Part shown: positions 1 through 64,000 of the stretch, piece by piece | Numbering within the stretch: position 1 is the first letter of the stretch | How the letters are laid out: each line of letters begins with the position of its first letter | From: an uncultured Bacteroidales bacterium | GTDB taxonomy: Bacteria; Bacteroidota; Bacteroidia; Bacteroidales; CAIWKO01 | Length of the DNA stretch: 64,000 bases | Assembly: GCA_964469155.1 (NCBI GenBank) | Contig: CAYXXU010000006.1 | Location: 7,591 to 71,590 of the forward strand | Reading direction: 5' to 3' | Notes under the pieces: model-generated | Told to the model about the DNA's origin: nothing | What the model saw: the letters and a program-made list of their open reading frames with translations, nothing else | The model's database searches: none | Made by a program: the position numbers and the translations under genes

Positions 1-53
1 ATGCCGATGATAATTTTATTGTTGATCGAAAAGTTTATAATTTTTTCTATCAT
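1..53 (-). CDS. 5' end of CusA/CzcA family heavy-metal efflux RND transporter (runs off window)
   Basis: Reverse strand from ATG at 53 reads MIEKIINFSINNKIIIG, a typical CusA/CzcA N-terminus. It lies directly downstream of a DUF6660-like gene. Confidence 0.65.
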   Translation of the reverse strand, partial: MIEKIINFSINNKIIIG

Positions 54-176
54 AACCTGAAAATTAATAATTTAATAAGGAAAATAGTAAAGGGGATCAG
101 GTTGCTGAGAATGGAATATTAATATCCGGATTACGCTAAGTAATCTACGAACAAAGCAATGACACAACCTGGAAGC

Positions 177-500
177 TTATGATTGAATTTTAGGCGGTTG
201 CCAGATCATTACTGCAACTTCAGGCATTTTAGATTCAATGTAGGCAGTGAAACGAACATAAGGAATGGTTATGATGGACTGCAAATATAGTGGCAATGAT
301 ACCACTGTGTTTACCTGGCAGCAATTACAGAAACAAAAGGGGGAACATTTATGGCAGCAATCAGAATCATGATGCCCATCACACGTTCTTTCAGCATGAA
401 CAGAAGTTATCGAAAATTCGGAATGCTCTCCGTTATCCTGGCAAGGAAAGGCACAAAGACTAATAATGTAAAGGGCAAGAATGCAACTGAACCATTTCAT
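177..500 (-). CDS. DUF6660-like small Cys/His-rich exported protein
   Basis: Hydrophobic N-terminus ending PCQD, HHDSDCCHKCSPFC.CNCC motif, C-terminal IWQPPK; metal-efflux context. Confidence 0.7.
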   Translation of the reverse strand: MKWFSCILALYIISLCAFPCQDNGEHSEFSITSVHAERTCDGHHDSDCCHKCSPFCFCNCCQVNTVVSLPLYLQSIITIPYVRFTAYIESKMPEVAVMIWQPPKIQS

Positions 501-657
501 TGCTACAAAATTAAATAAAAATCTGAATTGAGTACCATGTAATTTGAAATTACAGGAAAACGAAAGTAAAAAAGATCAATAAAAAAGGTAAAAAACTTTT
601 TCAGATGTACCTAGTGCTTATGGAATAGTGATTCCTCCTACCAGGGAAGCGAACATG

Positions 658-951
658 CCTTTAAGGGAAGTCACCACTCCTTTAATAGTAGTCGCCACTC
701 CTTTAGGGGAAGTCGCCACTCCTGTATGAGTAGTCACCACTCCTTTAAGAGTAGTCACCACTCCTTTAAAGGAAGTCACCATTCCTTTAGGGGAAGTCAC
801 CACACCTTTAAGGGAAGTCACCACTCCTTTAAGGGAAGTCACCACTCCTTTAAGAGTAGTCACCACTCCTTTAAGAGTAGTCACTAATCCTTTAAGGGAA
901 GTCACCATTCCTTTAAGGGAAGTCACCACTCCTTTATGGGAAGTCACCATC
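658..951. repeat. Tandem array of 14 x 21-bp units, consensus CCTTTAAGGGAAGTCACCACT
   Basis: Units counted by eye at 658, 679, 700 ... 931, with substitutions but no indels. Confidence 0.95.
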
Positions 952-1129
952 CCGATCAGAACAACAAGTAAATGTTCATTGATTGCTATAAGAAACAGTA
1001 AAACTGCAATACACTCCTTCCTATCCTTTTTTGCAGTTATTTTGCATAGTGAATGATAAATGTCAGAAAATGATTGACCTTGTGGCAGAGTTTTTGACAT
1101 GACTTACGTGCTAAAATCAAATGAATTAA

Positions 1130-1339
1130 ATGAACACTTATATTTTTAAAACCAGTATCAATTGCAACAGTTGTCTTTCCCGTGTGAAACCTATTCTTGA
1201 TCAGGAAAAAAGAATTACTTCATGGGAAGTTGATCTGGATAATCCTGACAAGATTTTGAAAGTGGTTGCAGAAGATATTAAATCTTCTGAAATTATTGAC
1301 ATTGTTGACAACACAGGATTCGAAATTGAATTAATTTAA
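1130..1339 (+). CDS. Heavy-metal-associated (HMA) domain protein, CopZ-like chaperone
   Basis: 69 aa with INCNSC (CxxC) motif and HMA-like pattern. Confidence 0.85.
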   Translation: MNTYIFKTSINCNSCLSRVKPILDQEKRITSWEVDLDNPDKILKVVAEDIKSSEIIDIVDNTGFEIELI

Positions 1340-1364
1340 TAATCAAAAAATAAAAACTAAAATT

Positions 1365-1736
1365 ATGAAAACAAAAAATCTATTGACCTTTTCTCTGATG
1401 ATGACCATATTAATGATGGTCTCAGCCTGCGGTTTTTCACAAAAGAACACCAAAGAAATAAAGATACAAACCTCAGCCCAGTGCGGGATGTGTAAAGACA
1501 GGATAGAAGGAGCTTTTGCCTATGAAGCCGGTGTAAAAAAATCGACACTTGATCTGCAAACCAAAGTTCTAACTGTGGTATATAACCCGTCGAAAACCGA
1601 CGAAAATAAGATTCGTACAATCATTAACAATCTGGGTTATGATGCTGATGATACGAAAGCAAATATGGCTGCTTATGAAAAACTTCCGGCTTGCTGCAAG
1701 AAGCAAGAAGGTGATCACAGTAATTGCAAGCATTAA
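1365..1736 (+). CDS. Exported HMA-domain metal-binding protein (MerP-like, possible lipoprotein)
   Basis: Signal peptide ending VSAC, QCGMC motif, C-terminal LPACCK. Confidence 0.85.
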   Translation: MKTKNLLTFSLMMTILMMVSACGFSQKNTKEIKIQTSAQCGMCKDRIEGAFAYEAGVKKSTLDLQTKVLTVVYNPSKTDENKIRTIINNLGYDADDTKANMAAYEKLPACCKKQEGDHSNCKH

Positions 1737-1821
1737 TCCTGTATTAGTTTTAAGACTGGGGAAACCCTACAAGTAAAAGCTGACACTCTGACTATACAAT
1801 TCTATAGCAATTTACCCCCTT

Positions 1822-4257
1822 TTATTTAATCTTAAACCTCAATCCGGCATATATCAATCGTCCTGTAGTTGGCCCCCAGGTCATACCGGTATCGAAATGG
1901 GTATGATAGGGCAAAAAGGCTTCGGTGATAGGGTCTTTTTGTCTGAAGTTGAGCAGGTTTTCCACACCCAGGTAGCAATCGATTTCGTGCTTGAACCTTT
2001 TAGTGATCTGGGCGTTGAATATTGTATAAACAGGTGAATGGGTATAATCACGTTTCACTATACCAGGCATTTTAGTTTGATCACTAATGCGCGAGGGTCC
2101 ATTCAGTTGCACCGTTAAGTCGAATTTCCACTTCTCGAACCGCGTGGCATAGCTCATCGAAAGCAACCCCTTGTATTTAGGTGTAAATGCTTTGGTCTGT
2201 AATATACCCTGGGTGGTCTGCCTAACATCGTTTACTCTGAAAGCTGTCAGAATCGTGAAACTCTTCACGGGCTCGAAAGAAAATTGAATTTGGTAGCTGT
2301 TCGAGAACGACTTGCCGGCGCTATCATTCAGGTTATAGAAATTAGCAATGGCAGGATCCGTATCAAGATCCACCACTATCTGATTAAAGAAATCGGTACG
2401 ATAAACATCGATATCTATCTCGGCCTTTCTTTTTGCGATCTGAAATTCCTTCACCAGGTTCATACCATAATTAGCCGCCATTTCTTGATGGAGTGGACCT
2501 TGAATCTGTATTACCTTTTGTGAGGCGAGTATAGATAAATTTTCAGAGATGATATTGGCAGAGCGATAACCCAGTCCTGCCGAGGCGCGCAGGGTAAGAT
2601 TCTTTACGATCTGCCATTTTATATTGGTACGAGGAGTGAAAAATAAACCATAGCGGTTGCTGTAATCCGCCCTTAGACCCAATATCAAGGAAAACTTATC
2701 GACATGGCTGTAAGTATATTCAAAAAATGCACCTGCCACAGCTTCTGACCGGTTTAGTGAATAGATGACAGGATCTAACCTGGTGGAAGGCGACAAAGTA
2801 ACTACATCGTGCATGCTCACAGGGCTGCCTTGAGCTAACGTCTGGTAGATATAAGTGAATTGTATCTGCTTATAGTTCTCAATAAAGTCATCGTATAGGA
2901 AACTGGCCCCTGTAGAGAACTTATGGTTGGTGTTTCCGAAAATTGACGCATAAATAATATTACCATACAGGCTTTTTTCTATGCCCAGATAATGGTTCAC
3001 TCCAAAATAACCTTTTTGGTCATGGTATATTCCTGATAATATCACGCCCACACTCTTCCAGGGTTTACCGGGAAACATAAATCCGTTCTTCGAGAAAACT
3101 TCGGCACGGCTTGTCTTCATACCAAATCCATAAGGGAAGGTCATGCTGTTGATGGCGGCTGTATCCAGGTTAAAGGTTTTCTTGTCGAAATCAGTCGTTC
3201 CACCGTTTCTGTTCTCATACAAATATTTGATACCCATTTGCAAACAAAGTTTATTAGGGACAGAATAATCCCAACGATTAAAAACATTGATGGTGGATAA
3301 TTTGGGAATATCCAGAAAATTATCGGGTTTCTTCGAATAAACCTGATTCCCTTCACTGTCTTTGACCAGGCTCATATCATCCACATTCACTGCATTGATG
3401 GTCGTTGAATCAATTTTATTGATTTCCTTATTGAAATAATCGCCATGAAGCATTATCATGGTTGTGAGGCGTTCGCTCAGGTGAAAAGAAGCATTCAGGT
3501 TGGCCTCAATACGGGTTTTATCATTTCCGTAAATATTCACAAAGAACTTTTCAGAATGGGCAGGTTTTTTATATTCGATATTGATCTGTCCGGTCACTGA
3601 TTCATAACCGTTGATCACCGAGGATGTCCCTTTGGATATCTGAATAGACTGCATCCATGAACCGGGAATATAATTCAGGCCATAGGATGAAGCCAATCCG
3701 CGTATCAGCGGAATATTTTCGGTTTGAATCTGGCTGTAGATCCCGGATAAACCCAAGAGTTGAATTTGTTTGGCCCCGGTGATGGCATCGCTGTATGATA
3801 CATCGACCGAAGCATTAGTCTCGAAGCTCTCCGAGAGATTGCAACAGGCGGCTTTGTATAATTCGGTGGTAGTTACTATTTGTGTCTTGCGCGGATCCAT
3901 CTTCGATATATAGGTTCCATCCAGCTTATCATTTATTTCTACCTGTGACAGTTGCAGATTGCTTTGGGTCATTTCGTGAGTGATCTTCGATTCTAAGGTA
4001 GAAACCGGCAGTGTATCTGTCTTATAACCGAGCATGCTAAAGATGAGACGGTAATCGGTGATACCCTGCCAACTGATCTTAAATTTTCCGGATGCATCCG
4101 TCGAGGTGGCTTTGGAGGTGCCGTGCCAATATATGGTCACACCCGGTATTGGTTTTTTATCTTTGCTATCATAAATCACACCTGAAATGGATTGTGAAAA
4201 AGCTGCGGCAGTATTGATTAATATTAGAATAGCTGCAATTATTATCTTGTTTTTCAT
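1822..4257 (-). CDS. TonB-dependent receptor (metal-associated type) with N-terminal carboxypeptidase-regulatory-like domain
   Basis: Signal peptide, plug region AACCNLSESFETN, beta-barrel C-terminus GRLIYAGLRFKIK. Confidence 0.9.
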   Translation of the reverse strand: MKNKIIIAAILILINTAAAFSQSISGVIYDSKDKKPIPGVTIYWHGTSKATSTDASGKFKISWQGITDYRLIFSMLGYKTDTLPVSTLESKITHEMTQSNLQLSQVEINDKLDGTYISKMDPRKTQIVTTTELYKAACCNLSESFETNASVDVSYSDAITGAKQIQLLGLSGIYSQIQTENIPLIRGLASSYGLNYIPGSWMQSIQISKGTSSVINGYESVTGQINIEYKKPAHSEKFFVNIYGNDKTRIEANLNASFHLSERLTTMIMLHGDYFNKEINKIDSTTINAVNVDDMSLVKDSEGNQVYSKKPDNFLDIPKLSTINVFNRWDYSVPNKLCLQMGIKYLYENRNGGTTDFDKKTFNLDTAAINSMTFPYGFGMKTSRAEVFSKNGFMFPGKPWKSVGVILSGIYHDQKGYFGVNHYLGIEKSLYGNIIYASIFGNTNHKFSTGASFLYDDFIENYKQIQFTYIYQTLAQGSPVSMHDVVTLSPSTRLDPVIYSLNRSEAVAGAFFEYTYSHVDKFSLILGLRADYSNRYGLFFTPRTNIKWQIVKNLTLRASAGLGYRSANIISENLSILASQKVIQIQGPLHQEMAANYGMNLVKEFQIAKRKAEIDIDVYRTDFFNQIVVDLDTDPAIANFYNLNDSAGKSFSNSYQIQFSFEPVKSFTILTAFRVNDVRQTTQGILQTKAFTPKYKGLLSMSYATRFEKWKFDLTVQLNGPSRISDQTKMPGIVKRDYTHSPVYTIFNAQITKRFKHEIDCYLGVENLLNFRQKDPITEAFLPYHTHFDTGMTWGPTTGRLIYAGLRFKIK

Positions 4258-4353
4258 TTTTTGCCTTATTGGTTAAATGTTAGTTGACAGATTCCTTAAT
4301 GGGATCTGTAAAATTTAAAAAGTAACAGTTATGCTAAACCCTTTTAAAAAGAG

Positions 4354-4800
4354 TTAATAAGGCAAGGCAATTTTTATATTTTGAAAGAAATGAAGCAGTT
4401 TTGTGCCGAATAAAATAAGGGGAGGGGGCTGATAGTCGGTCAAAACCTTTATCTGTGTGATTTCAACCAGCTTTGTTTGAATCCATTGAGCGCCCGGAAG
4501 GCAATATAATACTTTGATAATGATGTTAGTTCTGAAGGTCTGACTGAAAAAAGTGGTGATGCGAGAATAAGTGAAATCATTTTTGCAGCATGGTATTTTG
4601 TCGATGGAATGCGAATCAGGCAAGGACGCAGGATGGAATGAAAGGCAGCATGATTCCACATTTCCAAACAGTTCAGGGTATAAGGCCACTTTAGTGGTGC
4701 CCGACATGCGGCATGAATGTCTCTGAAAAGATATGCCTGTAGTGCTGATGGCAAAAGCTATCAAACAAATTATAACAAGCGATTTCTTAACCAGGTTCAT
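4354..4800 (-). CDS. HYC_CC_PP-like protein
   Basis: HSC...SCC...PCCK...QPPP motif order; directly upstream of the TonB receptor; TATCTTTG promoter at 4818-4825. Confidence 0.7.
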   Translation of the reverse strand: MNLVKKSLVIICLIAFAISTTGISFQRHSCRMSGTTKVALYPELFGNVESCCLSFHPASLPDSHSIDKIPCCKNDFTYSRITTFFSQTFRTNIIIKVLYCLPGAQWIQTKLVEITQIKVLTDYQPPPLILFGTKLLHFFQNIKIALPY

Positions 4801-4976
4801 TTTTCTCTATTTAATTGCAAAGATACAATGATTTTCCGGAATTTCACTCTTTAAGATATCAAACTATATCTTCTAATGCCTTATAAAGGTAGAATGTTTT
4901 ATAGATGAAGAAGTATTGTAAATACTGTAAGGAGATTGTTTTGAGAAAGTTTCTTGCTATGTCAGGAAAAAGAAAA

Positions 4977-6179
4977 TTAGGTTATTGGATGTCCTTTGCC
5001 ACATCGGGGACAATAAGCCATATCCGCTGTAAAATCGGCAGGTATCTTAATTTTCATACCACAAGTGCAATTAATAAAAGTATAGTTATCGACCCTCATC
5101 ATAATATCATTCATATCGCGGGTAGTGGTTTTATTATCCATAACTTCGGCCGCAATTCCCATTCTCATTCCAATATCCTCATTCTTGCTCAGTTCGCCTT
5201 GAGGAATCACATTCTTTTTGCCGGTTATCTTGCTGAAAGCGTTTTGATAGTTAACCAAACCAGCCCCTCCTGACATTTCGCGCAGTATGCGGATACGTTC
5301 GGATATTGGGGGATGCGTGCTACTCAGATCAGACACCTTCATTCCCTTTTTCTTCAAAGGATTGCAGATATACATAGGAGCGGTTACCTTATTAGCCATA
5401 GGCATATCAATAGTTGAACCGGAAATCTTCTCTAAAGCAGAAGCCAGTCCTTCGGGATATCTGGTCAGGCGAACTGCTGAAGCATCGGCCAGGTATTCGC
5501 GTTTGCGCGAAATAGAGAAGTATAACAACTGGGCCAGAATCGGGGCCAGAATGGCAAACACCAAAGCGATCACCATGATGATGATCTGAGCCTGTCCACC
5601 CTCTTTTTTACCACCTCCTACTCCTCTAAAAAGCAAACTTCGCAAAAATATTTCCGAAATAATTACGATAGCTCCCAGCATCACACCGGCAAGGGTCATG
5701 AAACGCACGTCACGATTAATCACATGCGACATTTCGTGAGCCATCACACCCTGTAATTCGTCGCGGTTGAGTTTGGCAAGCAATCCGGCCGTAACGGCCA
5801 CAGCAGCTTTATCCGGACTCATACCTGTTGCAAAAGCATTGGGGGCATCGGTATTGATGATATACACCTTCGGCATTTTGTTCATGCCTGCCGCTATGCG
5901 CATTTCGTCGACCACGTTGAACAACTGAGGATGCACATCGGGAGTGACCTCCTTGGCATTGCTGGCAGCCAGCATGATAGAACTTCCTGCTGTCACGGCC
6001 ACCAACGACATTATAAACCAAACTGCCAATGCTATGATTATGCCGAAAATGGCTCCACTCCCATTACCTTCAGGATCGAATCCAAGTCCGATAACAAAAC
6101 CCAGCGCAATCAGTATGATTCCCATGATGACAAACAGGAAGACCGATTTGCGTTGATTGGCTTTAATGAGTTCCCACAT
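4977..6179 (-). CDS. htpX: M48 family zinc metalloprotease HtpX-like with C-terminal Zn-ribbon extension
   Basis: NAFATG, HEMSH (HExxH), SRKREYLADA and STHPP motifs; tail CTC...CPRC. Confidence 0.9.
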   Translation of the reverse strand: MWELIKANQRKSVFLFVIMGIILIALGFVIGLGFDPEGNGSGAIFGIIIALAVWFIMSLVAVTAGSSIMLAASNAKEVTPDVHPQLFNVVDEMRIAAGMNKMPKVYIINTDAPNAFATGMSPDKAAVAVTAGLLAKLNRDELQGVMAHEMSHVINRDVRFMTLAGVMLGAIVIISEIFLRSLLFRGVGGGKKEGGQAQIIIMVIALVFAILAPILAQLLYFSISRKREYLADASAVRLTRYPEGLASALEKISGSTIDMPMANKVTAPMYICNPLKKKGMKVSDLSSTHPPISERIRILREMSGGAGLVNYQNAFSKITGKKNVIPQGELSKNEDIGMRMGIAAEVMDNKTTTRDMNDIMMRVDNYTFINCTCGMKIKIPADFTADMAYCPRCGKGHPIT

Positions 6180-6197
6180 ATTCCAAAGGGTTCTAAC

Positions 6198-6755
6198 TTA
6201 TTGAAAACTTACTTTTGGAACTGCTTTTTCGGCCTGATCCTGTATTTCAAAGAATACTTCATCCTGGAAATTGAACATTCCGGCTATCATATTCGAGGGG
6301 AACACCTGTTTCTTGTTATTATAGAAAAGAACCGAATCGTTGTATGCCTGACGTGAATACGAAATTTTGTTTTCGGTTGAGGTCAGCTCTTCCTGCAAAG
6401 CCAGAAAATTCTGGTTGGCTTTCAGTTCAGGATAGGCTTCCACAGCCACCTGCAAGCGGCCCATCAAACCACCTAATACACCTTCGGCTTTTACTTTATC
6501 GGCAATGGTGGTGGCACTCATAGCATTGCTGCGAGCCTGTGTGATGGCTTCAAAAGTACCGCGTTCGTGTGTCATATAACCTTTTACGGTTTCGATCAGA
6601 TTGGGTATCAGATCATGACGACGTTTCAATTGCACATCAATTTGTGCCCATGCATTTTTTACCTGATTTCTTAACTGAATCAGCGAATTGTAAATTCCGA
6701 TAACCATAAATACCAGAATTACAATAATTCCAAGAACAATCCATAAAGCAATCAT
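6198..6755 (-). CDS. lemA: LemA family protein
   Basis: N-terminal TM, AWAQIDVQLKRRHDLIPNL, EAYPELKAN, FPSNMIAGMF. Confidence 0.95.
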   Translation of the reverse strand: MIALWIVLGIIVILVFMVIGIYNSLIQLRNQVKNAWAQIDVQLKRRHDLIPNLIETVKGYMTHERGTFEAITQARSNAMSATTIADKVKAEGVLGGLMGRLQVAVEAYPELKANQNFLALQEELTSTENKISYSRQAYNDSVLFYNNKKQVFPSNMIAGMFNFQDEVFFEIQDQAEKAVPKVSFQ

Positions 6756-6776
6756 AATTTTTCCTCCTGTTTTTTA

Positions 6777-7172
6777 TTAGTTTTTTAATTTATATTCGAA
6801 CATATCGTTCAATAATTGAACTACTTTATTATTTTTATCCATGCTCCCCAACGCAACCACCTGGTGAAGTTCACCTTGATCGAACCAGATGCCGTGGTCT
6901 TTACGGCATTTATCAACCAACACCTTTTTACCTTCACCCACAAATACTTTGTTCATTTTTTTGGTGCATTTGGGACAACGATATTTCTTTTCAGGGTTAT
7001 TGGCATCGACATGGAATGAATCGAGCAGTTTCTTCTTTTCTTGATTATCATCTAATAACAACTCCAGTTCACCTCCATCAAGCCATATTCCGCTGCACTG
7101 CTGACAATAATCTATCTCGATTTGCTGCAGTTCCAGCACCAGCATTGATTTTTTACATACCGGACAATCCAT
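6777..7172 (-). CDS. Double zf-TFIIB-like zinc-ribbon protein
   Basis: CPVC..EIDYCQQCSGIWLDGGEL and CPKC..VDKC..HGIWFDQGEL; promoter TACTTTTG at 7216-7223. Confidence 0.8.
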   Translation of the reverse strand: MDCPVCKKSMLVLELQQIEIDYCQQCSGIWLDGGELELLLDDNQEKKKLLDSFHVDANNPEKKYRCPKCTKKMNKVFVGEGKKVLVDKCRKDHGIWFDQGELHQVVALGSMDKNNKVVQLLNDMFEYKLKN

Positions 7173-7486
7173 AGTGTTTCGTTTGTGTTAAACTGTTGAT
7201 TGAAATTAATTTAGTCAAAAGTAATCATTTTATGTTTTGATAGCAAACTGTTCACAAAAATTAATTTTCAGAACCGGATTTTATCAGCTTTACAACCCTG
7301 CAATTTTGATGCTTTTATGAAAATACTGACAAAAAGTCCGAATTAAGGCTTGTCCCTGTTTATTCTGCCATAATTGCCTAATCAGGAATTGACCATTCCC
7401 ATTCTGTATTTTCGAGCCTGAAATATCCCGAAAGCAGTTAAATTTTCTTTTTGATTATTTACACTCAATTTTTTATTCGTATTTTT

Positions 7487-7717
7487 ATGAAAAATTTACC
7501 AATTAATAACAAAGCTATGAAAATTGCAGCCTGGATATCAGCAGCTATTGCCGCTCTTATGATCATTTTGGGAGTAATTAATTTTTCCCTGATCAATCCT
7601 TTGTTTGGGGTGACACATTCGTATAAGTTCTTTTACGTGGCCTCCACTTTTTTTCTGTCAGGAATTTTCTTCCTTCTGATGGAAGGAAATTGCTGCGAAA
7701 AAGATACGAAGAAATAA
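7487..7717 (+). CDS. Small two-TM membrane protein, unknown function
   Basis: Two hydrophobic segments and a charged tail; start uncertain (7487 or 7517). Confidence 0.5.
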   Translation: MKNLPINNKAMKIAAWISAAIAALMIILGVINFSLINPLFGVTHSYKFFYVASTFFLSGIFFLLMEGNCCEKDTKK

Positions 7718-7828
7718 TTCTGCAAGAGTCCTTTAAATTGTTACCATCACCAACATTAGCTGTTGTTGTATAAAGACAGCAGGGATGGATGCTTTATCAT
7801 AGACCAACAAAAACTCAATATTCTCAAC

Positions 7829-9376
7829 ATGTTTACCTCGACCGACCTCAAAGAAATTCAAAAGCGGGAGATCCCCCTCAGCCTCATCGAACAGCAGATC
7901 GCAAATTTCAAAGCGGGTTTCCCTTATATCAACCTGGATGCACCCGCCACCCTGACTAACGGGATGAAAAGATATAGCCCTGAAGCGATTCAGGAATTGG
8001 CCTCATTTTATAAGGACAATCTGCCTCATATTTCCACCCTGAAATTTGTTCCTGCTTCAGGAGCCGCCACGCGTATGTTCAGCCATTTGTTCGCTTTTCG
8101 CAGTGAATATAAGGCCACGCCGGAGCAAATTCAGCAGATACAGGAAGAGAACGGGTTCAATTCGGTGGCTTATTTTTTTAAGAATTTAACCCGGTTTGCT
8201 TTTTATGCCGACCTGAAAGCCGTGATGGAACAAAACGGAAAAAGCCCGGAAGCTTCTCTCGAACAACATGATTATAACACCATTCTCGATTTTTTGTTGT
8301 ACGAGCCCGGCCTTAATTATTCTGCTTTGCCCAAAGCCCTAATAAAATTTCACAAATATGACGACGATTCACGCACTGCCATAGAAGAACACCTGGTGGA
8401 AGCCGGCAACTACAGTTTTGGCAACGACCGCTCCGCCCATATTCATTTCACCCTTTCGCCCGAACATATTCAGAAGTTCAGGGACCTGCTGACCCAAAGA
8501 CAGCCAATGTATGAGGAGAAATTTAAAATTACCTATCGCATCACCCATTCCATTCAGAAACCCTCGACCGATACCCTGGCGGTGGATGAGAACAATGAGC
8601 CTTTCCGCAATGCCGACGGTTCGCTGCTGTTTCGTCCGGGAGGGCATGGGGCGCTGATCAACAACCTGAACGAGATCGAAGCCGACGTGGTTTTCATCAA
8701 GAATATCGACAATATTGTGCCCGACCGCCTGAGACCCGAAACCAATCTTTATAAAATGGCTTTGGCGGGTTGCCTTTTGAAACTCAGGAGCAGCATCAAT
8801 GAATTTCTGAAACTACTGGAAACTGGGAATCTGGCCGATAAGATCATCAACATTATCATCACTTTTGCCAAAACAGAAATGTCTCACAACTTCACCGATG
8901 CCTTTTATGGTGCAGGTCGCGAAGAAAAGATCATTTATCTTTTTAAGCTTCTGAACCGCCCTATTCGCGTTTGCGGCATGGTGAAGAACGAAGGCGAGCC
9001 CGGCGGAGGACCTTTCATAGTGCGCGATGCCGATGGCAGCCTCAGCCTGCAGATCATTGAATCGTCGCAGATTGATATGAACCATCCCAACCAAAAGAGC
9101 ATTGCTGCCAAAGCAACTCATTTCAACCCGGTGGACCTGGTGTGCAGTGTTAAGGATTACCAAGGAAATAAATTCGACCTCACCGATTTTGTGGACCCAT
9201 CCACAGGATTTATTTCGCTGAAGACCAAAGACGGCAAGCCGCTGAAGGCCCAGGAACTGCCCGGGCTTTGGAACGGAGCCATGGCCAAATGGAACACGGT
9301 GTTTGTGGAAGTGCCCATCATCACCTTCAACCCGGTGAAAACCGTTAATGATTTGCTACGGCCTGAGCATTTGTAA
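7829..9376 (+). CDS. DUF4301 family protein
   Basis: KFVPASGAATRMF, LFRPGGHGALI, RVCGMVKNEGEPGGGPF, ELPGLWNG, TFNPVKTVNDLLRPEH; start moved to MFTSTDL. Confidence 0.85.
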   Translation: MFTSTDLKEIQKREIPLSLIEQQIANFKAGFPYINLDAPATLTNGMKRYSPEAIQELASFYKDNLPHISTLKFVPASGAATRMFSHLFAFRSEYKATPEQIQQIQEENGFNSVAYFFKNLTRFAFYADLKAVMEQNGKSPEASLEQHDYNTILDFLLYEPGLNYSALPKALIKFHKYDDDSRTAIEEHLVEAGNYSFGNDRSAHIHFTLSPEHIQKFRDLLTQRQPMYEEKFKITYRITHSIQKPSTDTLAVDENNEPFRNADGSLLFRPGGHGALINNLNEIEADVVFIKNIDNIVPDRLRPETNLYKMALAGCLLKLRSSINEFLKLLETGNLADKIINIIITFAKTEMSHNFTDAFYGAGREEKIIYLFKLLNRPIRVCGMVKNEGEPGGGPFIVRDADGSLSLQIIESSQIDMNHPNQKSIAAKATHFNPVDLVCSVKDYQGNKFDLTDFVDPSTGFISLKTKDGKPLKAQELPGLWNGAMAKWNTVFVEVPIITFNPVKTVNDLLRPEHL

Positions 9377-9482
9377 TTAATAAAGGTCTGATTTCTTTGT
9401 GAATCTTTGTGCTTTTGTGTTTTGGTGGCAAAAAAAGAAACGCCACAAAGGCTCCAAGACTCAAAGAACACTCTAAGTATCA

Positions 9483-10310
9483 TTAAAGCTTAATAATTTT
9501 CTTAACTATCCTATCATCCCTGCGTATCATCACCATGAAATAATTGCCTGTAGCATATTCTTTCAGGTCGAGGGAAAACTTATTGCGCCCGGACTGCAGT
9601 TGTTCGGTTCTTTCGAGCAATATCTTGTAGGTATCGTCGTAAAGTTGCAAACGAATCTCTTCCGCCAGCTTTACATCCATTACTATTTCTACCAGACCAT
9701 TGGTGGGGTTGGGATAGACTTCTGTCAGGGTCCACTCGTCCGTGGGATACTGAGCATCCACTTCTGCAGGGCTCAACAGCAGGGTATCATTGGGCAGCAG
9801 TATGGGATTGGGGCTGATCTCGTTGCTATCTGCAGGCGGCTGCAACGGTGGATCTACCTTATCAGCAACTACTGCTGCTTTCGGCAATTTCAGATTCACC
9901 TGATAGCGACAGGTTTTTTCCACCTGCCATTGGCCACGGGGATCGCCACGCTGAAAATCTTCGTAGGCCAGCCGCAGGGAAGTATCTTTAGGAAGGTAGT
10001 CACCTCCCCCTGCCCTACCATCCATATCTTCCGCAGTAAAATAATACGTATTGTCAATGGTCCATCGGTTCATCTCAAATTCGAAATGCCCCAGGCTGTC
10101 GCTTTGGGTGGTGACTTTAGGATTGTCATGACTTTTCATGGAAACTTTAATGTTTTCAATGGGCACCTTACTCAGCAAGTCGTTGATGTTTCCGTTGATC
10201 TTATAAATGGTCTCAACAACGCCGTATTGTGCGGCCACTGTAGCCGAAAAACCAAAGATCATGGCCAGCAGCGAGGCCAATGCTTTCAGCAGGTAGTATT
10301 TTTTAGTCAT
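9483..10310 (-). CDS. Secreted protein: rSAM-associated-lipoprotein-like domain, Pro-rich linker, T9SS type A sorting domain
   Basis: C-terminal VYPNPTNG...GNYFMVM..KIIKL; N-terminal QYG..KING..PIENIKV..EDMDG..GGDYLPKDT. Confidence 0.75.
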   Translation of the reverse strand: MTKKYYLLKALASLLAMIFGFSATVAAQYGVVETIYKINGNINDLLSKVPIENIKVSMKSHDNPKVTTQSDSLGHFEFEMNRWTIDNTYYFTAEDMDGRAGGGDYLPKDTSLRLAYEDFQRGDPRGQWQVEKTCRYQVNLKLPKAAVVADKVDPPLQPPADSNEISPNPILLPNDTLLLSPAEVDAQYPTDEWTLTEVYPNPTNGLVEIVMDVKLAEEIRLQLYDDTYKILLERTEQLQSGRNKFSLDLKEYATGNYFMVMIRRDDRIVKKIIKL

Positions 10311-10544
10311 GTTTTTTGGGGTTGTTATGGGATTTAGATGGTTTGAAGGGGGAAAGGTTTAATTTGGATTGGAATATTATGTCGGAAGACTTAAGAAGAC
10401 CGAAGTTCGAAAACTATCAGCTTTGAGGAAAAAGCCGGATAGGCCTGGTTTGAAAAATAAATTATACACCTGTCGGTTTGTTTTTGTTTGAAAAAAATAA
10501 TTTCTTACATTTGCTACATTAAATACCCCCCAAAAATTAATGTC

Positions 10545-11177
10545 ATGGCTCCATTAGATTCAGATTTGAAGTACCGTGCATTGGTTGTAATTGGAATGCC
10601 CAAAAAAGTGAACGACTATATTCCCTGGGCAATAGCCACGCACGACAAAATGAAGGCAAACCCGCGTTTTGCAGCTTTACTGCCCAAGCTGGCCACCTTT
10701 GAAACGGATACAAAGAACCTGCGCGATGCACAAAATGGCTGTACTTCAAAGCCTCCTACCGTAAGCACCGAAACCCGAAACTATTATTGGAGATTAAGCA
10801 AAACCGATATCAGGATTCTGAAAGTCAATGTACAGGAAATGGCCGACCTTGACCCACGAAATGCTTCGGTTATAATTACAGATGCCGGTTTTGAAGTCAA
10901 ACAGGTGGCTATACGTCATAAGCAAAAAAACATGGCGGTTGATGGAGCCGAGGAAGGCGAAGTGAAATTGATTGCCGCAGGTCGTGGTCCTCACAACTGG
11001 CGCGTGAGCTATGACCAGGAAAACTGGACCGTACTATTAGCCAGCAAAACCAGTTTAAAAATATCCAAAGGCAATACGCCCGGCGAGGTGCTGTATTTTC
11101 AGAACAGCTTGCTGGTTGATGAAAGCAAATCGCCTGAATGGAGCCCAAGCATCAGGGTCGTAGTTAAAAAACATTAA
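10545..11177 (+). CDS. Hypothetical protein, helical N-domain plus FN3-like C-domain
   Basis: TACATTTG promoter at 10506-10513 before ATG 10545; beta-rich C-terminus with NWRVSYD..W, TPGEVLYF, EWSP. Confidence 0.75.
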   Translation: MAPLDSDLKYRALVVIGMPKKVNDYIPWAIATHDKMKANPRFAALLPKLATFETDTKNLRDAQNGCTSKPPTVSTETRNYYWRLSKTDIRILKVNVQEMADLDPRNASVIITDAGFEVKQVAIRHKQKNMAVDGAEEGEVKLIAAGRGPHNWRVSYDQENWTVLLASKTSLKISKGNTPGEVLYFQNSLLVDESKSPEWSPSIRVVVKKH

Positions 11178-11270
11178 TTGGTTTTACGGTAAGATTTTAG
11201 TCTCAGATTGTTCATGAGAGTGCAGACAAATCCAATGCCTGCTTGCTGATTTTTTATTGTAACAACCTAC

Positions 11271-11501
11271 TTTCAAATTACCGAACCATCATTTCAATTC
11301 ACCGAAGGATCGTTTCAAATCATCGAGTGGTCGTTTTAAATTACCAAAGGGTTGTTTTAAATCATCGAGCAGTCGTTTTAAATTACCGAACGATCATTTC
11401 AAATCACCGAACGCTCGTTTCAAATCATCGAGTGGTCGTTTCAAATTTCCTAAGGGTTGTTTACAATTTCCGAACGATCGTTTTAAATCACCGAACCTAA
11501 A
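11271..11501. repeat. Tandem array of about 11 x 21-bp units, consensus TTTYAAATCACCGAACGATCG
   Basis: Units at 11271, 11292 ... 11481 with no indels. Confidence 0.9.
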
Positions 11502-11730
11502 AATGAAATCACCGAGCCTTAATTTAAAATTTAGTAGCGATGATGTAAAACTAAGGCATTGGGATGCATTGGGAGGCATGATGAGCAGAAGGGTGAAAAG
11601 AAGTTAAATAAAATCCACTTTGAATGATTTGTTGAAATGTTTTTCTTCTTTTGAGGTATATATTTTGTCGATGAAGTTTGTCAAAGAATAGGAGGAAGTG
11701 AGTAGTTGATAACGAATAGTTAATAGTTTA

Positions 11731-11833
11731 AAAAGGCTTGTTCCGAACAGGGCAGGCCTCTTACTCCGATCGGGGAAATGCTTTCCCCGTGTTCTCTTAA
11801 CAGAAAAGGCTTGTCAGCAAAGGGCAGGCCTTT
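11731..11833. repeat. BIME/REP-like triple-hairpin element
   Basis: Direct repeats AAAAGGCTTG-N8/9-AGGGCAGGCCT at 11731-11759 and 11804-11831 flank hairpin CGGGGAAA-TGC-TTTCCCCG (11771-11789). Confidence 0.65.
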
Positions 11834-11937
11834 AACTTTTAGGCATTCAGCTACAAATCCAAAAGATATTTTCCCTCCCCTTTTGCCAATCGGCCAATAA
11901 TCATTAATTTTGAAGAAGATTATTCAAACAGCAAAAC

Positions 11938-13680
11938 ATGAAACTATCCGATATCGACAGCGCTATTCTGGCAAAGGCCCAACTCTGGACGGGCGAAAAC
12001 TTCGACGCCGAAACCCGCCAACAGGTCAGGCAACTGATGGACGAAAACCCCGCCGAACTTTTTGAATCCTTCTATACTGACCTCGAATTCGGTACAGGCG
12101 GTCTGCGCGGCATCATGGGCGTGGGAAGCAACCGCATGAATAAATATACCGTGGGCATGGCTACACAGGGGCTGGCCCACTATGTGAATAAGATGTTCGC
12201 CGGCAAAACACAGAATAAAATTGCCATCGCTTACGATTCCCGCAACAATAGCAAATACTTTGCACAAATTGCCGCTGAAATCCTATCGGCCAACGATTGT
12301 AAGGTATACCTGTTCTCAAACCTCCGTCCTACGCCTGAACTATCGTTTGCCATTCGTTATCTGGGCTGCCAGAGCGGTATAGTCATCACGGCTTCTCACA
12401 ATCCCAAAGAGTACAACGGTTATAAAGTGTATTGGGACGATGGCGGGCAGTTGGTCAATCCTCACGACAAAAATGTGATAGAAGAAGTGCGTAAAATCAC
12501 CTCTCCCGAACTGGTTAAGTTCACGGCAAAACCCGAAAATATTGAACTGATAGGAGCAGCGGTTGATACCGCTTATCTTTCAAGAGTAAAAAAACTGTCG
12601 TTCATCCCCGAACTGATCAAAAAGAACCATGATTTCAGCATAGTTTACACTGCCCTGCATGGCACCGGAATTACTTTGGTTCCCCAGGCACTGAAGGAAT
12701 ATGGCTTTGGGAACATTACTCTGGTGGAAGAGCAGGCCATACCCGACGGCAACTTCCCTACTTTACAATCGCCCAATCCCGAAGAAAAAGCAGCCCTGTC
12801 TATGGCTATGGAAAAAGCCGTAAAAATCAACGCCGACCTGGTGCTGGCCACCGACCCCGATGCCGACCGCGTGGGCATTGCTGTGAAAAACGACAAAGGT
12901 GAATTTGTGCTGCTGAATGGTAATCAAACCGCATCTTTGCTGATCTATTACCTGCTTACACAGTGGAAAAGAGAGGGTAAACTGCAGGGCAAGGAATTCA
13001 TAGTTAAGACCATAGTCACCAGCGAACTGCTGGCAGAGATGGCTAAGAAATTCGGGGTGGAGTATTTTGATGTGCTGACGGGATTCAAATATATTGCCGG
13101 GATCATTCAGAATTTGCAGGGAATCAAAACTTTTATTGGCGGAGGCGAAGAAAGTTATGGCTATCTGGTGAGCGATTTTGTGCGCGATAAGGATGCGGTT
13201 ATTTCATGCTGCATGATAGCCGAAACGGCCGTGTTTGCCAAAGAGCGGGGCATGTCACTATACTCTTTGCTGCTTGAGATATATAAGGAGTATGGCATGT
13301 ATTACGAAAGCCTGTTGTCAATCACCAAAAAAGGCAAATCCGGTGCTGACGAAATAAAACAAATGATGGCTGATTTCCGCAGCAAGCCGCCGAAAACCAT
13401 AAACCAATCGAAAGTGGTCATGATAAAAGATTATCAACTGCAAAAAGAGATGAACATGGTTGATCAATCTGTCAAGGCCATTGAAATGCCCAAATCGGAT
13501 GTGTTGCAGTTCTTCACAGAAGATGGCAGTAAGATCACGGTGCGTCCTTCAGGCACCGAGCCCAAGATCAAATTCTATTTTGGCATCAAAGCCAAACTGA
13601 AAAATATTGCAGATTTCGAAATAACCGAAGCGAAATGTAGGGATAAAATCGAAAAAATCAAGTTGGATCTATCCTTATAG
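11938..13680 (+). CDS. pgm: Phosphoglucomutase/phosphomannomutase
   Basis: EFGTGGLRG, ITASHNP, DPDADR, GGEESYG, RPSGTEPKIKFY; promoter TAATTTTG at 11905-11912. Confidence 0.95.
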   Translation: MKLSDIDSAILAKAQLWTGENFDAETRQQVRQLMDENPAELFESFYTDLEFGTGGLRGIMGVGSNRMNKYTVGMATQGLAHYVNKMFAGKTQNKIAIAYDSRNNSKYFAQIAAEILSANDCKVYLFSNLRPTPELSFAIRYLGCQSGIVITASHNPKEYNGYKVYWDDGGQLVNPHDKNVIEEVRKITSPELVKFTAKPENIELIGAAVDTAYLSRVKKLSFIPELIKKNHDFSIVYTALHGTGITLVPQALKEYGFGNITLVEEQAIPDGNFPTLQSPNPEEKAALSMAMEKAVKINADLVLATDPDADRVGIAVKNDKGEFVLLNGNQTASLLIYYLLTQWKREGKLQGKEFIVKTIVTSELLAEMAKKFGVEYFDVLTGFKYIAGIIQNLQGIKTFIGGGEESYGYLVSDFVRDKDAVISCCMIAETAVFAKERGMSLYSLLLEIYKEYGMYYESLLSITKKGKSGADEIKQMMADFRSKPPKTINQSKVVMIKDYQLQKEMNMVDQSVKAIEMPKSDVLQFFTEDGSKITVRPSGTEPKIKFYFGIKAKLKNIADFEITEAKCRDKIEKIKLDLSL

Positions 13681-13695
13681 ACCCTGATATTCCTG

Positions 13696-14409
13696 CTATA
13701 TCCCTTGTATATTTCGATCAATCAGGTCATCATCCTGGTCATTGGACAAGATGCGGCTCGAGGCATCCACTGTTTTTCTGGATTCCATAACTATCCACAA
13801 AACCGTGATACTTGCAATGGCCCCGAAAAAACACCAGACGGATATCACCTGTCCGAAGAAGAAGATACGCGAGAACATGTATGAACCTATATTGATAATC
13901 CCCAGCACCCACATACGTTTCACACTCGAAACCATCATGGAGACAACTGTGGGTATCAGATACAGCAAACCGAAAAACCATGCAAACGGAGGTTTATAAT
14001 CATACGTATAATTCACGTGATATTTCGCTATCGAAGCATCTACATTGTGAAACAGCATCACATAAATAAAGCCGCCTGCCATGAAAATGCCAATGGCCTG
14101 AAATACCAAAAGTATTTTTTTTCTGGTCTTGTTCTTCTCCTGCAAATACATACTTAATGGAATGAACAGGGGCCAGACAAGCCAGGCAAAAATCAAAAAA
14201 CCTATGGTCAGGGGATATTTCCACGAAACATAGGCACCGTTTCTCAGCACCACCCAGAGGAAACCTTCAATGAATTGTTGCAATGCAAAGAACAAAGGAA
14301 TAAGTGCAAATACTTTTTGAGGCAGGGTTACTGATTTTCTATAGGCAACCAAGCCCACCATGGATATAACCGCACTGGCACCAAAACTCGCTTCTGCTGA
14401 AAAACACAT
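13696..14409 (-). CDS. DUF6629-like integral membrane protein
   Basis: Starts MCFSAEASF; PLFFALQQFIEG and SVWCFFGA motifs; multiple TMs. Confidence 0.75.
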   Translation of the reverse strand: MCFSAEASFGASAVISMVGLVAYRKSVTLPQKVFALIPLFFALQQFIEGFLWVVLRNGAYVSWKYPLTIGFLIFAWLVWPLFIPLSMYLQEKNKTRKKILLVFQAIGIFMAGGFIYVMLFHNVDASIAKYHVNYTYDYKPPFAWFFGLLYLIPTVVSMMVSSVKRMWVLGIINIGSYMFSRIFFFGQVISVWCFFGAIASITVLWIVMESRKTVDASSRILSNDQDDDLIDRNIQGI

Positions 14410-14684
14410 AATTTCTTTTTTATGCAAATTAATAAAAAAAATACCATTCCCAAAAATACTATTTATCACAATGGTCTATTTGAATAATAATATTTGATGT
14501 ATCGAAAAATTAAAGTCATTAAATACAAGGATTTACTCAATATTAATGATTACCTTTGCATCGATTTAATAATTTAAGTGATTTCAGGGAAGCCATTCAG
14601 CTTCATATTCCGTCTGTATTCAGACCTATCTAAAGGGAACATCAGCAAATCAAGCCCCGAAGCACAAAACCTTTCATAAAAAAA

Positions 14685-16481
14685 ATGACAACATTCGAAG
14701 AATTAGGAATTGAACCAAAAATTCAACGGGCAATACTTGAACTTGGATTTGAGCATCCTATGCCCGTCCAGGAACAAGTAATTCCATTAATGCTCAACAA
14801 ACGTAACGATATCATTGCTATGGCACAAACGGGCACCGGCAAAACGGCAGCTTTCGGTCTGCCATTGATTCAGGAAGCCATTCCAGGCACTAAATACCCT
14901 CATGCACTCGTATTGTGTCCCACCCGCGAACTCTGCATGCAGATAGCCGGCGACCTCAACGATTATGCTTTACACATCAACGACCTTAAGGTGCTTCCCG
15001 TTTACGGAGGTTCCAGTATCGAAACCCAGATCACTGCACTGAAAAAAGGGGTGCAGATCATAGTAGCCACCCCGGGTCGATTGTTAGACCTTATCGAACG
15101 CAGGGTGGTAAAACTTTCTGAAGTTACGCGAGTAGTGCTCGACGAGGCCGACGAAATGCTCAATATGGGCTTTCTCGATAGTATTGATGCTATCCTGGCT
15201 CAGGTTCCGGACGGCCGCAACACCTTACTGTTCTCTGCTACCATGCCACAGGAGATAGTCACTATCTCGAAAAAATACATGTCGAATCCTATCGAAGTTA
15301 CCATTGGAAAACGCAATGCAGGCGCCGAAAACATCAAGCATATCTGCTATACCGTTCACGCCAGGGATAAATACCTGCTGTTGAAACGTATTGCCGATTA
15401 CAACCCCGATATTTATGGTATTGTTTTTTGCCGTACCCGTAAAGAAACCCAGGAAGTGGCCGATAAACTGATACAGGATGGTTATAATGCTGATTCACTG
15501 CATGGCGACCTGTCGCAACCCATGCGCGATATGGTGATGCAGAAGTTCCGCCTGCGTAATATCCGTTTGCTGGTGGCTACCGATGTGGCTGCCCGCGGCC
15601 TGGATGTTGACGATCTGACACACGTTATCAATTTTCAGCTACCTGACGATCCGGAAGTATATACCCATCGCAGCGGACGAACCGGTCGTGCCGGAAAAAC
15701 AGGTATTTCAATTGCCATTGTGAATCTGAAAGAGAAATTTCTGATACGCCAAATTGAGAAAAAAATTAATAAAACATTTATTAATAGTAAAATTCCCAGT
15801 GGACGCGAAATTTGTGAAAAACAATTGTTCTCCCTTATCGACAAAATGGAAAAGGTCGAGATCGATCATTCCGAGATCGACACCTACCTTCCTGTGATCT
15901 TTCGAAAACTGGAGTGGCTGGATAAAGAGGAAGTGATCAAAAGATTTGTTTCGCTACAGTTTAATAAATTCCTGGACTATTACCGGACCGCCGCTGAGAT
16001 CAAGGTTCCTGAAGACCATGGCAGAAACAGCCAGGATGCAGGCGATCGCGACGGGCGTCGCAGAAACAGAAAAGACCGCGACGATTCCGGTTCCAGAGAA
16101 AGATCTTTCGATAGAGGCTCTGACAGAGGATTTGACAGGTCCTCAGACAGAGGATTTGACAGATCCTCTGAAAAATCTTCTGATTTCTCAAAGATGTTTA
16201 TCAATATCGGAAAGATGGATGGTATTAATCCCCGCCAGATCATCGACCTGATCAATTTCAACACTCCGGGCAAAAAGGTAGGCATAGGCCGTATCGATCT
16301 GATGAAGACCTTTTCGTTCTTCGAAATTGAAAACTCCTATGCACACGAAATTATCCGCTTACTGAAAAATAAAAAGCATAACGACCGTAAACTAAATATA
16401 GGATTTGCCAACGAAAAAGATTTTGGAGACTCATCCTCAAAACCAAAAAGATACTCCCGCGACAAAAGAAGGGAAAGATAA
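14685..16481 (+). CDS. deaD: DEAD-box RNA helicase with C-terminal DbpA-type RNA-binding domain
   Basis: AQTGTGKT, PTREL, DEAD, SAT, HRSGRTGRAG; promoter TACCTTTG at 14551-14558. Confidence 0.93.
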   Translation: MTTFEELGIEPKIQRAILELGFEHPMPVQEQVIPLMLNKRNDIIAMAQTGTGKTAAFGLPLIQEAIPGTKYPHALVLCPTRELCMQIAGDLNDYALHINDLKVLPVYGGSSIETQITALKKGVQIIVATPGRLLDLIERRVVKLSEVTRVVLDEADEMLNMGFLDSIDAILAQVPDGRNTLLFSATMPQEIVTISKKYMSNPIEVTIGKRNAGAENIKHICYTVHARDKYLLLKRIADYNPDIYGIVFCRTRKETQEVADKLIQDGYNADSLHGDLSQPMRDMVMQKFRLRNIRLLVATDVAARGLDVDDLTHVINFQLPDDPEVYTHRSGRTGRAGKTGISIAIVNLKEKFLIRQIEKKINKTFINSKIPSGREICEKQLFSLIDKMEKVEIDHSEIDTYLPVIFRKLEWLDKEEVIKRFVSLQFNKFLDYYRTAAEIKVPEDHGRNSQDAGDRDGRRRNRKDRDDSGSRERSFDRGSDRGFDRSSDRGFDRSSEKSSDFSKMFINIGKMDGINPRQIIDLINFNTPGKKVGIGRIDLMKTFSFFEIENSYAHEIIRLLKNKKHNDRKLNIGFANEKDFGDSSSKPKRYSRDKRRER

Positions 16482-16489
16482 AATATGGC

Positions 16490-16525
16490 AAAAAAAAAGC
16501 CCGTCGTTTTGCGACGGGCTTTTTA
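16490..16525. terminator. Bidirectional intrinsic terminator
   Basis: A-tract, AGCCCGTCG/CGACGGGCT stem and T-tract between convergent deaD and csp. Confidence 0.9.
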
Positions 16526-16548
16526 CATTTTGCAAAATGTGTAGATTT

Positions 16549-16740
16549 CTAGTCTCTTTTAACATTTACAGCGTTCAGTCCTTTTTTGCCTTCCTGCAAT
16601 TCAAAACTTACGATATCGCCTTCTTTGATCTTGTCGATCAGGCCTGATGCATGTACAAAATATTCTTTATCGGATTCGTCGTCTTTGATAAATCCAAAAC
16701 CTTTTAATTCATTGAAGAATTTTACTGTTCCTTTTTTCAT
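16549..16740 (-). CDS. cspA: Cold-shock protein
   Basis: GTVKFFN..KGFGFI, YFVHASGL (RNP1/RNP2); promoter TATCTTTG at 16771-16778. Confidence 0.95.
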   Translation of the reverse strand: MKKGTVKFFNELKGFGFIKDDESDKEYFVHASGLIDKIKEGDIVSFELQEGKKGLNAVNVKRD

Positions 16741-16906
16741 TGTGATGTTAAATTGTAATTAAATTATTTGCAAAGATATACAAATAAAACTTCACAACAA
16801 CAAAAAAATAAATAAAATCTTACAAAAAAAATAAAGGCTTTAAAAAAAGAAGGTTTTAACCCTGGGATATTCGGAAACTTTACAACAATTATCCGCCATA
16901 TCATGC

Positions 16907-19570
16907 TCATTCCACCACAGTCAAAATTCCTCTCAAGCGGATATCTTTGCACGAAGCACCTATCATGATGCGGAAGTCACCGGTCTCCACTGTCTTTTTC
17001 ATATTGAGGTCCCACATGGAGAGTAGTTCAGGAGTAATCATAAAACTCACGGTCTTGCTTTCGCCGGGTTTCAGATGTATGCGCTGAAAGCCCTTAAGCT
17101 CGGTTATGGGCCGGGCCACCGAGGCCAGTTCGTCCCTAAGGTACAGCTGAACTACTTCGTCTCCTTCTGTTTTGCCGGTATTGGTCACCGTGCATTTTAC
17201 CAGGGTGGAGTCGTTGGAAGCTATCTTATTCTTCACTATTTGCAGTCCTGAATATTCAAAGCTGGTATAGCTCATCCCATAGCCGAAAGGAAAAAGAGGC
17301 TGGCCTGTGAGATCATCATAATCATCTCCCCTGCCGGTTGGCTTGTGATTGTAAACCAAAGGAAGCTGTCCTTCCGTAAGCGGAAAAGTGATTGGTAAGC
17401 GTCCAGAGGGATTATAATCACCAAACAATACCTCCGCCACGGCATCACCTCCTTCTTCACCGGAATACCAGACATCTATAAGAGCAGGGATATTGTTCAA
17501 CCAGTTGTTCATGGTGATGGCGCTGCCTCCGACCAAAACTACTACCAGGGGTTTACCATTTTGCGAAAGTTTGTTGATGAGTTCTTCCTGCCGACCCGGA
17601 AGACCCAACAGTGCCCTGTCGCGAAACTCTCCTTCTTCAATGCCCACCACCACTATGGTCGCATCGCTTTTAGCCGCGAGAGCTGTGGCTTTGTCAATTT
17701 CCTGTGACTGATCGTCTGTGATGCCAAAGTTCCAAACCAAAGCCAAACGGGCATTACCGGTAGGTTCAAAATACTCTATGCGCAGGTTATATTCTTTGTC
17801 CTTTACGAAGGTAAAATCTTTGACCAGGGTTTGCTTGCTCACCTTTTTCCAGTCGTCTATCAGCAAAGTGTCGTTCACGTAAAGGCGATAACCGTCGTTG
17901 CCATCAATGCCAATCTTGTATGTACCCGAGGCAGGGGCTTTTAGTTTTCCTGTCCAGCGGACCGAATAGAAGTCATAGGTTAGCTTGTCGGGATCAGGGG
18001 AAAAGAGGGTCCACTGGAATTGAATCTGAGCATCGGTTCGGGTGAAAGCCGGGTTGCCGCTGAGGGTGATGTTGCTGAAATATTCGCCAAACAAACCCTT
18101 CTGTGTTTTGCCGTCGACACTGCATGACAGAAAATCAGAAGATACGGTTTGGTATTCTTTTAATACCCTGTCGCAGCCTTTGGCATAGGCTACTTCCACT
18201 TGCTTTCCCGCACGATTCTTTATGCCTTCCAGAATACTTACGGGTTGATTGCCCGGACCGCTGTAACCGCCCAGACGGGCTTCCGTGGCATCGGTCCCAA
18301 CGACAGCTATGCTGCGTATGTTCCCCGCAAGAGGAAGGGTGTTGTTCTCATTTTTCAATAAAACAATAGATTCCAGGGCAGCCTTTTTGGCCAGAAGACG
18401 GTGGGCGCTGACATCAGTGTTGTTGTCTGCTTTTTTGGTATCCACATAAGGATGATCGAAAAGCCCCAGCCGGAACTTGATGCGCAACACACGGGCCACG
18501 GCACTGTCGATGGTGTTTTGTGATATTCTTCCATCCTGAAAAGGAGGAAAAAAAAGCTTTTCGTGATCGATGGAGGTCTGAAAGATCACATCCAGGCCGG
18601 CATTTATGGATCTGACAGTAGATGAGGGATAATCGGCGGCTGTGAAATGCAGTACATTGGCTCCTCCGGTAGCTCCGGCATCGGAGATCACAAAACCTTT
18701 GAATCCCCATTCCTTTTTCAGCAGTTGGTTGAGCAGCCAGTCGCTGGCGGTGCAGGGACTTCCGTCGAGGGAATTGTAGGCCGTCATCACCGAAAGGGAA
18801 CCACCTCTTTTGATACAGGCTTCAAAAGGAGGCAAATAAATTTCGCGGAGCATGCGCTCGTTCCAATGAATGGGGTAAGAGTCGCGGCCGCCATCACCTA
18901 CGTTGGCTACGAAATGTTTGGGAGTGGTGATGATTCCCCTATTTTCGAATTCCGAAACAAAAGCCACAGCCATCTCCGAAACCAGGAAGGGATCCTCCCC
19001 ATAAGTCTCTTCGGTCCGTCCCCAACGGACATCGGTGGCCACGTTGACCACGGGCGAAAGCACCATGCGTATGCCACGAACCTTACATTCCGAAGCTATG
19101 GCAGCGGACACCTGATGCATGAGGGGAACATCCCAGGTTGCCGCCAACCCAATGGACTGAGGAAAGGCCGTTGCCCCACGGCGAACCAGTCCGTGAAGGG
19201 CCTCATCGAAGAGGATGATGGGAATACCCAGACGGGTTTGGTGAGTGAACCAGCGCTGCATTTCGTTGACCGCATCGGCCGTTTTCAGGGCGGAAGTACC
19301 GGGATTGGTATTGATGAGTTGTTGGGTGGCATCCTCATTCTGGACTATTTGAGTGATCTCGAAACCAAACAAACCTTCCTTATAAATGGCTTTGTCTTTG
19401 CCCAGATCGCCTGGGATCATAAAGAGCTGGCGGAACTTTTCTTTGGGCGTCATTCGCGAAAGAAGATCGTTGACCCTAACCTCTACCGTGGTCGTTGAAT
19501 CTTTGTAAAGCTGGGACTTAGCCTGAAAACCAATGAATGCAAAAAGCAATACAGGGAATATCTTTTTCAT
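16907..19570 (-). CDS. GH3 beta-glucosidase/xylosidase with PA14 insert and FN3-like C-terminus
   Basis: Signal peptide MKKIFPVLL (true start 19570), RWGRTEETYGEDP, KHF, VISD, PLFPFGYGMSY. Confidence 0.93.
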   Translation of the reverse strand: MKKIFPVLLFAFIGFQAKSQLYKDSTTTVEVRVNDLLSRMTPKEKFRQLFMIPGDLGKDKAIYKEGLFGFEITQIVQNEDATQQLINTNPGTSALKTADAVNEMQRWFTHQTRLGIPIILFDEALHGLVRRGATAFPQSIGLAATWDVPLMHQVSAAIASECKVRGIRMVLSPVVNVATDVRWGRTEETYGEDPFLVSEMAVAFVSEFENRGIITTPKHFVANVGDGGRDSYPIHWNERMLREIYLPPFEACIKRGGSLSVMTAYNSLDGSPCTASDWLLNQLLKKEWGFKGFVISDAGATGGANVLHFTAADYPSSTVRSINAGLDVIFQTSIDHEKLFFPPFQDGRISQNTIDSAVARVLRIKFRLGLFDHPYVDTKKADNNTDVSAHRLLAKKAALESIVLLKNENNTLPLAGNIRSIAVVGTDATEARLGGYSGPGNQPVSILEGIKNRAGKQVEVAYAKGCDRVLKEYQTVSSDFLSCSVDGKTQKGLFGEYFSNITLSGNPAFTRTDAQIQFQWTLFSPDPDKLTYDFYSVRWTGKLKAPASGTYKIGIDGNDGYRLYVNDTLLIDDWKKVSKQTLVKDFTFVKDKEYNLRIEYFEPTGNARLALVWNFGITDDQSQEIDKATALAAKSDATIVVVGIEEGEFRDRALLGLPGRQEELINKLSQNGKPLVVVLVGGSAITMNNWLNNIPALIDVWYSGEEGGDAVAEVLFGDYNPSGRLPITFPLTEGQLPLVYNHKPTGRGDDYDDLTGQPLFPFGYGMSYTSFEYSGLQIVKNKIASNDSTLVKCTVTNTGKTEGDEVVQLYLRDELASVARPITELKGFQRIHLKPGESKTVSFMITPELLSMWDLNMKKTVETGDFRIMIGASCKDIRLRGILTVVE

Positions 19571-19618
19571 GGTCAGGTTGTTTTTGAGAGGGTTTGGGAG
19601 GGCGAAGATAAGGAAAAA

Positions 19619-19716
19619 TGAGCCACTGGCCATGAGCCAATAGCTAATAGCCATGAGCCAATAGCCACAAGCCATGAGCCACTTGCCACGAGCCATAAGC
19701 CATGAGACAATAGCCA
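19619..19716. repeat. 14 x 7-bp tandem repeat (NNAGCCA)
   Basis: tgagcca ctggcca tgagcca atagcta atagcca ... read directly. Confidence 0.9.
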
Positions 19717-19737
19717 CATTAGAGTGAGTGTGCGATT

Positions 19738-20010
19738 GCGCACAAGGCATCGACAATTGCGCACAGGGGTTGTACGGTCGCGCACAAGGGTGGTGCAGTT
19801 GCGCATGACGGTGATGCAGACGCGCACAAGAGTGATGCAGCGGCGCACAGAGGTGATGCAGTGGCGCACGAGGTATCGACATGACACTTTGTCATAGTTG
19901 CAGGAAACTTTGTCATAGATGCAGTCGCGCACAAAGGTGATGCAGTCGCGCACACGACCGATGCGGTTGCGCACAGGGGTGATGCAGTCGCGCACAAGAC
20001 CCGTGCAGTC
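19738..20010. repeat. Tandem array of 13 x 21-bp units, consensus GCGCACAAGGGTGATGCAGTC
   Basis: Units at 19738 ... 19990; units at 19885 and 19906 diverge but keep the register. Confidence 0.92.
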
Positions 20011-20257
20011 GCGCGGAGCTAACTACAAGGATTGAGTTAATTATTAGTGATTTATGATTTTGGGTTTTTATTGAAAAATGCAGTTTGAATGGGAAATTGA
20101 TAAAATTTGAAGAAAAATGTCTGAACCCTGCCTAAAGGGCGGCAGGCAGGCGCTGATTAAAATGATTTGAATGATTAAGATGATTCAGGCGGAGCCTGAA
20201 AGAATAGAACGACGGCGGTGGAACCGCCGCCGAACCGGGCAACATCAACACTTTCGG

Positions 20258-20787
20258 GGTTAGTACCACAAAATGCTATAGAATCAAATTATATTGATTT
20301 TTTTACAGTTTATATTCATTTAAAAGACAATACCTATTCAGTCGCTGATTCGATCCTTCTGAAAACTTTAGCTGAAGGCTGCCCTGTTAGAGATGGCATG
20401 TCAGTACGCAAAGCTAGAACGCTTTATAGTGCTATTTATAAAGATTTTAGCTTATATTCAGATAATTGCACAGATAATAATTCAAATAAAAAGCAAAGTA
20501 ATGAATCTTCAGAAAAAACAACGACACAAAACTTATCTTTAGAAGTTTATCCAAATCCTAATAATGGTACTTTTATGATTAGCTTGAATAGCAAAAATAC
20601 AATATCAGGATTGGCGGAGGTAAGAATAACCGATGTCCTTGGAAATCAAATCAGCAAAATAAATTTGAATTTTCAAAATAATATTGCTATATTTGATGCT
20701 CGTTTAAAGAATGGAGTATATTTCATTTCCATAAAAGATGCAAATAGTAATACTTATAATCCTAAGAAAATAATTGTAATTGAATAA
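20258..20787 (+). pseudogene. 5'-truncated remnant of a large T9SS-secreted protein
   Basis: No signal peptide; reads IESNY..DSILLKTLAEGCP..G.SV.KAR.LY then a T9SS CTD (VYPNPNNG..GVYFI); the upstream ORF part is GC-rich non-homologous sequence. Confidence 0.65.
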
Positions 20788-21980
20788 TGAAATTTTTAAT
20801 AAACATAGCATTATGCGTTATTTTTTTGATAGCGTATAATGCTATTTCTTCTGCTCAATTGAATCTTGTGCATAATCCAAGCTTTGAAGATATAAGTTCG
20901 TGTCCTAGTAGTTACGGCCAAATTTTTTTAGCTGTTGGATGGAACACACCGATAAATGGAGGTGGTGGTAATCCCGAATTATTTCATGTTTGTTGTAGTC
21001 AACCATATATGTGCGGAGTTCCCTTGAATTCTTCTAATAGTACTTTTCAATATCCTCATACAGGAAATGCTTATACCGGATTAGATGTAGCATTTAGTGC
21101 CTTTCTGGATAATTCACGAGAATATATTCAAAGTAAATTAATAAGGAAACTTTCGACTGGACATTCTTATTGTGTTGTTTTTTACGCAAGTCTATCTGAC
21201 CAAAGTTTAGCCTATATTAGACCATTGGGTGCATATTTTGACAATGGTAGTGTGTCTGCTATTGCCCCACATGGCTTGGCAGCCGTAACACCTCAAGTGT
21301 ATAATATATCCCAACCACTAATGGATACAATAAATTGGATGAAAATTGAAGGCTCTTTTATTGCTAATGGTAACGAAGAATATATTACTATTGGTAATTT
21401 TTTTACAGATGCTTCTTCAATTGTTGGTTATTTTGGTACTCCAACAGGTTGGGGTTCCTATTATTACATTGATGATGTTTCGGTTATTGATGCTGATTTG
21501 CCAGCATATGCAGGTAAAGACAGCACAGTTCATAATCCGGGTGATAGTGTTTTTATTGGTCGCCCTTCAGAGGTTGGATTAGATGAAGATTGCATTTGGT
21601 TTGTAAATGGAGTGCCTATAGATACCATTGCCGGCATGTGGGTGAAACCAGATAGCACCACCACTTATGTGGTGCAACAAACCATTTGCGGGAATGTAAA
21701 GTATGATACGTTAATAATAACTGTTTCGGGAGTTGGGATGGGAGAATATGGATGGGGAGGAAAGGTAAAGGTATATCCAAATCCCGCCAATGAAATACTT
21801 ACTATTGATGGCTTTGATGGAGAGACAACGGCAGATATTTATAGTATCAACGGGCAATTGTTATCAACCCTGGCAGTTAAAGAACAGCAATTGGATATCA
21901 ACTTTCTGGCTAATGGCATGTATTTTATCAAACTAAGCACAAAGGAAGGGAGTGTAGTGAGTAAGTTTGTGAAGGAATAG
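20787..21980 (+). CDS. T9SS type A sorting domain-containing secreted protein
   Basis: Signal peptide, NLVHNPSFE N-domain, YYYIDDVSV, CTD VYPNPANE..GMYFIKL..KFVKE. Confidence 0.88.
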   Translation: MKFLINIALCVIFLIAYNAISSAQLNLVHNPSFEDISSCPSSYGQIFLAVGWNTPINGGGGNPELFHVCCSQPYMCGVPLNSSNSTFQYPHTGNAYTGLDVAFSAFLDNSREYIQSKLIRKLSTGHSYCVVFYASLSDQSLAYIRPLGAYFDNGSVSAIAPHGLAAVTPQVYNISQPLMDTINWMKIEGSFIANGNEEYITIGNFFTDASSIVGYFGTPTGWGSYYYIDDVSVIDADLPAYAGKDSTVHNPGDSVFIGRPSEVGLDEDCIWFVNGVPIDTIAGMWVKPDSTTTYVVQQTICGNVKYDTLIITVSGVGMGEYGWGGKVKVYPNPANEILTIDGFDGETTADIYSINGQLLSTLAVKEQQLDINFLANGMYFIKLSTKEGSVVSKFVKE

Positions 21981-22019
21981 TATTTTGTTGTAATCCATTA
22001 AACAGGCAGAGAGATTGTT

Positions 22020-22148
22020 GGGCGATGTGCTGTTAATGAAATGGAAGGCTGTTTGCCCCCAGCGCCAAGGATGGTAGTGAAAAGCCCGGAATGGAGCGCA
22101 GCGGAATGAGGACTTGTAACGGACAGCCTGACCCGAAGGGGGGCGCCC
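22020..22148 (+). repeat. Dispersed ~130-bp structured element, copy 1
   Basis: Aligns by eye with the reverse complement of 60829-60961. Confidence 0.85.
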
Positions 22149-22153
22149 ACATC

Positions 22154-22232
22154 TCGACTTCGCTCGATGAACCCTTTCGACTATCCTTCGACTTCGCTCA
22201 GGACAGGCGGCACGATAAATCACTTCGCTCAG
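22154..22232. repeat. REP-like cluster with three ACTTCGCTC cores
   Basis: TCGACTTCGCTC at 22154, CTTCGACTTCGCTCAGGACAGG at 22186, CACTTCGCTCAG at 22221. Confidence 0.65.
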
Positions 22233-22244
22233 TAGGAATAAATA

Positions 22245-23711
22245 TTATTCGAACTTAATTACCCAGGCATAATCCGAAGGAGGATGGTTGCGGAGGGCAG
22301 CCGGGATGCTGATCTCGGTGTTTCCTTTGTTGCTTTTCCAGGTAAGGGTCTTGTTGCTACCCATCAATATGGCTTTGCTGCCCTTAGTCGGTGTCCAGTT
22401 GTTGATCTTAATTATGGCAGGCAGTGTCTTTTCGTTTTCGGCTGCCAGATAAATGGCATACACCGCTTTGCCCACAGTGGTGAACACCACATTACCCGAC
22501 TGATAAGGTGCTACAGGTTTGCTGCCGTAAATGGCGGCGCTGTTCACGTCCATCCACTTCCCTATTTCCTCCAGACGCTGATATGCTACAGGATCGAAAT
22601 CGCCATCGGGGCCGGGACCAATATTCAGCAGCAGATTGCCTCCGCGGGAAACTATGGTGCACAAGGTATGTATCAGTTGGCGGGTGGGTTTGTAGGTGTC
22701 GTTGGGGACATAGCTCCAACTGGTGGCCATGGTCATACAGGTTTCCCAGGGATAGGACAAGGGTTTATCAGGAACCTGTTGTTCGGGGGTGAGGTAGTTT
22801 TGATTGGGACCTTCTACGGCACGGTCCACAACCAGCAGATCTGGCTGCTTCAGCCTTGCCTTTGCGACAATAGCATCCATGTCGATATCCTGGTTTTGCG
22901 GATTGCGTGCCCAGCGCGATCCCTCATAGGTTTCCAGCAGATAATTTTTCACTTCTTCGTCGGTGGTTTTTCTCACCCATCCGCCATCGAGCCACAATAT
23001 GTCGATCTTGCCGTAATCAGTCATGAGTTCGTCTATCTGATGGTAGGTAAACTCCGTGAATTTTTTCCATTCCTCAGGATGCTTGGCTATGGAATAGTTG
23101 CAATTGCGGTCGACTGCCGGAAATTTCTTCCACCAATAATATTCGGTATGCCAATCGGGTTTGGAGAAATAAGCACCTGTCCATAAATTTTCTTTTCTGA
23201 AGGCCGCAAAGATCTCTTTGGCAATATTGCTGCGGGGGTTGGCCGAAAAGGGTGTTTTGGGGTCGGTAATTTTATAATCGGTATATTTCGAGTCGAACAT
23301 GCAAAAGCCATCATGATGCTTGGTGGTAAATATCACATACTTCATACCAGCTCTTTTTGCGGCAGCGGCCCATTTCTCAGGGTTGAATTTAACCGGGTTG
23401 AAAGTGGTTTGCAGGGCTTCGTATTCTTTCACATAGTCGTTATAGTTTTCGCTTTTTCCCATTTTTCTGCCTCCTGTGGCCCAACTCAGGTCTTCGGGGC
23501 AAATACTCCAGCTTTCTACTATGCCCCATTGCGAATAGGTGCCCCAATGCATGAGGAGGCCGAATTTCAGGTCCTGCCATTGAGAGAGTTTTCGGATGAG
23601 GAGGGAATCCGTGGGAGGAAAATATTTCTGCTGTTCCTGCTGGGCACATAGCTTAACACTTGCTGCAAACAACAAAACCCCGAAAAGGAAGCCAATTTTT
23701 TTCATGATCAT
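22245..23711 (-). CDS. GH29 alpha-L-fucosidase
   Basis: KFGLLMHWG, TTKHHDGF, ILWLDG, WETCMT, GGNLLLNIGP; signal peptide. Confidence 0.93.
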   Translation of the reverse strand: MIMKKIGFLFGVLLFAASVKLCAQQEQQKYFPPTDSLLIRKLSQWQDLKFGLLMHWGTYSQWGIVESWSICPEDLSWATGGRKMGKSENYNDYVKEYEALQTTFNPVKFNPEKWAAAAKRAGMKYVIFTTKHHDGFCMFDSKYTDYKITDPKTPFSANPRSNIAKEIFAAFRKENLWTGAYFSKPDWHTEYYWWKKFPAVDRNCNYSIAKHPEEWKKFTEFTYHQIDELMTDYGKIDILWLDGGWVRKTTDEEVKNYLLETYEGSRWARNPQNQDIDMDAIVAKARLKQPDLLVVDRAVEGPNQNYLTPEQQVPDKPLSYPWETCMTMATSWSYVPNDTYKPTRQLIHTLCTIVSRGGNLLLNIGPGPDGDFDPVAYQRLEEIGKWMDVNSAAIYGSKPVAPYQSGNVVFTTVGKAVYAIYLAAENEKTLPAIIKINNWTPTKGSKAILMGSNKTLTWKSNKGNTEISIPAALRNHPPSDYAWVIKFE

Positions 23712-23716
23712 ATTTT

Positions 23717-26023
23717 TTAATTGATTTCTATCTCGTCAATAAATACCCAGGTATCCCCGTCGACCACTCCTGTCCATTTAGGCATCTTGCCCTGGTTTTT
23801 GCAAAACACCCTGATATATTTGGCTACCACACCCTTTCCTTTGTTCAGAGGAATGGTAAAAGGGATGGACTGCTTTTCGAGCTTTTGGCCGGCTTTGGGA
23901 TTCTTCACCTCCCCTATCTGTTTGAACTCTTTGCCATCGGTGGAAAAGCTGACGATGATATCCGAAGGAGCCAGAATCCACGACTGGGAATTGTCCAGGC
24001 AATTCAAACGGACCTCCTTCACCTTTTGGGTTTCTTTCAGCTCGAGGGTGGCTTCCACATCCTTACCCCACCATCCCAGCCAAAGGGCAAAGTAATTGTT
24101 GGTGCCAAGCACCCCATCGATAAGGGTGTTGGGACCATCGGCGGCATAGGAAGGAGAATAAGGCGTGGCATAGGTGATGCTCTTCACTTTGGTGCCGCTT
24201 GAGGATACGCCGCGGTCGAAATAGGCCTGCATGTTCTTTTCGTATTCCGCGGGAGGTATGCCCATTTCGTGGAAAATGCCGGGACCGTACTTTTTGGCAT
24301 GAGCCACCAGTTGGTTCAGTATGGTTTGTGCCTCGGGCTTCACCTGATAACTGCCGTCGGGTTTTTGTTCGAATATCCAGTAAGGAGTGTGGGGCATCAT
24401 CTGTCGAACTTCCAGCCAGGCATAGCGAAGACCCTGACGTACGTTTTCCAGTCGAATTTGAATCACCGAATCGTTTCCAACGGCAGCCGACGCTTTGTCT
24501 AATAACATAAAATATTGGGAAACCATCTGAGGTGATAAGTAACCCTCCTTATGCGCCGATGCCGGCTCGTAGAGCGTGAGTTGCTTTTTCGAATTCCGGA
24601 GTTCATCGACCATATAATTGATATAGGTTCTGAGGTAGGGAGCCGCTGCCCCGTAATATCCCTGCAGAAAATCCATCATCAGGCTGTCGGTGTTCTGGTT
24701 CACATTCCACATGAGCTTGGCCAGCAGATAACCGCGGAGGTCGGTGAGGTCGGTGTTTTCGGTGGTGAAACCCTGCTCGAACATCATGGTGGCATGGTTG
24801 TCTTTGAAGAACTTCAGGTTGGCCTGCAAGACAGGGAAATTGGGAAAAGGAAGCAGGGAATTGGAGAAATTGACCACATAATCCCACACCAGTATATTGT
24901 CGGTGATCTTTGCCCATCCTTTTATATCTGAAGCAAAACCGCCAGCCGAAGTGTCGGACTCTATGGGTTTGCTGCGGTCGCATTCAATGGTGCAGAGCAT
25001 GATGTTGACATTGGAAGCCGGACGGGTTATTAAAGGTGGTTTTCGGCTGTACTGATAGGCCAAAGTGGAAATGATCTTGTCGGGAAAAGCCGCAGCCACC
25101 TGATTCACAAAACGAAGTATGCTTCCGGAAGGAGAACCTTCCAGGCTGTCGATGGCACGGCATTGAGCGCACTGGCAATAGCCGAAGTTGTCCATCTGGC
25201 TCACCGACCAGTATTTTGCCATGGGATGCTCCGCCATCTTTTTCTGCAAAGAAACAATGACGAGCTTCAGTACCTCGGGATTGCTGAGGCAAAGCTGAGC
25301 CGGATTGCGGACTCCCGAACGCAAAGCATAATATTCGGGATGGGCGGCGAAATATTCCGAAGGGGGCAGCAGGGTGTGAAGCGTATGCACCCACAAACCC
25401 CAATCGTCGGAAATGTGCCAGTCCTTTTCGTTGCCGGTACGCAGGGCATTGTCAAGCTTCTGCCAGGACTTGAAAGGCTCGTAAAAAGCATTGTTGTTAT
25501 AGGAAACCCTGAACAGGAAGGAGGGATTTTCACAAAGGTTGATCTGAGGTATCTCCAAGCGCTGATGTTTGGGAACGACAAGCACGTTTTTCGTATAGCA
25601 ACGGCAATTCAGATATTTTTCCAGAAAGGTATAAACCGCATATTCCAGCCCCCGGTTGTTGAGTGCATAAAAACACAGATCGGTGGGGGTGGTATTGATG
25701 AGGTAGCCGTCGCCGCTCAGTTGTTTCCGCTCGCTGTCGGTATTGGTGAGCAGATAGAAGAGCACGCTATGTTCGGAAGCGGTATGTTGGTTCCAAACGG
25801 GAAGTGTGACTCCTGCCGATTGTTTGAAATAGCCGGCAAAGACCCCTGCCACCCTTTCGGTAGCGGTATCGCCTTTGACGATGATCTGAAACTGAGTGTG
25901 CCCATTTTCGGCCAACAGCAAAGATTGCGCCTTAGCGCTGAAAGCGGAAGCCAACAGAAGGGTTATCAAAAGCAATGGTGTCGTGATTCTTACAGGCATA
26001 AGCGGGGTATGTCTTATCAACAT
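23717..26023 (-). CDS. DUF4838 domain protein with C-terminal F5/8 type C (CBM32-like) domain
   Basis: HTLHTL..YFAAHPEYYA, QLCLSNPEV, SVSQMD, TLAYQYS, VWDY; C-terminal beta-sandwich ending VFIDEIEIN. Confidence 0.8.
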   Translation of the reverse strand: MLIRHTPLMPVRITTPLLLITLLLASAFSAKAQSLLLAENGHTQFQIIVKGDTATERVAGVFAGYFKQSAGVTLPVWNQHTASEHSVLFYLLTNTDSERKQLSGDGYLINTTPTDLCFYALNNRGLEYAVYTFLEKYLNCRCYTKNVLVVPKHQRLEIPQINLCENPSFLFRVSYNNNAFYEPFKSWQKLDNALRTGNEKDWHISDDWGLWVHTLHTLLPPSEYFAAHPEYYALRSGVRNPAQLCLSNPEVLKLVIVSLQKKMAEHPMAKYWSVSQMDNFGYCQCAQCRAIDSLEGSPSGSILRFVNQVAAAFPDKIISTLAYQYSRKPPLITRPASNVNIMLCTIECDRSKPIESDTSAGGFASDIKGWAKITDNILVWDYVVNFSNSLLPFPNFPVLQANLKFFKDNHATMMFEQGFTTENTDLTDLRGYLLAKLMWNVNQNTDSLMMDFLQGYYGAAAPYLRTYINYMVDELRNSKKQLTLYEPASAHKEGYLSPQMVSQYFMLLDKASAAVGNDSVIQIRLENVRQGLRYAWLEVRQMMPHTPYWIFEQKPDGSYQVKPEAQTILNQLVAHAKKYGPGIFHEMGIPPAEYEKNMQAYFDRGVSSSGTKVKSITYATPYSPSYAADGPNTLIDGVLGTNNYFALWLGWWGKDVEATLELKETQKVKEVRLNCLDNSQSWILAPSDIIVSFSTDGKEFKQIGEVKNPKAGQKLEKQSIPFTIPLNKGKGVVAKYIRVFCKNQGKMPKWTGVVDGDTWVFIDEIEIN

Positions 26024-26026
26024 GGT

Positions 26027-27370
26027 TTATAATCCTCCTTTTTCGGCATAGAGCCTGATGGGTTTCTTCAGTTCAACTTTCACCACCGTCATGTAAGTAT
26101 CGTTGACCGCAGCCGGCACATGAATGTAGACCAGGCCGGGAACCTTGCTCCAGGATATCTTGCCGACTATCTTCCACGTAAGCGGGGTATTGCTGCCTAC
26201 CACACTGATGTTTTTGATGTCGGTGTCCAGTCCTTTGATGGTGATGTCGCCGCTGGTATGGGCGGGAAGGAAGAGATAGAGCGCAGTGGAATCTTTGGAA
26301 AGGGTGGTAGGGCCATAGAAATGACCGTGTGGCATGCCAGCCACCGTGCCGAAGATGGCTTCGCTGTGTTTGCTGGTCCATTTGCCCAGCTCCTGAAGTA
26401 TATTGACCTGTTGGGGAGGGATGGTCCCGTCCTGCATGGGCCCAATATCCAACAGCAGATTGCCGCCCATGCTGATGGCATCGGCAAAGATGGAAATGAT
26501 CTCGTAAGGGGTCTTGTAGTTGGTGTCTTCGTCGGCGGCATAACCCCATGAATCGTTGGTGGTCATGCAGAGTTCCCAGTTGGCAGAATTGGGACGCGAG
26601 ATGGGGAAGTTCTGTTCGGGAGTGTCGTAATCGCCATAGCCCTGCAGGCGGCTGTTGATGATGGTGTTGGCATTGGACTTCAGAATGAGGCTGCGGATAT
26701 AGTCGGCTCGCCATTCGCCGGCGCTGTGTTCCCAATCCCCATCGAACCACATCAGATCAGGGTTGTATTGCGCAAGCAGTTCTTTGATCTGACCATGGCA
26801 GAACTTCAGAAAACGGCCCCAACGTATGGGATCTTCGGCGGCATCGTAGCGGTTGGAATCTTTCAGGAAACCCGGATAATCGGGATAACTCCAGTCGATG
26901 AGGGAATAGTAGAGACCTACCTTGAGGTTGTTTTCGCGCAAAGCGCTGACAAAAGGTGTGAGCACATCACGGTGTGCGGGCGATTTTTTTGGAATACTGA
27001 GGTCGTTCATCCTGGTATCCCAAAGGGCCACACCGTCGTGATGTTTGGAGGTGATGACGCAATAGCGCGCCCCGCTGGATTTGATGAGGGAGGCCCAGTC
27101 CTGAGGTTTGTAGTTCTTCGCAGTGAAGCCGTTGATCTGTTTCATGTAGTCGGCATGAGAGATGTGTTCGTTGTGAAAGGCCCAGGATTCGGAAGTGGGG
27201 TTTACGGCATAGATGCCCCAATGTATGAAGATGCCCAGTTTGGCATCGGAAAACCATTGCATGCGGGCGGCTTCTTCTTTGGTTTTGTTTTGAGCAAAGG
27301 CGTAGTTGACCGCAAAGGCAGAGCACATCAGCAGGCTAAGGAGTATTGTTTTCATGGGTTTTGTTTTCAT
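26027..27370 (-). CDS. GH29 alpha-L-fucosidase
   Basis: KLGIFIHWG, TSKHHDG, LMWFDG, WELCMT, GGNLLLDIGP. Confidence 0.93.
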   Translation of the reverse strand: MKTKPMKTILLSLLMCSAFAVNYAFAQNKTKEEAARMQWFSDAKLGIFIHWGIYAVNPTSESWAFHNEHISHADYMKQINGFTAKNYKPQDWASLIKSSGARYCVITSKHHDGVALWDTRMNDLSIPKKSPAHRDVLTPFVSALRENNLKVGLYYSLIDWSYPDYPGFLKDSNRYDAAEDPIRWGRFLKFCHGQIKELLAQYNPDLMWFDGDWEHSAGEWRADYIRSLILKSNANTIINSRLQGYGDYDTPEQNFPISRPNSANWELCMTTNDSWGYAADEDTNYKTPYEIISIFADAISMGGNLLLDIGPMQDGTIPPQQVNILQELGKWTSKHSEAIFGTVAGMPHGHFYGPTTLSKDSTALYLFLPAHTSGDITIKGLDTDIKNISVVGSNTPLTWKIVGKISWSKVPGLVYIHVPAAVNDTYMTVVKVELKKPIRLYAEKGGL

Positions 27371-27616
27371 GAGGTCAGGGGGGTGAGGGTTTTGGGGGAC
27401 GCAAATCAGTACAAAGAAATAAAATTAGTCATTACTAATGAAAAAAGAGGGTGAAAAAAAGGAGAGGGAAGACAGAAGACCGAAGTCAGGAGACTGGAGA
27501 AAGAAGAGTAGATGCGGATTCATTATTAGGATAATGATTTTGCGTGGATGATTTATTATGATGAAGGGATGGTATAACATTGGGATATTTTGTAATTTTA
27601 TAAAAATTTTAGTTTC

Positions 27617-28255
27617 ATGAAAAACAAATTGTTTATCGCTTTTGAAGGTATAGATGGAAGTGGAAAAAGCACACAGGTTAAATTACTTACCGAAAATTTG
27701 AAAAAAGCCGGTCACAAAGTATTTTTCACTTTTGAACCCACGGATAGCCCAATTGGTTCAGTGATTAGAAATATTTTAAATCACAGAATTGAAGCTGATC
27801 ATAAAACCATTGCCGGATTGTTTGTTGCTGATAGATTAGACCATTTGCTTAACAAGACTTGTGGAATTTTGAAAAAACTAGATGAAGGATATACGGTTAT
27901 TACTGACCGTTACTATTTTTCTTCGTATGCATACCATGGCACCCATATGCCTCTGGATTGGGTTATAGAAGCCAATTCGCTAAGTGCTGGACTGCTGAGG
28001 CCGGATATTAATATTTATCTGGATATCACAGCCGAAAGAGGCATCAACCGGCTTAACGAGGGAAGAAACGCTGTTGACTTGTTCGAGAATATCGAAAACC
28101 TGAAGAAAGTAAGAAACACCTATTTTGAAGCCTTCGAAAAACTGAAAGATAAAGAAAAGGTTTTCATCATTGATGCTGACCGGTCGCCCGAAATAATAGC
28201 CCATGAAATATGGCAGGAAGTTTCACATATCATGTCCATGGTAACACTACACTAA
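27617..28255 (+). CDS. tmk: Thymidylate kinase
   Basis: FIAFEGIDGSGKST P-loop, EP, TDRYYFSSYAY, PD. Confidence 0.92.
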   Translation: MKNKLFIAFEGIDGSGKSTQVKLLTENLKKAGHKVFFTFEPTDSPIGSVIRNILNHRIEADHKTIAGLFVADRLDHLLNKTCGILKKLDEGYTVITDRYYFSSYAYHGTHMPLDWVIEANSLSAGLLRPDINIYLDITAERGINRLNEGRNAVDLFENIENLKKVRNTYFEAFEKLKDKEKVFIIDADRSPEIIAHEIWQEVSHIMSMVTLH

Positions 28256-28331
28256 TACACTCACTCGAACAGGTTTGTGATTTTTTAGTGTAATAAAAAC
28301 TAAAACAGGAAAAGGTTACAGGGCAAAAAAG

Positions 28332-28358
28332 AAAAAGCCTTGATTTCTCAAGGCTTTT
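28332..28358. terminator. Bidirectional intrinsic terminator between tmk and the tRNA cluster
   Basis: AAAAAGCCTTGA-TTTC-TCAAGGCTTTT. Confidence 0.8.
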
Positions 28359-28370
28359 ACAATGTATTTG

Positions 28371-28444
28371 TAGCGAGGACGAGAGTTGAACTCGTGACCT
28401 TCGGGTTATGAATCCGACGCTCTAACCGCCTGAGCTACCTCGCC
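28371..28444 (-). tRNA. tRNA-Met (CAT), probably elongator
   Basis: Reverse strand GGCGAGGTAGCTCAG...TTCATAA...GTTCAACT...CCTCGCTA cloverleaf. Confidence 0.92.
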
Positions 28445-28515
28445 AACAAATTAGATCTGCTTTAGGACTATTTTTTAGGATGTTATATCCCCTGATCCTG
28501 TGTCTCCAAATTCTG

Positions 28516-28588
28516 TGATCCCGATTGGATTCGAACCAATGGCCCACAGCTTAGAAGGCTGTTGCTCTATCCACTGAGCTACGGGACC
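28516..28588 (-). tRNA. tRNA-Arg (TCT)
   Basis: GGTCCCGTAGCTCAG...ACAGC-CTTCTAA-GCTGT...GGTTCGAATCC...CGGGATCA. Confidence 0.95.
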
Positions 28589-28610
28589 TTTTTTTGAACT
28601 TCAATCTTAG

Positions 28611-28685
28611 TCGGGGTAGCAGGATTCGAACCTGCGACCCCCTGGTCCCAAACCAGGTGCGCTAACCGGACTGCGCTATACCCCG
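28611..28685 (-). tRNA. tRNA-Pro (TGG)
   Basis: CGGGGTATAGCGCAG...CCTGG-TTTGGGA-CCAGG...GGTTCGAATCC...ACCCCGA. Confidence 0.95.
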
Positions 28686-28718
28686 AAAGAAGTGCTTTTG
28701 AAAAAAACTATTTTTTTC

Positions 28719-28809
<91 letters not shown>

Positions 28810-28889
28810 AAGGTAAGCTGAATTAATTTATTCAATATTAAACAAAGAACGGCTTACTCAATGCCCCATACGTTTTTTCAATGGGAGTG

Positions 28890-28897
28890 CAAAAGTA
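28890..28897 (-). promoter_or_regulatory. Bacteroidota primary-sigma -7 box for the tRNA operon
   Basis: Reverse strand TACTTTTG matches TAnnTTTG about 80 bp upstream of tRNA-Ser. Confidence 0.6.
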
Positions 28898-28959
28898 TGA
28901 AATACTTTCTTATTTACAAAGTTTTTTTTGTTTTAGGGGCATTTTACCAGAAAATCAAA

Positions 28960-30159
28960 TCAATTGGTTTTTCCGGGGTAAACCTTCAATGCCTCTTCCA
29001 GGCATTTCATTGCCATTTTCAGGTCATCCACTTTCAGCACATAACTGATTCTTACCTCATCCTTTCCCAATCCCGGAGTTGAATAGAATCCAGTGGTCGG
29101 GGCCAGCATTACCGTTTGTTTGTTGTACTCAAAATCTTCGAGCAACCATTGGCAGAATTTATCAGAATCGTCGATGGGTAAACGGGCTACTGCATAAAAA
29201 GCGCCTTTTGGTTTCGGACAAAAACAACCCGGTATTTTATTTATCGATTCCACTACAATATTCCTTCGTGCAATGTATTCAGACATTACATTGTCAAAGT
29301 AGGATTGCGGAGTATCAATGGCCGCTTCGGATAATACCTGGCCAAATGTAGGAGGACTTAAGCGAGCCTGTGCAAATTTCATTACCGTACTATAAATTTC
29401 CTGATTACGGGTAATAAAAGTTCCAACCCTGGCACCACAAGCGCTGTAACGTTTCGAAACAGAATCCAGTAAAATCACATTGTTATCTATTCCTTTCAGA
29501 TTCATAACCGAAAAGTGTTTTTCGCCATCATAACAAAACTCTCTGTATACCTCATCAGAAAATAAATAGAGATCATATTTCAAAACCAACGAACGGAGTT
29601 CCTGCAATTCAGCTTCCGAATATAAATAACCGGTTGGGTTATTTGGATTACAAACCATAATTGCTTTGGTTTTTGAGGTTATCAGTTTTTCGAATTCGCT
29701 GATAGCAGGTAAAGCAAACCCATTCTCTATATTTGAAATGACAGGTTTTACGACCACTCCGGCAGTTATGGCAAATCCATTGTAATTTGCGTAGAAAGGT
29801 TCAGGAATAATAACTTCATCACCCGGGTCCATGCAGGTCATAAAAGCGAATAAAATACCTTCGGAACCTCCGTTTGTGACAATGATTTGGTTTTCGTTGA
29901 TATCGATGTCGCATTTCTTATAATATTCCACCAGTTTTTTCCGGTACGATATCATTCCGGCTGAATGACTATATTCTACCACCTTTATGGAAGTATTTTT
30001 CAATGCCTCCATGGCTCCAACCGGAGTTTCGATGTCGGGTTGACCTATGTTCAAATGATACACTTTAATGCCTTTACTTTTGGCAACTTCTGAGTATGGA
30101 ACTAATTTTCTGATGGGTGAGGCTGGCATGGAAATGCCTTTTGTTGAAATTTTTGGCAT
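28960..30159 (-). CDS. Class I/II PLP-dependent aminotransferase (AspC-like)
   Basis: HLNIGQPD, CNPNNPTG, SDEVY, DSVSKRYSACGARVG (PLP lysine). Confidence 0.93.
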   Translation of the reverse strand: MPKISTKGISMPASPIRKLVPYSEVAKSKGIKVYHLNIGQPDIETPVGAMEALKNTSIKVVEYSHSAGMISYRKKLVEYYKKCDIDINENQIIVTNGGSEGILFAFMTCMDPGDEVIIPEPFYANYNGFAITAGVVVKPVISNIENGFALPAISEFEKLITSKTKAIMVCNPNNPTGYLYSEAELQELRSLVLKYDLYLFSDEVYREFCYDGEKHFSVMNLKGIDNNVILLDSVSKRYSACGARVGTFITRNQEIYSTVMKFAQARLSPPTFGQVLSEAAIDTPQSYFDNVMSEYIARRNIVVESINKIPGCFCPKPKGAFYAVARLPIDDSDKFCQWLLEDFEYNKQTVMLAPTTGFYSTPGLGKDEVRISYVLKVDDLKMAMKCLEEALKVYPGKTN

Positions 30160-30178
30160 GTTTACAAACTTAAATGAA

Positions 30179-30207
30179 TAAAAAAAACCGGTAATAAAAT
30201 TACCGGT
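30179..30207 (-). terminator. Intrinsic terminator after the DUF1573 operon
   Basis: ACCGGTAAT-AAA-ATTACCGGT stem followed on the minus strand by a long T-tract. Confidence 0.7.
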
Positions 30208-30256
30208 GCAAATTTTTAACTTTTTTTTGAATAAAAGTGCAAAAATCCTTTTTTAT

Positions 30257-30655
30257 TTACTTTGCATTGACAGTTCCCTTTATGGTTATCACAACCGAAG
30301 AGTTGGTGGCATTCGAAATTACCGTTATAGTCTTACTAAAGGTTCCAATATTATTGGTATTATACCCGATATTAATAACTCCGCTCTGACCCGGCAGTAT
30401 GGGTTCTTTACTCCAGGTTGGGGTTGTACAACCGCATGATTTTCGAACATCAGATAGAATTAATGGTTCATTACCGGTATTCTTGAATTTAAATACACAA
30501 TCGCCGTTGGCACCCTGTATAATGGTTCCATAATCATGTTCCAGGTTCTCGAAAGTTATTTCCGGACCATCAGCTTTTTTTACGGTCGAAGTTTGGGCTT
30601 GTGCTGCAAAGGCAACAAATAAAAACATTGCAAAAATTAAAGTCAGTTTTTTCAT
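30257..30655 (-). CDS. DUF1573 domain protein
   Basis: FKFKNTGNEPLIL..V..SCGCT.P..SKEPILPG. Confidence 0.9.
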   Translation of the reverse strand: MKKLTLIFAMFLFVAFAAQAQTSTVKKADGPEITFENLEHDYGTIIQGANGDCVFKFKNTGNEPLILSDVRKSCGCTTPTWSKEPILPGQSGVINIGYNTNNIGTFSKTITVISNATNSSVVITIKGTVNAK

Positions 30656-30691
30656 GATATTTGTTAATTGAAATTTATATTTGGTTAATAA

Positions 30692-31135
30692 TTAATTGGC
30701 AGAGGGTGTAAATCCATTGTTTATTACCTTTTCAGGTAATATTTCGTTTGGTTTTTGAATTACATTTCCTTTAATATTCAACATAAGGGTGGCTTCAGTG
30801 GCATTAGATACTACCGTGATTTGCTTACTGATGGTTCCCAATCGCTTTGTATCGTAAGTTACCTGTATTGAAGAAGTTTGTCCCGGAAGTATAGGATCTT
30901 TTGGCCATTTGGGGACAGTGCAACCACAGGAAGATCTCACACTAGAGAGGATCAGGGGCTCGTCGCCTTCGTTCTTAAAAATAAAATTACAACTTCCGTC
31001 AGCACCCTGATAAATGGTTCCATAATCGTAAACCTGTGATTCAAATTTTATCACCGGTCCTTTAGATTGCTGAGCAAAGGAGCTATATGAGAACAATGAA
31101 ACAAAAAGAAAACTGCAAAAGATAAACCTTTTCAT
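30692..31135 (-). CDS. DUF1573 domain protein (tandem paralog)
   Basis: FKNEGDEPLIL..V.SSCGCTVP..PKDPILPG; start moved to MKRFIF; promoter TAATTTTG at 31157-31164. Confidence 0.9.
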   Translation of the reverse strand: MKRFIFCSFLFVSLFSYSSFAQQSKGPVIKFESQVYDYGTIYQGADGSCNFIFKNEGDEPLILSSVRSSCGCTVPKWPKDPILPGQTSSIQVTYDTKRLGTISKQITVVSNATEATLMLNIKGNVIQKPNEILPEKVINNGFTPSAN

Positions 31136-31264
31136 AAAAACTATTTTACTAACGGGCAAAATTACAAAGAAAAAATAAAAACAATGAAATTTTTTAGATA
31201 ATTTCTTTTTCAAATAATATGCCAAATTAATGAAACGAAGAATTTAATTAAAAAACTGGGAGTC

Positions 31265-32506
31265 TCAGATTTTAAATTTGTACAGTTTCTTGTACTCCTG
31301 ATTATACTTCTCCTTATAGAGGAAATAAACTACATCATCATAAACTTTTATCTTTTCGATAAAAACAAAAGCAGGTATTGAAACTGACTGAACAATTTTA
31401 CCGCTATTGATATCTACTTCCTTTAAAGTAGAAAGACCATTTTTGCGAAATACGAAGTATACTTTTGAACCTGCGTTGTCAACCAGCAATTCACCGGCAA
31501 AGCTTTTATCCTGCTGAAAACTGATATCGTATTTCCCTATTGGGTCAGCATTTGCGGAATATTTCTCAATTTTTGATTCAATAAAATTAAACAATACCAG
31601 GGTATCCTCCAAACAAACCAAGGGTGCATAGACCGGCCGCAGCATGATCAATTGCTGAAACCTGATATCTTCTTCCTTTCCATCGAAATAATATCCCTTC
31701 CGGTTTCTTTTAAGGTTATCGGCATCAACTATTTTTTTAAAACAATTCAGGGTATCGTTGATTTGCTCGTAATTAAAATAATCGATTTCCTGATGGTTGT
31801 TGTACGATCCCTTCAGATAATACCGGGTACCCGACTGCCCCAACACTACATTGTTCACGGCGTCATAATCGGCGATATCGACCGGATCGGAAAGGTATAA
31901 TCCGGTGGAATCAAAATTCACTGCCCAGGCAACCGTTTTGGTATAAAGAAAAACTCTTCCTGTATAGTCTTTACATAGCTTAACCGGTTTGGAAACTTCC
32001 ACTCGTGAAAGCGTATCGCCATTAAGATCAATGAGCAAAAGCACCGGAGTCAGGAAACTTTGGTTTTCGAATGCCAAAACTATCATCCTGTCGGCATAAA
32101 ATTCAAAATCCATAATGTGGTAATGTTTATCAGGCATCACCTGTAACGGAACATTCACAGAAATTTCTACCGCTTTCAGATCAAAAGATTTGCTTGTTAA
32201 AACAAATTTTTGGGTATTTCGGACATCGGTTATCAAAACCTCTTTCGTATAATACGAAATGTGCCGTAGTTGAAGTTTGGCAGGCAGGCTGCTGTGCGAA
32301 AAAGAAAAAAAACCATTTTCGTCCGTTACTGCCTTGGCAGAATTATCATCATTGATGATTTCAACCTGTTGCACAGGCGACCGGGTTACTGAGTCGTAAA
32401 TATATCCCCTGATCTGAACATTCTGGGATAGTGCAACAAAATTGATGATACAACTTAATAAGACGAGTATGGTTTTTTTTCTGATCATGGCAAAAAAGAT
32501 AATCAA
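31265..32506 (-). CDS. Exported protein with carboxypeptidase-regulatory-like N-domain and probable beta-propeller C-region
   Basis: Signal peptide, IRGYIYDS..TDENGFF..HISY, then beta-rich repeats. Confidence 0.7.
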   Translation of the reverse strand: MIIFFAMIRKKTILVLLSCIINFVALSQNVQIRGYIYDSVTRSPVQQVEIINDDNSAKAVTDENGFFSFSHSSLPAKLQLRHISYYTKEVLITDVRNTQKFVLTSKSFDLKAVEISVNVPLQVMPDKHYHIMDFEFYADRMIVLAFENQSFLTPVLLLIDLNGDTLSRVEVSKPVKLCKDYTGRVFLYTKTVAWAVNFDSTGLYLSDPVDIADYDAVNNVVLGQSGTRYYLKGSYNNHQEIDYFNYEQINDTLNCFKKIVDADNLKRNRKGYYFDGKEEDIRFQQLIMLRPVYAPLVCLEDTLVLFNFIESKIEKYSANADPIGKYDISFQQDKSFAGELLVDNAGSKVYFVFRKNGLSTLKEVDINSGKIVQSVSIPAFVFIEKIKVYDDVVYFLYKEKYNQEYKKLYKFKI

Positions 32507-32536
32507 CCCATTAATAAAACTATTATTGCAAGTGCT

Positions 32537-33232
32537 TTACCTGTCGAAAAAGCTCTTGGTTTCTATCACAATGCAGCCACCGGTAAAATCGCCATACTGT
32601 GCAGGAACACCCCCAGTATAAACCGCCAGGCTACCAATAGCACCGGAGGGAACATGAGCCTGTCCGTCAGATGATTTTACCCCATCTACGATATACACAA
32701 AATTATCGTTTCGTGAACCTCTGAAATAAATTTCGTCACGTTCGGTCACATAAATTTCCGAAGTCAGTTTACTGAGAACACTTACAAGATTTTTGTTTCC
32801 GGCCATGTCTTTCAATTCATCCCCGCGGATAAAAGTTATCGGGATAGGTCTGATCAACGGATCTCTTTGACCAAAAATCTCAGCAGGTTTGCCGTCAATC
32901 ATTATGCCTTCGTTTGACACATAAAGATCGTCCATACGGGTCATATTTCCGGGATTAACTACCACATCATTAATAGTATCCGATTTATATCCCATATAGG
33001 ATATAATCACAGTGTACTTGCCCGACGAGAGGGATTTAACCGAATAATCACCGTTATGATCCGTAACAGTTCCTGTGGTGATTATTCCGTTCTTTACAAT
33101 AACATAGGCGCCGGGAAGAGATAGTTTTGAAGCATTATCAAACAATCTCCCTTTAATCTCACCGGTTCCCTGTGCATAAGTTTGTGCAATCAATATTATT
33201 ATTGCTGCACCAAAAGCGATTAATTTTTTCAT
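32537..33232 (-). CDS. Carboxypeptidase-regulatory-like domain plus TonB plug domain, no barrel
   Basis: GEIKGRLFD..TDHNGDY; YFRGSR..YIVDGVK..YTGGVPAQYGDFTGGCIVIETK, ends right after the plug. Confidence 0.8.
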   Translation of the reverse strand: MKKLIAFGAAIIILIAQTYAQGTGEIKGRLFDNASKLSLPGAYVIVKNGIITTGTVTDHNGDYSVKSLSSGKYTVIISYMGYKSDTINDVVVNPGNMTRMDDLYVSNEGIMIDGKPAEIFGQRDPLIRPIPITFIRGDELKDMAGNKNLVSVLSKLTSEIYVTERDEIYFRGSRNDNFVYIVDGVKSSDGQAHVPSGAIGSLAVYTGGVPAQYGDFTGGCIVIETKSFFDR

Positions 33233-33313
33233 AAGCGTGTTTTTTTAAGGTTAATATTAATTTCAAATTCAGGTGTTAAATTACAATAATCCGAAAGGGA
33301 TTGTTATGGTAAA

Positions 33314-33368
33314 TCAGTTAACGGTAGGATAATTTCAGTTAACGGTAGGTTTTTGCCAGTTAACGGTA
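33314..33368. promoter_or_regulatory. Three CAGTTAACGGTA direct repeats at 21-bp period, LytTR-type operator
   Basis: Copies at 33315, 33336 and 33357; resemble the AgrA-type ACAGTTAAG-N12 box. Confidence 0.65.
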
Positions 33369-33476
33369 AAGCGCATTTTTAAAAACGTAAAAAAAACAAC
33401 TCCCGCTGATACAAAAAGTCATTAAATAAAAATCACTGTTTAAAATTTATTTATCTTTGAATAAAATTTAATCACT

Positions 33477-33710
33477 ATGCAGATTTCTTCAATTTTATTA
33501 GGAATCATCGGAGGTCAGGAGATTATTCTAATTTTGATTATCATCCTCGTTTTGTTTGGCGGAAAAAAAATCCCTGAACTGATGCGCGGCCTGGGAAAAG
33601 GTGTTAATGAGTATAAGAAAGCCAAAAATGAAGTACTGGAAGATATAGGCGACCCATCCAAAGAACAACCTTCAAAATCCGCGAACACCGACAATAAAGA
33701 AGCCCATTAA
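33477..33710 (+). CDS. tatA: Twin-arginine translocase TatA/TatE
   Basis: [28 protein letters not shown]; promoter TATCTTTG at 33452-33459. Confidence 0.93.
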
Positions 33711-33718
33711 TCTTTTTC

Positions 33719-34555
33719 ATGTATCGCTTCTTCTTTAAAAAACTTTCTGAGAAAACAGAAGATCAAACCTTCTGGGATCATGCAGATGTTTTAAGGATAT
33801 ATCTGATACGTTCCATCCTCCTTATTTTTCTTTTTGCAATTACCGCTTTCTTTTTCAAAGATTTTATCTTCAATGCTATCATTATGGGGCCCAAACACCC
33901 CGATTTCATTACCTACCGTTTGTTATGCTCGCTGGGCAAACAGTTTCATGTAGATTCTTTGTGTTTTAAAGAAATCCCTTTTAACTTAATCAATATTGAG
34001 CTGGGCGGACAGTTTCGCTGGCACATGATCATTTCTATCGTAACCGGTATCATCATTGGGTTTCCATTCATTTTATACCAGTTGTGGTTGTTTGTTAAAC
34101 CGGCTCTCAGGCCCTCTGAACTAAAAAATTCACGGGGCACATTATTCTATATTACGGCTTTATTTAGCCTGGGAGTTCTGTTCGGATATTATATCATACT
34201 TCCTTTGACCATTAATTTTCTGGCCAACTACGAACTAAGTACCGATATTAAAAACCAGATCACCATTGCATCTTATATCTCTACCGCCACCTGGTTGCCT
34301 ATTTCAACCGGATTGGTATTCGAATTGCCTGTTCTTGTGTTTTTTCTGGCCAAGATCGGGCTGATCACAGCCAAATTTTTAAGACGAAACCGAAAATATT
34401 CCATTGTCTTAATTCTCATCCTTGCCGGTATCATCACACCATCCACCGATATGTTCAGCCAGATATTGGTAGCATTGCCGCTGTATGCCTTATACGAAGT
34501 AAGTATCAGCATAGCAGCCAGGATCAATAAAAAACAAAGGCTGCAAGAAATTTAA
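33719..34555 (+). CDS. tatC: Twin-arginine translocase TatC
   Basis: FWDH, YQLWLFVKPAL, GLVFELP, GIITP.D..SQ..VALP...LYE. Confidence 0.95.
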   Translation: MYRFFFKKLSEKTEDQTFWDHADVLRIYLIRSILLIFLFAITAFFFKDFIFNAIIMGPKHPDFITYRLLCSLGKQFHVDSLCFKEIPFNLINIELGGQFRWHMIISIVTGIIIGFPFILYQLWLFVKPALRPSELKNSRGTLFYITALFSLGVLFGYYIILPLTINFLANYELSTDIKNQITIASYISTATWLPISTGLVFELPVLVFFLAKIGLITAKFLRRNRKYSIVLILILAGIITPSTDMFSQILVALPLYALYEVSISIAARINKKQRLQEI

Positions 34556-34680
34556 CAGGCCATCATTTCCAAAAACAGCCCTGCAAAAACCTTATTCCGG
34601 TGATGGCACGTTAAAAAAAGGTTAATCACCTATTATATTCGGCAACTTCTCTATTTTTACAAAAAATTAATCCAACCTAC

Positions 34681-37600
34681 ATGAAAAAAATTTTCACTAC
34701 AATTTGTCTGCTTATTATTTCCACAGTTTTGTTTTCACAGGTTTATGAAGGCCGCAATGCTGAAAAGTTCGTAAAAGGAAGCCAGATGGTAAGGTTTTCC
34801 GGAAATACCGAAAATCCAACTTACATACGATTGAACAGCGCTTCGCAACCCGCTTATTACGAGCTGCAAACCTGGCTAAGTGCTACCTTCAACCTGACAG
34901 CCGGTTCCGGAATGGTTCTCCTCAGCAAAGAAACCGATCAAATCGGCTACGAGCATTTCAGATATCAGCAAACCATCAATAACATTCCCATACGCGAGGC
35001 TATATTCATCATCCATGTGCAGCAGGGCAAAATAATATCTTTCAACGGAACCCTTTTCAGTGCACCTTCGGTTCAGAATCACATAACCCTCAGTGAAGAT
35101 GAGGCTTTGCAATCGGCCCTGACCATGGTGCATGCTTCGGAATATATGTGGCAGAGCAATGGTAATGAGGCCTGGCTAAAAGAATTTACCGGCAAAGCCG
35201 ATGCCACCTATTTCCCCAAAGCTGTCAAAGAGATAGTGTATAATCCACAGGCAAAATCATTCCGTACGGCTTATAAATTCGATATCTATGCCAGCAGACC
35301 CCTTTCGCGTCAGGATGTTTATATTGATGCTGAAACCGGAAAGTTATTGAAAAAACTCAACACCCTGCATACCGGCGATGCTCATGGCACAGCAGTTACC
35401 AAATACAGCGGCACGAAACCCATCACTACCGATTCGCTTTCAACTACTTCGTTCCGCTTGCGCGAAACCGGCAGGGGCAACGGCATCAGAACCTATAATA
35501 TGCTCACCGGTACCGATTACGCATCGGCAGTAGATTTCACTGATGCTGATAATTACTGGAACAACACCGCCAATATGGACAATGCAGCCGGCGATGCCCA
35601 TTGGGGAGCAGAAATGACCTACGACTATTTTTATCTGAAACACGGACGCAACAGCATCGACGGTAATGGATTCGCTTTGTACAGTTATATTCATTATGAT
35701 GTGGCCTACGGAAATGCCTTTTGGGATGGCCAACGCATGACATACGGCGATGGCAGTAACAACAATCCATTCACAACACTTGATATTTGCGGACACGAAA
35801 TCACCCACGGGCTCGATTCGTACACCGCTAATCTCGATTATGCCGACGAATCGGGTGCTATGAACGAAGGCTTCAGCGATATTTTCGGAACCGCCATTGA
35901 ATTTTATGGGAAACCCTCCACAGCCAACTGGACCTGCGGCGAAGATATAGGAATGATAATACGTAATCTGGCCAACCCCAATGCCACGCAAAACCCCGAC
36001 ACCTATCTGGGAACTTACTGGGACCTGGCACAGGAAGTACATGCCAACAGCACCGTTCTGAGCCACTGGTATTACAGGGTTTGTCAGGGAGGAAGTGGAA
36101 CTAACGATTTAGGCCATGCATTTTCTGTAACAGGCATAGGGATGACAAAGGCAAACAACATAGCTTTCCGTATGCTGACTGTTTATCTGACCAGTACCTC
36201 TGATTATGCCGATGCACGTTTCTATGCCATACAGGCAGCCACCGACCTCTTTGGAGGCTGCACCCCCGAAGTAGAAACCGTTACCAATGCCATGTATGCT
36301 GTCGGAATTGGCGCTGCCTATGTTCCCACCGTTGTGGTTGATTTTGATGCCAACAACACCATCAGCTGTTCGGCACCCATCTCGGTTCAGTTTATCAACC
36401 AAAGTACCAATGCCACCAATTTTATATGGAACTTTGGCGACGGAGGCACCTCCACCCTGCAAAACCCCAGCCATACCTATAATGCTTTGGGAACCTATAA
36501 TGTAAAACTCAAGGGACAAAGCGCCGGTTGCGGATCTGATTCACTCACTCAAAATGCCTTTGTTAGCATTGCCACCACCAACTCCAACTATGCCAGTATT
36601 CCTGCCAATGAAACCGGAACCACGCTTACCTGCTGCACAGGCACACTATTTGATAGCGGCGAAACAAACGACTACAGCAACAACACCGACGGTGTAATTA
36701 CCATTGCACCCTCAGGAGCTTCTTCTTTAATGCTCACCTTTACGTCTTTCAGTTTCGAATCGGGCTACGATTACCTTTATATATACAACGGCCCGTCAAC
36801 CTCATCGCCTCTCATAGGGCAATATGACGGAACCAATCTGCCCAATGGCGGTGTGATCCAATCCACCGGAGGAGCCATCACACTGCGTCAGACCACCGAT
36901 GGCGGCGTTACCGCATCCGGATTTGCCCTTACCTGGCAATGCAGCATGCCATCGTCGCCGCCGCAAAGTAATTTCTATGCCGCCGAAACATCTACCTGCA
37001 CAGGTGTGATACATTTTCATGATATGACCGTCAATGGCCCGGCATCCTGGCTTTGGAACTTCGGCGACGGCAATACCTCAACCCTGCAAAATCCGGTTCA
37101 TGCATATCAGGCAAACGGCGTGTATACCGTGAAACTAAAAACCACCAATGCTTTCGGGGCCGACTCTACCGTCAAAATCAGCTATATCAACGTTAACAAC
37201 CTTCCCGCCCTCCCGGCCGCAACGCCCGGCAACGCCTGCGATTCCAGCACCATCACCCTGACGGCCACCGGAAACGGGCAACTCAACTGGTACGACGCCC
37301 TGACCGACGGAACCCTGCTTGGCACAGGACCTACCTTTGTTACCCCTGTGCTCTATTCCACCACCACCTTCTATGTAGAAGATAAAATGGTGTCTCCTTC
37401 GCAATATGTAGGTAAAACCGACAACTCAGGCAGCGGATCGAATTACAACAGCGCAACCAACACACACTACGAAATATTCAATTGCTATCAGCCTGTCACC
37501 CTGGTTTCGGTGAAAGTATATGCCGAAGGCGACGGCAATCGTACCATTCAACTGCGCGACAGCAGCCAGTCGGTGCTGCAATCGGCCTCCGTATATATTC

Positions 37601-38151
37601 CAGACGGAGAAAGCCGTATCAACCTCAATTTCGCCCTGCCGGTGCAGCAAAGCCTGCAATTGGTGTGCACCGGAGCACCCAACTTGTTCCGAAACAATAA
37701 TGGGTCAGCCACCTATCCTTACACGATAGCTGGTCTGCTAAAGATCACCGAATCGAGCGCCTCGAAACCGCCATACAACGTTACGGGCAATTACTACTAT
37801 TTCTACGATTGGGAAGTAAAAGAAACCGAATGCGCCAGTCCCCGTGTGCCCGTAGTGGCCACTATTGTGGAATGCAACGGCATAGCCGAAAACAATGAAA
37901 ATAGCCGTTTTGCCGTTTATCCCAATCCTGCCACCGAAACCCTCACGGTCGAATTTTCTTCCGCACTGCCACAACCATATACCCTCACCCTTTACGATGT
38001 GATAGGCAAAACCGTCTGTAGCAGCAGCATTAATGCTGTCAGCGGAACCAACCTCCACAAAATATCACTAATCAATGTAAGGCCTGGAGTATATTTCATC
38101 AACCTGATAAGCAGTTCGATTAATAGAACGGAGAAGGTGGTGGTGAAATAG
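34681..38151 (+). CDS. M4 (thermolysin) family metallopeptidase with PKD, CUB, PKD, Ig-like and T9SS domains
   Basis: FTP/PepSY propeptide, NAFWDG, HEITH, GAMNEGFSD, two WNFGDG PKD motifs, ESGYDYLYIYNG CUB, VYPNP CTD. Confidence 0.93.
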   Translation: MKKIFTTICLLIISTVLFSQVYEGRNAEKFVKGSQMVRFSGNTENPTYIRLNSASQPAYYELQTWLSATFNLTAGSGMVLLSKETDQIGYEHFRYQQTINNIPIREAIFIIHVQQGKIISFNGTLFSAPSVQNHITLSEDEALQSALTMVHASEYMWQSNGNEAWLKEFTGKADATYFPKAVKEIVYNPQAKSFRTAYKFDIYASRPLSRQDVYIDAETGKLLKKLNTLHTGDAHGTAVTKYSGTKPITTDSLSTTSFRLRETGRGNGIRTYNMLTGTDYASAVDFTDADNYWNNTANMDNAAGDAHWGAEMTYDYFYLKHGRNSIDGNGFALYSYIHYDVAYGNAFWDGQRMTYGDGSNNNPFTTLDICGHEITHGLDSYTANLDYADESGAMNEGFSDIFGTAIEFYGKPSTANWTCGEDIGMIIRNLANPNATQNPDTYLGTYWDLAQEVHANSTVLSHWYYRVCQGGSGTNDLGHAFSVTGIGMTKANNIAFRMLTVYLTSTSDYADARFYAIQAATDLFGGCTPEVETVTNAMYAVGIGAAYVPTVVVDFDANNTISCSAPISVQFINQSTNATNFIWNFGDGGTSTLQNPSHTYNALGTYNVKLKGQSAGCGSDSLTQNAFVSIATTNSNYASIPANETGTTLTCCTGTLFDSGETNDYSNNTDGVITIAPSGASSLMLTFTSFSFESGYDYLYIYNGPSTSSPLIGQYDGTNLPNGGVIQSTGGAITLRQTTDGGVTASGFALTWQCSMPSSPPQSNFYAAETSTCTGVIHFHDMTVNGPASWLWNFGDGNTSTLQNPVHAYQANGVYTVKLKTTNAFGADSTVKISYINVNNLPALPAATPGNACDSSTITLTATGNGQLNWYDALTDGTLLGTGPTFVTPVLYSTTTFYVEDKMVSPSQYVGKTDNSGSGSNYNSATNTHYEIFNCYQPVTLVSVKVYAEGDGNRTIQLRDSSQSVLQSASVYIPDGESRINLNFALPVQQSLQLVCTGAPNLFRNNNGSATYPYTIAGLLKITESSASKPPYNVTGNYYYFYDWEVKETECASPRVPVVATIVECNGIAENNENSRFAVYPNPATETLTVEFSSALPQPYTLTLYDVIGKTVCSSSINAVSGTNLHKISLINVRPGVYFINLISSSINRTEKVVVK

Positions 38152-38192
38152 CCGGAAGTTGGAAGACCGAAGATAAGAAGTAAAAAAAACTC

Positions 38193-38222
38193 AAAAGGCC
38201 TGCCGGATTGGCGGGCCTTTTT
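38193..38222. terminator. Bidirectional intrinsic terminator
   Basis: AAAAGGCCTGCC-GGATT-GGCGGGCCTTTTT between convergent genes. Confidence 0.85.
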
Positions 38223-38254
38223 ATTAAGGGTAATAGTGCCTCTATAAAAATTTT

Positions 38255-38995
38255 CTACCAAATCAATCCCGACCAGGGTTGGCTAAAGGGCCCGAAGGTT
38301 TTCCTGCTGCCTTTAAAGCGTTTGCGGGCCAAATACCACGCACGCATGCCTTCCTGTTCAGCATCAAATATTCGGATGTAGTATCCCCTCTTCACTTCAC
38401 CATCGAAAGTAAATTCCTTTACATCAGGGGCCGTTTTCACCGAAGCTTCTTTCACCACCAGGTACACTTCAATGGCATCCACCCCTATGTCGAGCCCTTT
38501 ATGATTGGCACCGGGAGTCATAACGCTGCTTCGGTGCATCAAATGTTTCATCCGGGCTATACCTCCCTCCACACTTACATTGTGACCCGCGCCATCGGCC
38601 CCCGAAGCAGGAGTTTTAATCAGATCAGGAATCCTGAGGCCCATATCTGATTTTTGTGCATCGGTCACCAATGGATTGTTGCGCAAGTACCGGCTGATGA
38701 ATAAGCGCAGGCTGGTATCAGTCGGAATGTCTTTTTTGCCGAATTCATAGGCCTTGCGTGCGCTATTTTTCCGTTGGGTATCCGCCTGATCAAATATTCT
38801 GCTTGCCACCCTGGGCCATGCACTGTCCCACTCCTGCTTTTTTTTGCCGGGGGTATTGGTCAGCAGCACCCATTCAGTTAGTGCGGCAGGTGTAAGGTCC
38901 CAACCGGCCATATACACGTTGGCCCGGGTTACAAAATTATTCTGCCATTCGTTGAACGACAGGTCGGAATGAGGGATAAAGTCTTTTCTAACCAT
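38255..38995 (-). CDS. Hypothetical protein, helical N-domain plus FN3-like C-domain
   Basis: DFIPHSD..F..W..NF, NP.VTD.QK..MGL, C-terminal AWY.AR..GPFSQPW. Confidence 0.78.
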   Translation of the reverse strand: MVRKDFIPHSDLSFNEWQNNFVTRANVYMAGWDLTPAALTEWVLLTNTPGKKKQEWDSAWPRVASRIFDQADTQRKNSARKAYEFGKKDIPTDTSLRLFISRYLRNNPLVTDAQKSDMGLRIPDLIKTPASGADGAGHNVSVEGGIARMKHLMHRSSVMTPGANHKGLDIGVDAIEVYLVVKEASVKTAPDVKEFTFDGEVKRGYYIRIFDAEQEGMRAWYLARKRFKGSRKTFGPFSQPWSGLIW

Positions 38996-39190
38996 GATGT
39001 TTTTGCTTTAGAAATTCGAAATTCAATAGCCAAGTCAGATGCTATGAAAAACGGAATAAAGATAATACATTACCTGATAATAATTACTGAATTTAGCCAG
39101 GATTTTTCAACAACCATTTGCAAACCACTGATATTTAATCGCGAAGCATCACTATCCAGTCGTGAAATTATTATAATAATACGTAAAATT

Positions 39191-39400
39191 GCTACCTGAT
39201 GATATCAGGTAGCTACCTAATTATATCAGATCATACCCTGATTAATTTATATTACGGTATGTATTTATTATATAATGCTCTTGTATTATCATATCGTAAC
39301 CTGTAATTTTTATATAATGGTCTGATATTTTCAGGTTTTAACCTGTTATATTTAGATTATTATCTGTATCAATCAGGTTGTGATCTGATTTATACAGGTA
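39191..39400. repeat. Degenerate array of 10 x 21-bp units with palindromic ACCTGA-N5-TCAGGT core
   Basis: Units at 39191, 39212 ... 39380; (C/T)CTG at positions 5-8 in 7 of 10 units and CAGGT at the unit end in 4. Confidence 0.7.
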
Positions 39401-39510
39401 GGAATAATTGTGAACGAGACTGCTTTGATGGGTTTGTGTAAATGAATTACAATATCTGAAGTACCTGAAGCAATCAAAACAATTGAGGCACTTCCTGAAA
39501 GTCTTGACAC

Positions 39511-40125
39511 CTATAGTCTAATCGGCTGTATCCCTTTTTCAAGAGCAAGCAATAAACTCGCTATAGCAAAGTCGTACCCCTCCGCTTTAATAGAAGTCAC
39601 AAACTCCGAATGCGGTCTGCCCTTGCGGTAATCGGGTTCTTTGGCGGGGTGGCGGATGTATTTGGCGATGCTGGCTATATCTTCAGCCACATTGAGCACA
39701 GCATGATAAAACACACGGTTGGGACGGCGGTAGATGGATGAACCCAGTATCTTCTTTTCGCCAATGGCAATATCCGAAATACCCTTTTGTAACAGGTTTT
39801 GAATGCCATTCTCTGCCAAAACGGCAATGATGCTGTCGTTGATCTTGTGGAAATATTCTTTGGGATTTTTCAAAGTTTCGGTAGTGAACGAAATAGCAAT
39901 GACGATGGTATTCGGCGTCAGGATTACCGTTTCGCCTCCCGAAGGTCGTTTCATCACGGCAACTCCACCGGCCCGAACAGCTTCCATATCCAGCGATGTC
40001 TCTGCTTTATTGCTCTGGCCCAGCACCAGGTAGGTTTTATCGGGCTGCCAAACGCAAACTGAAACCGCTGAATCGGAATCGATGATATCCAGATCAGGCA
40101 GAGTATATTTTTGAACTTCGAACAT
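39511..40125 (-). CDS. Lipoate-protein ligase / BPL-LplA family catalytic domain protein
   Basis: KRPSGGETV, GISDI..GEKKILGSS, YHAVL. Confidence 0.85.
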   Translation of the reverse strand: MFEVQKYTLPDLDIIDSDSAVSVCVWQPDKTYLVLGQSNKAETSLDMEAVRAGGVAVMKRPSGGETVILTPNTIVIAISFTTETLKNPKEYFHKINDSIIAVLAENGIQNLLQKGISDIAIGEKKILGSSIYRRPNRVFYHAVLNVAEDIASIAKYIRHPAKEPDYRKGRPHSEFVTSIKAEGYDFAIASLLLALEKGIQPIRL

Positions 40126-40287
40126 TAAGCTATTTTAAGAAAAAACCACGGAGACACTGAGGACACGAAGTTGCACGGAGATATTTATCATTATAACAAT
40201 ATGACAATTTAGCCCTATACACAAAATTTTGTGCCCCTACATCATCATTCGTTATTCACTATTCGTTATTCGTTATTCACTATTCAC

Positions 40288-40494
40288 TTACTTATGAATA
40301 GCTCTGTCCACCGCTTCAAACCCGGCTTCCATAAATATTTCCGAAACGGTAGGGTGGGCATGAATGGTTTGCGAAATATCAAAAATGGTACCCTCGATCT
40401 GCATATAGGCAGCGGCTTCGGCAATCATATCGGTGGCGTGGTCGGCAATGATCTGCACGCCCAGCACCTGCCCGAACTGCTTGTCGGAAAACAT
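40288..40494 (-). pseudogene. lpdA: C-terminal fragment of dihydrolipoamide dehydrogenase
   Basis: GQVLGVQII..HATDMIAEA..IHAHPTVSE (HPTxxE dimerisation motif); in-frame stop immediately upstream, FAD/NAD domains absent. Confidence 0.8.
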
Positions 40495-40714
40495 TCAGCA
40501 AAAAAATGCTGGTGGTTAAATAAAAATTACGACTGCTTCTGAAAATGCAATAATATCAAATAAAAGATGGGAAGACTGCCTTCATCCGTCAGCCGACGGA
40601 TGTGTTCCCCTTGTTTAACCCATAAAACAAAAAATGCGAAGCCCAACACTTCGCATCTTTTATTACATCCTAAACCTTACTTCGGTCTCCGGTCTTCCGT
40701 CTTCGGTCTTCCTC

Positions 40715-41803
40715 TCATCCCTTATAAAACGGAAACTTAACCACCTTTGCCTTGATCAGCTTCTCGCGTATCTTCACATAGATCTCGGTGTCGACTTTAG
40801 CAAAAGCAGTTTTCACATAGCCCATGCCAATGTTTATTCCCAACGAAGGAGCCATGGTGCCTGAGGTAACTTCGCCTATCAGGTTGCCTTCGGCATCGCA
40901 AATCTCGTAATAATGGCGGGGAATGCCGCGGTCTATCATTTCGAAACCCACCAGGCGGCGCGTAGTACCTTCGGTTTTGTGTTTCAGGTTGAGTTCCTTG
41001 TCAATAAAATTCTTTTCTTCGGTAAATTTGGTAATCCAGCCCAGCCCAGCTTCAATGGGCGAGATGGTATCGTTTATGTCGTTGCCATAGAGGCAGAAAC
41101 CCATTTCCAAACGCAAAGTATCGCGGGCGGCCAGGCCTATGGGTTTGATGCCGTATTCTTTTCCGGCTTCCATCACGGCTTTCCACATCACTTCGGCGTA
41201 TTCATTAGGGAAATAAATTTCGCAACCACCCGAACCCGTATAACCGGTGGTAGAGAACAATACATTGTCCACTCCGGCAAACTTCAGCACTTTAAAGGTA
41301 TAATATTCCATATCGGTTACCGTGGTATCGGTGAGTTTCTGCATGGCTTTCAAAGCCAAAGGACCCTGAATGGCTAATTGAGAGGTCTCGTCCGAAGCAT
41401 TGGTCAGCTTCACACCGAAAGTATTGTTTTGGTTCACCCAGGCCCAGTCTTTGTCGATATTGGCAGCATTAACTACCAGCAGGAATTTTTCAGGACCAAA
41501 GCGATACACCAGCAGATCGTCCACAATGCCACCCTTTCCGTTGGGGAAGCAAGAATACTGTATCTTGCCGTCCCATAGCTTGGAGGCATCATTCGAGGTT
41601 ACATACTGAACAAAATCCAGAGCCTTTGAACCTTCTACCCAAAACTCCCCCATGTGCGACACATCGAAAACGCCCAGTGCCTTACGCACAGTTTCGTGTT
41701 CAATAATTAATCCTTCGTATTGAATCGGCATATAAAATCCGGCGAATTCAACCATTTTTGCTCCGTTTGCTTCGTGAATGCTGCGAAATGCTGTACTTTT
41801 CAT
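40715..41803 (-). CDS. gcvT: Glycine cleavage system aminomethyltransferase T
   Basis: [43 protein letters not shown]. Confidence 0.96.
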
Positions 41804-42081
41804 TGTAATTGTTTTTTTGAATATTATTGTTTCCGTTTTATCTTTTAATTCATCTAAAAGTATCGTGGCAAAAGTAAAAATAAAATTCAGACGAGGCCTG
41901 AAATCACGAAAAAATTAGATTTGTTTTGGTGTCCAGCAGGTAGCGCAGAAAATGGCAGAACTAAAACTCGTATTTAATATCTGCGTAAATCTGCGAGATC
42001 TGCGGGAAAAGCATCCCATATCGAAATTACTATGGATATAAAATTTATTTTATCTTTGATGTCGGTTTTATTATTCGCTAT

Positions 42082-43962
42082 ATGATATTTTCAAAATTGA
42101 ACATTCCTCGCTGGCTCATCCTGCTGATCGATATTGCAATTTGTGCATTTTCGATACTGCTGGCGTATATGCTTCGTTTTAATTTTAGTCTGCCCCTGAA
42201 AGATGCCAATGCCCTGCCCCTGGTTCTGGCTTATGTGGTGGTAATTCGTACCATCAGTTTTTTGGTGGCAAAAACCTACGTGGGCATCATACAATATACC
42301 AGTACCGGCGATGCCATCAGGATAGTTATAGTAACTGCGGCCGGCACCCTGTTCTTTGTGCTAACCGACCTGGTTTCGTATTATTTTTTCGGTAAGATCA
42401 ATTTTATACCTTATTCTATCATCATCATCGATTTTATCACCACCACTTTCATCCTGGCCTCGTTTCGCATACTGGTAAAAATAACCTACCTGGAGATCAA
42501 TAACCCTTCGAGCAAGAAGACCAATGTGCTGATATACGGTGCAGGCGAAAGCGGATTGATAGCCAAGCGTTCCCTCGACCGCGATGCGGGAACCAAGTAT
42601 AAGGTATTGGGATTTATTGATGACAACCCGAAAAAGAATGGAATGAAGATAGAAGACGTACCCATCTACAGTGCCGATAAGCTTGAAAAACTGCTTCAGG
42701 ATAACGCCATAGAGCATCTCATCATATCTATTCAGAATATAAAGCCGGCCAAGAAACAGGAGATTATTGAGCAATGCCTTGCCTATAATACCAAAGTGCT
42801 GAATGTTCCTCCCGTTAGTAAATGGATCAATGGTGAACTCAGCTTTAAACAGATCAAAAAGATCAATATCGAAGACCTGTTGGAACGTGAAGAAATCAAA
42901 CTCGACGAAAAACGCATCAGCCAGGATCTCCGCGGGAAATGTGTTTTGGTAACAGGCGCTGCCGGTTCCATTGGCAGCGAATTGGTGCGGCAGATAGCAA
43001 GGTTTTCGCCTGCCAGGATCATTCTTATCGACCAGGCCGAATCCCCTTTGTATCATTTGGAGCTGGAGCTGGCTGAAAAATTCCGCAACGTTCCTTTCGA
43101 AATCATTATATGCGATGTCACCAATCCTGTCAGGATGCGTAAGATCATCGAAACCTTTCATCCTCAGATCATTTATCATGCGGCTGCCTACAAGCATGTG
43201 CCCATGATGGAGAACAATCCGGTGGAAGCCGTTCACACCAATGTGCAGGGTACTAAAACAGTGGCCGATTTGGCGGTTCAATATAAGGTGGATAAATTCG
43301 TGATGGTATCAACCGATAAGGCCGTAAATCCTACCAATGTGATGGGAGCCAGCAAACGAATTGCCGAAATGTATACCCAATCATTAAATCAGAAGAATAG
43401 TACCCGTTTTATTACCACCCGTTTCGGGAATGTGCTCGGATCTAATGGTTCGGTGATCCCATTGTTCCGCGAACAGATTGAAAAGGGTGGCCCGGTTACT
43501 ATTACCGATGCGGAGGTAACCCGCTATTTTATGACCATCCCCGAAGCCTGCCAATTGGTGCTCGAAGCAGGGGCATTTGGCAACGGGGGTGAGATACTGA
43601 TCTTTGATATGGGCAAATCGGTTAAGATACTCGATCTGGCCAAAAAAATGATCAAACTCTCGCGCCTGACCCTGGGGAAAGACATTCAGATCACCTACAC
43701 AGGCCTGCGTCCAGGCGAGAAGCTCTATGAAGAATTATTAAATGATTCGGAGAACACCCTGCCTACCCATAACCCCCAGATCATGATCGCCAAGGTTGAT
43801 ACACCCGATTCAAAGCAAATATCCACCTCGGTCGACGAACTGATCTCCTTGTTGAACTTACATGACAATATGCTGCTGGTAAAGAAAATGAAAGAAATGG
43901 TCCCCGAATTTAAAAGCCAGAATTCTGTTTATACAACATTGGATGAGAAGCCAATAAATTAG
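42082..43962 (+). CDS. CapD/PglF-type nucleoside-diphosphate sugar 4,6-dehydratase (polysaccharide biosynthesis protein)
   Basis: N-terminal TMs, GAAGSIGSE, HAAAYKHVP, STDKAVNPTNVMGASKR, RFGNVLGSNGSV, GLRPGEKLYEEL. Confidence 0.93.
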   Translation: MIFSKLNIPRWLILLIDIAICAFSILLAYMLRFNFSLPLKDANALPLVLAYVVVIRTISFLVAKTYVGIIQYTSTGDAIRIVIVTAAGTLFFVLTDLVSYYFFGKINFIPYSIIIIDFITTTFILASFRILVKITYLEINNPSSKKTNVLIYGAGESGLIAKRSLDRDAGTKYKVLGFIDDNPKKNGMKIEDVPIYSADKLEKLLQDNAIEHLIISIQNIKPAKKQEIIEQCLAYNTKVLNVPPVSKWINGELSFKQIKKINIEDLLEREEIKLDEKRISQDLRGKCVLVTGAAGSIGSELVRQIARFSPARIILIDQAESPLYHLELELAEKFRNVPFEIIICDVTNPVRMRKIIETFHPQIIYHAAAYKHVPMMENNPVEAVHTNVQGTKTVADLAVQYKVDKFVMVSTDKAVNPTNVMGASKRIAEMYTQSLNQKNSTRFITTRFGNVLGSNGSVIPLFREQIEKGGPVTITDAEVTRYFMTIPEACQLVLEAGAFGNGGEILIFDMGKSVKILDLAKKMIKLSRLTLGKDIQITYTGLRPGEKLYEELLNDSENTLPTHNPQIMIAKVDTPDSKQISTSVDELISLLNLHDNMLLVKKMKEMVPEFKSQNSVYTTLDEKPIN

Positions 43963-43977
43963 CATAAATTTTCGGTA

Positions 43978-45792
43978 TTATCCGATCAGTACATTGGCAT
44001 TTGGGTAGGTATAATTGTTCGATCCTTTTCTCCTGATTAATAATAATGCCAGGGTAAGAGGACCAATACGGCCAATAAACATTGAAGTAATGATTATGTA
44101 CTTCCCCGCTTCGCTCAGATCGGCTGTAATGCCTGTCGACAATCCCACGGTTCCGAAAGCAGAGGTTTCTTCAAACAACAGGCTCAGAAAAGGCACGTCG
44201 GGTTCGGTAATAGTCAGCAGGAAGGCCGATCCCAGTATTAAAACAATGGCGAAAAGCAACAAGGAATAGGCTCTGTCAATACATTCATAGGAAATAGTGC
44301 TTTTATAGATTTCTATGTGTTTTTTCCCCCTTAAGGTGGTTATGGCCGATTTAAACAAAAGAGCGAAAGTGGTGGTTTTTATACCACCGCCGGTTGAACC
44401 CGGCGAAGCACCGATAAACATCAGCATGATCATGATAATGAGAATGGGTTGCCCTAACTGTGTAAAGTCGACCGTATTATACCCAGCGGTTCGTGTGGTG
44501 ACCGATTGAAAGATGGAAGAAACAATAGAACCGATAACACTTGATTGGTCGACCGTATTGTCATATTCCAGGATATAGAATAACAAGGCGCCAACAAAAA
44601 CCAGAATTAAGGAGGTATACAAGGAAAGCTTTGAATTCACTCTGAGTTTTTTCCAGGGGTATTTTAATCTTTCCAGGATAGATTTTGGCGCAAATATATC
44701 ATGCATTACAGAAAAACCTAAACCCCCGAAGAAAATCAAAGAGGCAATGGTCAATTGCAGCCCATAAAGATGCCTCACCGATTCTTCATAAAGATTGTCG
44801 GTAAATAAAGCAAAACCGGCATTATTAAAAGAAGAAACGGTATGGAAAACGGAAAAAAATATCTTCTGTCTGAGGTTGCTGAATTCAACGGAATCACCCC
44901 ATTGGAAAAAGAGTGTTATTGCACCTATCGCCTCCATGATAAAACTAAAAAGTATGATATCCCATAATAAGCGGCGGTTTTCCGAAACTTTATCAGTAGA
45001 AAGAAGGTCTTTCATTAAAGATTGGTATTTTAATCCACTCGACTTATAAAAGGTGGCAAAGTAAGTGGCGAAAGTAATAATATTCAAACCACCCAATTGA
45101 ATCAGTATCATGATGATGATCTTGCCTTTCATTGTGAAAAAAGTGGCCGTATCAACCACAATCAGACCTGTTACACAAGATGCACTGCATGAAGTGAAAA
45201 GAGCATCAATAAAGCGAATATTATGATCAACGGTCATTTCGGGCAGCATTAATAATCCTGCCCCTGAAAAGATAAGAATGATAAAAGATAAGGCCAGCAA
45301 TGCTGAAGGGCCCATGTTAAGCAACCCTATTCTTTGGCTGGCTTTGGCAACATCCAACAGAAAAATTGTGAAAAAGATCAATTGAATGATAAGTATTGAC
45401 AGAGAGCTTACAAAGAATACCCCGTTAAATTCCGGATCGGTAGTATAGAATGAAACCCCCAAAGCTTCGACAAGAATCCCACCGATAATAAGAATCACCA
45501 TCAACAAGGCTTCGAAATAATTCTGCTTAATAAATTCTACCGGTGAAAATTCGTAAAATATCCGGAATAAAAACCTGAAAATATAAAAAACAAAACTGAT
45601 CCTGATAATCAGTTGGCAATAGTAAATGCTAGTTGCAGTTTTTTCAAATCCATAATAATAAATAATACTGCCAATAGCAATAAAGGAAACGATAAATGTA
45701 AGAATCTTAATAGTGAAGAGTGCCGGTGATTTACTGGCATATATTCTCAGATTCAGATACTCTCTGATCTTGTTAATCCTGCTGATAGACAT
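43978..45792 (-). CDS. ktrB: KtrB/TrkH potassium uptake membrane subunit
   Basis: SASCVTGL, SSFNNAGF, TRTAGY, GSTGGGIK, SAFGTVGLS pore signatures. Confidence 0.92.
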   Translation of the reverse strand: MSISRINKIREYLNLRIYASKSPALFTIKILTFIVSFIAIGSIIYYYGFEKTATSIYYCQLIIRISFVFYIFRFLFRIFYEFSPVEFIKQNYFEALLMVILIIGGILVEALGVSFYTTDPEFNGVFFVSSLSILIIQLIFFTIFLLDVAKASQRIGLLNMGPSALLALSFIILIFSGAGLLMLPEMTVDHNIRFIDALFTSCSASCVTGLIVVDTATFFTMKGKIIIMILIQLGGLNIITFATYFATFYKSSGLKYQSLMKDLLSTDKVSENRRLLWDIILFSFIMEAIGAITLFFQWGDSVEFSNLRQKIFFSVFHTVSSFNNAGFALFTDNLYEESVRHLYGLQLTIASLIFFGGLGFSVMHDIFAPKSILERLKYPWKKLRVNSKLSLYTSLILVFVGALLFYILEYDNTVDQSSVIGSIVSSIFQSVTTRTAGYNTVDFTQLGQPILIIMIMLMFIGASPGSTGGGIKTTTFALLFKSAITTLRGKKHIEIYKSTISYECIDRAYSLLLFAIVLILGSAFLLTITEPDVPFLSLLFEETSAFGTVGLSTGITADLSEAGKYIIITSMFIGRIGPLTLALLLIRRKGSNNYTYPNANVLIG

Positions 45793-45802
45793 CTTGCAGA
45801 AA

Positions 45803-46498
45803 TTATTGATTGATATTTATAAATCTTTCAATATCGTGATTTTTCCCAAAAACAACAAGAGTGTCAGTGGGCATTATAATCGTTTTTGAATTGGGAACAC
45901 CTTCAATATGCTGTTCAATCACACTTTCGTCTTTCACTTTAATTTCAATTTCCTGTTTAATGGTAATTAAACTCAACTTGTACTTATCGCGCAAATCTAT
46001 TTCCTCGAGGGTCCGGTTTGCAATACCATCCGGTGTTTTTAATTCTGCAATTCTATACTCATCGGGGAATTGCAGATAAGAAACAATGCTTGGATTTCGC
46101 AGACGCTCAGCTACAATAATTCCTATCTCATATTCGGGAGAGAGAATTTCTTTGATGCCTATTTTTTCAAGAATGTAACGTTGATTTCGGCCGTTAGCTC
46201 TCGAAATGATTCGTTTTACACCCAGATCCTGCAAGGTAACGCTACATAGCAATACTTTTTCAAAATCCTGACCAATGGCAACCACCACAGCATCAAAATC
46301 ATTAATATCCTGCGAAAGCAATGCTTTTTTGTCTGTCGCATCCAAAACAACTGCCAGTGCAACATGTTCGGCAATATCATCAATTACTTCCGGGTCGGTA
46401 TCCAGAGCCATTACTTCCGCACCTTTTTGCGAAAGAGCTTTGGCAATAGCTCTTCCAAATTGTCCAATACCAATAACTGCGTATTTTTTCGATTTCAT
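45803..46498 (-). CDS. ktrA: KtrA/TrkA potassium uptake regulatory subunit
   Basis: VIGIGQFG Rossmann motif, RCK_N and RCK_C domains. Confidence 0.92.
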   Translation of the reverse strand: MKSKKYAVIGIGQFGRAIAKALSQKGAEVMALDTDPEVIDDIAEHVALAVVLDATDKKALLSQDINDFDAVVVAIGQDFEKVLLCSVTLQDLGVKRIISRANGRNQRYILEKIGIKEILSPEYEIGIIVAERLRNPSIVSYLQFPDEYRIAELKTPDGIANRTLEEIDLRDKYKLSLITIKQEIEIKVKDESVIEQHIEGVPNSKTIIMPTDTLVVFGKNHDIERFININQ

Positions 46499-46630
46499 TT
46501 TTTCGATAAATTAAATAACCTGCAAATATATAGCCTGAAAGGTCAATATTTACAAAACAGTGATTTTTTTTTGAACTATTGTGTCAAAATTTTTAACAAC
46601 AAGAAAATTGAGTATACAGACCGCAAATGA

Positions 46631-47827
46631 TCAGGAAGGTTGAAGTACTTTGTTTACCAAATCGGCAGCATCTTGTAACAGTATGGCAGAATAAACTTTA
46701 AGCCCCGATTTATCTATGATTTCTTTTGCTTCAACTGCGTTGGTACCCTGAAGACGTACAATAATGGGGACTTTGATTTCGCCTATCTCTTTGTAAGCAT
46801 CTACAATGCCGTTAGCAACCCGGTCGCAACGGACTATACCACCGAAAATATTTACCAATATAGCTTTTACGTTCGGATCGCTGAGAATAATGCGAAAAGC
46901 TTCTTCAACACGTTTCGCATTGGCAGTTCCGCCGACATCCAGGAAATTGGCAGGCGAACCTCCGGAGAGTTTAATAATATCCATAGTGGCCATGGCAAGG
47001 CCGGCGCCATTGACCATACAACCTACATTGCCTTCCAGCTTCACGAAATTCAATCCGAATTTCCCGGCTTCCACTTCAGTGGGATCTTCTTCATTCAGAT
47101 CGCGCATTTCGGCAATATCAGGATGGCGGTAGAGTGCATTGTTATCTATTACCATTTTGCCATCAGCAGCAAAAATTTTGTTATCTGATGCTTTGATCAC
47201 CGGATTGATCTCCAATAAGGAAGCATCACATCCCAGGTAAGCCTTGTAGAGGCTGTTAATGAAAGGGAGCATATTTTTAAAAGCTTCGTCTTGCAGCCCC
47301 AGGTTAAAAGCTATGCGGCGGCACTGAAAAGGCTGTATGCCAATACCCGGATGAATTTCTTCCTTGAATATCTGTTCAGGAGTCTCTTCCGCAACCTTTT
47401 CAATATCCATGCCTCCACGCGGGGAATACATAATGATATTGCGGCCATTCTGGCGGTTCAACAATATGCTGACGTAGAATTCGAGTATCTTTTCAGGTCC
47501 GTCGTAATAAATGTTTTGCTCAATAAGTACCTTGTGCACTTTTTTCCCCTCAGCCTTGGTCTGTGGTGTGATCAGTTGCATACCCAAAATGCTTTCTGAA
47601 AGTTCAAATACATCGTCAATGGATTTGGCAATCTTTACACCGCCACCTTTACCACGTCCACCGGCATGTATCTGTGCTTTTACAGCAAATTTTTCTGAAC
47701 CAGAAACTGCTTTTATGTAATTTGCGGCGTTAATGGCTTCATCAGGTGTGATGGCACACTTCCCCTCAGGAACATTTACCTGGTATTGTTTTAGTAATTG
47801 TTTGGCCTGATACTCATGTAGGTTCAT
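46631..47827 (-). CDS. sucC: Succinyl-CoA synthetase beta subunit
   Basis: MNLHEYQAK (true start), KAQIHAGGRGKGGG, NGAGLAMAT, NIFGGIVRCD. Confidence 0.97.
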   Translation of the reverse strand: MNLHEYQAKQLLKQYQVNVPEGKCAITPDEAINAANYIKAVSGSEKFAVKAQIHAGGRGKGGGVKIAKSIDDVFELSESILGMQLITPQTKAEGKKVHKVLIEQNIYYDGPEKILEFYVSILLNRQNGRNIIMYSPRGGMDIEKVAEETPEQIFKEEIHPGIGIQPFQCRRIAFNLGLQDEAFKNMLPFINSLYKAYLGCDASLLEINPVIKASDNKIFAADGKMVIDNNALYRHPDIAEMRDLNEEDPTEVEAGKFGLNFVKLEGNVGCMVNGAGLAMATMDIIKLSGGSPANFLDVGGTANAKRVEEAFRIILSDPNVKAILVNIFGGIVRCDRVANGIVDAYKEIGEIKVPIIVRLQGTNAVEAKEIIDKSGLKVYSAILLQDAADLVNKVLQPS

Positions 47828-48002
47828 CTTGATATTTTTTTCAAAAATAATTAAAAAATTAGTTTCAGAGCATTGATATTTATTAGTGCATCTTTCGCAT
47901 GGGCAATTTGACAAAAATTAAACAGGGGGTAAAACCTTTAAAAAGGAAAATGGTGTCTCCAATAATGGAATTATTTTATATTTTCGCACCCTGAACGGTA
48001 AA

Positions 48003-50453
48003 ATGAAATTTTCTGCTATAATTGTATTACTGCTTCTTTGCATTACTAACATTCATGCACAGAATAAAAAGGCCAGGGCAACCAGGCTCTCATTTCCACC
48101 AGCCATTGATGGAGTTTTGGATGATAATGTTTGGAAGAGCTGCGATACCATTGATGATTTTACCCAGTTTGTTCCTGTATACAATGTCAAACCTTCGCAA
48201 AGGACAGTGGTTCGTATAGGATATGACGACAATGCCATTTATATTGCCGCCATGATGTACGATTCGGCCCCCGATAGCATTCTTCGCGAACTTGGCAGCC
48301 GCGACGACGATCTGAATGCCGATAAGATTTGCGTGCAGTTCGACACCTATAACATGCAAACCGATGCCTATACTTTTATGGTCTATGCCTCGGGAGTGCA
48401 GTTGGATTATCGTATCAACGATGGCACCTACAATGCCGTATGGCAAAGTGCGGTCAATATTTCCAATAAAGGCTGGTCGTGCGAGATGAAGATCAATTAC
48501 TCTGCCTTGAGGTTTCCCAAAGAGAAAGAGCAGAAGTGGGGTATGCAGATCTTCCGGGGCATTCGACGACATCGTGAAGCCGATCAGTGGTCGCTGGAAG
48601 TGAAGGGGCAGTCCAATTTCCTGGTGAATTGGGGTCAGTTGGAGGGGATAAAAGAGGTGAATCCTTCGCTCAGGCTTTCGCTCACACCTTTCATTTCTCT
48701 TTATGGAGATCATTATCCTTATAACGAAACCGGAAAAAGTAATTTTTCCTACTCCTTCAGCGGAGGTCTCGACCTGAAGTATGGTATCAATGAGAGCTAT
48801 ACCCTCGATATTACCCTCTTGCCCGATTTCAGCCAGGTTCAATCAGATTACCCTGTGAAGAATATCACGGCGTTTGAAACGGTGTATGAAGAGTACAGGC
48901 CTTTCTTCAAAGAGGCCATTGATCTTTTCAAGGAAGGAGATCTGTTCTATACCCGCCGCATAGGACGCACTCCGGAACATTATTATGATGTGAACGATTC
49001 TCTCGTACCGGGCGAGGTAATTAAAAAAAACCCCGGGCAGGCCAAGCTGATCAATGCTGTAAAATTCTCAGGCCGAAATAAGAAGGGCACTGCTTTTGGC
49101 CTTTTCAACGGCATCACCAACAATATGTATGCAATCATTGAGGACTCTTCAGGCAACACCCGAAAGATTCTTACGGAACCCCTTACCAATTATAATGTCT
49201 TTGTTTTCGACCAGATTTTAAAGAATAATTCTAAAATTTATCTGGTAAACACCAGTGTGCTGCGTACCAAAAAATATGATGATGCTAATGTTTCGGTGGC
49301 AGGCCTGGTATTGAACGATAAGAAGAACAAATTTCAGGTGTCGGCTCAGGGAGGCATCAGCCTGAAATTTCATACCACCGATGCTTCCTCCCGCGATTTC
49401 GGGAACACATTGGGTTATAAATATTCGTTGTTTGTGGGTAAAGTTAGCGGGAAATTTCAGTGTAATGTTTACCGCAACGAAATGAACCATACCTGGGATG
49501 CCAATGATATGGGACTAACTTTGCAAAACAACCGCACTACCACCGGATTTCAGATGGCATATAATATTTTTGAGCCTTTCTGGAAACTTCGCAATATGTA
49601 CTCAAACATGAGCGTGTATTATATTGAAAATTTCCTGACCAAAAGAGTGGAGGAATTTCAGATAGAACTCAGCAATAATTTTACCACCAATAAATACCTG
49701 ACCATTTGGGAGAGTTTTAGTGTGAGCCCTTTGTTGGTGCACAATTTTGCAGAGACCCGAGTGCCTGGCCGTTATTTTGTGGTTGATCGCTGGTATTATG
49801 CCAATGTGGGCTTTTCATCTGATTATCGCAGGCTTTTCGCTTTGGATATGAGTTCCGATTATTGGCAGGATATCAATGGCGACGGACAGTATTATAGTAT
49901 CAATACCAGCCCTATTTTCCGCCTCAGTAAGAATTTCCTTTGCATACTTTCCAATAACTATAGCGAAAGCTTTAATGATGTCGGATTTGCCGATATGGAT
50001 AATCTGAACAATATTATTTTTGGTAAACGCGATATCACCACGGTAGTGAATCAACTCAAGGCCCGTTATATGTTTAGAAACAATCTCTCGCTGACCCTTA
50101 GCGTCCGACATTATTGGTCGAAAGGACGCTATTCTGAGTTCTACAAACTGAATAACGACGGTATGCTGATTACCGATCCGCTTTATTTTAACGACAGAAA
50201 TCACGATTTCAATTTCAATGCTTTTAATATCGACCTGATGTTTTACTGGGAATTTGCCCCCGGAAGCAGCCTGAATATTACGTATAAGAACAATATAGGG
50301 AAGGACGATGTGGTGGTGAATCCATCATATTTCAGAAATTTTGGCGACATCTTTGCCGAAAAACAGCTAAATTCGCTCTCGATTAAGGTGCTGTATTACC
50401 TCGATTATCAGAATGTGAAGAAGGCCTTGAGGAAAAAGAGAGTTGGGAGTTAG
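48003..50453 (+). CDS. CBM9-like plus DUF5916 outer-membrane protein
   Basis: P.IDG.LDD..W N-domain, GLDLKYG..LD.T..PDFSQV, E.RPFF.E, LFYTRRIG. Confidence 0.85.
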   Translation: MKFSAIIVLLLLCITNIHAQNKKARATRLSFPPAIDGVLDDNVWKSCDTIDDFTQFVPVYNVKPSQRTVVRIGYDDNAIYIAAMMYDSAPDSILRELGSRDDDLNADKICVQFDTYNMQTDAYTFMVYASGVQLDYRINDGTYNAVWQSAVNISNKGWSCEMKINYSALRFPKEKEQKWGMQIFRGIRRHREADQWSLEVKGQSNFLVNWGQLEGIKEVNPSLRLSLTPFISLYGDHYPYNETGKSNFSYSFSGGLDLKYGINESYTLDITLLPDFSQVQSDYPVKNITAFETVYEEYRPFFKEAIDLFKEGDLFYTRRIGRTPEHYYDVNDSLVPGEVIKKNPGQAKLINAVKFSGRNKKGTAFGLFNGITNNMYAIIEDSSGNTRKILTEPLTNYNVFVFDQILKNNSKIYLVNTSVLRTKKYDDANVSVAGLVLNDKKNKFQVSAQGGISLKFHTTDASSRDFGNTLGYKYSLFVGKVSGKFQCNVYRNEMNHTWDANDMGLTLQNNRTTTGFQMAYNIFEPFWKLRNMYSNMSVYYIENFLTKRVEEFQIELSNNFTTNKYLTIWESFSVSPLLVHNFAETRVPGRYFVVDRWYYANVGFSSDYRRLFALDMSSDYWQDINGDGQYYSINTSPIFRLSKNFLCILSNNYSESFNDVGFADMDNLNNIIFGKRDITTVVNQLKARYMFRNNLSLTLSVRHYWSKGRYSEFYKLNNDGMLITDPLYFNDRNHDFNFNAFNIDLMFYWEFAPGSSLNITYKNNIGKDDVVVNPSYFRNFGDIFAEKQLNSLSIKVLYYLDYQNVKKALRKKRVGS

Positions 50454-50582
50454 GAGTTTGGAGTTTGGAGTAAAAAATATTCAATGTTCAATAATCAATG
50501 TTCAACTTCCAATGCTCAAAGAATTTCCTCGCGGCCTTACAGTCTAACAGCCTAAAAGTCTAAAGTCAAAAAGCCTACAAAA

Positions 50583-51236
50583 ATGATAAATGCTCAAAAT
50601 ATTACCAAATCTTACGATTCGCTGATAGTATTGAAAGGAATTGACCTTGTAGTAGCAAAAGGCGAAATTGTGGCTATAGTGGGACCATCCGGCGCAGGAA
50701 AAAGCACCCTGCTGCATATTGTGGGGACACTTGACAGGCCGGACTCCGGTAGTTTAGAGATCAGCGGTGTCAACGTTTCGGTACTGAACGATAAAAAAAT
50801 GGCTGCCTTCCGCAACCGGAACATTGGTTTTGTTTTTCAATTTCACCATCTGCTTCCTGAGTTTACGGCCCTGGAAAACGTTTGCATTCCTGCCTTCATT
50901 GCCCGTCTTTCGAAAAAAGAAGCCGGGCACAAGGCAAAAGAGTTATTGGAATTTCTGGGTTTGCAGGACAGGTTGACGCATAAGCCTTCGCAGCTTTCGG
51001 GTGGCGAGCAGCAGCGCGTGGCCGTGGCCCGCGCCCTGATCAATAATCCGGATGTAATACTGGCCGACGAACCTTCGGGCAATCTTGATTCGGAAAATGC
51101 CAAAGAACTGCACAAACTGTTTTTCGATCTGCGCCGCGAGTTCAATCAGACCTTTATTATTGTTACGCATAATGAAGAATTTGCAGCCATGTCTGATCGC
51201 ACCCTTCACATGCGAGACGGAAATTTCGTGCTTTGA
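50583..51236 (+). CDS. lolD: ABC transporter ATP-binding protein, LolD-like
   Basis: [44 protein letters not shown]. Confidence 0.88.
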
Positions 51237-51275
51237 GCAATTGTGGGATAGTGTAATTTATAGAAATTATGAACC

Positions 51276-51662
51276 ATGATAATAATAAGTGACCTGATTA
51301 CGGTTGAAGAGTGCGCTAAACGTTGCAAGGTGCAGCCGCGCGCCATTTATGCAAGGTTGAAAAACGGAACAATTTCCGGAATTCGTATTGGTAACTATGC
51401 TTTTGTGAATCCCCTTTCGTCGCCTCCCAAGCGAGTTATGAACGAATTTGATAATCTGCATGTGCCTCCCTATAAGCTTCCTGATAATTTGAAGCCTGCT
51501 GACCTGATATCGCTTGGCACTTTTGTACATAAAAAAAAGATGCGGGGCGACTGGATCTATACCCAGGCCATGCTCGGAAAACTGCGTTCGGTGATAATCT
51601 GTGAGGTGGTTTTTGTGCCTTTATCTGAGGCAGAAGAGATTCTGAAATATAAGCCAAAATAA
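51276..51662 (+). CDS. Small protein with two tandem Xis/MerR-like winged-HTH modules
   Basis: LITVEECAKRCKVQPRAIYARLKNG.I..IRIG..AFV and LISL..F..KK.M....IY.....GKL..V.I..V.FV. Confidence 0.6.
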   Translation: MIIISDLITVEECAKRCKVQPRAIYARLKNGTISGIRIGNYAFVNPLSSPPKRVMNEFDNLHVPPYKLPDNLKPADLISLGTFVHKKKMRGDWIYTQAMLGKLRSVIICEVVFVPLSEAEEILKYKPK

Positions 51663-51765
51663 AACCGAATTTCTATACACTACTTTCACAATTTAACTTT
51701 TCATCGAAAAAATGCAGTAACGCTCAGTCAATGACTAAACAGTAAAAAATGTGAAAGTATTCGTA

Positions 51766-52007
51766 TGTACACCGGATGACCCCGGAAATTTTCTGAAGTC
51801 ATTGCCTGCACACTGGCATACTTTCGGAAAATTTCTGATGTTATTCTTTGTACACCGGCAGGCGTCCGGAAAAAATCTGAAGTTATAACGGGTACACCGG
51901 CATACGCCCAGGAAATTTCTGATGTTATCCCATGTTCACTATCATACGTTCGGAAAATTTCCGGAGTCGTCCAATGTCCAAGAACATACGTTCGGAAAAA
52001 ATCCGTT
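51766..52007. repeat. Tandem array of about 5.5 x 42-bp units
   Basis: Units at 51783, 51825, 51867, 51909, 51951, 51993; consensus CGGAAAATTTCTGAWGT-N9-TACACCGGCATACGTT. Confidence 0.85.
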
Positions 52008-52038
52008 GTCATACAGCCTTATTTAAAATAAACGAAAA

Positions 52039-52073
52039 CGCCCGCCGATTCATTGTGAATGAATCGGCGGGCG
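52039..52073 (-). terminator. Perfect 16-bp stem hairpin downstream of trxA
   Basis: CGCCCGCCGATTCATT-GTG-AATGAATCGGCGGGCG with T-rich tail on the minus strand. Confidence 0.75.
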
Positions 52074-52134
52074 ATAGTTTATCTGTAGCGGGCCACAATT
52101 TTCGGTTTTCGACCCGCCCTAGGATATCCGAACT

Positions 52135-52485
52135 TTACTTCAAACAAATATCATTGATAGCCTGCACAAACTGTGCTTTAGGCAAAGCTCCGGCTGCCAT
52201 CTGAGGGTCTTTGCCTACAGGGCAAAACAAAATGCTTGGAATGCTGCGTATGCCGAAAACACCAGCCAATTCCTGCTGTTCCTCGGTGTCAACCTTATAA
52301 ATATTCACTTTGCCGGCAAACTCCACGGCTAATTCCTCCATGATCGGTGCCACCATTTTGCAGGGGCCGCACCAGTCGGCGTAAAAATCGATCACGCAAG
52401 GCAGTTCGCCTTTAAATTTCCACTCTTTTTCGGTTTCAAAATCGAATACTTTCTCTTTAAAAGTTTCTTTGGTCAAATGTTCCAT
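52135..52485 (-). CDS. trxA: Thioredoxin
   Basis: DFYADWCGPCK, GIRSIPS. Confidence 0.95.
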   Translation of the reverse strand: MEHLTKETFKEKVFDFETEKEWKFKGELPCVIDFYADWCGPCKMVAPIMEELAVEFAGKVNIYKVDTEEQQELAGVFGIRSIPSILFCPVGKDPQMAAGALPKAQFVQAINDICLK

Positions 52486-52580
52486 GATTTTATGATTTTA
52501 GATTTTTAATTACAATTTATTTTCGCAAACTTTGTGTCCTTCCTAAAAGCCTATAGCCAAAAAGCCTTCAGCCTAAAAGC

Positions 52581-53066
52581 CTACTTCCCCTTCTTCAGCA
52601 GCACCTCATTAATCGCTTTCACATATTCTTCCTTAGGATTCAGGCCTACTATGGTTCGGGGCTCGCCGCTCATCGGAATTAAGAATACAGCCGGAATACC
52701 ACTGATATTAAAAAATGCGGAAACATTCTGGCTCAGGTCGGTATTTACCTTGTAAAAATAAACCTGGTCCTTATACTCCAAAGCCAGTTCGTCCATGGTT
52801 GGGGCCAGCATTTTGCAGGGTTTGCACCAGTCGGCATAAAAATCAATCAAACAGGGTTTGTCGCCTGCATATTTCCATTCCTTGCCCGATGTGAAATCAA
52901 ACACCTTGGTCTTAAATTCTGCTTCATTCAATACTATAGGTTTGGCAACGGGTTGTTCAGCAACACTCGCTGCCTGAACCTCGGTTTTTTCGTTAGGTTT
53001 ACTCGACGAATTATTGCACGAGGCAAATAAAACGACTGATAAAAGGATAATGCTTAGTTTGTACAT
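52581..53066 (-). CDS. Thioredoxin-domain lipoprotein
   Basis: Lipobox LFASC, DFYADWCKPCK; start moved to MYKLSII. Confidence 0.88.
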   Translation of the reverse strand: MYKLSIILLSVVLFASCNNSSSKPNEKTEVQAASVAEQPVAKPIVLNEAEFKTKVFDFTSGKEWKYAGDKPCLIDFYADWCKPCKMLAPTMDELALEYKDQVYFYKVNTDLSQNVSAFFNISGIPAVFLIPMSGEPRTIVGLNPKEEYVKAINEVLLKKGK

Positions 53067-53153
53067 GATTATTTTTTTTGCAAAATTACACATTTTTTGA
53101 TTAGTATCGCATTAGTATCACTTATTTTTTTAATTTTGTAAAAAAATTACTTA

Positions 53154-53552
53154 ATGAACAGAGTTTTCGAAGGACTGTCTCCCGATGTATTTTCTGAACG
53201 ATATTCCAACGCCGACGAATGTTATCGCTTTCTTGAAAATGGCAAATGGGGTAACGGATTTGTGTGTCGTAAATGCGGCCACACCAACTATTGCGCCGGC
53301 AAAAAACCTTTTTCCAGAAGATGCACACGCTGCAAAGCCGAAGAATCCGTAACAGCCAACACCGTTTTTCATGGCAGCCGTCTGCCCATAACCGATTCGT
53401 TTCGCATTTTGTTCTCAATTTGCTGCAATCCGCAGATTTCCGCTTATAAGATCTCAAAGGATGAATGCATACGTAAGATGACCTGCTGGAAGCTTCGAAA
53501 GAAAATTGTCACCTGGATGGAAGAAAAAGGAAGTATAATCGATAAACCCTAA
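53154..53552 (+). mobile_element. Stand-alone IS1595-family transposase zinc-ribbon/HTH domain, no DDE domain
   Basis: C..FL...KW..GFVCRKCG..RRC..C..E.SVTA.TVFH.SRLP..CWKLRKKI; ends at 132 aa; own TAATTTTG promoter at 53131-53138. Confidence 0.75.
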
Positions 53553-53556
53553 AAAA

Positions 53557-54099
53557 ATGGAAACTAATAAAATGATCTTGCAGCGATACAGTCCTATCGC
53601 TTTCAGTGATAAAGATATTTCAGATGCCGATCTTCAGATATCTCTGGAAGCCGCACGATGGGCGCCTTCGGCATTTAATGAACAACCCTGGAGGTTTTTA
53701 CTGGCCCCGAAAAGAAATCCTGATGTTTACGGAAAGCTATTCGAATGTATGTTCGATGGCAACAAACTGTGGGCTACCTCAGCCCCTGTTTTGATGCTGG
53801 TATGTGCCAAACGAAATTTCACCCACAACGGCAAACCCAATAACTATCACCAGTTCGATACCGGCATGGCAGTGCAAAATTTCATTCTTTCTGCACTGGA
53901 ATACGGAGTTTATGTGCATCAGATGGCCGGATTTGACCATGAAATGGCAGCCCGAAACTTTGAAATATCTGAGGAGTATTCAATAATATCTATTGCGGCC
54001 ATAGGATACCCCGGCAATATCACACAATTGCCTGAAGAACTTCAGCAAAAGGCAAACCGCCCCAGGATGAGGAAAACACTAAAAGAGATAGTATTCTGA
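53557..54099 (+). CDS. Nitroreductase family protein
   Basis: RYSP..F, EAARWAPSAFNEQPWRF, FDTGMA, HQMAGFD. Confidence 0.93.
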   Translation: METNKMILQRYSPIAFSDKDISDADLQISLEAARWAPSAFNEQPWRFLLAPKRNPDVYGKLFECMFDGNKLWATSAPVLMLVCAKRNFTHNGKPNNYHQFDTGMAVQNFILSALEYGVYVHQMAGFDHEMAARNFEISEEYSIISIAAIGYPGNITQLPEELQQKANRPRMRKTLKEIVF

Positions 54100-54178
54100 T
54101 GATAAATTCTTGAATTGCTAAATTGTTACATGGTTTCATTGTTCTATTGTTGGAAGGATAAATCACCTGATGCCCACC

Positions 54179-54325
54179 AATGACCACTTTTGACCATCAA
54201 TGACTATTAATGACCACTAATGACAATCAATGACAATCAATGACAATTAATGACCATCAATGACTACTAATGACTGCTAATGACTATCAATGACTATTAA
54301 TGACAATCAATGACTATTAATGACC
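54179..54325. repeat. 15 x 10-bp tandem repeat AATGACNNYY
   Basis: TGAC falls every 10 bp from 54181 to 54321; followed by TAAAAGCC/TAAAAGTC run to about 54365. Confidence 0.95.
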
Positions 54326-54354
54326 TTCCTCCTAAAAGCCTAAAAGTCTTCAGC

Positions 54355-55893
54355 CTAATAGCCTAAATAAAGTTTCTTAAAAGCCTTCCCCAGAAAGTTG
54401 ATGATATCGTTTGCCGTAAGGGCTTCAAACCCCAATTGCTTGGCAGCGATATCTCCTGCCAGTCCGTGAACACATACTCCCAGCACACAGGCCTCAAAGG
54501 ATGTGTACTTCTGAGCCAACAATCCCGTAATGATCCCTGTCAGCACATCGCCGCTTCCGGCAGTAGCCATACCCGGATTACCCGTAGAATTGAAATAGCA
54601 ATCCCCTTCCGGAGTGCTGATGCAGGTATAAGCGCCTTTCAGCACCACGTAAACGTCGTATTTTTTCGAGAACTCAATTTGAAGTTGTTGTCTTTCGTTC
54701 TCATGGGCACTTTTCCCTGCCAGCCTTTCGAATTCTTTGGGATGTGGGGTGAAAATGGAATGTTTGGGTACAAACGACAACCATGTTTTGTTTTCGGCCA
54801 GTATATTAATGGCATCGGCATCAAACACCATGGGATTACCCGAATTCTGAATAATCCGTTTCAATTCTTGCTGTGTCTTTTCTCCCATTCCAATCCCCGG
54901 CCCCACACCGATTACATTATAAGGAGAAATATCAATGTCGCCTGAATCAAAATCTTCGTTGGTTGAAATATAATCAACACCCAAACCAACTTCACACATA
55001 ATTTCTGGTGCGGCTATTTGCATGATCTCATAACCACATTCAGGAATATATGCCGTCACCAATCCTGCACCTGACCTGATACAACTTCTGGCAGACAGAA
55101 CGGCAGCTCCCATTTTTCCATACGATCCGCAAACCAGTAAAGCATGACCGTAAGTTCCCTTATGAGAAAAATTTCTGCGGGGTTTTAATATATCATGGCA
55201 ATCTTCTGCCTCAACAAAGTAGTTATTTACTTTCAACTCTCTGATAAAATCCCTGTTAAGTCCTATGGTTAGCACTTGCCATTTGCCCACATAAGGTTCA
55301 TTTCCGGCAAATAAAAAAGATAGTTTGGGAAACTGAAAGGTTAAGGTTTGTTTGGCATGAACAATTTCACCTGTATTGGTCGAATTTTCATCCACAAAAA
55401 GCCCTGATGGAATATCAATAGCCAGAACTCTTGCTTTACTTTTATTGATTTGCCTTATAACATCCGCGGCAATTCCTTCCATAAATGGTTTCGATAACCC
55501 TGATCCGAAAATTGCGTCTATAATAATGTCATTGTCTTCAATTGTTGGAAAATCAGAATCTGAGTGTATATCAGCCAGTTTAACTTTCTTGATTTTCGCA
55601 AGTTTTTGATAATTGACATTGAAATCCTCCGAACACTTTTCGCTAATCCTGACCACATAAGTTTCCACCTTAATATTCTTTTCGGCCATCATGCGTGCAA
55701 TGGCCAGTCCATCCCCACCGTTGTTTCCGGTCCCGCAGAACATTTTAAAAGTGACACTGCGGCCATAGTTCAGTAATATCCAATGGAAACATTTACCTGC
55801 GGCACGCTCCATCAGGTCGATGGATGCGATGGGTTCATGCTTTATGGTATAGGCATCCGCTTCTCTTATCTGACCAACGGCAGGTATTTTCAT
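54355..55893 (-). CDS. nnr: Bifunctional NAD(P)H-hydrate epimerase/dehydratase
   Basis: CGTGNNGGDG, DAIFGSG, IDIPSG, HKGTYG, DADA, TPHPKEF, GNPGMATAGSGDVL. Confidence 0.95.
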   Translation of the reverse strand: MKIPAVGQIREADAYTIKHEPIASIDLMERAAGKCFHWILLNYGRSVTFKMFCGTGNNGGDGLAIARMMAEKNIKVETYVVRISEKCSEDFNVNYQKLAKIKKVKLADIHSDSDFPTIEDNDIIIDAIFGSGLSKPFMEGIAADVIRQINKSKARVLAIDIPSGLFVDENSTNTGEIVHAKQTLTFQFPKLSFLFAGNEPYVGKWQVLTIGLNRDFIRELKVNNYFVEAEDCHDILKPRRNFSHKGTYGHALLVCGSYGKMGAAVLSARSCIRSGAGLVTAYIPECGYEIMQIAAPEIMCEVGLGVDYISTNEDFDSGDIDISPYNVIGVGPGIGMGEKTQQELKRIIQNSGNPMVFDADAINILAENKTWLSFVPKHSIFTPHPKEFERLAGKSAHENERQQLQIEFSKKYDVYVVLKGAYTCISTPEGDCYFNSTGNPGMATAGSGDVLTGIITGLLAQKYTSFEACVLGVCVHGLAGDIAAKQLGFEALTANDIINFLGKAFKKLYLGY

Positions 55894-55904
55894 AAAGAAA
55901 GTTC

Positions 55905-56237
55905 TTAAAAATGGAATGAATGACTGGTGACAGCAAATAACACCACAAAGTACAAAATGTATATCAATGTGGTAACAATAGAAACAATCAGTCCGATAAT
56001 ACCACAGATCTTTGCAGCCCTCAGCATTTTGAGCGATGATTCTTTATAATCCGGGGGATTTTCCTGGTAAATTTTCATAGCTTTCGAATGTAAGGCCAGA
56101 GCTACTATAGCGGCTATCCATCCGCCATAGCACATCACAGCAATAGAAACAATTCCAAAAACCATTGCAGTAACCGAATGCGGTACCATCTTTTGCCTGA
56201 GGACCGTTTTTCTGAATTCATGAGTTTGTTCTTCCAT
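55905..56237 (-). CDS. DUF4190/CCC-motif-like membrane protein
   Basis: VPHSVTAMVFGIVSI..KICGIIGL two-TM pattern. Confidence 0.7.
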   Translation of the reverse strand: MEEQTHEFRKTVLRQKMVPHSVTAMVFGIVSIAVMCYGGWIAAIVALALHSKAMKIYQENPPDYKESSLKMLRAAKICGIIGLIVSIVTTLIYILYFVVLFAVTSHSFHF

Positions 56238-56263
56238 GATCTTACGTTTTTAAATTTTGTGGA

Positions 56264-56572
56264 TCACCAAAGGTGCAAAGTTAGCTTATAAATATAATTA
56301 ATGGTAATGAGGGCTGCATTTATTATAAAAGTTATGGTCAGCACCCTGGTTCCATTCTTAAATTTGAAAATAAGGAACAATATCAGGTAACCCATCATGA
56401 ACATCACAGGCAATAAGGGTGGCCAGGCCAGAAAGCTTCCCCAAAGATTGCCTTTCATCAGTTCGATAATGGCTCTTTGAGTGCCGCAACCCGGGCATTC
56501 TATACCCAGAAAACTTTTATACAGGCAGGGGAGTGTATGACCTTCCATCCAAAGGATTATTGTTTGCCACAT
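56264..56572 (-). CDS. DUF2752 membrane protein
   Basis: PCLYK..LGIECPGCGTQRA; start moved to MWQTII. Confidence 0.85.
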   Translation of the reverse strand: MWQTIILWMEGHTLPCLYKSFLGIECPGCGTQRAIIELMKGNLWGSFLAWPPLLPVMFMMGYLILFLIFKFKNGTRVLTITFIINAALITINYIYKLTLHLW

Positions 56573-56679
56573 ATTAAATCGTTGTTCAAAATTAATAAAA
56601 TACCTGTTCGTAAATTTTTTCTCATTTCCGGCCCTGCACAATATTTAATGCCTAATTTCGTTTGCTTATAAAAAGGTCT

Positions 56680-57516
56680 ATGAAGAAATTACTGTTTCTT
56701 ATCGTTTTGGTTACCGCATCTTTCTGCCTCAGCGCGCAGATCAAGGTTGCTGATAAAACCTATGTCGATGCTTTTTTGAAAAGCAAAACCTATATTGTTC
56801 TCGACGAAAATCCTTTTTCGGTTTTGAATTCTTTTCTAGACAGCAGCATGAAAGTGATGTGGAAGATCACTCCTTATGAAGTGATTACAGGCGAACAGTT
56901 CGAGCAAAAAATGGGCGATCCCAAGAGCTCATTTATGTATGTTTCCCTTGCCCAATTCAGCAAAACAGAGTCTTTCGATTATCTGGTGCTAAATCTTTCT
57001 ATGGGTGATGCCTCCAAAAACCTGAACGCCCTTCACGACCTCTGTGTCATTCCCATGGCATACGAAGATGTGGATGAGGACAGTTACGAGTATAAATTTG
57101 CTGCTTTCATCAAATTCGCTCAGTATTTCATAAAATACTCGGAACAGAATCCCGGGAAAGACATCAGACAGGTAGTGAAGGAAAATCAAACCGAACTGAA
57201 GAATTACGAACTGTGGCTGACGGCTGCCGATCTTGCCACTGATGCCAATACCATTACTAAGATCAGCAAAGTGTATCCTTATCCGGTGAAGATAGTAACT
57301 CAGGACGATATTCAGAAAGCCATCGATGAAAGCAATCCCAAAGTGGCTTTCCTCCATAAGGTGGGCCCCGAAGAAACCGCTGGCGATGGCGCCCTCTGCC
57401 TGAAATTTATCCTTACGGCCCAAGAAGGGAAACCCTTGTACTTCGATTACCACAAGATCACCTCTTCAAAACCCGATGCTTTTTTGCTGGACGATTTTAA
57501 GAATATGGCCAAATAA
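56680..57516 (+). CDS. Exported hypothetical protein
   Basis: Signal peptide MKKLLFLIV..SAQ; long ORF with coding-like composition. Confidence 0.75.
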   Translation: MKKLLFLIVLVTASFCLSAQIKVADKTYVDAFLKSKTYIVLDENPFSVLNSFLDSSMKVMWKITPYEVITGEQFEQKMGDPKSSFMYVSLAQFSKTESFDYLVLNLSMGDASKNLNALHDLCVIPMAYEDVDEDSYEYKFAAFIKFAQYFIKYSEQNPGKDIRQVVKENQTELKNYELWLTAADLATDANTITKISKVYPYPVKIVTQDDIQKAIDESNPKVAFLHKVGPEETAGDGALCLKFILTAQEGKPLYFDYHKITSSKPDAFLLDDFKNMAK

Positions 57517-57662
57517 TCCTTTCTCCTGCTGCTTTTTGTACTTTACCCGGGGCTTATCTTTGAATAAGTTGATGTTGCTATAATTGTGTATTTTTGCAAA
57601 CCATAAATTATCAAATCTTAATGCTGAAATCTGAAATCATAAATCTGAAATTTTAATCCACC

Positions 57663-59339
57663 ATGTCCGACGATAAAAAAATAATTTTCTCAATGGTGAA
57701 CGTCAGCAAAACGTTCCCTCCCAATAAACAGGTTTTAAAAGACATCTACCTGTCATTTTATTATGGTGCCAAGATAGGTGTGATCGGTCTCAATGGTTCC
57801 GGTAAATCTACATTATTAAAGATCATTGCCGGCCTTGAAAAGTCTTTTAACGGCGAAGTGGTGTTTTCTCCCGGTTATTCAGTAGGTTTTCTGGAACAGG
57901 AACCCAAACTCGATAATTCCAAAACCGTGAAGGAGATCGTTCAGGAAGGGGTACAGTCCATTGTCGATATGCTCAAAGAATATGAAGAAGTGAACAACAA
58001 ATTTGCCGAACCCATGACCGATGATGAGATGACCAAACTCATCGACCGCCAGGGACAGCTTACCGAATTATTGGATCAGCACGAAGCCTGGGAACTCGAT
58101 ACCAAACTCGAACGCGCCCTCGATGCTCTGCGTTGCCCCGAGAGTGATACCATCATCGAAAACCTTTCGGGAGGCGAACGCCGCCGCGTGGCTTTGTGCC
58201 GTTTGTTGCTTTCCGAACCCGATATTCTCCTGCTCGATGAGCCTACCAACCACCTCGATGCCGAATCAGTGGAATGGCTGGAACATCACTTGCAGAATTA
58301 CAAAGGAACCGTCATTGCTGTCACCCACGACAGGTATTTCCTCGACAACGTGGCTGGTTGGATACTGGAACTAGATCGTGGCGAAGGCATTCCATGGAAA
58401 GGGAACTACACTTCCTGGCTCGAACAGAAAACCAAACGTATGGCATCCGAAGAAAAGACCCAGAGCAAACGTGCCAAGACCCTCGAACGGGAGTTGGAAT
58501 GGGTGCGCATGGCTCCTAAGGCCCGTCATGCCAAAGGCAAGGCAAGGTTAAAAGCTTACGAAAGCATGCTCAACGAAGATGTGAAGCAGAAGGACGAACG
58601 CCTCGAGATATTCATCCCCAACGGCCCCCGTTTGGGCGATGTGGTCATCGAAGCTCAGAATATTTCCAAAGCCTACGGCGATAAATTGTTGTTCGAAAAC
58701 CTATCCTTCATGCTCCCTCCGGGAGGCATTGTGGGAGTTATTGGGCCTAACGGTGCCGGAAAGACCACCCTTTTCCGTCTAATGATGGGCCACGAAACTC
58801 CCGATACAGGCACTTTCAAGGTTGGCGAAACCGTCAAACTGGCCTACGTCGATCAGGCGCATGTGGACATCGATCCCGAAAAAAATGTCTGGGAAGTCAT
58901 CACCGAAGGCAACGAAAACATCATTCTCGGCAACCGCACCATGAACTCCCGTGCCTATGTATCGCGCTTCAACTTCACCGGACCCGATCAGGGCAAGAAA
59001 GCCGGAGTGCTTTCCGGTGGGGAGCGCAACCGCCTCCATCTGGCGCTTACCCTGAAACAGGAAGCCAACGTGCTCCTGCTCGATGAGCCTACCAACGATA
59101 TAGATGTTAACACCCTCCGCGCTCTCGAAGAAGGCCTCGAAGGCTTTGCCGGTTGCGCCGTGGTCATCTCCCATGATCGCTGGTTCCTCGACCGTATCGC
59201 AACGCATATACTGGCGTTCGAAGGCGAATCCGAAGTCTATTTCTTCGAAGGCTCCTACTCCGAATACGAAGAAAACAAAATGAAACGCCTCGGCGATGTC
59301 GGACCCAAAAGAATTCATTATAAAAAACTCAAAGGATGA
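57663..59339 (+). CDS. ettA: Energy-dependent translational throttle ABC-F protein
   Basis: GAKIGVIGLNGSGKST, LSGGERRRVALC, ELEWVR, two ABC domains; promoter TATTTTTG near 57588. Confidence 0.96.
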   Translation: MSDDKKIIFSMVNVSKTFPPNKQVLKDIYLSFYYGAKIGVIGLNGSGKSTLLKIIAGLEKSFNGEVVFSPGYSVGFLEQEPKLDNSKTVKEIVQEGVQSIVDMLKEYEEVNNKFAEPMTDDEMTKLIDRQGQLTELLDQHEAWELDTKLERALDALRCPESDTIIENLSGGERRRVALCRLLLSEPDILLLDEPTNHLDAESVEWLEHHLQNYKGTVIAVTHDRYFLDNVAGWILELDRGEGIPWKGNYTSWLEQKTKRMASEEKTQSKRAKTLERELEWVRMAPKARHAKGKARLKAYESMLNEDVKQKDERLEIFIPNGPRLGDVVIEAQNISKAYGDKLLFENLSFMLPPGGIVGVIGPNGAGKTTLFRLMMGHETPDTGTFKVGETVKLAYVDQAHVDIDPEKNVWEVITEGNENIILGNRTMNSRAYVSRFNFTGPDQGKKAGVLSGGERNRLHLALTLKQEANVLLLDEPTNDIDVNTLRALEEGLEGFAGCAVVISHDRWFLDRIATHILAFEGESEVYFFEGSYSEYEENKMKRLGDVGPKRIHYKKLKG

Positions 59340-59612
59340 GGAAGACGGAAGTCCGAAGACCGGAGAAGGAATTTGAAAATTATACAATTATACAATTTGA
59401 AAATTAATTAACCGGCTGCATGTAATAATGACTATTAATGACAACTAATGACCATAAATGACAATGAATGACAATGGATGACAATAAATGACCATCAACC
59501 TGTCCCGTACATAAAATGTCGGGATGACCATTAATGACGACCAATAACCATTTCCTAAAAGTCTAATAACCTAAAGCCTAAAAGCCTAAAGTCAAAACCC
59601 CTAAAAGCCTAA
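59340..59612 (+). repeat. Ordered mosaic of short tandem repeats
   Basis: GGAAGAC 7-mers, then AATTTGAA/AATTATAC 8-mers, AATGAC 10-mers (with 26-bp hairpin insert), AAAGCCT/AAAGTCT run. Confidence 0.85.
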
Positions 59613-59615
59613 CCC

Positions 59616-60779
59616 ATGTCAAAGATCCTTATAATCGACGATGAACGCAGCATCCGCAGTACCCTGCGCGAGATATTGGAATACGAAAAATACCAGGTCG
59701 ACGATGCCGCCGATGGTGCCGAAGGTCTGCAATGTGTCGACAAAGAAAAGTACGACGTCATTTTGTGCGACATCAAGATGCCCAAAATGGACGGTGTCGA
59801 TGTCTTGAAAGCCATCATTCAGAAAACCGATACTCCTGTCGTCATGATATCCGGCCATGGAAACATCGAAACCGCTGTCGAATGTATCAAACTCGGCGCT
59901 TACGATTATATTGCCAAGCCCCTCGATCTCAACCGCCTTTTGATAACCCTGCGCAATGCCCTCGACAAATCCTCCCTCATCACCGAAACCAAGGCCCTCA
60001 AAAAGAAAGTCAGCAAAACCTGGGAAATGGTCGGCGAATCTCCGGCCATTCGCCGCATCAAGGATATGATCGAACGCGTGGCTCCCACCGATGCCCGTGT
60101 GCTCATCACCGGCGGCAACGGCACCGGCAAAGAACTCGTCGCACGCTGGCTCCACGAAAAAAGCAACCGTTCCGCATTTCCTTTCATCGAAGTCAATTGT
60201 GCGGCCATCCCCTCCGAACTCATCGAAAGCCAGCTCTTCGGCCACGAAAAAGGGTCCTTCACTTCGGCCATCAAGCAGCGCAAAGGCGATTTCGAGCAAG
60301 CCGACGGCGGCACCATCTTTCTCGACGAAATCGGCGACATGTCTCTTTCAGCCCAGGCCAAGGTATTGCGTGCCCTGCAGGAAAACAAGATCACACGCGT
60401 TGGCGGAGAAAAAGACATACCCGTCAACGTGCGTGTGCTGGCTGCCACCAACAAAAACATTCCCGAAGAGATCGCCGCCCACAACTTCCGCGAAGACCTC
60501 TACCACCGTCTCAGCGTCATACTCATCGAGGTCCCCGCCCTCAGCGAGCGCACCGACGACATCCCCCTCCTGGTCGATCATTTCGTCCGCGAAATCTGCC
60601 AGAGTCAGGGCAGCCCCCTTATCCGCGTACAGCCCTCCGCCCTCGACGAACTTAAAAAGATACCCTGGACCGGCAACATCCGCGAACTCCGCAACGTCGT
60701 CGAGCGCCTCATCATCCTCTGCGACCGGGAAATCACCGGTGAAGATGTCAAAATGTACGCCCACCCCTTACGTCGGTAG
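59616..60779 (+). CDS. Sigma-54-interaction-domain response regulator (receiver plus AAA+), no obvious HTH
   Basis: Receiver (ILIIDDE, CDIKMP), GGNGTGKE, FLDEIGD, WTGNIREL; GSFTSA in place of GAFTGA. Confidence 0.92.
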   Translation: MSKILIIDDERSIRSTLREILEYEKYQVDDAADGAEGLQCVDKEKYDVILCDIKMPKMDGVDVLKAIIQKTDTPVVMISGHGNIETAVECIKLGAYDYIAKPLDLNRLLITLRNALDKSSLITETKALKKKVSKTWEMVGESPAIRRIKDMIERVAPTDARVLITGGNGTGKELVARWLHEKSNRSAFPFIEVNCAAIPSELIESQLFGHEKGSFTSAIKQRKGDFEQADGGTIFLDEIGDMSLSAQAKVLRALQENKITRVGGEKDIPVNVRVLAATNKNIPEEIAAHNFREDLYHRLSVILIEVPALSERTDDIPLLVDHFVREICQSQGSPLIRVQPSALDELKKIPWTGNIRELRNVVERLIILCDREITGEDVKMYAHPLRR

Positions 60780-60828
60780 ATACGAATCATTTACTATTCG
60801 TCATTCACTATAAACAATTCACTTATTT

Positions 60829-60961
60829 GGGCGCCCCCTCCTGCGTTGGGCCGGGCGTCCGCTACAAGTCCTCGTTCCGCTACGCTCCACTGTGGGCTTT
60901 CCGCTACCATCCCTGGCGCTGGGGGCAAACAGCCTGCCTCTTAATCAGAGGCACATCGCCC
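60829..60961 (-). repeat. Dispersed ~130-bp structured element, copy 2 (inverted)
   Basis: Reverse complement matches 22020-22148. Confidence 0.85.
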
Positions 60962-61089
60962 GTCAATCATCCTCAAATCCTGACAGGGTGACTATGAAAA
61001 GGCATGTGTGTAGGAAATCCACCCTGTCAATAACACAAATGTCCCAATTGTTCCACTAAATTTCTTATAAAATTACATAACCGACCGCT

Positions 61090-61236
61090 ATGTTGCAAAA
61101 TCCTTACGCCATGTTGCTAAATCCTTAAGCCATGTTGCAAAGACCGTACGCCAAGTTGCGGAGACCGTACGCCAAGTTGCTAAATCCGTGCGCCAAGTTG
61201 CAAAGATCGTGCGCCATGTTGCAACAACCGTGCGCA
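61090..61236. repeat. Tandem array of 7 x 21-bp units, consensus AWGTTGCAAADWCCGTRCGCC
   Basis: Units at 61090, 61111 ... 61216 with no indels. Confidence 0.92.
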
Positions 61237-61285
61237 AGTTTCTAACTCCAAACTATCGGCATTCCGAACTCCAAACTTCTATTTA

Positions 61286-61373
61286 ATGTCGCCCCGCTGG
61301 GGCTTTTGGTTTGGGGTGGCCAATTAACCACGGGCGATGCCCGTGGCTACCAATATGTCGCCCCTCTGGGGCT
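61286..61373. repeat. REP/BIME-like element
   Basis: ATGTCGCCCCNCTGGGGCT at 61286 and 61355 flank palindrome CCACGGGC-GAT-GCCCGTGG (61328-61346). Confidence 0.8.
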
Positions 61374-61477
61374 GTTAAACTTCAAACTTCATCATTCCTT
61401 GTTCGATAACTTGTCCGCACACGAAGTGTCGGAATTCGATATTTCTTCAAATATCTTCTCAGTGCTCCTTTGTGTTC

Positions 61478-61696
61478 TTAGTGTCTTCGTGGTTTTTCTT
61501 CGGTCTTCCGGCTTCGGTCTTCCAACTTCCCAATCTTCTCCAATTCCTTATAAAACCCGCATTCGCCACAGTCGGAGGAGCAACCTCCGCAGATGTCATC
61601 TTTTTTGGGCTTGCGGCGGAAGCGTTTCACAATCAGATATAAGGCTGCTGCGAGGGCTGCAAAGAAAATAGCGAGTGTAATAATAAGTTGTGTCAT
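61478..61696 (-). CDS. FeoB-associated Cys-rich membrane protein
   Basis: Single TM then CGGCSSDCGEC; directly downstream of feoB. Confidence 0.8.
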   Translation of the reverse strand: MTQLIITLAIFFAALAAALYLIVKRFRRKPKKDDICGGCSSDCGECGFYKELEKIGKLEDRSRKTEEKPRRH

Positions 61697-61699
61697 TTT

Positions 61700-61914
61700 T
61701 TTTAGGCTTGAGACTTTTTGGTGTTAGACTTTTAAGCTCTTAAATGTCAATAGTAGTCGTTGATAGTCATTTATTGTCATTAGTTGAACAGGGTTAACAA
61801 TGTAACAATAAAACAATGTAACCATTCATTCTTCCCTTCTTCCTCTTTTATTTTCAAATTTTCAAATTGTATAATTTTCAAATTCCTTATTCGGTCTTCG
61901 GACTCCGGTCTTCC
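61700..61914 (-). repeat. Ordered mosaic of short tandem repeats (same module order as 59340-59612)
   Basis: Minus strand: GGAAGAC 7-mers, AATTTGAA/AATTATAC, ATTGTTAC, AATGAC 10-mers, AAAAGTCT/AAGCCT. Confidence 0.8.
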
Positions 61915-61930
61915 AACCTTTTTTCTTTAA

Positions 61931-64000
61931 TTACAAAAACAAACTCCCCACCTGGTTCACCAAAAACGCCAGCAACCAAGCCAGCCCGAAAGAATAGAAG
62001 GCCGAAAATGCGCTCCAGCGCCAGCTTCCGGTTTCTTTGCGTATGGCCTGCAGTGTCCCTATGCAGGGAATGTAGAGTAGCACAAACAACATAAAGGCGA
62101 GGGCGACGGCCGGATTGAATATTTTTTGGCCCATGCGGGGACCATATTTGTAGGTTTGCGTTTTGATGCGGTTGACCAAGGTGTGGTTGTCGGCATCGTT
62201 CACATTGTCCACCTGGTAGAGCACCGAAAGCGAACTGACGATGATCTCTTTGGCCGGAATGCCCGACAGAATGCAGATGCCAATGCGCCAGTCGAAGCCC
62301 AGGGGTTTGATGACAGGCTCGATCGCATGCCCGAAAGTGCCCAGGTACGACAACTCTTTTTGTTCGCTCTTTTTGGCCAGCAGCAGCACGGCTATGTCCT
62401 TTTGTTTCTGCTGAGCCATGGTGGCCAGCGAATCTTTGTTCATGAGGGGATGGGCGCTGGAAAAACCGGCATATTTATGGTCGATGGCCGCGAGTTCGGC
62501 ATCGTAATCGCGGGAATATTTCACATGCAGCGGAAAATAGCTCAGCGCCCAGAAAATGACCGAAGATATGAGTATCACGCCGCCTATCTTTTTGATATAT
62601 TGCGAGGATTTCTCCCACATGTTTTTCATGATCACTTTGCCCGAGGGGGGGCGGTAGGGCGGAAGCTCCATCACAAAGGGATGTTCGTGCGCCCTGACGA
62701 TGAAACGTTTCAGCAAAAGGGCGGTGAGTATGGCGATGAGGATGCCCGTGAAATAAATGATAAATAGTATGGTGCCCGAATAGCCCGAAAAGAAAGCCGC
62801 GATGAACAGGATATAGACGGGCAGTCGTGCATTGCACGAAATGAAAGGATTGATGAGTATGGTGATGAGGCGTTCTTTTTTGTTTTCGAGCATGCGGCTT
62901 GCCAGTATGGCGGGTACATTGCATCCGAAACCCATTACCAGCGGGATGAAAGATTTGCCGTGAAGGCCGATGCGGTGCATGATCTTATCCATGATGAACA
63001 CGGCACGCGACATATAGCCCGTGTCTTCCATGAGGGAAATAAAAAAATATAGTATCAGAATGTTGGGCAGGAACACCAGCACGCCTCCCACCCCGCTGAA
63101 GATACCATCGACGATAAGGTCTTTGAGGGTGCCGTCGGGCATGGCATGGGCGGTGAACTGCGAAAGCATGTTCACCAGCGAATCGATCCAGTGCATGGGA
63201 TAGCTGCCCAGTTTGAAGGTGGCGGTGAACATCAGCCACATGAAAAAGAAAAAGATGGGCAGTCCGAAAAGTTTATGCGTGAGAATGCTGTCGATCACTT
63301 CACTGCTTTTCTTGGTCTCTTTGGCCGATTGCAGGGTCTCTTTCAGGGCACCGTTGATGAAACCGTATTTGAAATCGGTGATGAGTTGCTCGGAATTGGT
63401 GGTATAAAGTTTTTCTATCAGTTCCTTTTCTTTCTGAACACTTTGATAGATCTTTTCATGATTGTCGCAGGTTCTCACCTGATCTTCAGAGATGGTGTCG
63501 TTCTGAAGCAGTTTGATAGCCAGAAAACGGCTGGATACCATATTCATCAACTCGGAATTTTCTTCGGTCTTCAGTTCGGTTTGAATGGCCCGTATCGATT
63601 TTTCGACCTGTTCACCATAGTTTATATGCACATGCCGCTGATCACGGTCCTTGTCTTCGTAGACATCAATAGCTGTAGACAAAAGTTTGTCGAGGTCACG
63701 GGCGCGGGATGCCGTAACAGGCACTATGGGAACACCCGTGATGATGCCGAGCGAACGGTGATCGAGTTGGTTCCCTGCTTTGTCGAAATCCTCGTACATG
63801 TTCAGGGCCATGATCACCTTGAGGTCAGAATCGATGAGGTCGGTGGTCAGATAGAGGTTGCGTTCGAGGTTGGTGGCATCCACCACATTGATGATGACAT
63901 CGGGCAGGGTGTTGTGAAGAAAATCCCTGACTTGGGTCTTTTGCACCTGGTTGCCCGACAAAGCATAGATTCCGGGCAGGTCGTACAAAGTAATATGGTA
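61931..64000 (-). CDS. feoB: Ferrous iron transporter B (5' end beyond window)
   Basis: DLPG G3 motif near the window edge, NLERNL, ALNM, EDTGYMSR, MGFGCNVPA, LYIPC. Confidence 0.95.
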   Translation of the reverse strand, partial: YHITLYDLPGIYALSGNQVQKTQVRDFLHNTLPDVIINVVDATNLERNLYLTTDLIDSDLKVIMALNMYEDFDKAGNQLDHRSLGIITGVPIVPVTASRARDLDKLLSTAIDVYEDKDRDQRHVHINYGEQVEKSIRAIQTELKTEENSELMNMVSSRFLAIKLLQNDTISEDQVRTCDNHEKIYQSVQKEKELIEKLYTTNSEQLITDFKYGFINGALKETLQSAKETKKSSEVIDSILTHKLFGLPIFFFFMWLMFTATFKLGSYPMHWIDSLVNMLSQFTAHAMPDGTLKDLIVDGIFSGVGGVLVFLPNILILYFFISLMEDTGYMSRAVFIMDKIMHRIGLHGKSFIPLVMGFGCNVPAILASRMLENKKERLITILINPFISCNARLPVYILFIAAFFSGYSGTILFIIYFTGILIAILTALLLKRFIVRAHEHPFVMELPPYRPPSGKVIMKNMWEKSSQYIKKIGGVILISSVIFWALSYFPLHVKYSRDYDAELAAIDHKYAGFSSAHPLMNKDSLATMAQQKQKDIAVLLLAKKSEQKELSYLGTFGHAIEPVIKPLGFDWRIGICILSGIPAKEIIVSSLSVLYQVDNVNDADNHTLVNRIKTQTYKYGPRMGQKIFNPAVALAFMLFVLLYIPCIGTLQAIRKETGSWRWSAFSAFYSFGLAWLLAFLVNQVGSLFL

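Follow-up and report, generated by a model that had tools for sequence, protein, structure and literature searches.

Plasmid iterons (R6K, RK2, F and P1 type) and the centromere-like arrays parC, tubC and parH consist of direct repeats of ~17-22 bp at a spacing of about two helical turns; many copies of one protein bind them cooperatively, and the gene for the partner protein is linked to the array. The LytTR operator is built of 9-bp direct repeats with the consensus [TA][AC][CA]GTTN[AG][TG], with the cores separated by 12-13 bp (PMC5600425, PMC2766830), and known operators comprise two repeats ~10 bp upstream of the -35 element. Heptamer repeats (STRR, TAACTGA) occur in cyanobacteria, Beggiatoaceae and some Bacteroidetes (PMC4679880), and the paper describing them was the only one returned by our literature search on 21-bp intergenic arrays in Bacteroidetes. 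We analysed a 64-kb stretch of DNA from an uncultured Bacteroidales bacterium, called the window below, in which an initial annotation had pointed out six intergenic tandem arrays (A1 to A6) with unrelated sequences and a common 21-bp register. The features of the window are listed in Table 1.

Table 1. Repeat arrays, neighbouring genes and associated features of the 64-kb window
Feature	Position	Strand	Description
DUF6660 gene	177..500	-	Flanks A1; divergent pair with HMA-like gene
ORF over A1	618..1100	-	160 aa, (GVVTSLK)n; mechanical ORF, judged not a real gene
A1	658..951	.	14 units x 21 bp; consensus CCTTTAAGGGAAGTCACCACT
HMA-like gene	1130..1339	+	Flanks A1
Orphan gene	10545..11177	+	210 aa; conserved partner of A2
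A2	11271..11532	.	12 units x 21 bp; consensus TTTCAAATCACCGAACGGTCG
Conserved block	11604..11654	+	About 70-120 bp after A2; from cross-species alignment
GH3 gene	start about 19563	-	Flanks A3; divergent pair with T9SS cargo gene
A3	19738..20022	.	~13.5 units x 21 bp, single exact register
T9SS cargo gene	20218	+	Flanks A3
A7	33314..33368	.	Three copies of CAGTTAACGGTAGG, 21-bp spacing, upstream of tatA
Orphan gene	38255..38995	-	246 aa; A4 lies 5' of gene
A4	39191..39403	.	10 AT-rich units x 21 bp (counted by eye)
HTH-like gene	51276..51662	+	128 aa; two excisionase-type HTH-like segments; adjoins A5
ORF over A5	51728..52012	-	94 aa; mechanical ORF, judged not a real gene
A5	51766..52017	.	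6 units x 42 bp; core ACGT(T/C)CGGAAAATTTC; convergent flanking genes
A6	61086..61253	.	8 units x 21 bp; consensus CGCCA(T/A)GTTGCAAAAACCGTA
Sigma-54 activator gene			Flanks A6; convergent pair with FeoB-associated gene
FeoB-associated gene			Flanks A6

All six arrays were recovered where they had been placed, with Tandem Repeats Finder and, for the extent of A4, by eye. The program reported A1 at 658-949 (21 bp x 13.9, 87% match, 0 indels), A2 at 11271-11530 (21 bp x about 12, carrying a 105-bp higher-order repeat), A3 at 19757-20014 (period 21/42), A4 at 39260-39354 (period 42), A5 at 51766-51961 (42 x 4.7) and A6 at 61086-61249 (period 21/63). In the A1 unit, a block of 16 bp is conserved and a further block of 5-6 bp varies. 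A3 is anchored by GCGCAC and (G/T)ATGCAG and has two odd units in its middle; the distance between its GATGCAG anchors at 19750 and 19918 equals 8.0 units. Short-read contigs break within A1. The earlier inspection had overlooked a small seventh 21-bp array (A7) as well as many intergenic 7-, 8- and 10-bp repeats in the window.

The consensus sequences were indeed unrelated for the most part, since self-BLAST gave no cross-hits among them. However, A2 (reverse strand) and A5 may be alike: they share CGTTCGG.AA.TTT and about 14 of 21 bases in an alignment made by eye and not by a tool. In self-BLAST, the arrays shared neither flanks nor mobile-element ends, and an Rfam search of the window returned four tRNAs and no family matching the arrays. 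Single copies of the unit cores were absent elsewhere in the 64 kb, and thus no regulon was visible. The arrays are intergenic, except that A1 and A5 sit within mechanical ORFs, though these ORFs are unsupported as genes.

Six of the seven long arrays in the window have periods that are multiples of 21, and 21-bp arrays occur about once per 9 kb. Among the 156 arrays with a period of at least 12 in 2.33 Mb of other Bacteroidota loci, 23 are multiples of 21, but none is a 21-bp array of at least 90 bp; the only multiples of 21 that reach 90 bp there are a 42-bp x 2.3 array within a coding ORF and a 147-bp repeat. Compared with this DNA, the 21/42-bp register of the window is far beyond chance. 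The units had also been described as rich in substitutions and nearly free of indels, and we counted at least 187 independent substitution states with indels almost absent. Taking the indel:substitution ratio of 1:21 observed between strains, the probability of finding no indels is about 1e-4. The units combine a conserved block of 9-16 bp with a variable linker, and a comparison of variation by codon position, which had been suggested as a check, showed no codon periodicity. Lag-7 self-identity is at chance level in all 21-bp units (3-7 of 21), as opposed to 17/21 in a true heptamer array at 19618-19716. An expansion from heptamers was rejected because the 21-bp units lack a 7-bp substructure. 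The array sizes cluster at 8-14 units, with no decaying length distribution, and divergent, co-directional and convergent spacers hold arrays alike. With these sizes and locations, the arrays do not behave like promoter elements.

The orphan gene at 10545 and A2 form a conserved module in the order gene, terminator, array. The orphan protein has 11 homologues with 62-99% identity. Those with 72% identity, on three contigs of one species (L180, L181 and L182), are each followed by a 21-bp array of 13 units, and a homologue with 68% identity (L178) is followed by a 21-bp array in which the contig ends after 2.4 units. The consensus of A2 is identical to that in these three contigs of the other species at 18-19 of 21 bases, whereas the third codon positions of the gene are 54% identical, and the unit subtypes are common to different species. 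The genes around the module differ from species to species, so that A2 has been kept with its orphan gene in different genomic contexts. A hairpin followed by a T-run, an evident terminator by inspection, was present in L180, L181 and L182; the sigma-70/terminator scanner, which is unsuited to Bacteroidota promoters, missed the terminator of L180 with its 9-nt loop. The conserved block after A2 reads TAAATAAAAT..TTTG.ATGATTTGT..AAAT.TTTTT.T.CTTTTGA and resembles the Bacteroidota -33/-7 promoter (TTTG / TAnnTTTG); it is a candidate promoter directed away from A2. Scans of GTDB genomes and JGI metagenomes based on PGM found no close relative, the best identities being 64% and 72%; the relative with the 72%-identical PGM has neither the orphan nor A2 at the site, and its locus is not syntenic upstream of PGM. 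The sequence comparisons indicate that A2 is under selection. The idea of gene-plus-array units, with its predicted co-occurrence of 21-bp arrays and the 10545 family, thus holds for A2, the one array for which conservation across species points to a function.

The two orphan proteins had been proposed as cognate binders of their arrays and described as helical/FN3-like. Neither matched Pfam, PHROG, NCBIfam or PDB sequences, viral contigs or 72,556 plasmids, and the 38255 protein is unrelated to the 10545 protein. The AlphaFold model for the 10545 family was poor (pLDDT 56) and the Foldseek matches to FN3-like folds were weak (E about 2e-3); this weak model suggests an N-terminal part made of helices and a C-terminal part similar to FN3. 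No DNA-binding domain was found in the 10545 protein, nor a hidden LytTR domain. The role of this protein as the binder is therefore unsupported, given the FN3-like C-terminal domain and the lack of a DNA-binding domain in our searches. The tandem-HTH character ascribed to the gene beside A5 derives from a single weak excisionase-type match (TIGR01764, E = 0.005, below cut-off).

Comparison of strains showed that A2 combines an invariant length with fast internal turnover. Its length is the same in the window and in a second strain of the species (L179), and also in L180, L181 and L182, whereas its internal divergence between strains is 5-13% with essentially unchanged flanks. L180 and L181 differ at 26 of 276 positions within the array, at equal length, compared with 1 of 630 in the gene and 0 of 120 after the array. 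Between the window and the second strain, 13 of 252 positions differ within A2, but none of the other 508 positions of the spacer does. The second strain has the same A5 and A7 sequences as the window. At the sigma-54 activator locus, however, this strain bears a different, unrelated 21-bp x 11 array instead of A6, and a 10-bp array is four units longer in one strain than in another.

A possible partner was suggested by comparison with the LytTR consensus. Read on the reverse strand, the A2-type unit of the relatives (ACCGTTCGG) fits this consensus, with perfect matches, spaced by 21 bp, in 3-9 of the 13 units (p = 0.006-0.02). In this one related species, the gene directly upstream of the orphan is a 123-aa LytTR gene (PF04397; L180, L181 and L182). 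A7, which is operator-sized, matches at 8 of 9 positions (p about 0.04). The match of A2 in the window is weak (7.25/9, p = 0.2), A5 reaches 7.3/9 (p = 0.14), and there is no match in A1, A3, A4, A6 or the L165 array (p = 0.12-0.87). Neither tblastn nor Pfam detected a LytTR gene in the window. All arrays have a period of exactly 21 or 42 bp, consistent with the 21-22-bp period of LytTR operators. Their placement differs from that of two repeats just upstream of -35: the arrays have 8-14 repeats, convergent genes flank A5, A6 and the L165 array, and in A2 some 70-120 bp separate the last unit from the promoter-like block. A LytTR regulator would be a better candidate binder than the neighbouring orphan.

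Since a 21-bp unit spans seven codons, the arrays might instead encode heptad-repeat peptides, either small coiled-coil-like proteins or their decayed remnants, as one branch of the initial annotation held. The period is divisible by 3 and 7, ORFs with ATG or GTG starts run over A1, A5 and the L165 array (88 aa in the latter), certain frames yield hydrophobic a/d-type heptads, and similar heptad-repeat ORFs are present in public data. However, the number of open frames per array is the one expected from column shuffling, and the one open frame of A5 is unremarkable (P about 0.27). The non-repeat N-terminal 45 aa of the A1 ORF have no homologue among 1.84 billion representative proteins; the homologue matches of this ORF cover only residues about 45 to 158, which are the repeat, and its Pfam matches are all below cut-off. 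No homologue was found for the A5 ORF. The heptad frame of A2 contains two stops in the window, and a conserved start is lacking in every species; the unit composition by itself leaves three of the six A2 frames open. A3, A4 and A6 lack starts or are filled with stops, as had been noted, and the variable positions form contiguous blocks and do not fall on third codon positions. The arrays are non-coding; their action on the DNA level, the other branch of that annotation, is the one that found support, and heptad peptides are scarcely credible. Action as RNA, in which transcribed repeat motifs would for example sponge up a protein, resemble a type III antitoxin repeat RNA or form an element of a UTR, is very improbable. 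Compared with shuffled sequences, A1, A4 and A5 do give better folds (z = -4.1, -7.8 and -4.5), and the orphan gene with A4 on its 5' side is arranged like ToxI-toxN. However, such a signal is expected from any palindrome-containing repeat, and A2, the sole array with proven conservation, shows no fold signal (z = +0.5) and lies after a terminator and before a promoter-like block directed away. The palindromic cores reported for most units proved significant in the edge units of A4 alone, which are perfect 9+9 palindromes (p<0.001); every A4 unit has inverted half-sites (ACCTGAT / ATCAGGT), degenerate in the interior. The palindrome of A2 (p about 0.1) is not preserved in its relatives, that of A5 has p about 0.08, and those of A1, A3 and A6 are at chance level. 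Type III antitoxin repeats are 34-45 nt long and their array precedes the toxin gene. The 21-nt units are much shorter, and the arrays matched no Rfam family. For A2, a type III toxin-antitoxin system was rejected on the basis of its location 3' of the gene, its unit length and its fold score.

A structural role independent of sequence, in which in-phase bends or curved and flexible segments serve nucleoid proteins or supercoil loops and the period alone matters, would agree with periods near whole helical turns (21, 42 and 10/30 bp), with a similar total length of about 210-290 bp among unrelated sequences, and with the presence of arrays in every spacer type. We consider it improbable, because a pure shape role would not need the conserved specific sequence of A2; furthermore, A3 and the L165 array have no A-tracts, and the window is just as rich in short repeats of 7 and 8 bp. 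The arrays could also be neutral or selfish minisatellites, functionless by-products of a genome prone to slippage and unequal exchange, with 21 bp reflecting a seeding effect or a duplication bias. The window holds 34 tandem arrays per 100 kb, compared with 7-9 in other Bacteroidota, and is rich in 7-, 8-, 10-, 14- and 30-bp repeats. This abundance of other short tandem repeats makes a purely mutational origin plausible, and the changes seen at the 10-bp array and at the sigma-54 activator locus, the relative lacking the orphan and A2, the mostly unrelated array sequences and the occurrence of arrays in all kinds of spacers, even between convergent genes, all fit with it. Against it stand the A2 consensus, subtypes and unit number, kept at 72% protein identity; the equal array lengths among L180, L181 and L182 and between two strains of the window species despite the internal differences; the strong indel deficit; and the clustered array sizes. 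Furthermore, slippage is not known to favour exactly 21 bp for mechanical reasons. We therefore regard neutrality of all the arrays as rather doubtful, although the arrays other than A2 could be neutral minisatellites.

Our preferred reading, which we hold tentatively, is that the arrays are non-coding direct-repeat platforms that act at the DNA level, in a 21-bp register equal to two turns of the helix, for a sequence-specific binding protein, with the LytTR family as the leading candidate. Because A2 has been kept with its neighbouring gene across species, at least some of the arrays are probably multi-site docking platforms for DNA-binding proteins and not junk or decayed genes. The protein would bind direct repeats 21 bp apart; this spacing would place all sites on one face of the helix, where neighbouring molecules can touch. 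Operators of two or three repeats, like the triplet A7, may have expanded to 8-14 units by slipped-strand events or unequal exchange between repeats in a genome prone to tandem duplication. If a different operator seeded each array, the sequences would differ while the period stayed the same. Selection for binding would then hold the register, the unit core and, in A2, the unit number, while gene conversion within the array may keep reshuffling the unit variants. A1, A3, A4, A5 and A6 may have arisen and may function in the same way. In a broader and unlikely version, this lineage would have evolved a genome-wide class of length-controlled two-turn arrays of ~10-14 units, each with its own unit sequence and each able to dock, or to act as a decoy for, a different regulator of direct repeats (LytTR-type or other) at high capacity, with content reshuffled by intra-array conversion and register, core and length held by selection. 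They would be the chromosome's counterpart to plasmid iterons or centromeres, serving regulation or the organisation of the nucleoid.

Should the arrays prove to be binding platforms, they would show that an operator of the familiar two-repeat kind can grow into a 250-bp multi-site array, and bacterial chromosomes could carry many iteron-like elements, possibly titrating regulators or shaping the nucleoid. This would offer a possible mechanistic reason for the 21-bp period among unrelated sequences. The A2 module provides a concrete, testable case, namely a gene plus a 13-unit array with conserved consensus and number whose content is reshuffled between strains. In practice, such arrays break short-read assemblies and seed spurious 'heptad-repeat' ORFs in protein databases.

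Among the known systems, type III toxin-antitoxin loci (ToxI / CptI) are similar in having a tandem array beside a small orphan gene with a terminator between them. CRISPR was rejected, as the units are contiguous and their variable parts of 5-9 bp toggle among a few shared states instead of being unique spacers. Heptamer STRRs show a comparable lineage-specific intergenic abundance, some of them just upstream of start codons, and the window is rich in such short repeats; however, the 21-bp units are long and complex, without 7-bp substructure, and one array is conserved with a gene. VNTR minisatellites (e.g. MIRU-type) are likewise intergenic, with diverged units, assembly breaks and strain differences. 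However, they vary in copy number and are unconserved in sequence, whereas A2 keeps its length while its content changes and its consensus is conserved between species; the present arrays also share one period. In contrast to iterons and centromere-like arrays, which they resemble in repeat length and spacing, the arrays are chromosomal, lie among housekeeping genes, and are many and unrelated, not one per replicon. An iteron or origin was rejected, since the flanking genes are housekeeping or orphan genes without a Rep domain, and neither DnaA boxes nor an AT-rich unwinding region was observed; a par centromere was rejected, since no parA, parM, tubZ or ribbon-helix-helix gene (RHH/HTH adaptor domains) was found among the flanking genes. 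Compared with LytTR operators, the arrays have more repeats and are often distant from a promoter or between convergent genes, most fail the consensus, and no LytTR gene was detected in the window. Nevertheless, like the operators of AgrA, AlgR, ComE and HdrR, they are imperfect direct repeats with a 9-10-bp core and a 21-22-bp period on one helix face; the likeness extends to the perfect consensus fit of the relatives' A2-type unit beside a LytTR gene and to the three repeats of A7.

Tandem Repeats Finder recovered every one of the six arrays (A1 to A6) that the initial annotation had reported in the window, and short-read contigs break off within A1 and A2 and beside A6, as genuine long repeats would cause them to do. 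A lock to the 21-bp register with essentially no indels had also been claimed, and the counts bear it out: among the units there are at least 187 distinct substitution states, and the 1:21 indel:substitution ratio between two strains predicts ~9 indels for that number (P(0) ~1e-4). No hidden 7-bp structure was found in the 21-bp units. As a period control, the same program was run on 160 other Bacteroidota loci (2.33 Mb). The commonest periods there were likewise 7, 14, and 21, and 23 of 156 arrays of period ≥12 were multiples of 21. However, no 21-bp array of ≥90 bp occurred in the control DNA, and the only multiples of 21 of that length were a 42-bp × 2.3 array in a coding ORF (L021) and one 147-bp repeat. 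Six of the seven long arrays in the window were multiples of 21, the exception being a 10/30-bp family.

Tandem arrays and other repeat features (window positions unless a contig is named)
Feature	Position	Units	Remarks
A1	658-951	14	87% match, no indels; Tandem Repeats Finder
A2	11271-11532	12	105-bp higher-order repeat; Tandem Repeats Finder
A3	19738-20022	~13.5	single unbroken register
A4	39191-39403	10	AT-rich
A5	51766-52017	6 of 42 bp	
A6	61086-61253	8	
A7	33314-33368	3	triplet, CAGTTAACGGTAGG x 3; absent from the initial annotation
Heptamer array	19618-19716	~13	ATGAGCC/AATAGCC
Decamer array	54179-54324; L165 7264-7371; L181 3053-3098		(AATGACnnnT)n
Composite leaders	59340-59612; 61706-61914		mutually inverted; 68 bp 88% identical
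GC-rich dispersed repeat	22013-22134; 60848-60968		~120 bp; copies inverted, 82% identical
MITE-like element	61275-61375; L165 ~650-760		ends AATGTCGCCCC(G/T)CTGGGGCT

Rarer intergenic arrays of 22 to 23 bp, with 4.5 to 5.6 copies and a GTTCG-like core, were seen in the Bacteroidales contigs L151 (9624-9747), L147 (8488-8586), and L141 (357-461). One of them, AAGGGTTCGTTTCATGCGCTCA, lies upstream of PGM (the gene near A2 that served as query for relatives), and another directly 3' of an ECF sigma-factor gene. Their presence in other Bacteroidales means that two-turn-spaced arrays may be a wider, low-density feature of Bacteroidota.

The gene content of the window is that of a Bacteroidota chromosome segment, with T9SS C-terminal sorting domains, CarboxypepD_reg/TonB receptors, a GH3 enzyme with a lipoprotein-type signal peptide, tatAC, trkAH, feoB, and four tRNAs. 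One TonB-dependent receptor (31265-33232, minus strand) is split into two ORFs, 32537..33232 with CarboxypepD_reg and Plug and 31265..32506 with the 413-aa remainder, and may represent a frameshift or a pseudogene. No close relative was found among GTDB representative genomes (best PGM identity 64%) or in JGI metagenomes (best PGM identity 72%). The only identical or near-identical pieces were short Logan contigs, from runs SRR1008329x (100% identity) and from ERR13731078, a second strain with 96.8 to 99.4% identity.

The window is unusually rich in tandem repeats of all kinds, with 34 per 100 kb compared to 7 to 9 in other Bacteroidota. Among them are composite leaders built of 7-, 8-, and 10-bp units and ending at start codons; heptamer repeats of such kind are known from a few Bacteroidetes (PMC4679880). 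Two such leaders consist of short tandem repeats in the fixed order (GAAGACC)n, (TTGAAAAT/AATTATAC)n, (AATGACnnnT)n, and (CCTAAAAG)n, and stop 3 to 10 nt before the starts of a sigma-54 activator gene (59616, plus strand) and a FeoB-associated gene (61696, minus strand). The spacer of A3 also contains a true heptamer array, placed between A3 and the start codon of the GH3 gene. The length of the decamer array differs between the two strains by four units, and the decamer family is also present in the related species with the A2-type module.

We examined whether the arrays encode heptad peptides, as had been proposed, by shuffling each alignment column among the units, which keeps the column composition and breaks the codon combinations. 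The number of stop-free frames equaled the shuffle expectation in every array, so nothing can be read from the ORFs that cover A1 (618..1100, minus strand) and A5 (51728..52012, minus strand) or from the one over the L165 array of the second strain. A full HMMER search against 1.84 billion representative proteins gave matches only to the repeat part of the A1 ORF (residues ~45-158), in unrelated long repeat proteins, and none to its N-terminus; no homologue of the A5 ORF was found. In the A2 family, two stops interrupt the heptad frame in the window and no species has a conserved start for it, and three of the six frames are open throughout the family because the unit consensus has no stops in them. 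Furthermore, the variable positions form contiguous blocks beside a conserved 9- to 16-bp block, without a third-codon-position pattern. We conclude that the arrays are non-coding.

The palindromic cores attributed to most units were confirmed statistically in A4 alone, where the units at the edges form perfect 9+9 inverted repeats (p<0.001). Those of A1, A3, and A6 are at chance level, p was ~0.1 for A2 and ~0.08 for A5, and the CGATCG palindrome of A2 reads CGGTTG in its relatives. The arrays are thus direct-repeat arrays first, rather than palindrome arrays. Their consensus sequences are mostly unrelated, as described, except that the A2 reverse strand and A5 share CGTTCGG.AA.TTT in an alignment by eye. 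The spacers are divergent (A1, A3, A7), co-directional (A2, A4), or convergent (A5, A6, and the L165 array), so the arrays are not a single type of promoter element. Elsewhere in the window the unit cores never occur as single copies, and the arrays share no flanks or mobile-element ends. RNA folding was better than that of shuffled sequences for A1, A4, and A5 (z = -4 to -8) but not for A2 (z = +0.5), and an Rfam search of the window gave no match for the arrays.

The proposed gene-plus-array unit was borne out for A2. The orphan gene that adjoins it (10545..11177, plus strand, 210 aa) has 11 homologues with 62 to 99% identity, and four of their contexts were fetched. L180 (NCBI MAG GCA_964599365.1), L181 (JGI), and L182 (ENA) encode an identical 72% homologue and thus represent one other species. 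In all three, the homologue is followed by a hairpin and T-run terminator, identified by inspection since the terminator scanner missed its 9-nt loop, and then by 13 tandem units of 21 bp whose consensus is TTTCAAATTACCGAACGGTTG. The fourth, L178 (68% homologue), contains 2.4 units of a related array at the contig end. The window A2 consensus, TTTCAAATCACCGAACGGTCG, is identical to that of the relatives at 18 to 19 of 21 bases, compared to 54% of third and 86% of second codon positions in the orphan gene between species. Unit subtypes, for example ..ACCGAAGGGTTG and ..ACCGAACGATCG, recur in different species. The flanks differ, with a T9SS cargo gene and PGM in the window and a LytTR gene upstream and a 578-aa gene or another gene downstream in the other species; a relative with a 72%-identical PGM has neither orphan nor array at that site. 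A2 and its gene thus form a conserved module, in which the unit sequence is under purifying selection at the DNA level. A ~50-bp block 3' of the A2-type array (11604-11654 in the window) is also conserved and looks like a Bacteroidota promoter pointing away from the array. Between A2 and PGM (11700-11840), two similar hairpins (AAAGGCTTG...CAGGCCTTT) and a GGGGAAA/TTTCCCC hairpin were observed; they match no Rfam family and may belong to a leader or a small RNA.

Comparison of strains showed where A2-type arrays change. L180 and L181 differ at 1/630 positions in the orphan gene, 0/120 after the array, and 26/276 inside the array, whose length is identical and likewise 276 bp in L182. Between the window and the second strain, 13/252 differences lie inside A2 and 0/508 in the remaining spacer, again with equal length. 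The content of A2-type arrays therefore changes fast, most simply via conversion between units, with the register and unit number (12 to 13) held. No difference between the two strains was seen in A5 or A7. At the A6 site, just 3' of the sigma-54 activator gene, the second strain carries a different 11 × 21 bp array, GTGCAGGATGGTAATGTACCC (L165 357-587). This array is unrelated to A6, which it replaces, and the two strains part immediately after the gene, indicating a rearrangement breakpoint. A MITE-like element, which gives 'MSPRWG/VAPLGL'-type spurious ORFs, adjoins A6 and, in the opposite orientation, the array of the second strain.

The orphan itself is not an obvious DNA binder. Domain searches gave no match, it showed no kinship to LytTR or to the orphan near A4 (38255..38995, minus strand), and a poor AlphaFold model suggests that the N-terminal half is helical and that an FN3-like domain follows at the C-terminus. 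In the L180 species, however, a 123-aa stand-alone LytTR-domain gene lies directly upstream of it (L180 326-697, L181 3517-3888). The binding sites of LytTR regulators are imperfect direct repeats of 9 bp, [TA][AC][CA]GTTN[AG][TG], with 12 to 13 bp between them, giving a period of 21 to 22 bp (PMC5600425, PMC2766830). On the reverse strand, the unit of the relatives, ACCGTTCGG, matches this consensus perfectly in 3 to 9 of 13 units at one fixed phase (column-permutation p = 0.006-0.02), and A7 matches at 8/9 positions (p = 0.04). The match of A2 and A5 in the window is weak, and none was found in A1, A3, A4, A6, or the L165 array. LytTR proteins are thus good candidates for binding the A2 family and A7, and a speculative suggestion for the remaining arrays. 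Three AGTACT motifs spaced 17 to 18 bp apart lie upstream of the LytTR gene and may be another operator.

The model best supported by these data would treat the arrays as DNA-level phased direct-repeat elements. Ordinary operators of two or three repeats, of which A7 would be the unexpanded form, may have grown into arrays through slippage or unequal exchange in a genome prone to repeats; this would explain one period among unrelated sequences. In the main rival, A2 is an exception among arrays that are mostly neutral minisatellites, and this may hold for A1, A3, A4, A5, and A6. A2-type dynamics are not those of a neutral VNTR, since A2 keeps its length while its content changes. In the model, selection maintains the core, the register, and the number of units in at least A2, presumably because many protein copies bind there. 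The conservation of A2 is shown by the data, whereas binding, operator expansion, and the extension of the model to the other arrays are inferred.

The two-turn period would place all cores on one helix face, as is likewise the case in LytTR operators, iterons, and partition sites. Both phased direct-repeat binding sites and bacterial minisatellites are already known. What is unusual here is the array density, a strict 21-bp register shared by unrelated units, which form arrays of 8 to 14, and a conserved gene-plus-array module that combines invariant length with fast internal turnover.

Follow-up and report, generated by a model that had tools for sequence, protein, structure and literature searches.

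A gene for a helical-bundle/FN3-like protein and a neighbouring array of 21-bp repeats form a gene-plus-array unit, suggesting an undescribed protein-plus-repeat module

A gene for an unannotated protein, followed at short distance by a head-to-tail array of 21-bp repeats, lies in the 64-kb stretch of DNA analysed here (the window), which raises the question of whether gene and array belong together and, if so, what the array is for. The ATG at 10545 is taken as the start of the gene, as it aligns with the starts of 11 homologs sharing this methionine; a mechanically called TTG start at 10488 was not supported by the start-site alignment. Promoters of Bacteroidetes follow a −33/−7 type of consensus, which the site preceding the gene (Table 1) fits, with an exact TAnnTTTG at 10506; the same motif stands at −40 from the gene of a homologous locus (L019). 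The promoter of its own that a preliminary description of this DNA had assigned to the gene is thereby supported. The N-terminus of the 210-aa product, by reading of the sequence, has no signal-peptide-like hydrophobic stretch. The protein is basic (pI 9.4), as is its family (median pI 9.4; pI > 8 in 87% of members). No Pfam or NCBIfam match above cut-off was found for it, and there is no paralog inside the window, yet a profile search revealed a large unannotated family of 513 representative clusters, whose members come mostly from uncultured bacteria of wastewater, sediment and other environments.

Table 1. Features of the locus, in positions of the window.
Feature	Positions	Strand	Basis
Promoter-like site TTTG-N19-TACATTTG	10483-10513	+	31 nt 5′ of the ATG
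Protein gene	10545-11177	+	ORF; 210 aa; with homologs of 62-99% identity
Spacer	11178-11270	+	Weak stem ~11222-11242, T-run 11250-11255; spacer folds, L001/L002 alignment
21-bp head-to-tail array	11271-11543	no strand	TRF, register print, per-position information
Conserved block TTAAATAAAATCCACTTTGAATGATTTGTTGAAATGTTTTTCTTCTTTTGA	11604-11654	+	Tails of window, L001 and L002 aligned

The array consists of ~12 units with the consensus TTTcAAATcACCGAAcGgTCG, ~10 of which are good and the remainder, at both ends, degenerate; higher-order periods of 42, 84 and 105 are also present. TRF located 10.8 copies of period 21 at 11271-11496 plus a further segment at 11481-11530, and, when set in register, the units begin with a degenerate one at 11250 and reach ~11543. 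The first good unit begins 93 bp after the stop codon, in agreement with the 11-unit array ~95 bp downstream that had been described. A search with the 21-mer pattern, allowing up to three mismatches, returned 10 matches, all within the array, as against 0.03 expected by chance. The feature reaches past the end originally given for it (11501), to ~11543. The T-run of the spacer runs into the degenerate first unit (11250-11270), and the weak stem preceding it is the counterpart of a strong hairpin with T-run, resembling an intrinsic terminator, in homologous loci; in the window the stem is too weak for a consensus terminator scan to call. On the other side of the array, the conserved block appears promoter-like, pointing away from the array, and may function accordingly; its equivalent in L001 contains an exact TAnnTTTG, and weaker similarity of the window tail to L001 and L002 extends to ~11725. 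The window also carries other period-21 arrays with no such gene alongside, and its genome many further arrays of 7n period in intergenic DNA, so a period of 21 may partly be a habit of this genome.

To ask whether the pairing holds across the family, 10 sequence classes were sampled, all having 200 bp or more of DNA 3′ of the gene and together spanning 25-99% identity and 34-70% GC (the window with L004, L001 and L002; L003; L005/L006; L009; L010-12; L013; L014/15; L016; L019; and L020-24). The best autocorrelation lag downstream of the gene was 21, 42 or 84 in all 10, a signal comparable to which was reached by only 2.6% of the 450-bp windows of the array-rich 64-kb stretch, and TRF found arrays in every class. 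The expectation that homologs have period-21 arrays within 500 bp was thus borne out in 10 of the 10 classes with enough downstream DNA. Arrays have ~9-23 units in the window and its relatives, as far as 25% identity; the units of one class bear no sequence relation to those of another, and the period is kept from 34% to 70% GC. The gap between stop codon and array is 90-100 bp in seven classes, always with a hairpin and T-run, and the order of gene, hairpin with T-run and array is found in every class with a recognisable hairpin. At the other sampled loci, no 21n array was found elsewhere in the locus. The loci are chromosomal, among housekeeping genes, and the pair was found together in differing, unrelated gene neighbourhoods; the cassette-like behaviour proposed for it is therefore supported, in that gene and array travel together between neighbourhoods. 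A search for an empty site gave no joint skipping the module in the contigs of eight DNA runs, at poor coverage, and in the reverse direction, metagenome contigs searched with the array motif gave no match. These results strongly support a gene-plus-array unit. Literature searches gave no description of this protein/array pairing, and a lineage-specific repeat beside a conserved gene suggests an undescribed protein-plus-repeat module.

The helical/FN3 fold ascribed to the protein was confirmed by AF2 models, in which an N-terminal bundle of three to four helices (~22-113) is joined by a linker to a C-terminal FN3-like beta sandwich (~139-206), and by structure matches. The C-terminal half matched many FN3 chains in Foldseek (probability 1.00; target-normalised TM ~0.5-0.6) and thereby qualifies as an FN3 domain, a seven-strand beta sandwich recognised by FN3 structures or the FN3 profile; PF00041 (Pfam fn3) is matched by 10 of 63 family members, and the family profile, searched against PDB sequences, also matches FN3 domains of gp130 and titin. 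The helical domain had no significant PDB match, none being better than E = 0.5 and those listed being generic helical bundles. FN3 domains generally bind proteins or carbohydrates, and structure comparison with the PDB found no known DNA- or RNA-binding fold in the protein.

Comparison of close relatives indicates where the locus changes. Strains differ mainly in the array: one strain differs from the window by 13 substitutions, all in four units, and in one other class an identical protein is accompanied by either 17 or 23 units. Units turn over fast and their copy number changes. Several arrays are almost invariant, that of L010 being nearly uniform (92% matches). The window and L001/L002 (72% identity at the protein level) share 18-19 of 21 positions of the unit consensus, while the spacer retains only ~50% aligned identity. 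Selection thus acts on the unit consensus, ~18 of its 21 positions being conserved where the spacer has decayed.

Several functions for the array were tried and rejected. The AACGATCGTT palindrome noticed earlier is present in the array, but a perfect copy occurs only once (11473). GATC occurs three times in the array against ~1.1 expected; the proposal that the CGATCG/GATC core is a methylation target was not supported, as the palindrome is perfect in one unit and absent from the units of other classes. As a rule of the family, a palindromic or dimer-operator core was likewise rejected (column-permutation test non-significant in six of 10 classes and marginal in four); inverted repeats are no more frequent within units than expected, which gives no indication of symmetric binding by a dimer. 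PWM scans found no unit-like site 5′ of the gene in eight classes, and none elsewhere in the window, so a simple model of autoregulatory operator plus titration fails. A structured array RNA was not supported (fold z-scores of −0.22 and +0.29 on the two strands, pseudoknots not being explicitly modelled), nor was a known RNA family, there being no Rfam match for the array even at E = 10, nor a dedicated promoter, as neither strand has an exact TAnnTTTG directed at the array; no RNA run was found that contains the stretch. The twist per unit is 709-722 degrees, ~two turns, in a rough model; intrinsic curvature as a sequence-independent function was inconsistent across arrays, that of the window not being predicted as curved (rough wedge model).

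The reading we favour, at a probability of roughly 0.4, is that the array serves as the nucleic-acid partner of the adjacent protein, which would assemble on it as a cooperative DNA filament. The module is self-contained, of two parts and vertically inherited, and comprises a promoter, the gene for a basic helical-bundle/FN3 protein, a hairpin with T-run, 9-23 non-coding tandem units, each exactly 21 bp long or a higher-order multiple of this, and a short conserved tail. Each unit might be occupied by one protomer or dimer, and since 21 bp make two helical turns, all of them would lie on one face of the helix; the resulting nucleoprotein filament would sit between the terminator of the gene and the outward-facing promoter-like block. 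The protein and its unit sequence would diverge in step, accounting for units that are lineage-specific in sequence and fixed in geometry. Binding of the protein to the array is plausible; the basic character of the family speaks for it, the absence of a recognised nucleic-acid-binding fold and of a unit-like site in the promoter of the gene against it. DNA is more likely than RNA as the substrate. A wider claim, of a new protein-plus-repeat system in which the helical/FN3 protein forms a filament, unit by unit, on its own 21-nt or 21-bp array, whether DNA or RNA, is put forward more tentatively. Such a complex might take part in defence or conflict, with the logic of type III toxin-antitoxin (TA) systems or of VIPR, or act as a chromosomal switch or insulator, and its fast-changing units would set specificity.

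If instead transcripts reached the array, reading through the hairpin or starting at a promoter that has escaped recognition, a repeat RNA could carry one protein on each 21-nt unit as a ribonucleoprotein, with the logic of type III TA (ToxI/ToxN), sponge RNAs or VIPR-like repeat guides and possibly a role in defence, an alternative that is unlikely but deserves serious weight. Gene, palindromic terminator and tandem array are arranged as in type III TA, with the order reversed (PMC3401426), and a protein with a tandem-repeat guide RNA has precedent (10.64898/2026.04.26.720920). Consistent with an RNA partner are also the basic protein, the lineage-specific unit sequence, the concentration of strain differences in an array of polymorphic copy number, and the defence- or TA-like neighbours of some loci (TIR in L001, MNT/HEPN in L019). 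However, gene and array are separated by a strong terminator-like hairpin and no −7 motif faces the array, which itself has neither predicted structure nor Rfam match; PADLOC was negative, and no family member was found in collections of phages, plasmids and viruses. A strict period of 21, kept over 25% protein identity and 34-70% GC, is natural on DNA as two turns, whereas on RNA only a fixed protein footprint would explain it, and the nearly uniform arrays, such as that of L010 with its 92% matches, make a variable-position code unlikely. A filament on DNA may have a competitor of another kind. Regulators of the LytTR type recognise 9-bp direct repeats 21 bp apart, and their known sites are pairs or triplets located in promoters. 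The array might be a platform for another DNA-binding protein, for instance such a regulator, controlling the outward promoter-like block or local transcription, with the FN3 gene merely a regulated or co-inherited neighbour. The spacing of the sites agrees with the period of the array, the promoter-like block 3′ of the array is conserved, and in L001 and L005 the gene immediately 5′ of the module encodes a stand-alone LytTR protein (Pfam E ~1e-7), the two being 43% identical. Yet a LytTR gene adjoins the module in only two of the 10 classes, there being no relative in the 64-kb window nor beside the module in the other eight; the 9-23 units behind a terminator are unlike the twos or threes of known sites, and the downstream genes differ and are unrelated between loci, all of which makes a LytTR platform appear improbable.

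That the array codes for a heptad-repeat peptide (FKSPNDR in the window, KLPNGCF in L001), with the upstream protein as its chaperone or modifier, was weighed on the six-frame analysis, which found no frame or strand consistently open and so rejected heptad coding as a general rule. The period is everywhere a multiple of three, the window, L004, L001 and L002 all have an open FKSPNDR/KLPNGCF frame, with an ATG giving a 122-aa ORF in L001 and L002, and in L005 an open frame joins the array to a T9SS C-terminal domain, although this fusion resembles a truncated neighbouring gene. The frames of the window were found as previously reported, the minus-strand LKRSFGD frame with two stops and the plus-strand FKSPNDR frame with no stop and its first start codon, an ATG, at 11502; in the window and L004 this frame is startless until the last units of the array. 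A third plus frame, absent from the preliminary description, holds a mechanical 85-aa ORF with a TTG start (11243-11500) and is broken in the near-identical strain L004. Against coding, moreover, L009 has five to nine stops per plus frame and one to two per minus frame, every plus frame of L014 and all six frames of L016 contain stops, the frame called as a gene in L013 ends after eight of 14 units, and variable unit positions have no codon (3-) periodicity. By a rough estimate of our own, chance alone would open one frame in ~8 of 10 AT-rich arrays, and a coding role appears very improbable. Least credence is given to a functionless minisatellite, arisen by slippage behind the terminator of the gene. 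The many other intergenic 7n-period arrays of the window genome, the rapid change of copy number and unit order, and the heptamer-based repeats known in some Bacteroidetes (PMC4679880) would accord with it; but the array is present in all 10 classes with its period, position and size range preserved, to 25% protein identity and including a lineage of 70% GC, the unit consensus is conserved where the spacer decayed, and outside the module the other sampled loci are free of 21n arrays.

New biology has repeatedly come to light through protein families consistently paired with a nearby repeat array, as with CRISPR, type III TA, plasmid iterons and, recently, VIPR. Here neither protein nor array is annotated, and a family of hundreds of clusters retains its 21-bp array in one position over a GC range of 34-70%. 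If the protein reads its own array, it would represent a new nucleic-acid-binding architecture (helical bundle plus FN3), and the family would offer a natural set of mutually orthogonal protein/repeat pairs; if it does not, a geometry kept while the sequence is free still demands explanation.

Compared with known systems, the module failed the tests of membership for type III TA, iteron/Rep, centromere, CRISPR and VIPR systems. In iteron plasmids (P1 repA-incA, F repE-incC), helically phased repeats of ~19-22 bp lie directly 3′ of the gene for their binding protein. The module likewise has phased direct repeats beside a gene, and its unit falls in the 17-22 bp range of iterons (periods of 21, 42 or 84; ~720 degrees per unit); it differs in that the winged-helix fold of Rep is missing from the protein, whose listed PDB matches include no Rep initiator, that the loci are chromosomal, the family matching none of 72,556 plasmids, and that no second iteron set or origin features occur 5′ of the gene. 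ParR, omega and TubR coat short direct-repeat centromere arrays cooperatively and are encoded alongside them. A short direct-repeat array beside a gene for a small protein is common to these and the module, whereas the Pfam calls of its neighbours include no ParA, ParM or TubZ NTPase, the protein has no ribbon-helix-helix or HTH fold, and the array stands behind a terminator rather than in a promoter. Unlike in CRISPR, the units abut head to tail with no unique spacers, and no cas families occur among the flanking genes with Pfam calls, some flanking genes being without any call.

Type III TA systems (ToxIN, CptIN, TenpIN) share with the module a compact locus of gene, palindromic terminator and short direct repeats of lineage-specific sequence (PMC3401426). 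Their order, however, is promoter, repeats, terminator and toxin, and ToxI has 5.5 copies of 36 nt (PMC3401426), whereas the present array lies 3′ of the gene rather than between promoter and toxin, and has 9-23 copies of 21-nt units with no signal of RNA structure, pseudoknots not being explicitly modelled. A helical bundle with FN3 also takes the place of the ToxN/AbiQ-type endoribonuclease; no ToxN-type chain was among the PDB matches listed in structure and profile searches, and PADLOC gave no match. With VIPR the module has in common a single protein gene, non-coding tandem repeats with alternating conserved and variable positions, and a conserved tail (10.64898/2026.04.26.720920). Vipr, however, has an RRM/RAMP fold, its repeats are of 5 nt (YNNGG) and its loci are mostly viral (10.64898/2026.04.26.720920), as opposed to a helical bundle with FN3, 21-bp units, several of whose arrays are almost invariant, and no viral matches: searches of phage and plasmid records and two viral-contig scans did not find the family, and PHROGs gave only FN3-type tail matches. 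The heptamer repeats of Bacteroidetes and cyanobacteria, finally, are intergenic, of period 7 or its multiples and variable in copy number (PMC4679880), and several such arrays are found in the window itself; those, however, are scattered with no gene partner, whereas the array described here accompanies a single protein family, with distance and period constant across phyla.

The 210-aa protein starts at the Met of 10545, which is common to 11 homologs (62-99% identity) in alignment; a longer mechanical ORF with a TTG start at 10488 was rejected because all 11 begin at this Met. That the gene has its own promoter, as the preliminary description proposed, is supported by a TTTG-N19-TACATTTG site matching the -33/-7 promoter consensus of Bacteroidetes. 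Past the stop codon, array units (consensus TTTcAAATcACCGAAcGgTCG) stay in register from a degenerate first one at 11250 to a last one ending at about 11543, and a search with a degenerate 21-mer, allowing three mismatches at most, had 10 matches, all within the array (0.03 expected). Six-frame analysis agreed with the earlier statements on the array's reading frames (two stops in the minus-strand heptad frame, no start in the plus frame). The AACGATCGTT palindrome described there is present, but its perfect copy occurs only once and GATC three times in the array, which makes CGATCG/GATC a doubtful methylation target.

Positions of features in the window and at loci with homologs of the window protein
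Sequence	Feature	Position	Strand	Detail
Window	Gene for 210-aa protein	10545-11177	+	ORF
Window	Promoter-like site	10483-10513		Sequence motif, 31 nt 5′ of ATG
Window	Period-21 array	11271-11496		Tandem Repeats Finder, 10.8 copies, 73% matches
Window	Array continuation	11481-11530		Tandem Repeats Finder
Window	Conserved tail block	11604-11654		About 50 bp, 3′ of array
Window	Terminator-like hairpin	11771-11789		About 140 bp before phosphoglucomutase start
Window	T9SS-tail protein gene	9483-10310	-	275 aa
Window	Second period-21 array	658-949		13.9 units of CCTTTAAGGGAAGTCACCACT, 87% matches
Window	DUF6660 gene	177-500	-
Window	Heavy-metal-binding-like small genes	1130-1339, 1365-1736
Window	Mechanical 160-aa ORF	618-1100	-	Heptad VVTSLKG
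Window	Array cluster	19618-20014		ATGAGCC x 12.7, then period-21 arrays
Window	Period-21 arrays of cluster	19759-19873, 19918-20014		Units like GGTGATGCAGTCGCGCACAAG
Window	Further intergenic arrays	61086-61249, 51766-51961, 54179-54324, 59426-59492
L001	LytTR-domain gene	326-697		123 aa
L005	LytTR-domain gene	214-597		127 aa
L005	Array in frame with T9SS cargo end	1526-2119		About 115 aa (Por_Secre_tail)
L014	89-bp units after 21n array	1632-2559		10.4 units
L001; L002; L019	DNA behind module	2136-5850; from 1163; 4128-4831

Arrays of period 21 or its multiples (21n) lie downstream of the gene in 10 of the 10 sampled sequence classes with enough DNA, down to 25% protein identity. This cannot be chance. 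The earlier observation is real, and the check suggested with it speaks for the gene-plus-array unit proposed there, which is thus strongly supported. The class of L007 and L008, with 189 bp of downstream DNA at most, was uninformative. Autocorrelation over the 450 bp past the stop gave a best lag of 21, 42 or 84 in nearly all loci with at least 200 bp, a level reached by only 2.6% of 450-bp windows in the array-rich 64-kb window; the exceptions, L003 and L018, are short contigs with little array (Tandem Repeats Finder detects an array start in L003 only). No further 21n array was found elsewhere in the sampled homologous loci.

Arrays behind homologs of the window protein
Locus	Identity to window protein	Array
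L004 (same synteny)	99%	That of the window
L001/L002 (uncultured Bacteroidales MAGs)	72%	13 units of TTTTAAATTACCGAACGGTTG
L003	68%	Array start at contig end
L005/L006	40%	9 units of TCCATTGTTCCGGTCAATGAG
L019	38%	Periods 21, 42, 84; about 13 units
L009	25%	11.5 units of GAGATAACATTTTGAAAGAGT
L010-12		14.7 units of GTTTGTTTACATACAGCAGGA
L013 (70% GC)		7.3 units of 42 bp
L014/15		84 bp x 2.7
L016		84 bp x 3.2, weak
L020-24		Periods 21, 42, 126

The protein family is large yet unnamed. Profile searching against 1.84 billion representative proteins gave 513 clusters at E <= 1e-3, of which 136 reach E <= 1e-10; lengths are almost always 200-235 aa. The name, where the source gave one, is 'hypothetical protein', and no Pfam or NCBIfam family scored above cut-off for the window protein. 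The AlphaFold2 model divides into an N-terminal domain, in which two strands frame a bundle of four helices, three long and one short (pLDDT 90 for the domain alone, 36 sequences), and a C-terminal beta sandwich. The sandwich has an FN3 fold, matching many FN3 chains with a Foldseek probability of 1.00. Pfam fn3 was matched by 10 of 63 members, and the family profile also matches the FN3 domains of gp130 and titin; structure search gave no significant match for the helical domain (best E = 0.5). Members are basic (median pI 9.4). No family matches were found in PADLOC, phage records, plasmid records or viral contigs, and those in PHROGs were limited to the FN3 tail-protein kind.

In seven classes 90-100 bp separate the stop codon from the first clear unit, with outlying gaps of 22 bp (L013), 121 bp (L019) and about 250 bp (L003, L014). 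In AT-rich loci the folded spacer always carries a strong hairpin followed by a T-run, resembling an intrinsic terminator, and the array sets in at or just past the T-run, often via degenerate units; the window's own stem is weak. Beyond the array, window and L001/L002 share the tail block, which resembles an outward-facing promoter (with an exact TAnnTTTG in L001), and weaker similarity for about 70 bp more. A terminator-like hairpin stands behind this block in the window, and a short transcript could arise from 11604-11795.

Because its neighbourhoods differ between loci, the module behaves as a single piece, passed on and at times moved as a whole. In the window and L004 it is flanked upstream by the gene of a T9SS-tail protein and downstream by phosphoglucomutase; in the window this protein matches TIGR04134 ('radical SAM-associated putative lipoprotein', E = 8e-11) over its N-terminal part. 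Further T9SS-tail genes are found close to the module in L014 and L020/L021. The L010 module lies behind glycosyltransferase genes and that of L013 before ATP synthase genes. In L005 the array runs on in frame into what is left of the C-terminal end of a T9SS cargo gene. This arrangement suggests insertion, as the gene looks truncated by a block of LytTR gene, module gene and array. DNA just behind the module differs between close relatives and includes defence- or TA-like genes, namely those of a TIR_2 protein in L001 and a nucleotidyltransferase/HEPN pair in L019. L001 also has an unknown 578-aa protein downstream, and L002, with the module of L001, has an unrelated membrane protein in that place. 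The 89-bp units of L014 contain internal hairpins (GTCATGCTGAAC...GTTCGGAATGAC), and a similar hairpin motif, GTCATTCCGAGCGAAGCGAGGAATC, lies behind the L007 gene.

Tandem arrays seem unusually common in this genome, their periods being mostly multiples of 7. The second, cleaner period-21 array of the window lies between the divergent DUF6660 and heavy-metal-binding-like genes, is read as a heptad by a mechanical ORF, and has no FN3-family member beside it. The array cluster separates a GH3-like gene (minus) from a gene at 20218, and of the further intergenic arrays one (21/63 bp x 7) follows the gene of an NtrC-like regulator, while others have units of 42 bp (x 4.7) or of 10/30 bp.

Over about 10650-12200, window and L004 differ by only 13 substitutions, every one of them at a variable unit position within four adjacent units (11396-11472), and the unit count is the same. 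In a third strain (run X7) the upstream variants are those of the L004 type, but the array is of the window type. Such differences reflect exchange between units, not point mutation. Five samples with identical protein (L020-24) carry 17 or 23 units, differing by 126 bp, one higher-order repeat. The consensus unit is kept all the same: 18-19 of its 21 positions are identical between window and L001/L002 (proteins 72% identical), while only about half of spacer positions align; at 40% protein identity units are no longer recognisable. Unit sequence is thus under selection within a lineage and appears to drift along with the protein.

Period, size range and position are conserved across the family. 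The 21 bp equal two turns of B-DNA (summed twist 709-722 degrees per unit, in a rough model) and are kept whatever the sequence or GC, also where neighbouring units have drifted apart to form higher-order repeats of 42, 84 or 126 bp; intrinsic curvature in a rough wedge model was not consistent between arrays, and no palindromic core is common to the family. We infer, with a probability of roughly 0.4, that the adjacent protein, by itself or within a complex, would assemble in phase on the array, which would serve as its platform at the level of DNA. This reading is favoured because the array is non-coding, has no exact TAnnTTTG promoter motif directed into it and comes after a terminator-like site, and because the protein is basic. 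Placed between terminator and outward promoter-like block, the array might, speculatively, work as a switch or insulator. The main rival, possible though unlikely, is that the array is transcribed into a repeat RNA to which the protein would bind, in the manner of type III toxin-antitoxin pairs or VIPR (a Vipr RAMP protein with tandem-repeat vrRNA); no Rfam match and no RNA-fold signal was found for the array.

A platform for a LytTR-type DNA-binding regulator is improbable: stand-alone LytTR-domain genes directly precede the module in L001 and L005 (43% mutual identity), but such adjacency is confined to two classes, and the 64-kb window has none. An operator-plus-decoy scheme is disfavoured because unit-like sites recur neither in the gene's promoter nor elsewhere in the loci. 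That the array encodes a heptad peptide is more doubtful still: stops occur in every plus frame in L009 and L014 and in all six in L016, the L013 frame called as a gene ends after 8 of 14 units, no start codon precedes the last units in the open frame of the window, and variable unit positions show no period of three. Least probable is a neutral minisatellite, and some of the probability is given to none of these readings.

Heptamer and minisatellite repeats are reported in some Bacteroidetes and cyanobacteria (PMC4679880) and give context to the many 7n arrays of the window, but such repeats lack a fixed gene partner. Type III toxin-antitoxin loci have the same three parts (PMC3401426), whereas the module differs in their order and in unit size, RNA structure and protein fold. 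Iteron/Rep and centromere modules likewise place phased direct repeats beside the gene of a binding protein, binding being putative here, but the module shows no Rep, RHH or HTH fold among the structure matches listed, no NTPase partner among the Pfam calls of its neighbours and no plasmid context. Unlike CRISPR it has neither spacers nor, among flanking genes with Pfam calls, cas genes, and unlike VIPR neither RAMP fold nor 5-nt repeat (10.64898/2026.04.26.720920). In the literature covered, no description of an FN3-family gene paired with a 21-bp array was found. The module matches no known family.

Follow-up and report, generated by a model that had tools for sequence, protein, structure and literature searches.

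ParR of plasmid R1 belongs to the small ribbon-helix-helix proteins. Each of the ten phased iterons that surround its promoter is occupied by one ParR dimer, and the gene is thereby autoregulated (PMC2241845); the specificity of ParR–parC pairs is described as differing between related plasmids (PMC9426499). This cooperative, autoregulatory binding by dimers takes place on plasmids at direct repeats of 11 bp, and the actin-like ATPase ParM is always present. In the F plasmid, sopC has 12 copies of a 43-bp repeat, and each copy contains an inverted repeat. TubR–tubC is described as forming a ring-like segrosome (PMC6009700). In both SopB–sopC and TubR–tubC, a centromere-binding protein covers a set of tandem repeats and thereby builds a higher-order complex; the periods are 43 and 12 bp, the binders are HTH or winged-helix proteins, the NTPase is ParA or TubZ, and the carriers are plasmids or phages. 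Iteron–Rep origins (R6K, pSC101, P1) contain 17–22-bp repeats spaced about two turns apart beside the gene for their binder, and iterons co-vary with the Rep protein that binds them. These iterons are direct repeats, occupied by winged-helix Rep monomers and accompanied by DnaA boxes and an AT-rich unwinding region, and they too are found on plasmids. Type III toxin–antitoxin systems (ToxIN, CptIN, TenpIN; see PMC8860590) combine a ToxN-type endoribonuclease toxin with 2–6 copies of a 34–45-nt repeat that forms a structured RNA. LytTR sites are 9-bp repeats with a 12-bp spacer, i.e. 21 bp centre-to-centre on one face of the DNA (PMC2766830). They comprise two, rarely three, direct repeats, and the binder is a LytTR domain.

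The locus described here lies in a 64,000-nt stretch of DNA from an uncultured Bacteroidales bacterium (the window), and it consists of a gene for a 246-aa protein with an array of ten 21-bp units upstream (Table 1). Gene and array constitute one two-part module that is real, conserved and apparently undescribed; the literature on 21-bp intergenic arrays in bacteria yielded no description of this module. ParR on parC is its closest working analogy, as about ten helically phased repeats lie directly upstream of the gene for the putative binder in both systems. The module differs from ParR–parC in having a 246-aa protein with helical and FN3-like domains, a chromosomal location and inverted half-sites with a period of 21 bp. 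The window locus has no ribbon-helix-helix protein (the protein is composed of six helices and an FN3-like sandwich, with no Pfam match), and no NTPase partner (ParM, ParA or TubZ) was found near the 246-aa gene. None of the SopB- or TubR-type traits given above (repeat period, HTH or winged-helix binder, NTPase, plasmid or phage carriage) was found in the module. The 21-bp period does fit the 17–22-bp range of iterons; unlike iterons, most units are inverted (the only cases in which direct repeats prevail are the array of the related locus L014 and parts of that of L016), plasmid homologs are lacking and the composition is that of the native chromosome. No Rep initiator (winged-helix, Rep_3-type) beside the array was recognised with Pfam or NCBIfam, and fold searches returned FN3-like matches only. 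As in type III toxin–antitoxin systems, a stand-alone array lies immediately upstream of one gene, and repeat and protein diverge together; the period of 21, the roughly ten copies, the absence of an RNA-structure signal and the unrelated protein set the module apart, and neither Pfam nor PADLOC matched a ToxN/AbiQ/CptN/TenpN-type toxin at the locus. The 21-bp spacing is common to LytTR sites and the window array, whereas the 246-aa protein has no LytTR match in Pfam and its units are mostly inverted and number about ten. CRISPR-type unique spacers are absent from the window array, in which the units abut. Membership fails for ParMRC, iteron–Rep, type III toxin–antitoxin, LytTR and CRISPR systems alike.

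Table 1. Positions of the features in the window and in related loci, and half-site patterns of the arrays. Locus names precede positions outside the window.
Feature	Position	Strand	Basis or pattern
Gene, 246-aa basic protein	38255-38995	-	ORF listing, homologs
N-terminal six-helix domain, residues 1-122 (helices 11-117)	38630-38995	-	AlphaFold
C-terminal FN3-like beta-sandwich, residues 143-246	38258-38569	-	AlphaFold, DSSP, Foldseek
AT-rich spacer, array to start codon	38996-39190	-	Read from sequence; 30% G+C
Gene-proximal unit, perfect 10-bp inverted repeat	39191-39213	-	Repeat listing, terminator scan
Array of ten 21-bp units	39191-39400	.	Autocorrelation, repeat listing, unit profile
Second gene-array pair, gene	10545-11177
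Second gene-array pair, array	11264-11536
Second gene-array pair, related loci	L012 1630-1900; L013 4750-5020
Further two-turn arrays	641-955; 11264-11536; 19630-20009; 33320-33361; 51758-51967; 61087-61254
7-bp repeat runs	27460-27507; 40247-40288; 40680-40716; 50440-50505; 59341-59366; 61498-61529; 61890-61913
Half-site pattern, window			ACCTGA-N5-TCAGGT
Half-site pattern, L003			GTAG-N4-CTAC
Half-site pattern, L007			GTTY-N4-AAAC
Half-site pattern, L009/L018			AGGGA-N2-TCCCT
Half-site pattern, L010			AGGGG-N-CCCCT
Half-site pattern, L014			ATCGGCAYAAATGAG
Half-site pattern, L021			TACCG-N5-CGGTA
Half-site pattern, L024/L025			TACTGA-N2-TCAGTA
Half-site pattern, L028			TTCGTA-N6-TACGAA
Half-site pattern, L029			TAAACA-TGTTTA

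A sequence-only reading of the window had resolved the AT-rich region upstream of the gene into ten 21-bp units, and autocorrelation bore this out. Identity at lags of 21, 42 and 63 was 0.58 (z = 8.6), 0.58 (z = 8.0) and 0.54 (z = 6.0), respectively, relative to 1000 dinucleotide-preserving shuffles, none of which matched the observed identity at any lag. The lag-21 signal persisted when the wider region from 39000 to 39510 was analysed (z = 7.2). The + strand unit consensus is roughly nnnACCTGAtnatatTCAGGTn. Tandem Repeats Finder reported only a 42-bp sub-period between 39260 and 39354, so that cryptic, the word first used for this array, is a fair label. The inverted repeat ACCTGA-TGATA-TCAGGT that had been noticed in unit 1 is exact (ACCTGATGATATCAGGT, 39194-39210, 0 mismatches). 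Four further units of the array contain the corresponding pattern with 2 mismatches, and the whole 64-kb window contains 9 matches to it versus 1.6 expected. The outer units are well preserved and units 3–6 are degenerate; the unit profile is palindromic when compared with column-permuted profiles (p = 0.002). The G+C content is 28% in the array versus 43% in the whole window. The ORF listing agrees with the earlier statement that no ORF of ≥60 aa spans the array: the array shares 9 nt with a 76-aa ORF, and its far end is overlapped by one of 45 aa.

The gene had been placed about 200 bp from the array, with the array upstream; the start codon at 38995 of this minus-strand gene confirms the arrangement and gives a gap of 195 bp. 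Within this spacer the gene strand contains a 7/8 match to the Bacteroidota -7 promoter box (TATCTTTA, 39058-39065), which may be the promoter of the 246-aa gene, as well as two copies of TCAG(G)TA that resemble half-sites (39071-39094). Inspection by eye identified no sigma-54 GG-N10-GC match between the array and the gene. The gene-proximal unit of the array, GCTACCTGAT-ATC-ATCAGGTAGC followed by AATTTTA on the gene strand, looks like a terminator. The gene upstream of the array is lipoate-ligase-like.

The 246-aa gene is real and conserved. Its product is basic (pI 9.6), as are its relatives (pI 8.6–9.8), and it has 18 close homologs with 41–100% identity, nearly all of which are 243–247 aa long. 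A profile search of 1.84 billion representative proteins extended the family to at least 441 clusters at 50% identity (E < 1e-3), most of them about 220 aa long, and the initial designation as an orphan gene has to be given up in favor of a superfamily. Neither the protein nor 50 distant relatives had a match in Pfam, NCBIfam, PHROG or PADLOC, and PDB sequence searches with three profiles gave no match. Phage or plasmid origin of the gene was considered and rejected, since no relatives were present in IMG/VR, INPHARED or PLSDB, which cover phages, viral contigs and plasmids; tblastn returned nothing in 72,556 plasmids. The G+C content and GC3 of the gene are those of neighboring genes, and the neighbors themselves (an M4 protease with a T9SS tail, the lipoate-ligase-like gene and gcvT) point to a Bacteroidota chromosome. 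The protease gene and the 246-aa gene are convergent, and in the gap separating them is a G+C-rich hairpin, GGCCTGCC-GGATT-GGCGGGCC (38197-38222), flanked by A-runs and, on the opposite side, by T-runs. This hairpin looks like a bidirectional terminator; the terminator consensus scan did not list it.

The AlphaFold model of the whole protein (pLDDT 82) and Foldseek agree with the helical N-terminal part and FN3-like beta C-terminal part that had been proposed. The N-terminal domain, which includes the invariant segment DTSLRxFIxRY, was predicted with similar confidence when modelled alone (pLDDT 84, pTM 0.75). Foldseek comparison of this domain with the PDB revealed no fold match (best E 3.6). 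Residues 123–136 form a linker that is variable and of low confidence in the model. The C-terminal domain has seven strands by DSSP, with the sandwich spanning residues 143–244 in the model, and it matched titin and cytokine-receptor FN3 domains in Foldseek with a probability of 1.0 and target-relative TM-scores of 0.5–0.68. It also matched phage FN3 domains in a viral structure library, and searches with the whole model gave generic FN3 matches only in the PDB and that library. As the domain has no Pfam fn3 sequence match, the likeness to FN3 is at the level of the fold only.

Loci of relatives of the 246-aa protein were taken from metagenomes and MAGs. Upstream DNA of at least 300 bp was available for 13 independent loci, each of which has an array ahead of the gene; three further, truncated contigs start inside such an array, giving 16 independent loci in all. 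The array-bearing set includes four relatives with only 23–27% identity to the window protein. The arrays contain 9–15 units of 21 bp (42 bp in L019) and end 25–200 bp ahead of the start codon. When the same detection rule was applied to 68.5 kb of flanking DNA from these loci, no other lag-21 array was found. The neighbors are housekeeping genes and vary among the loci, with the exception of P0004, a 76%-identical ortholog that keeps the lipoate-ligase-like gene and a 509-bp gap. No conserved partner gene was identified, and the downstream ORFs of the loci L001 and L007 are mutually unrelated. As neighbors are not conserved, the 246-aa gene is the sole element inherited together with the array. 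The co-occurrence, the turnover of neighbors and the lack of other arrays in the flanks indicate that gene and array are inherited as a unit. The neighborhood survey that had been suggested thus upheld the proposed gene-array association, the array being kept in each relative with readable upstream DNA while the genes around it were replaced. The array, its period and its symmetry are established, as is its strict and specific co-occurrence with the gene across the superfamily.

Three of the loci also have a non-coding block of about 150 nt directly upstream of the array (L009 258-378, L010 2390-2515, L018 1310-1430). The block is nearly invariant although the proteins are only 46% identical, and its last part, TGTATATTTGCAGCAG, includes a TAnnTTTG promoter box. 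No Rfam match reached the gathering score, and almost all pairs in the predicted fold of the block are unvarying.

The information in a unit resides mainly in a mirrored pair of blocks, each of 4–6 bp; the unit center and a 4–9-bp AT-rich spacer are variable. The units abut head to tail without spacers, and the period is 21 bp whatever the length or spacing of the half-sites, the sequence of which changes from lineage to lineage (Table 1). Reverse-complement symmetry of the unit profile was significant in 13 of 15 arrays (p < 0.05 versus column-permuted controls). In L016, distal units have one half-site, proximal units have the opposite one and central units have both, indicating that half-sites can also stand singly at 21-bp spacing. 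Two pairs of orthologous arrays, L009/L018 and L024/L025, in which the proteins are 88–89% identical, were used to compare substitutions. Substitutions occurred at 10 of 162 positions in core columns versus 38 of 237 elsewhere (Fisher p = 0.003), a test that is slightly circular because the core columns were partly defined from the same arrays. Third codon positions of the gene differ by 14% between L009 and L018. This pattern of substitutions shows the half-sites to be under selection, as judged from the aligned arrays.

It is highly improbable that the array is a neutral minisatellite, or an eroded heptad-repeat coding sequence, in a long intergenic region. Such an origin would suit a period equal to seven codons, the presence of another window array (658-949) within an open frame that would encode 14 KGVVTSL heptads, and the fact that gene callers put ORFs over several homologous arrays. 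It would leave unexplained why the array keeps its position down to 23% protein identity despite replacement of its sequence, and why half-site columns are conserved both within arrays and between orthologous arrays. In addition, no open frame runs through the whole window array and no such arrays occur elsewhere in the flanks. Copy number was also stable over years of sampling: the window array was identical, with 0 indels, in wastewater metagenome contigs of 2020 and 2024, and five metagenome assemblies contained no copy-number variation. The neutral origin is disfavored.

Selection on a periodic palindrome could act on DNA or on RNA. The arrays lack the signatures of RNA structure. Among 113 deviations from consensus in mirrored columns, 105 affected a single arm and 8 affected both arms (3 compensatory), compared to 11.8 double deviations predicted by independence. 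The single-arm changes comprised 31 that yield G.U pairs in the sense RNA, 25 that yield G.U pairs in the antisense RNA and 49 that break pairs on both strands. In only 5 of 13 arrays was the sense RNA more stable than the antisense RNA, and Rfam did not match the window array. As the constant 21-bp unit corresponds to two turns of B-DNA and the RNA-structure tests were null, recognition of double-stranded DNA on one face of the helix is favored. The data thus favor, at the level of sequence comparison, a two-fold symmetric binder on double-stranded array DNA rather than a role as RNA.

The opposite reading, in which the array is an RNA like a type III antitoxin or a protein-sponge RNA, transcribed together with the gene or just ahead of it and holding the protein in check through its hairpins, is quite unlikely. 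The tandem array does lie directly upstream of a single stand-alone gene in unrelated chromosomal contexts, each of its periodic palindromes could in principle fold as a hairpin, and the gene-proximal unit of the window array resembles a terminator. The best Bacteroidota -7 box (TAnnTTTG) is just upstream of the array in L009, L010, L018, L019, L021 and L025, and the L014 array abuts the start codon and reaches the ribosome-binding site of the gene; such arrays may be transcribed. However, an exact TAnnTTTG box lies between the array and the gene in L004, L007 and L016, and compensatory arm changes, a G.U strand bias and greater stability of the sense strand were not found. Every array has a period of exactly two DNA turns, including those beside unrelated genes, and the 246-aa protein matches neither ToxN-type toxins nor PADLOC models, with Rfam likewise empty.

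Returning to recognition of the array as DNA, nothing but the adjacent gene travels with the array, which makes the product of this gene the most economical candidate for the binder. Our inference is that the array is bound by the protein encoded next to it, in dimeric form, and that this binding regulates the promoter. The helical and FN3-like protein would recognize the short inverted half-sites of the array upstream of its own gene. As each unit is exactly two turns of B-DNA, about ten dimers could line one face of the DNA, and these would sit side by side over approximately 210 bp. The resulting nucleoprotein complex would be cooperative and would control at least the gene's own promoter. 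Half-site specificity would turn over fast from one lineage to the next, with no change in the 21-bp geometry or the copy number. The basic character of the proteins and the precedents set by ParR and LytTR sites are in keeping with this model. That the 246-aa protein binds its own array in this way, cooperatively as dimers on one face and with autoregulation as the minimum consequence, is in our judgement an evenly balanced proposition.

Several observations count against the binding model. The N-terminal domain has no PDB match and the C-terminal domain is an ordinary FN3-like sandwich. Four proteins are associated with arrays with GGGR...YCCC-type cores, and no residues specific to these four were found; no specificity-determining positions could thus be named. 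No unit-like sites were present outside the arrays within 1.5 kb, and the window gave no regulon signal or extra operator sites beyond chance. The loci in which the array may be transcribed, and the further 21-bp arrays of the window that are not beside a family member, likewise speak against it. The protein is put forward as the candidate binder rather than assigned that role because no known DNA-binding fold, group-specific residues or extra sites came to light. A wider reading is that the family represents an undescribed, widespread class of sequence-specific DNA-binding proteins that combine a new helical fold with an FN3-like domain, with about ten dimers on a phased array beside their own gene, in a chromosomal module that has no plasmid, phage or NTPase partner and in which recognition diversifies while geometry is fixed. 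This reading is possible, if somewhat short of an even chance.

An alternative in which the array is a cis element read by a dimeric factor encoded elsewhere, with the 246-aa gene being only the regulated gene, is unlikely. It draws on the same lack of a recognizable DNA-binding fold and of specificity-determining residues in the 246-aa family, on further 21-bp arrays in the window that adjoin unrelated genes, and on LytTR, for which phased 21-bp sites are known and a gene of which lies near the second family in L012 and L013 (see below). Yet the half-sites differ in almost every lineage and only the adjacent gene is co-inherited with them, such that a factor encoded elsewhere would need to co-evolve with the array in each genome while always targeting the same family. 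With regard to LytTR, the units are mostly inverted rather than direct and are present in about ten copies rather than 2–3. The probability left over from the four readings (the autoregulatory binding of the protein to its own array, the factor encoded elsewhere, the RNA and the neutral repeat) belongs to something that we have not considered.

If the 246-aa protein does bind the array, it would represent a new DNA-binding fold, and the module would be a new chromosomal counterpart to the centromere and operator arrays of plasmids, one that occurs in hundreds of mostly uncultured lineages and has no annotation anywhere. With a constant 21-bp geometry and half-sites that change fast, these modules would then provide a natural set of orthogonal protein-DNA pairs, useful for studies of recognition co-evolution and possibly as components in synthetic regulation. 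Should another protein be the binder, the strict pairing is still the first functional handle on the family, which numbers at least 441 clusters. Cryptic, degenerate intergenic 21-bp arrays can be conserved functional elements, and standard repeat finders mostly miss them.

The sequence-only reading had likened the 246-aa protein to the product of a second gene, at 10545-11177, and had taken the two gene-array pairs in one window as support for a real association. The likeness did not hold at the sequence level, as BLASTP between the two proteins gave E = 3.6, hhalign gave a probability of 0.2–0.3% in two runs and the HMM of the 246-aa family found no second member in the window. The two sequences share only a short DYIP motif close to the N-terminus. 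The recurrence of gene-array pairs stood: the second protein has its own family of 11 homologs, and in homologs with about 70% identity the gene is likewise followed by a terminator, a 21-bp array and a phosphoglucomutase-like gene, in this order, the downstream array having the core ACCG-AA-CGGT (ACCGAACGGT). A 123-aa LytTR-domain gene lies just upstream in L012 and L013 but not in the window.

At least six more intergenic arrays of 21 or 42 bp with unrelated unit sequences occur in the window (Table 1). This density is far above that in the flanks of the homologous loci (none in 68.5 kb), and the source genome seems unusually rich in two-turn arrays. As several 21-bp arrays lie away from family members, the genome may use such arrays more generally, and the pairs of arrays with small genes for unrelated proteins hint at a broader class. 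A 160-aa ORF on the minus strand (618-1100) runs through the 658-949 array and would encode a hydrophobic N-terminal segment followed by the approximately 14 KGVVTSL heptads; its neighbors are a DUF6660 gene and heavy-metal-associated (HMA) domain genes. A 128-aa protein encoded at 51276-51662 has a weak HTH_17 (excisionase-type) match that is below the Pfam cut-off (E = 0.044), and its gene ends about 100 bp before an array with a 42-bp period and CCGG-N7-CCGG-like inverted repeats (51758-51967). These two may be a third gene-array pair. The response-regulator/sigma-54-activator gene at 59616-60779 encodes REC and AAA+ domains, with no DNA-binding domain recognized by Pfam, and about 300 bp downstream of it is a 21-bp array (GCCAWGTTGCAAA..., 61087-61254). 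The ORF that follows this array (61306-61671) is unlike a real gene.

Shorter repeats are present as well. The intergenic regions 54179-54324 and 59426-59492 contain 10-bp units with a 30-bp super-period (TGACTATTAA and TAATGACAAT, respectively), which is another periodicity the size of a helical repeat. Runs of 7-bp direct repeats, e.g. CTTCGGT, GAAGACC, GAGTTTG and TATTCAC, lie near gene ends (Table 1) and recall the intergenic heptamer repeats described for Beggiatoaceae in PMC4679880.
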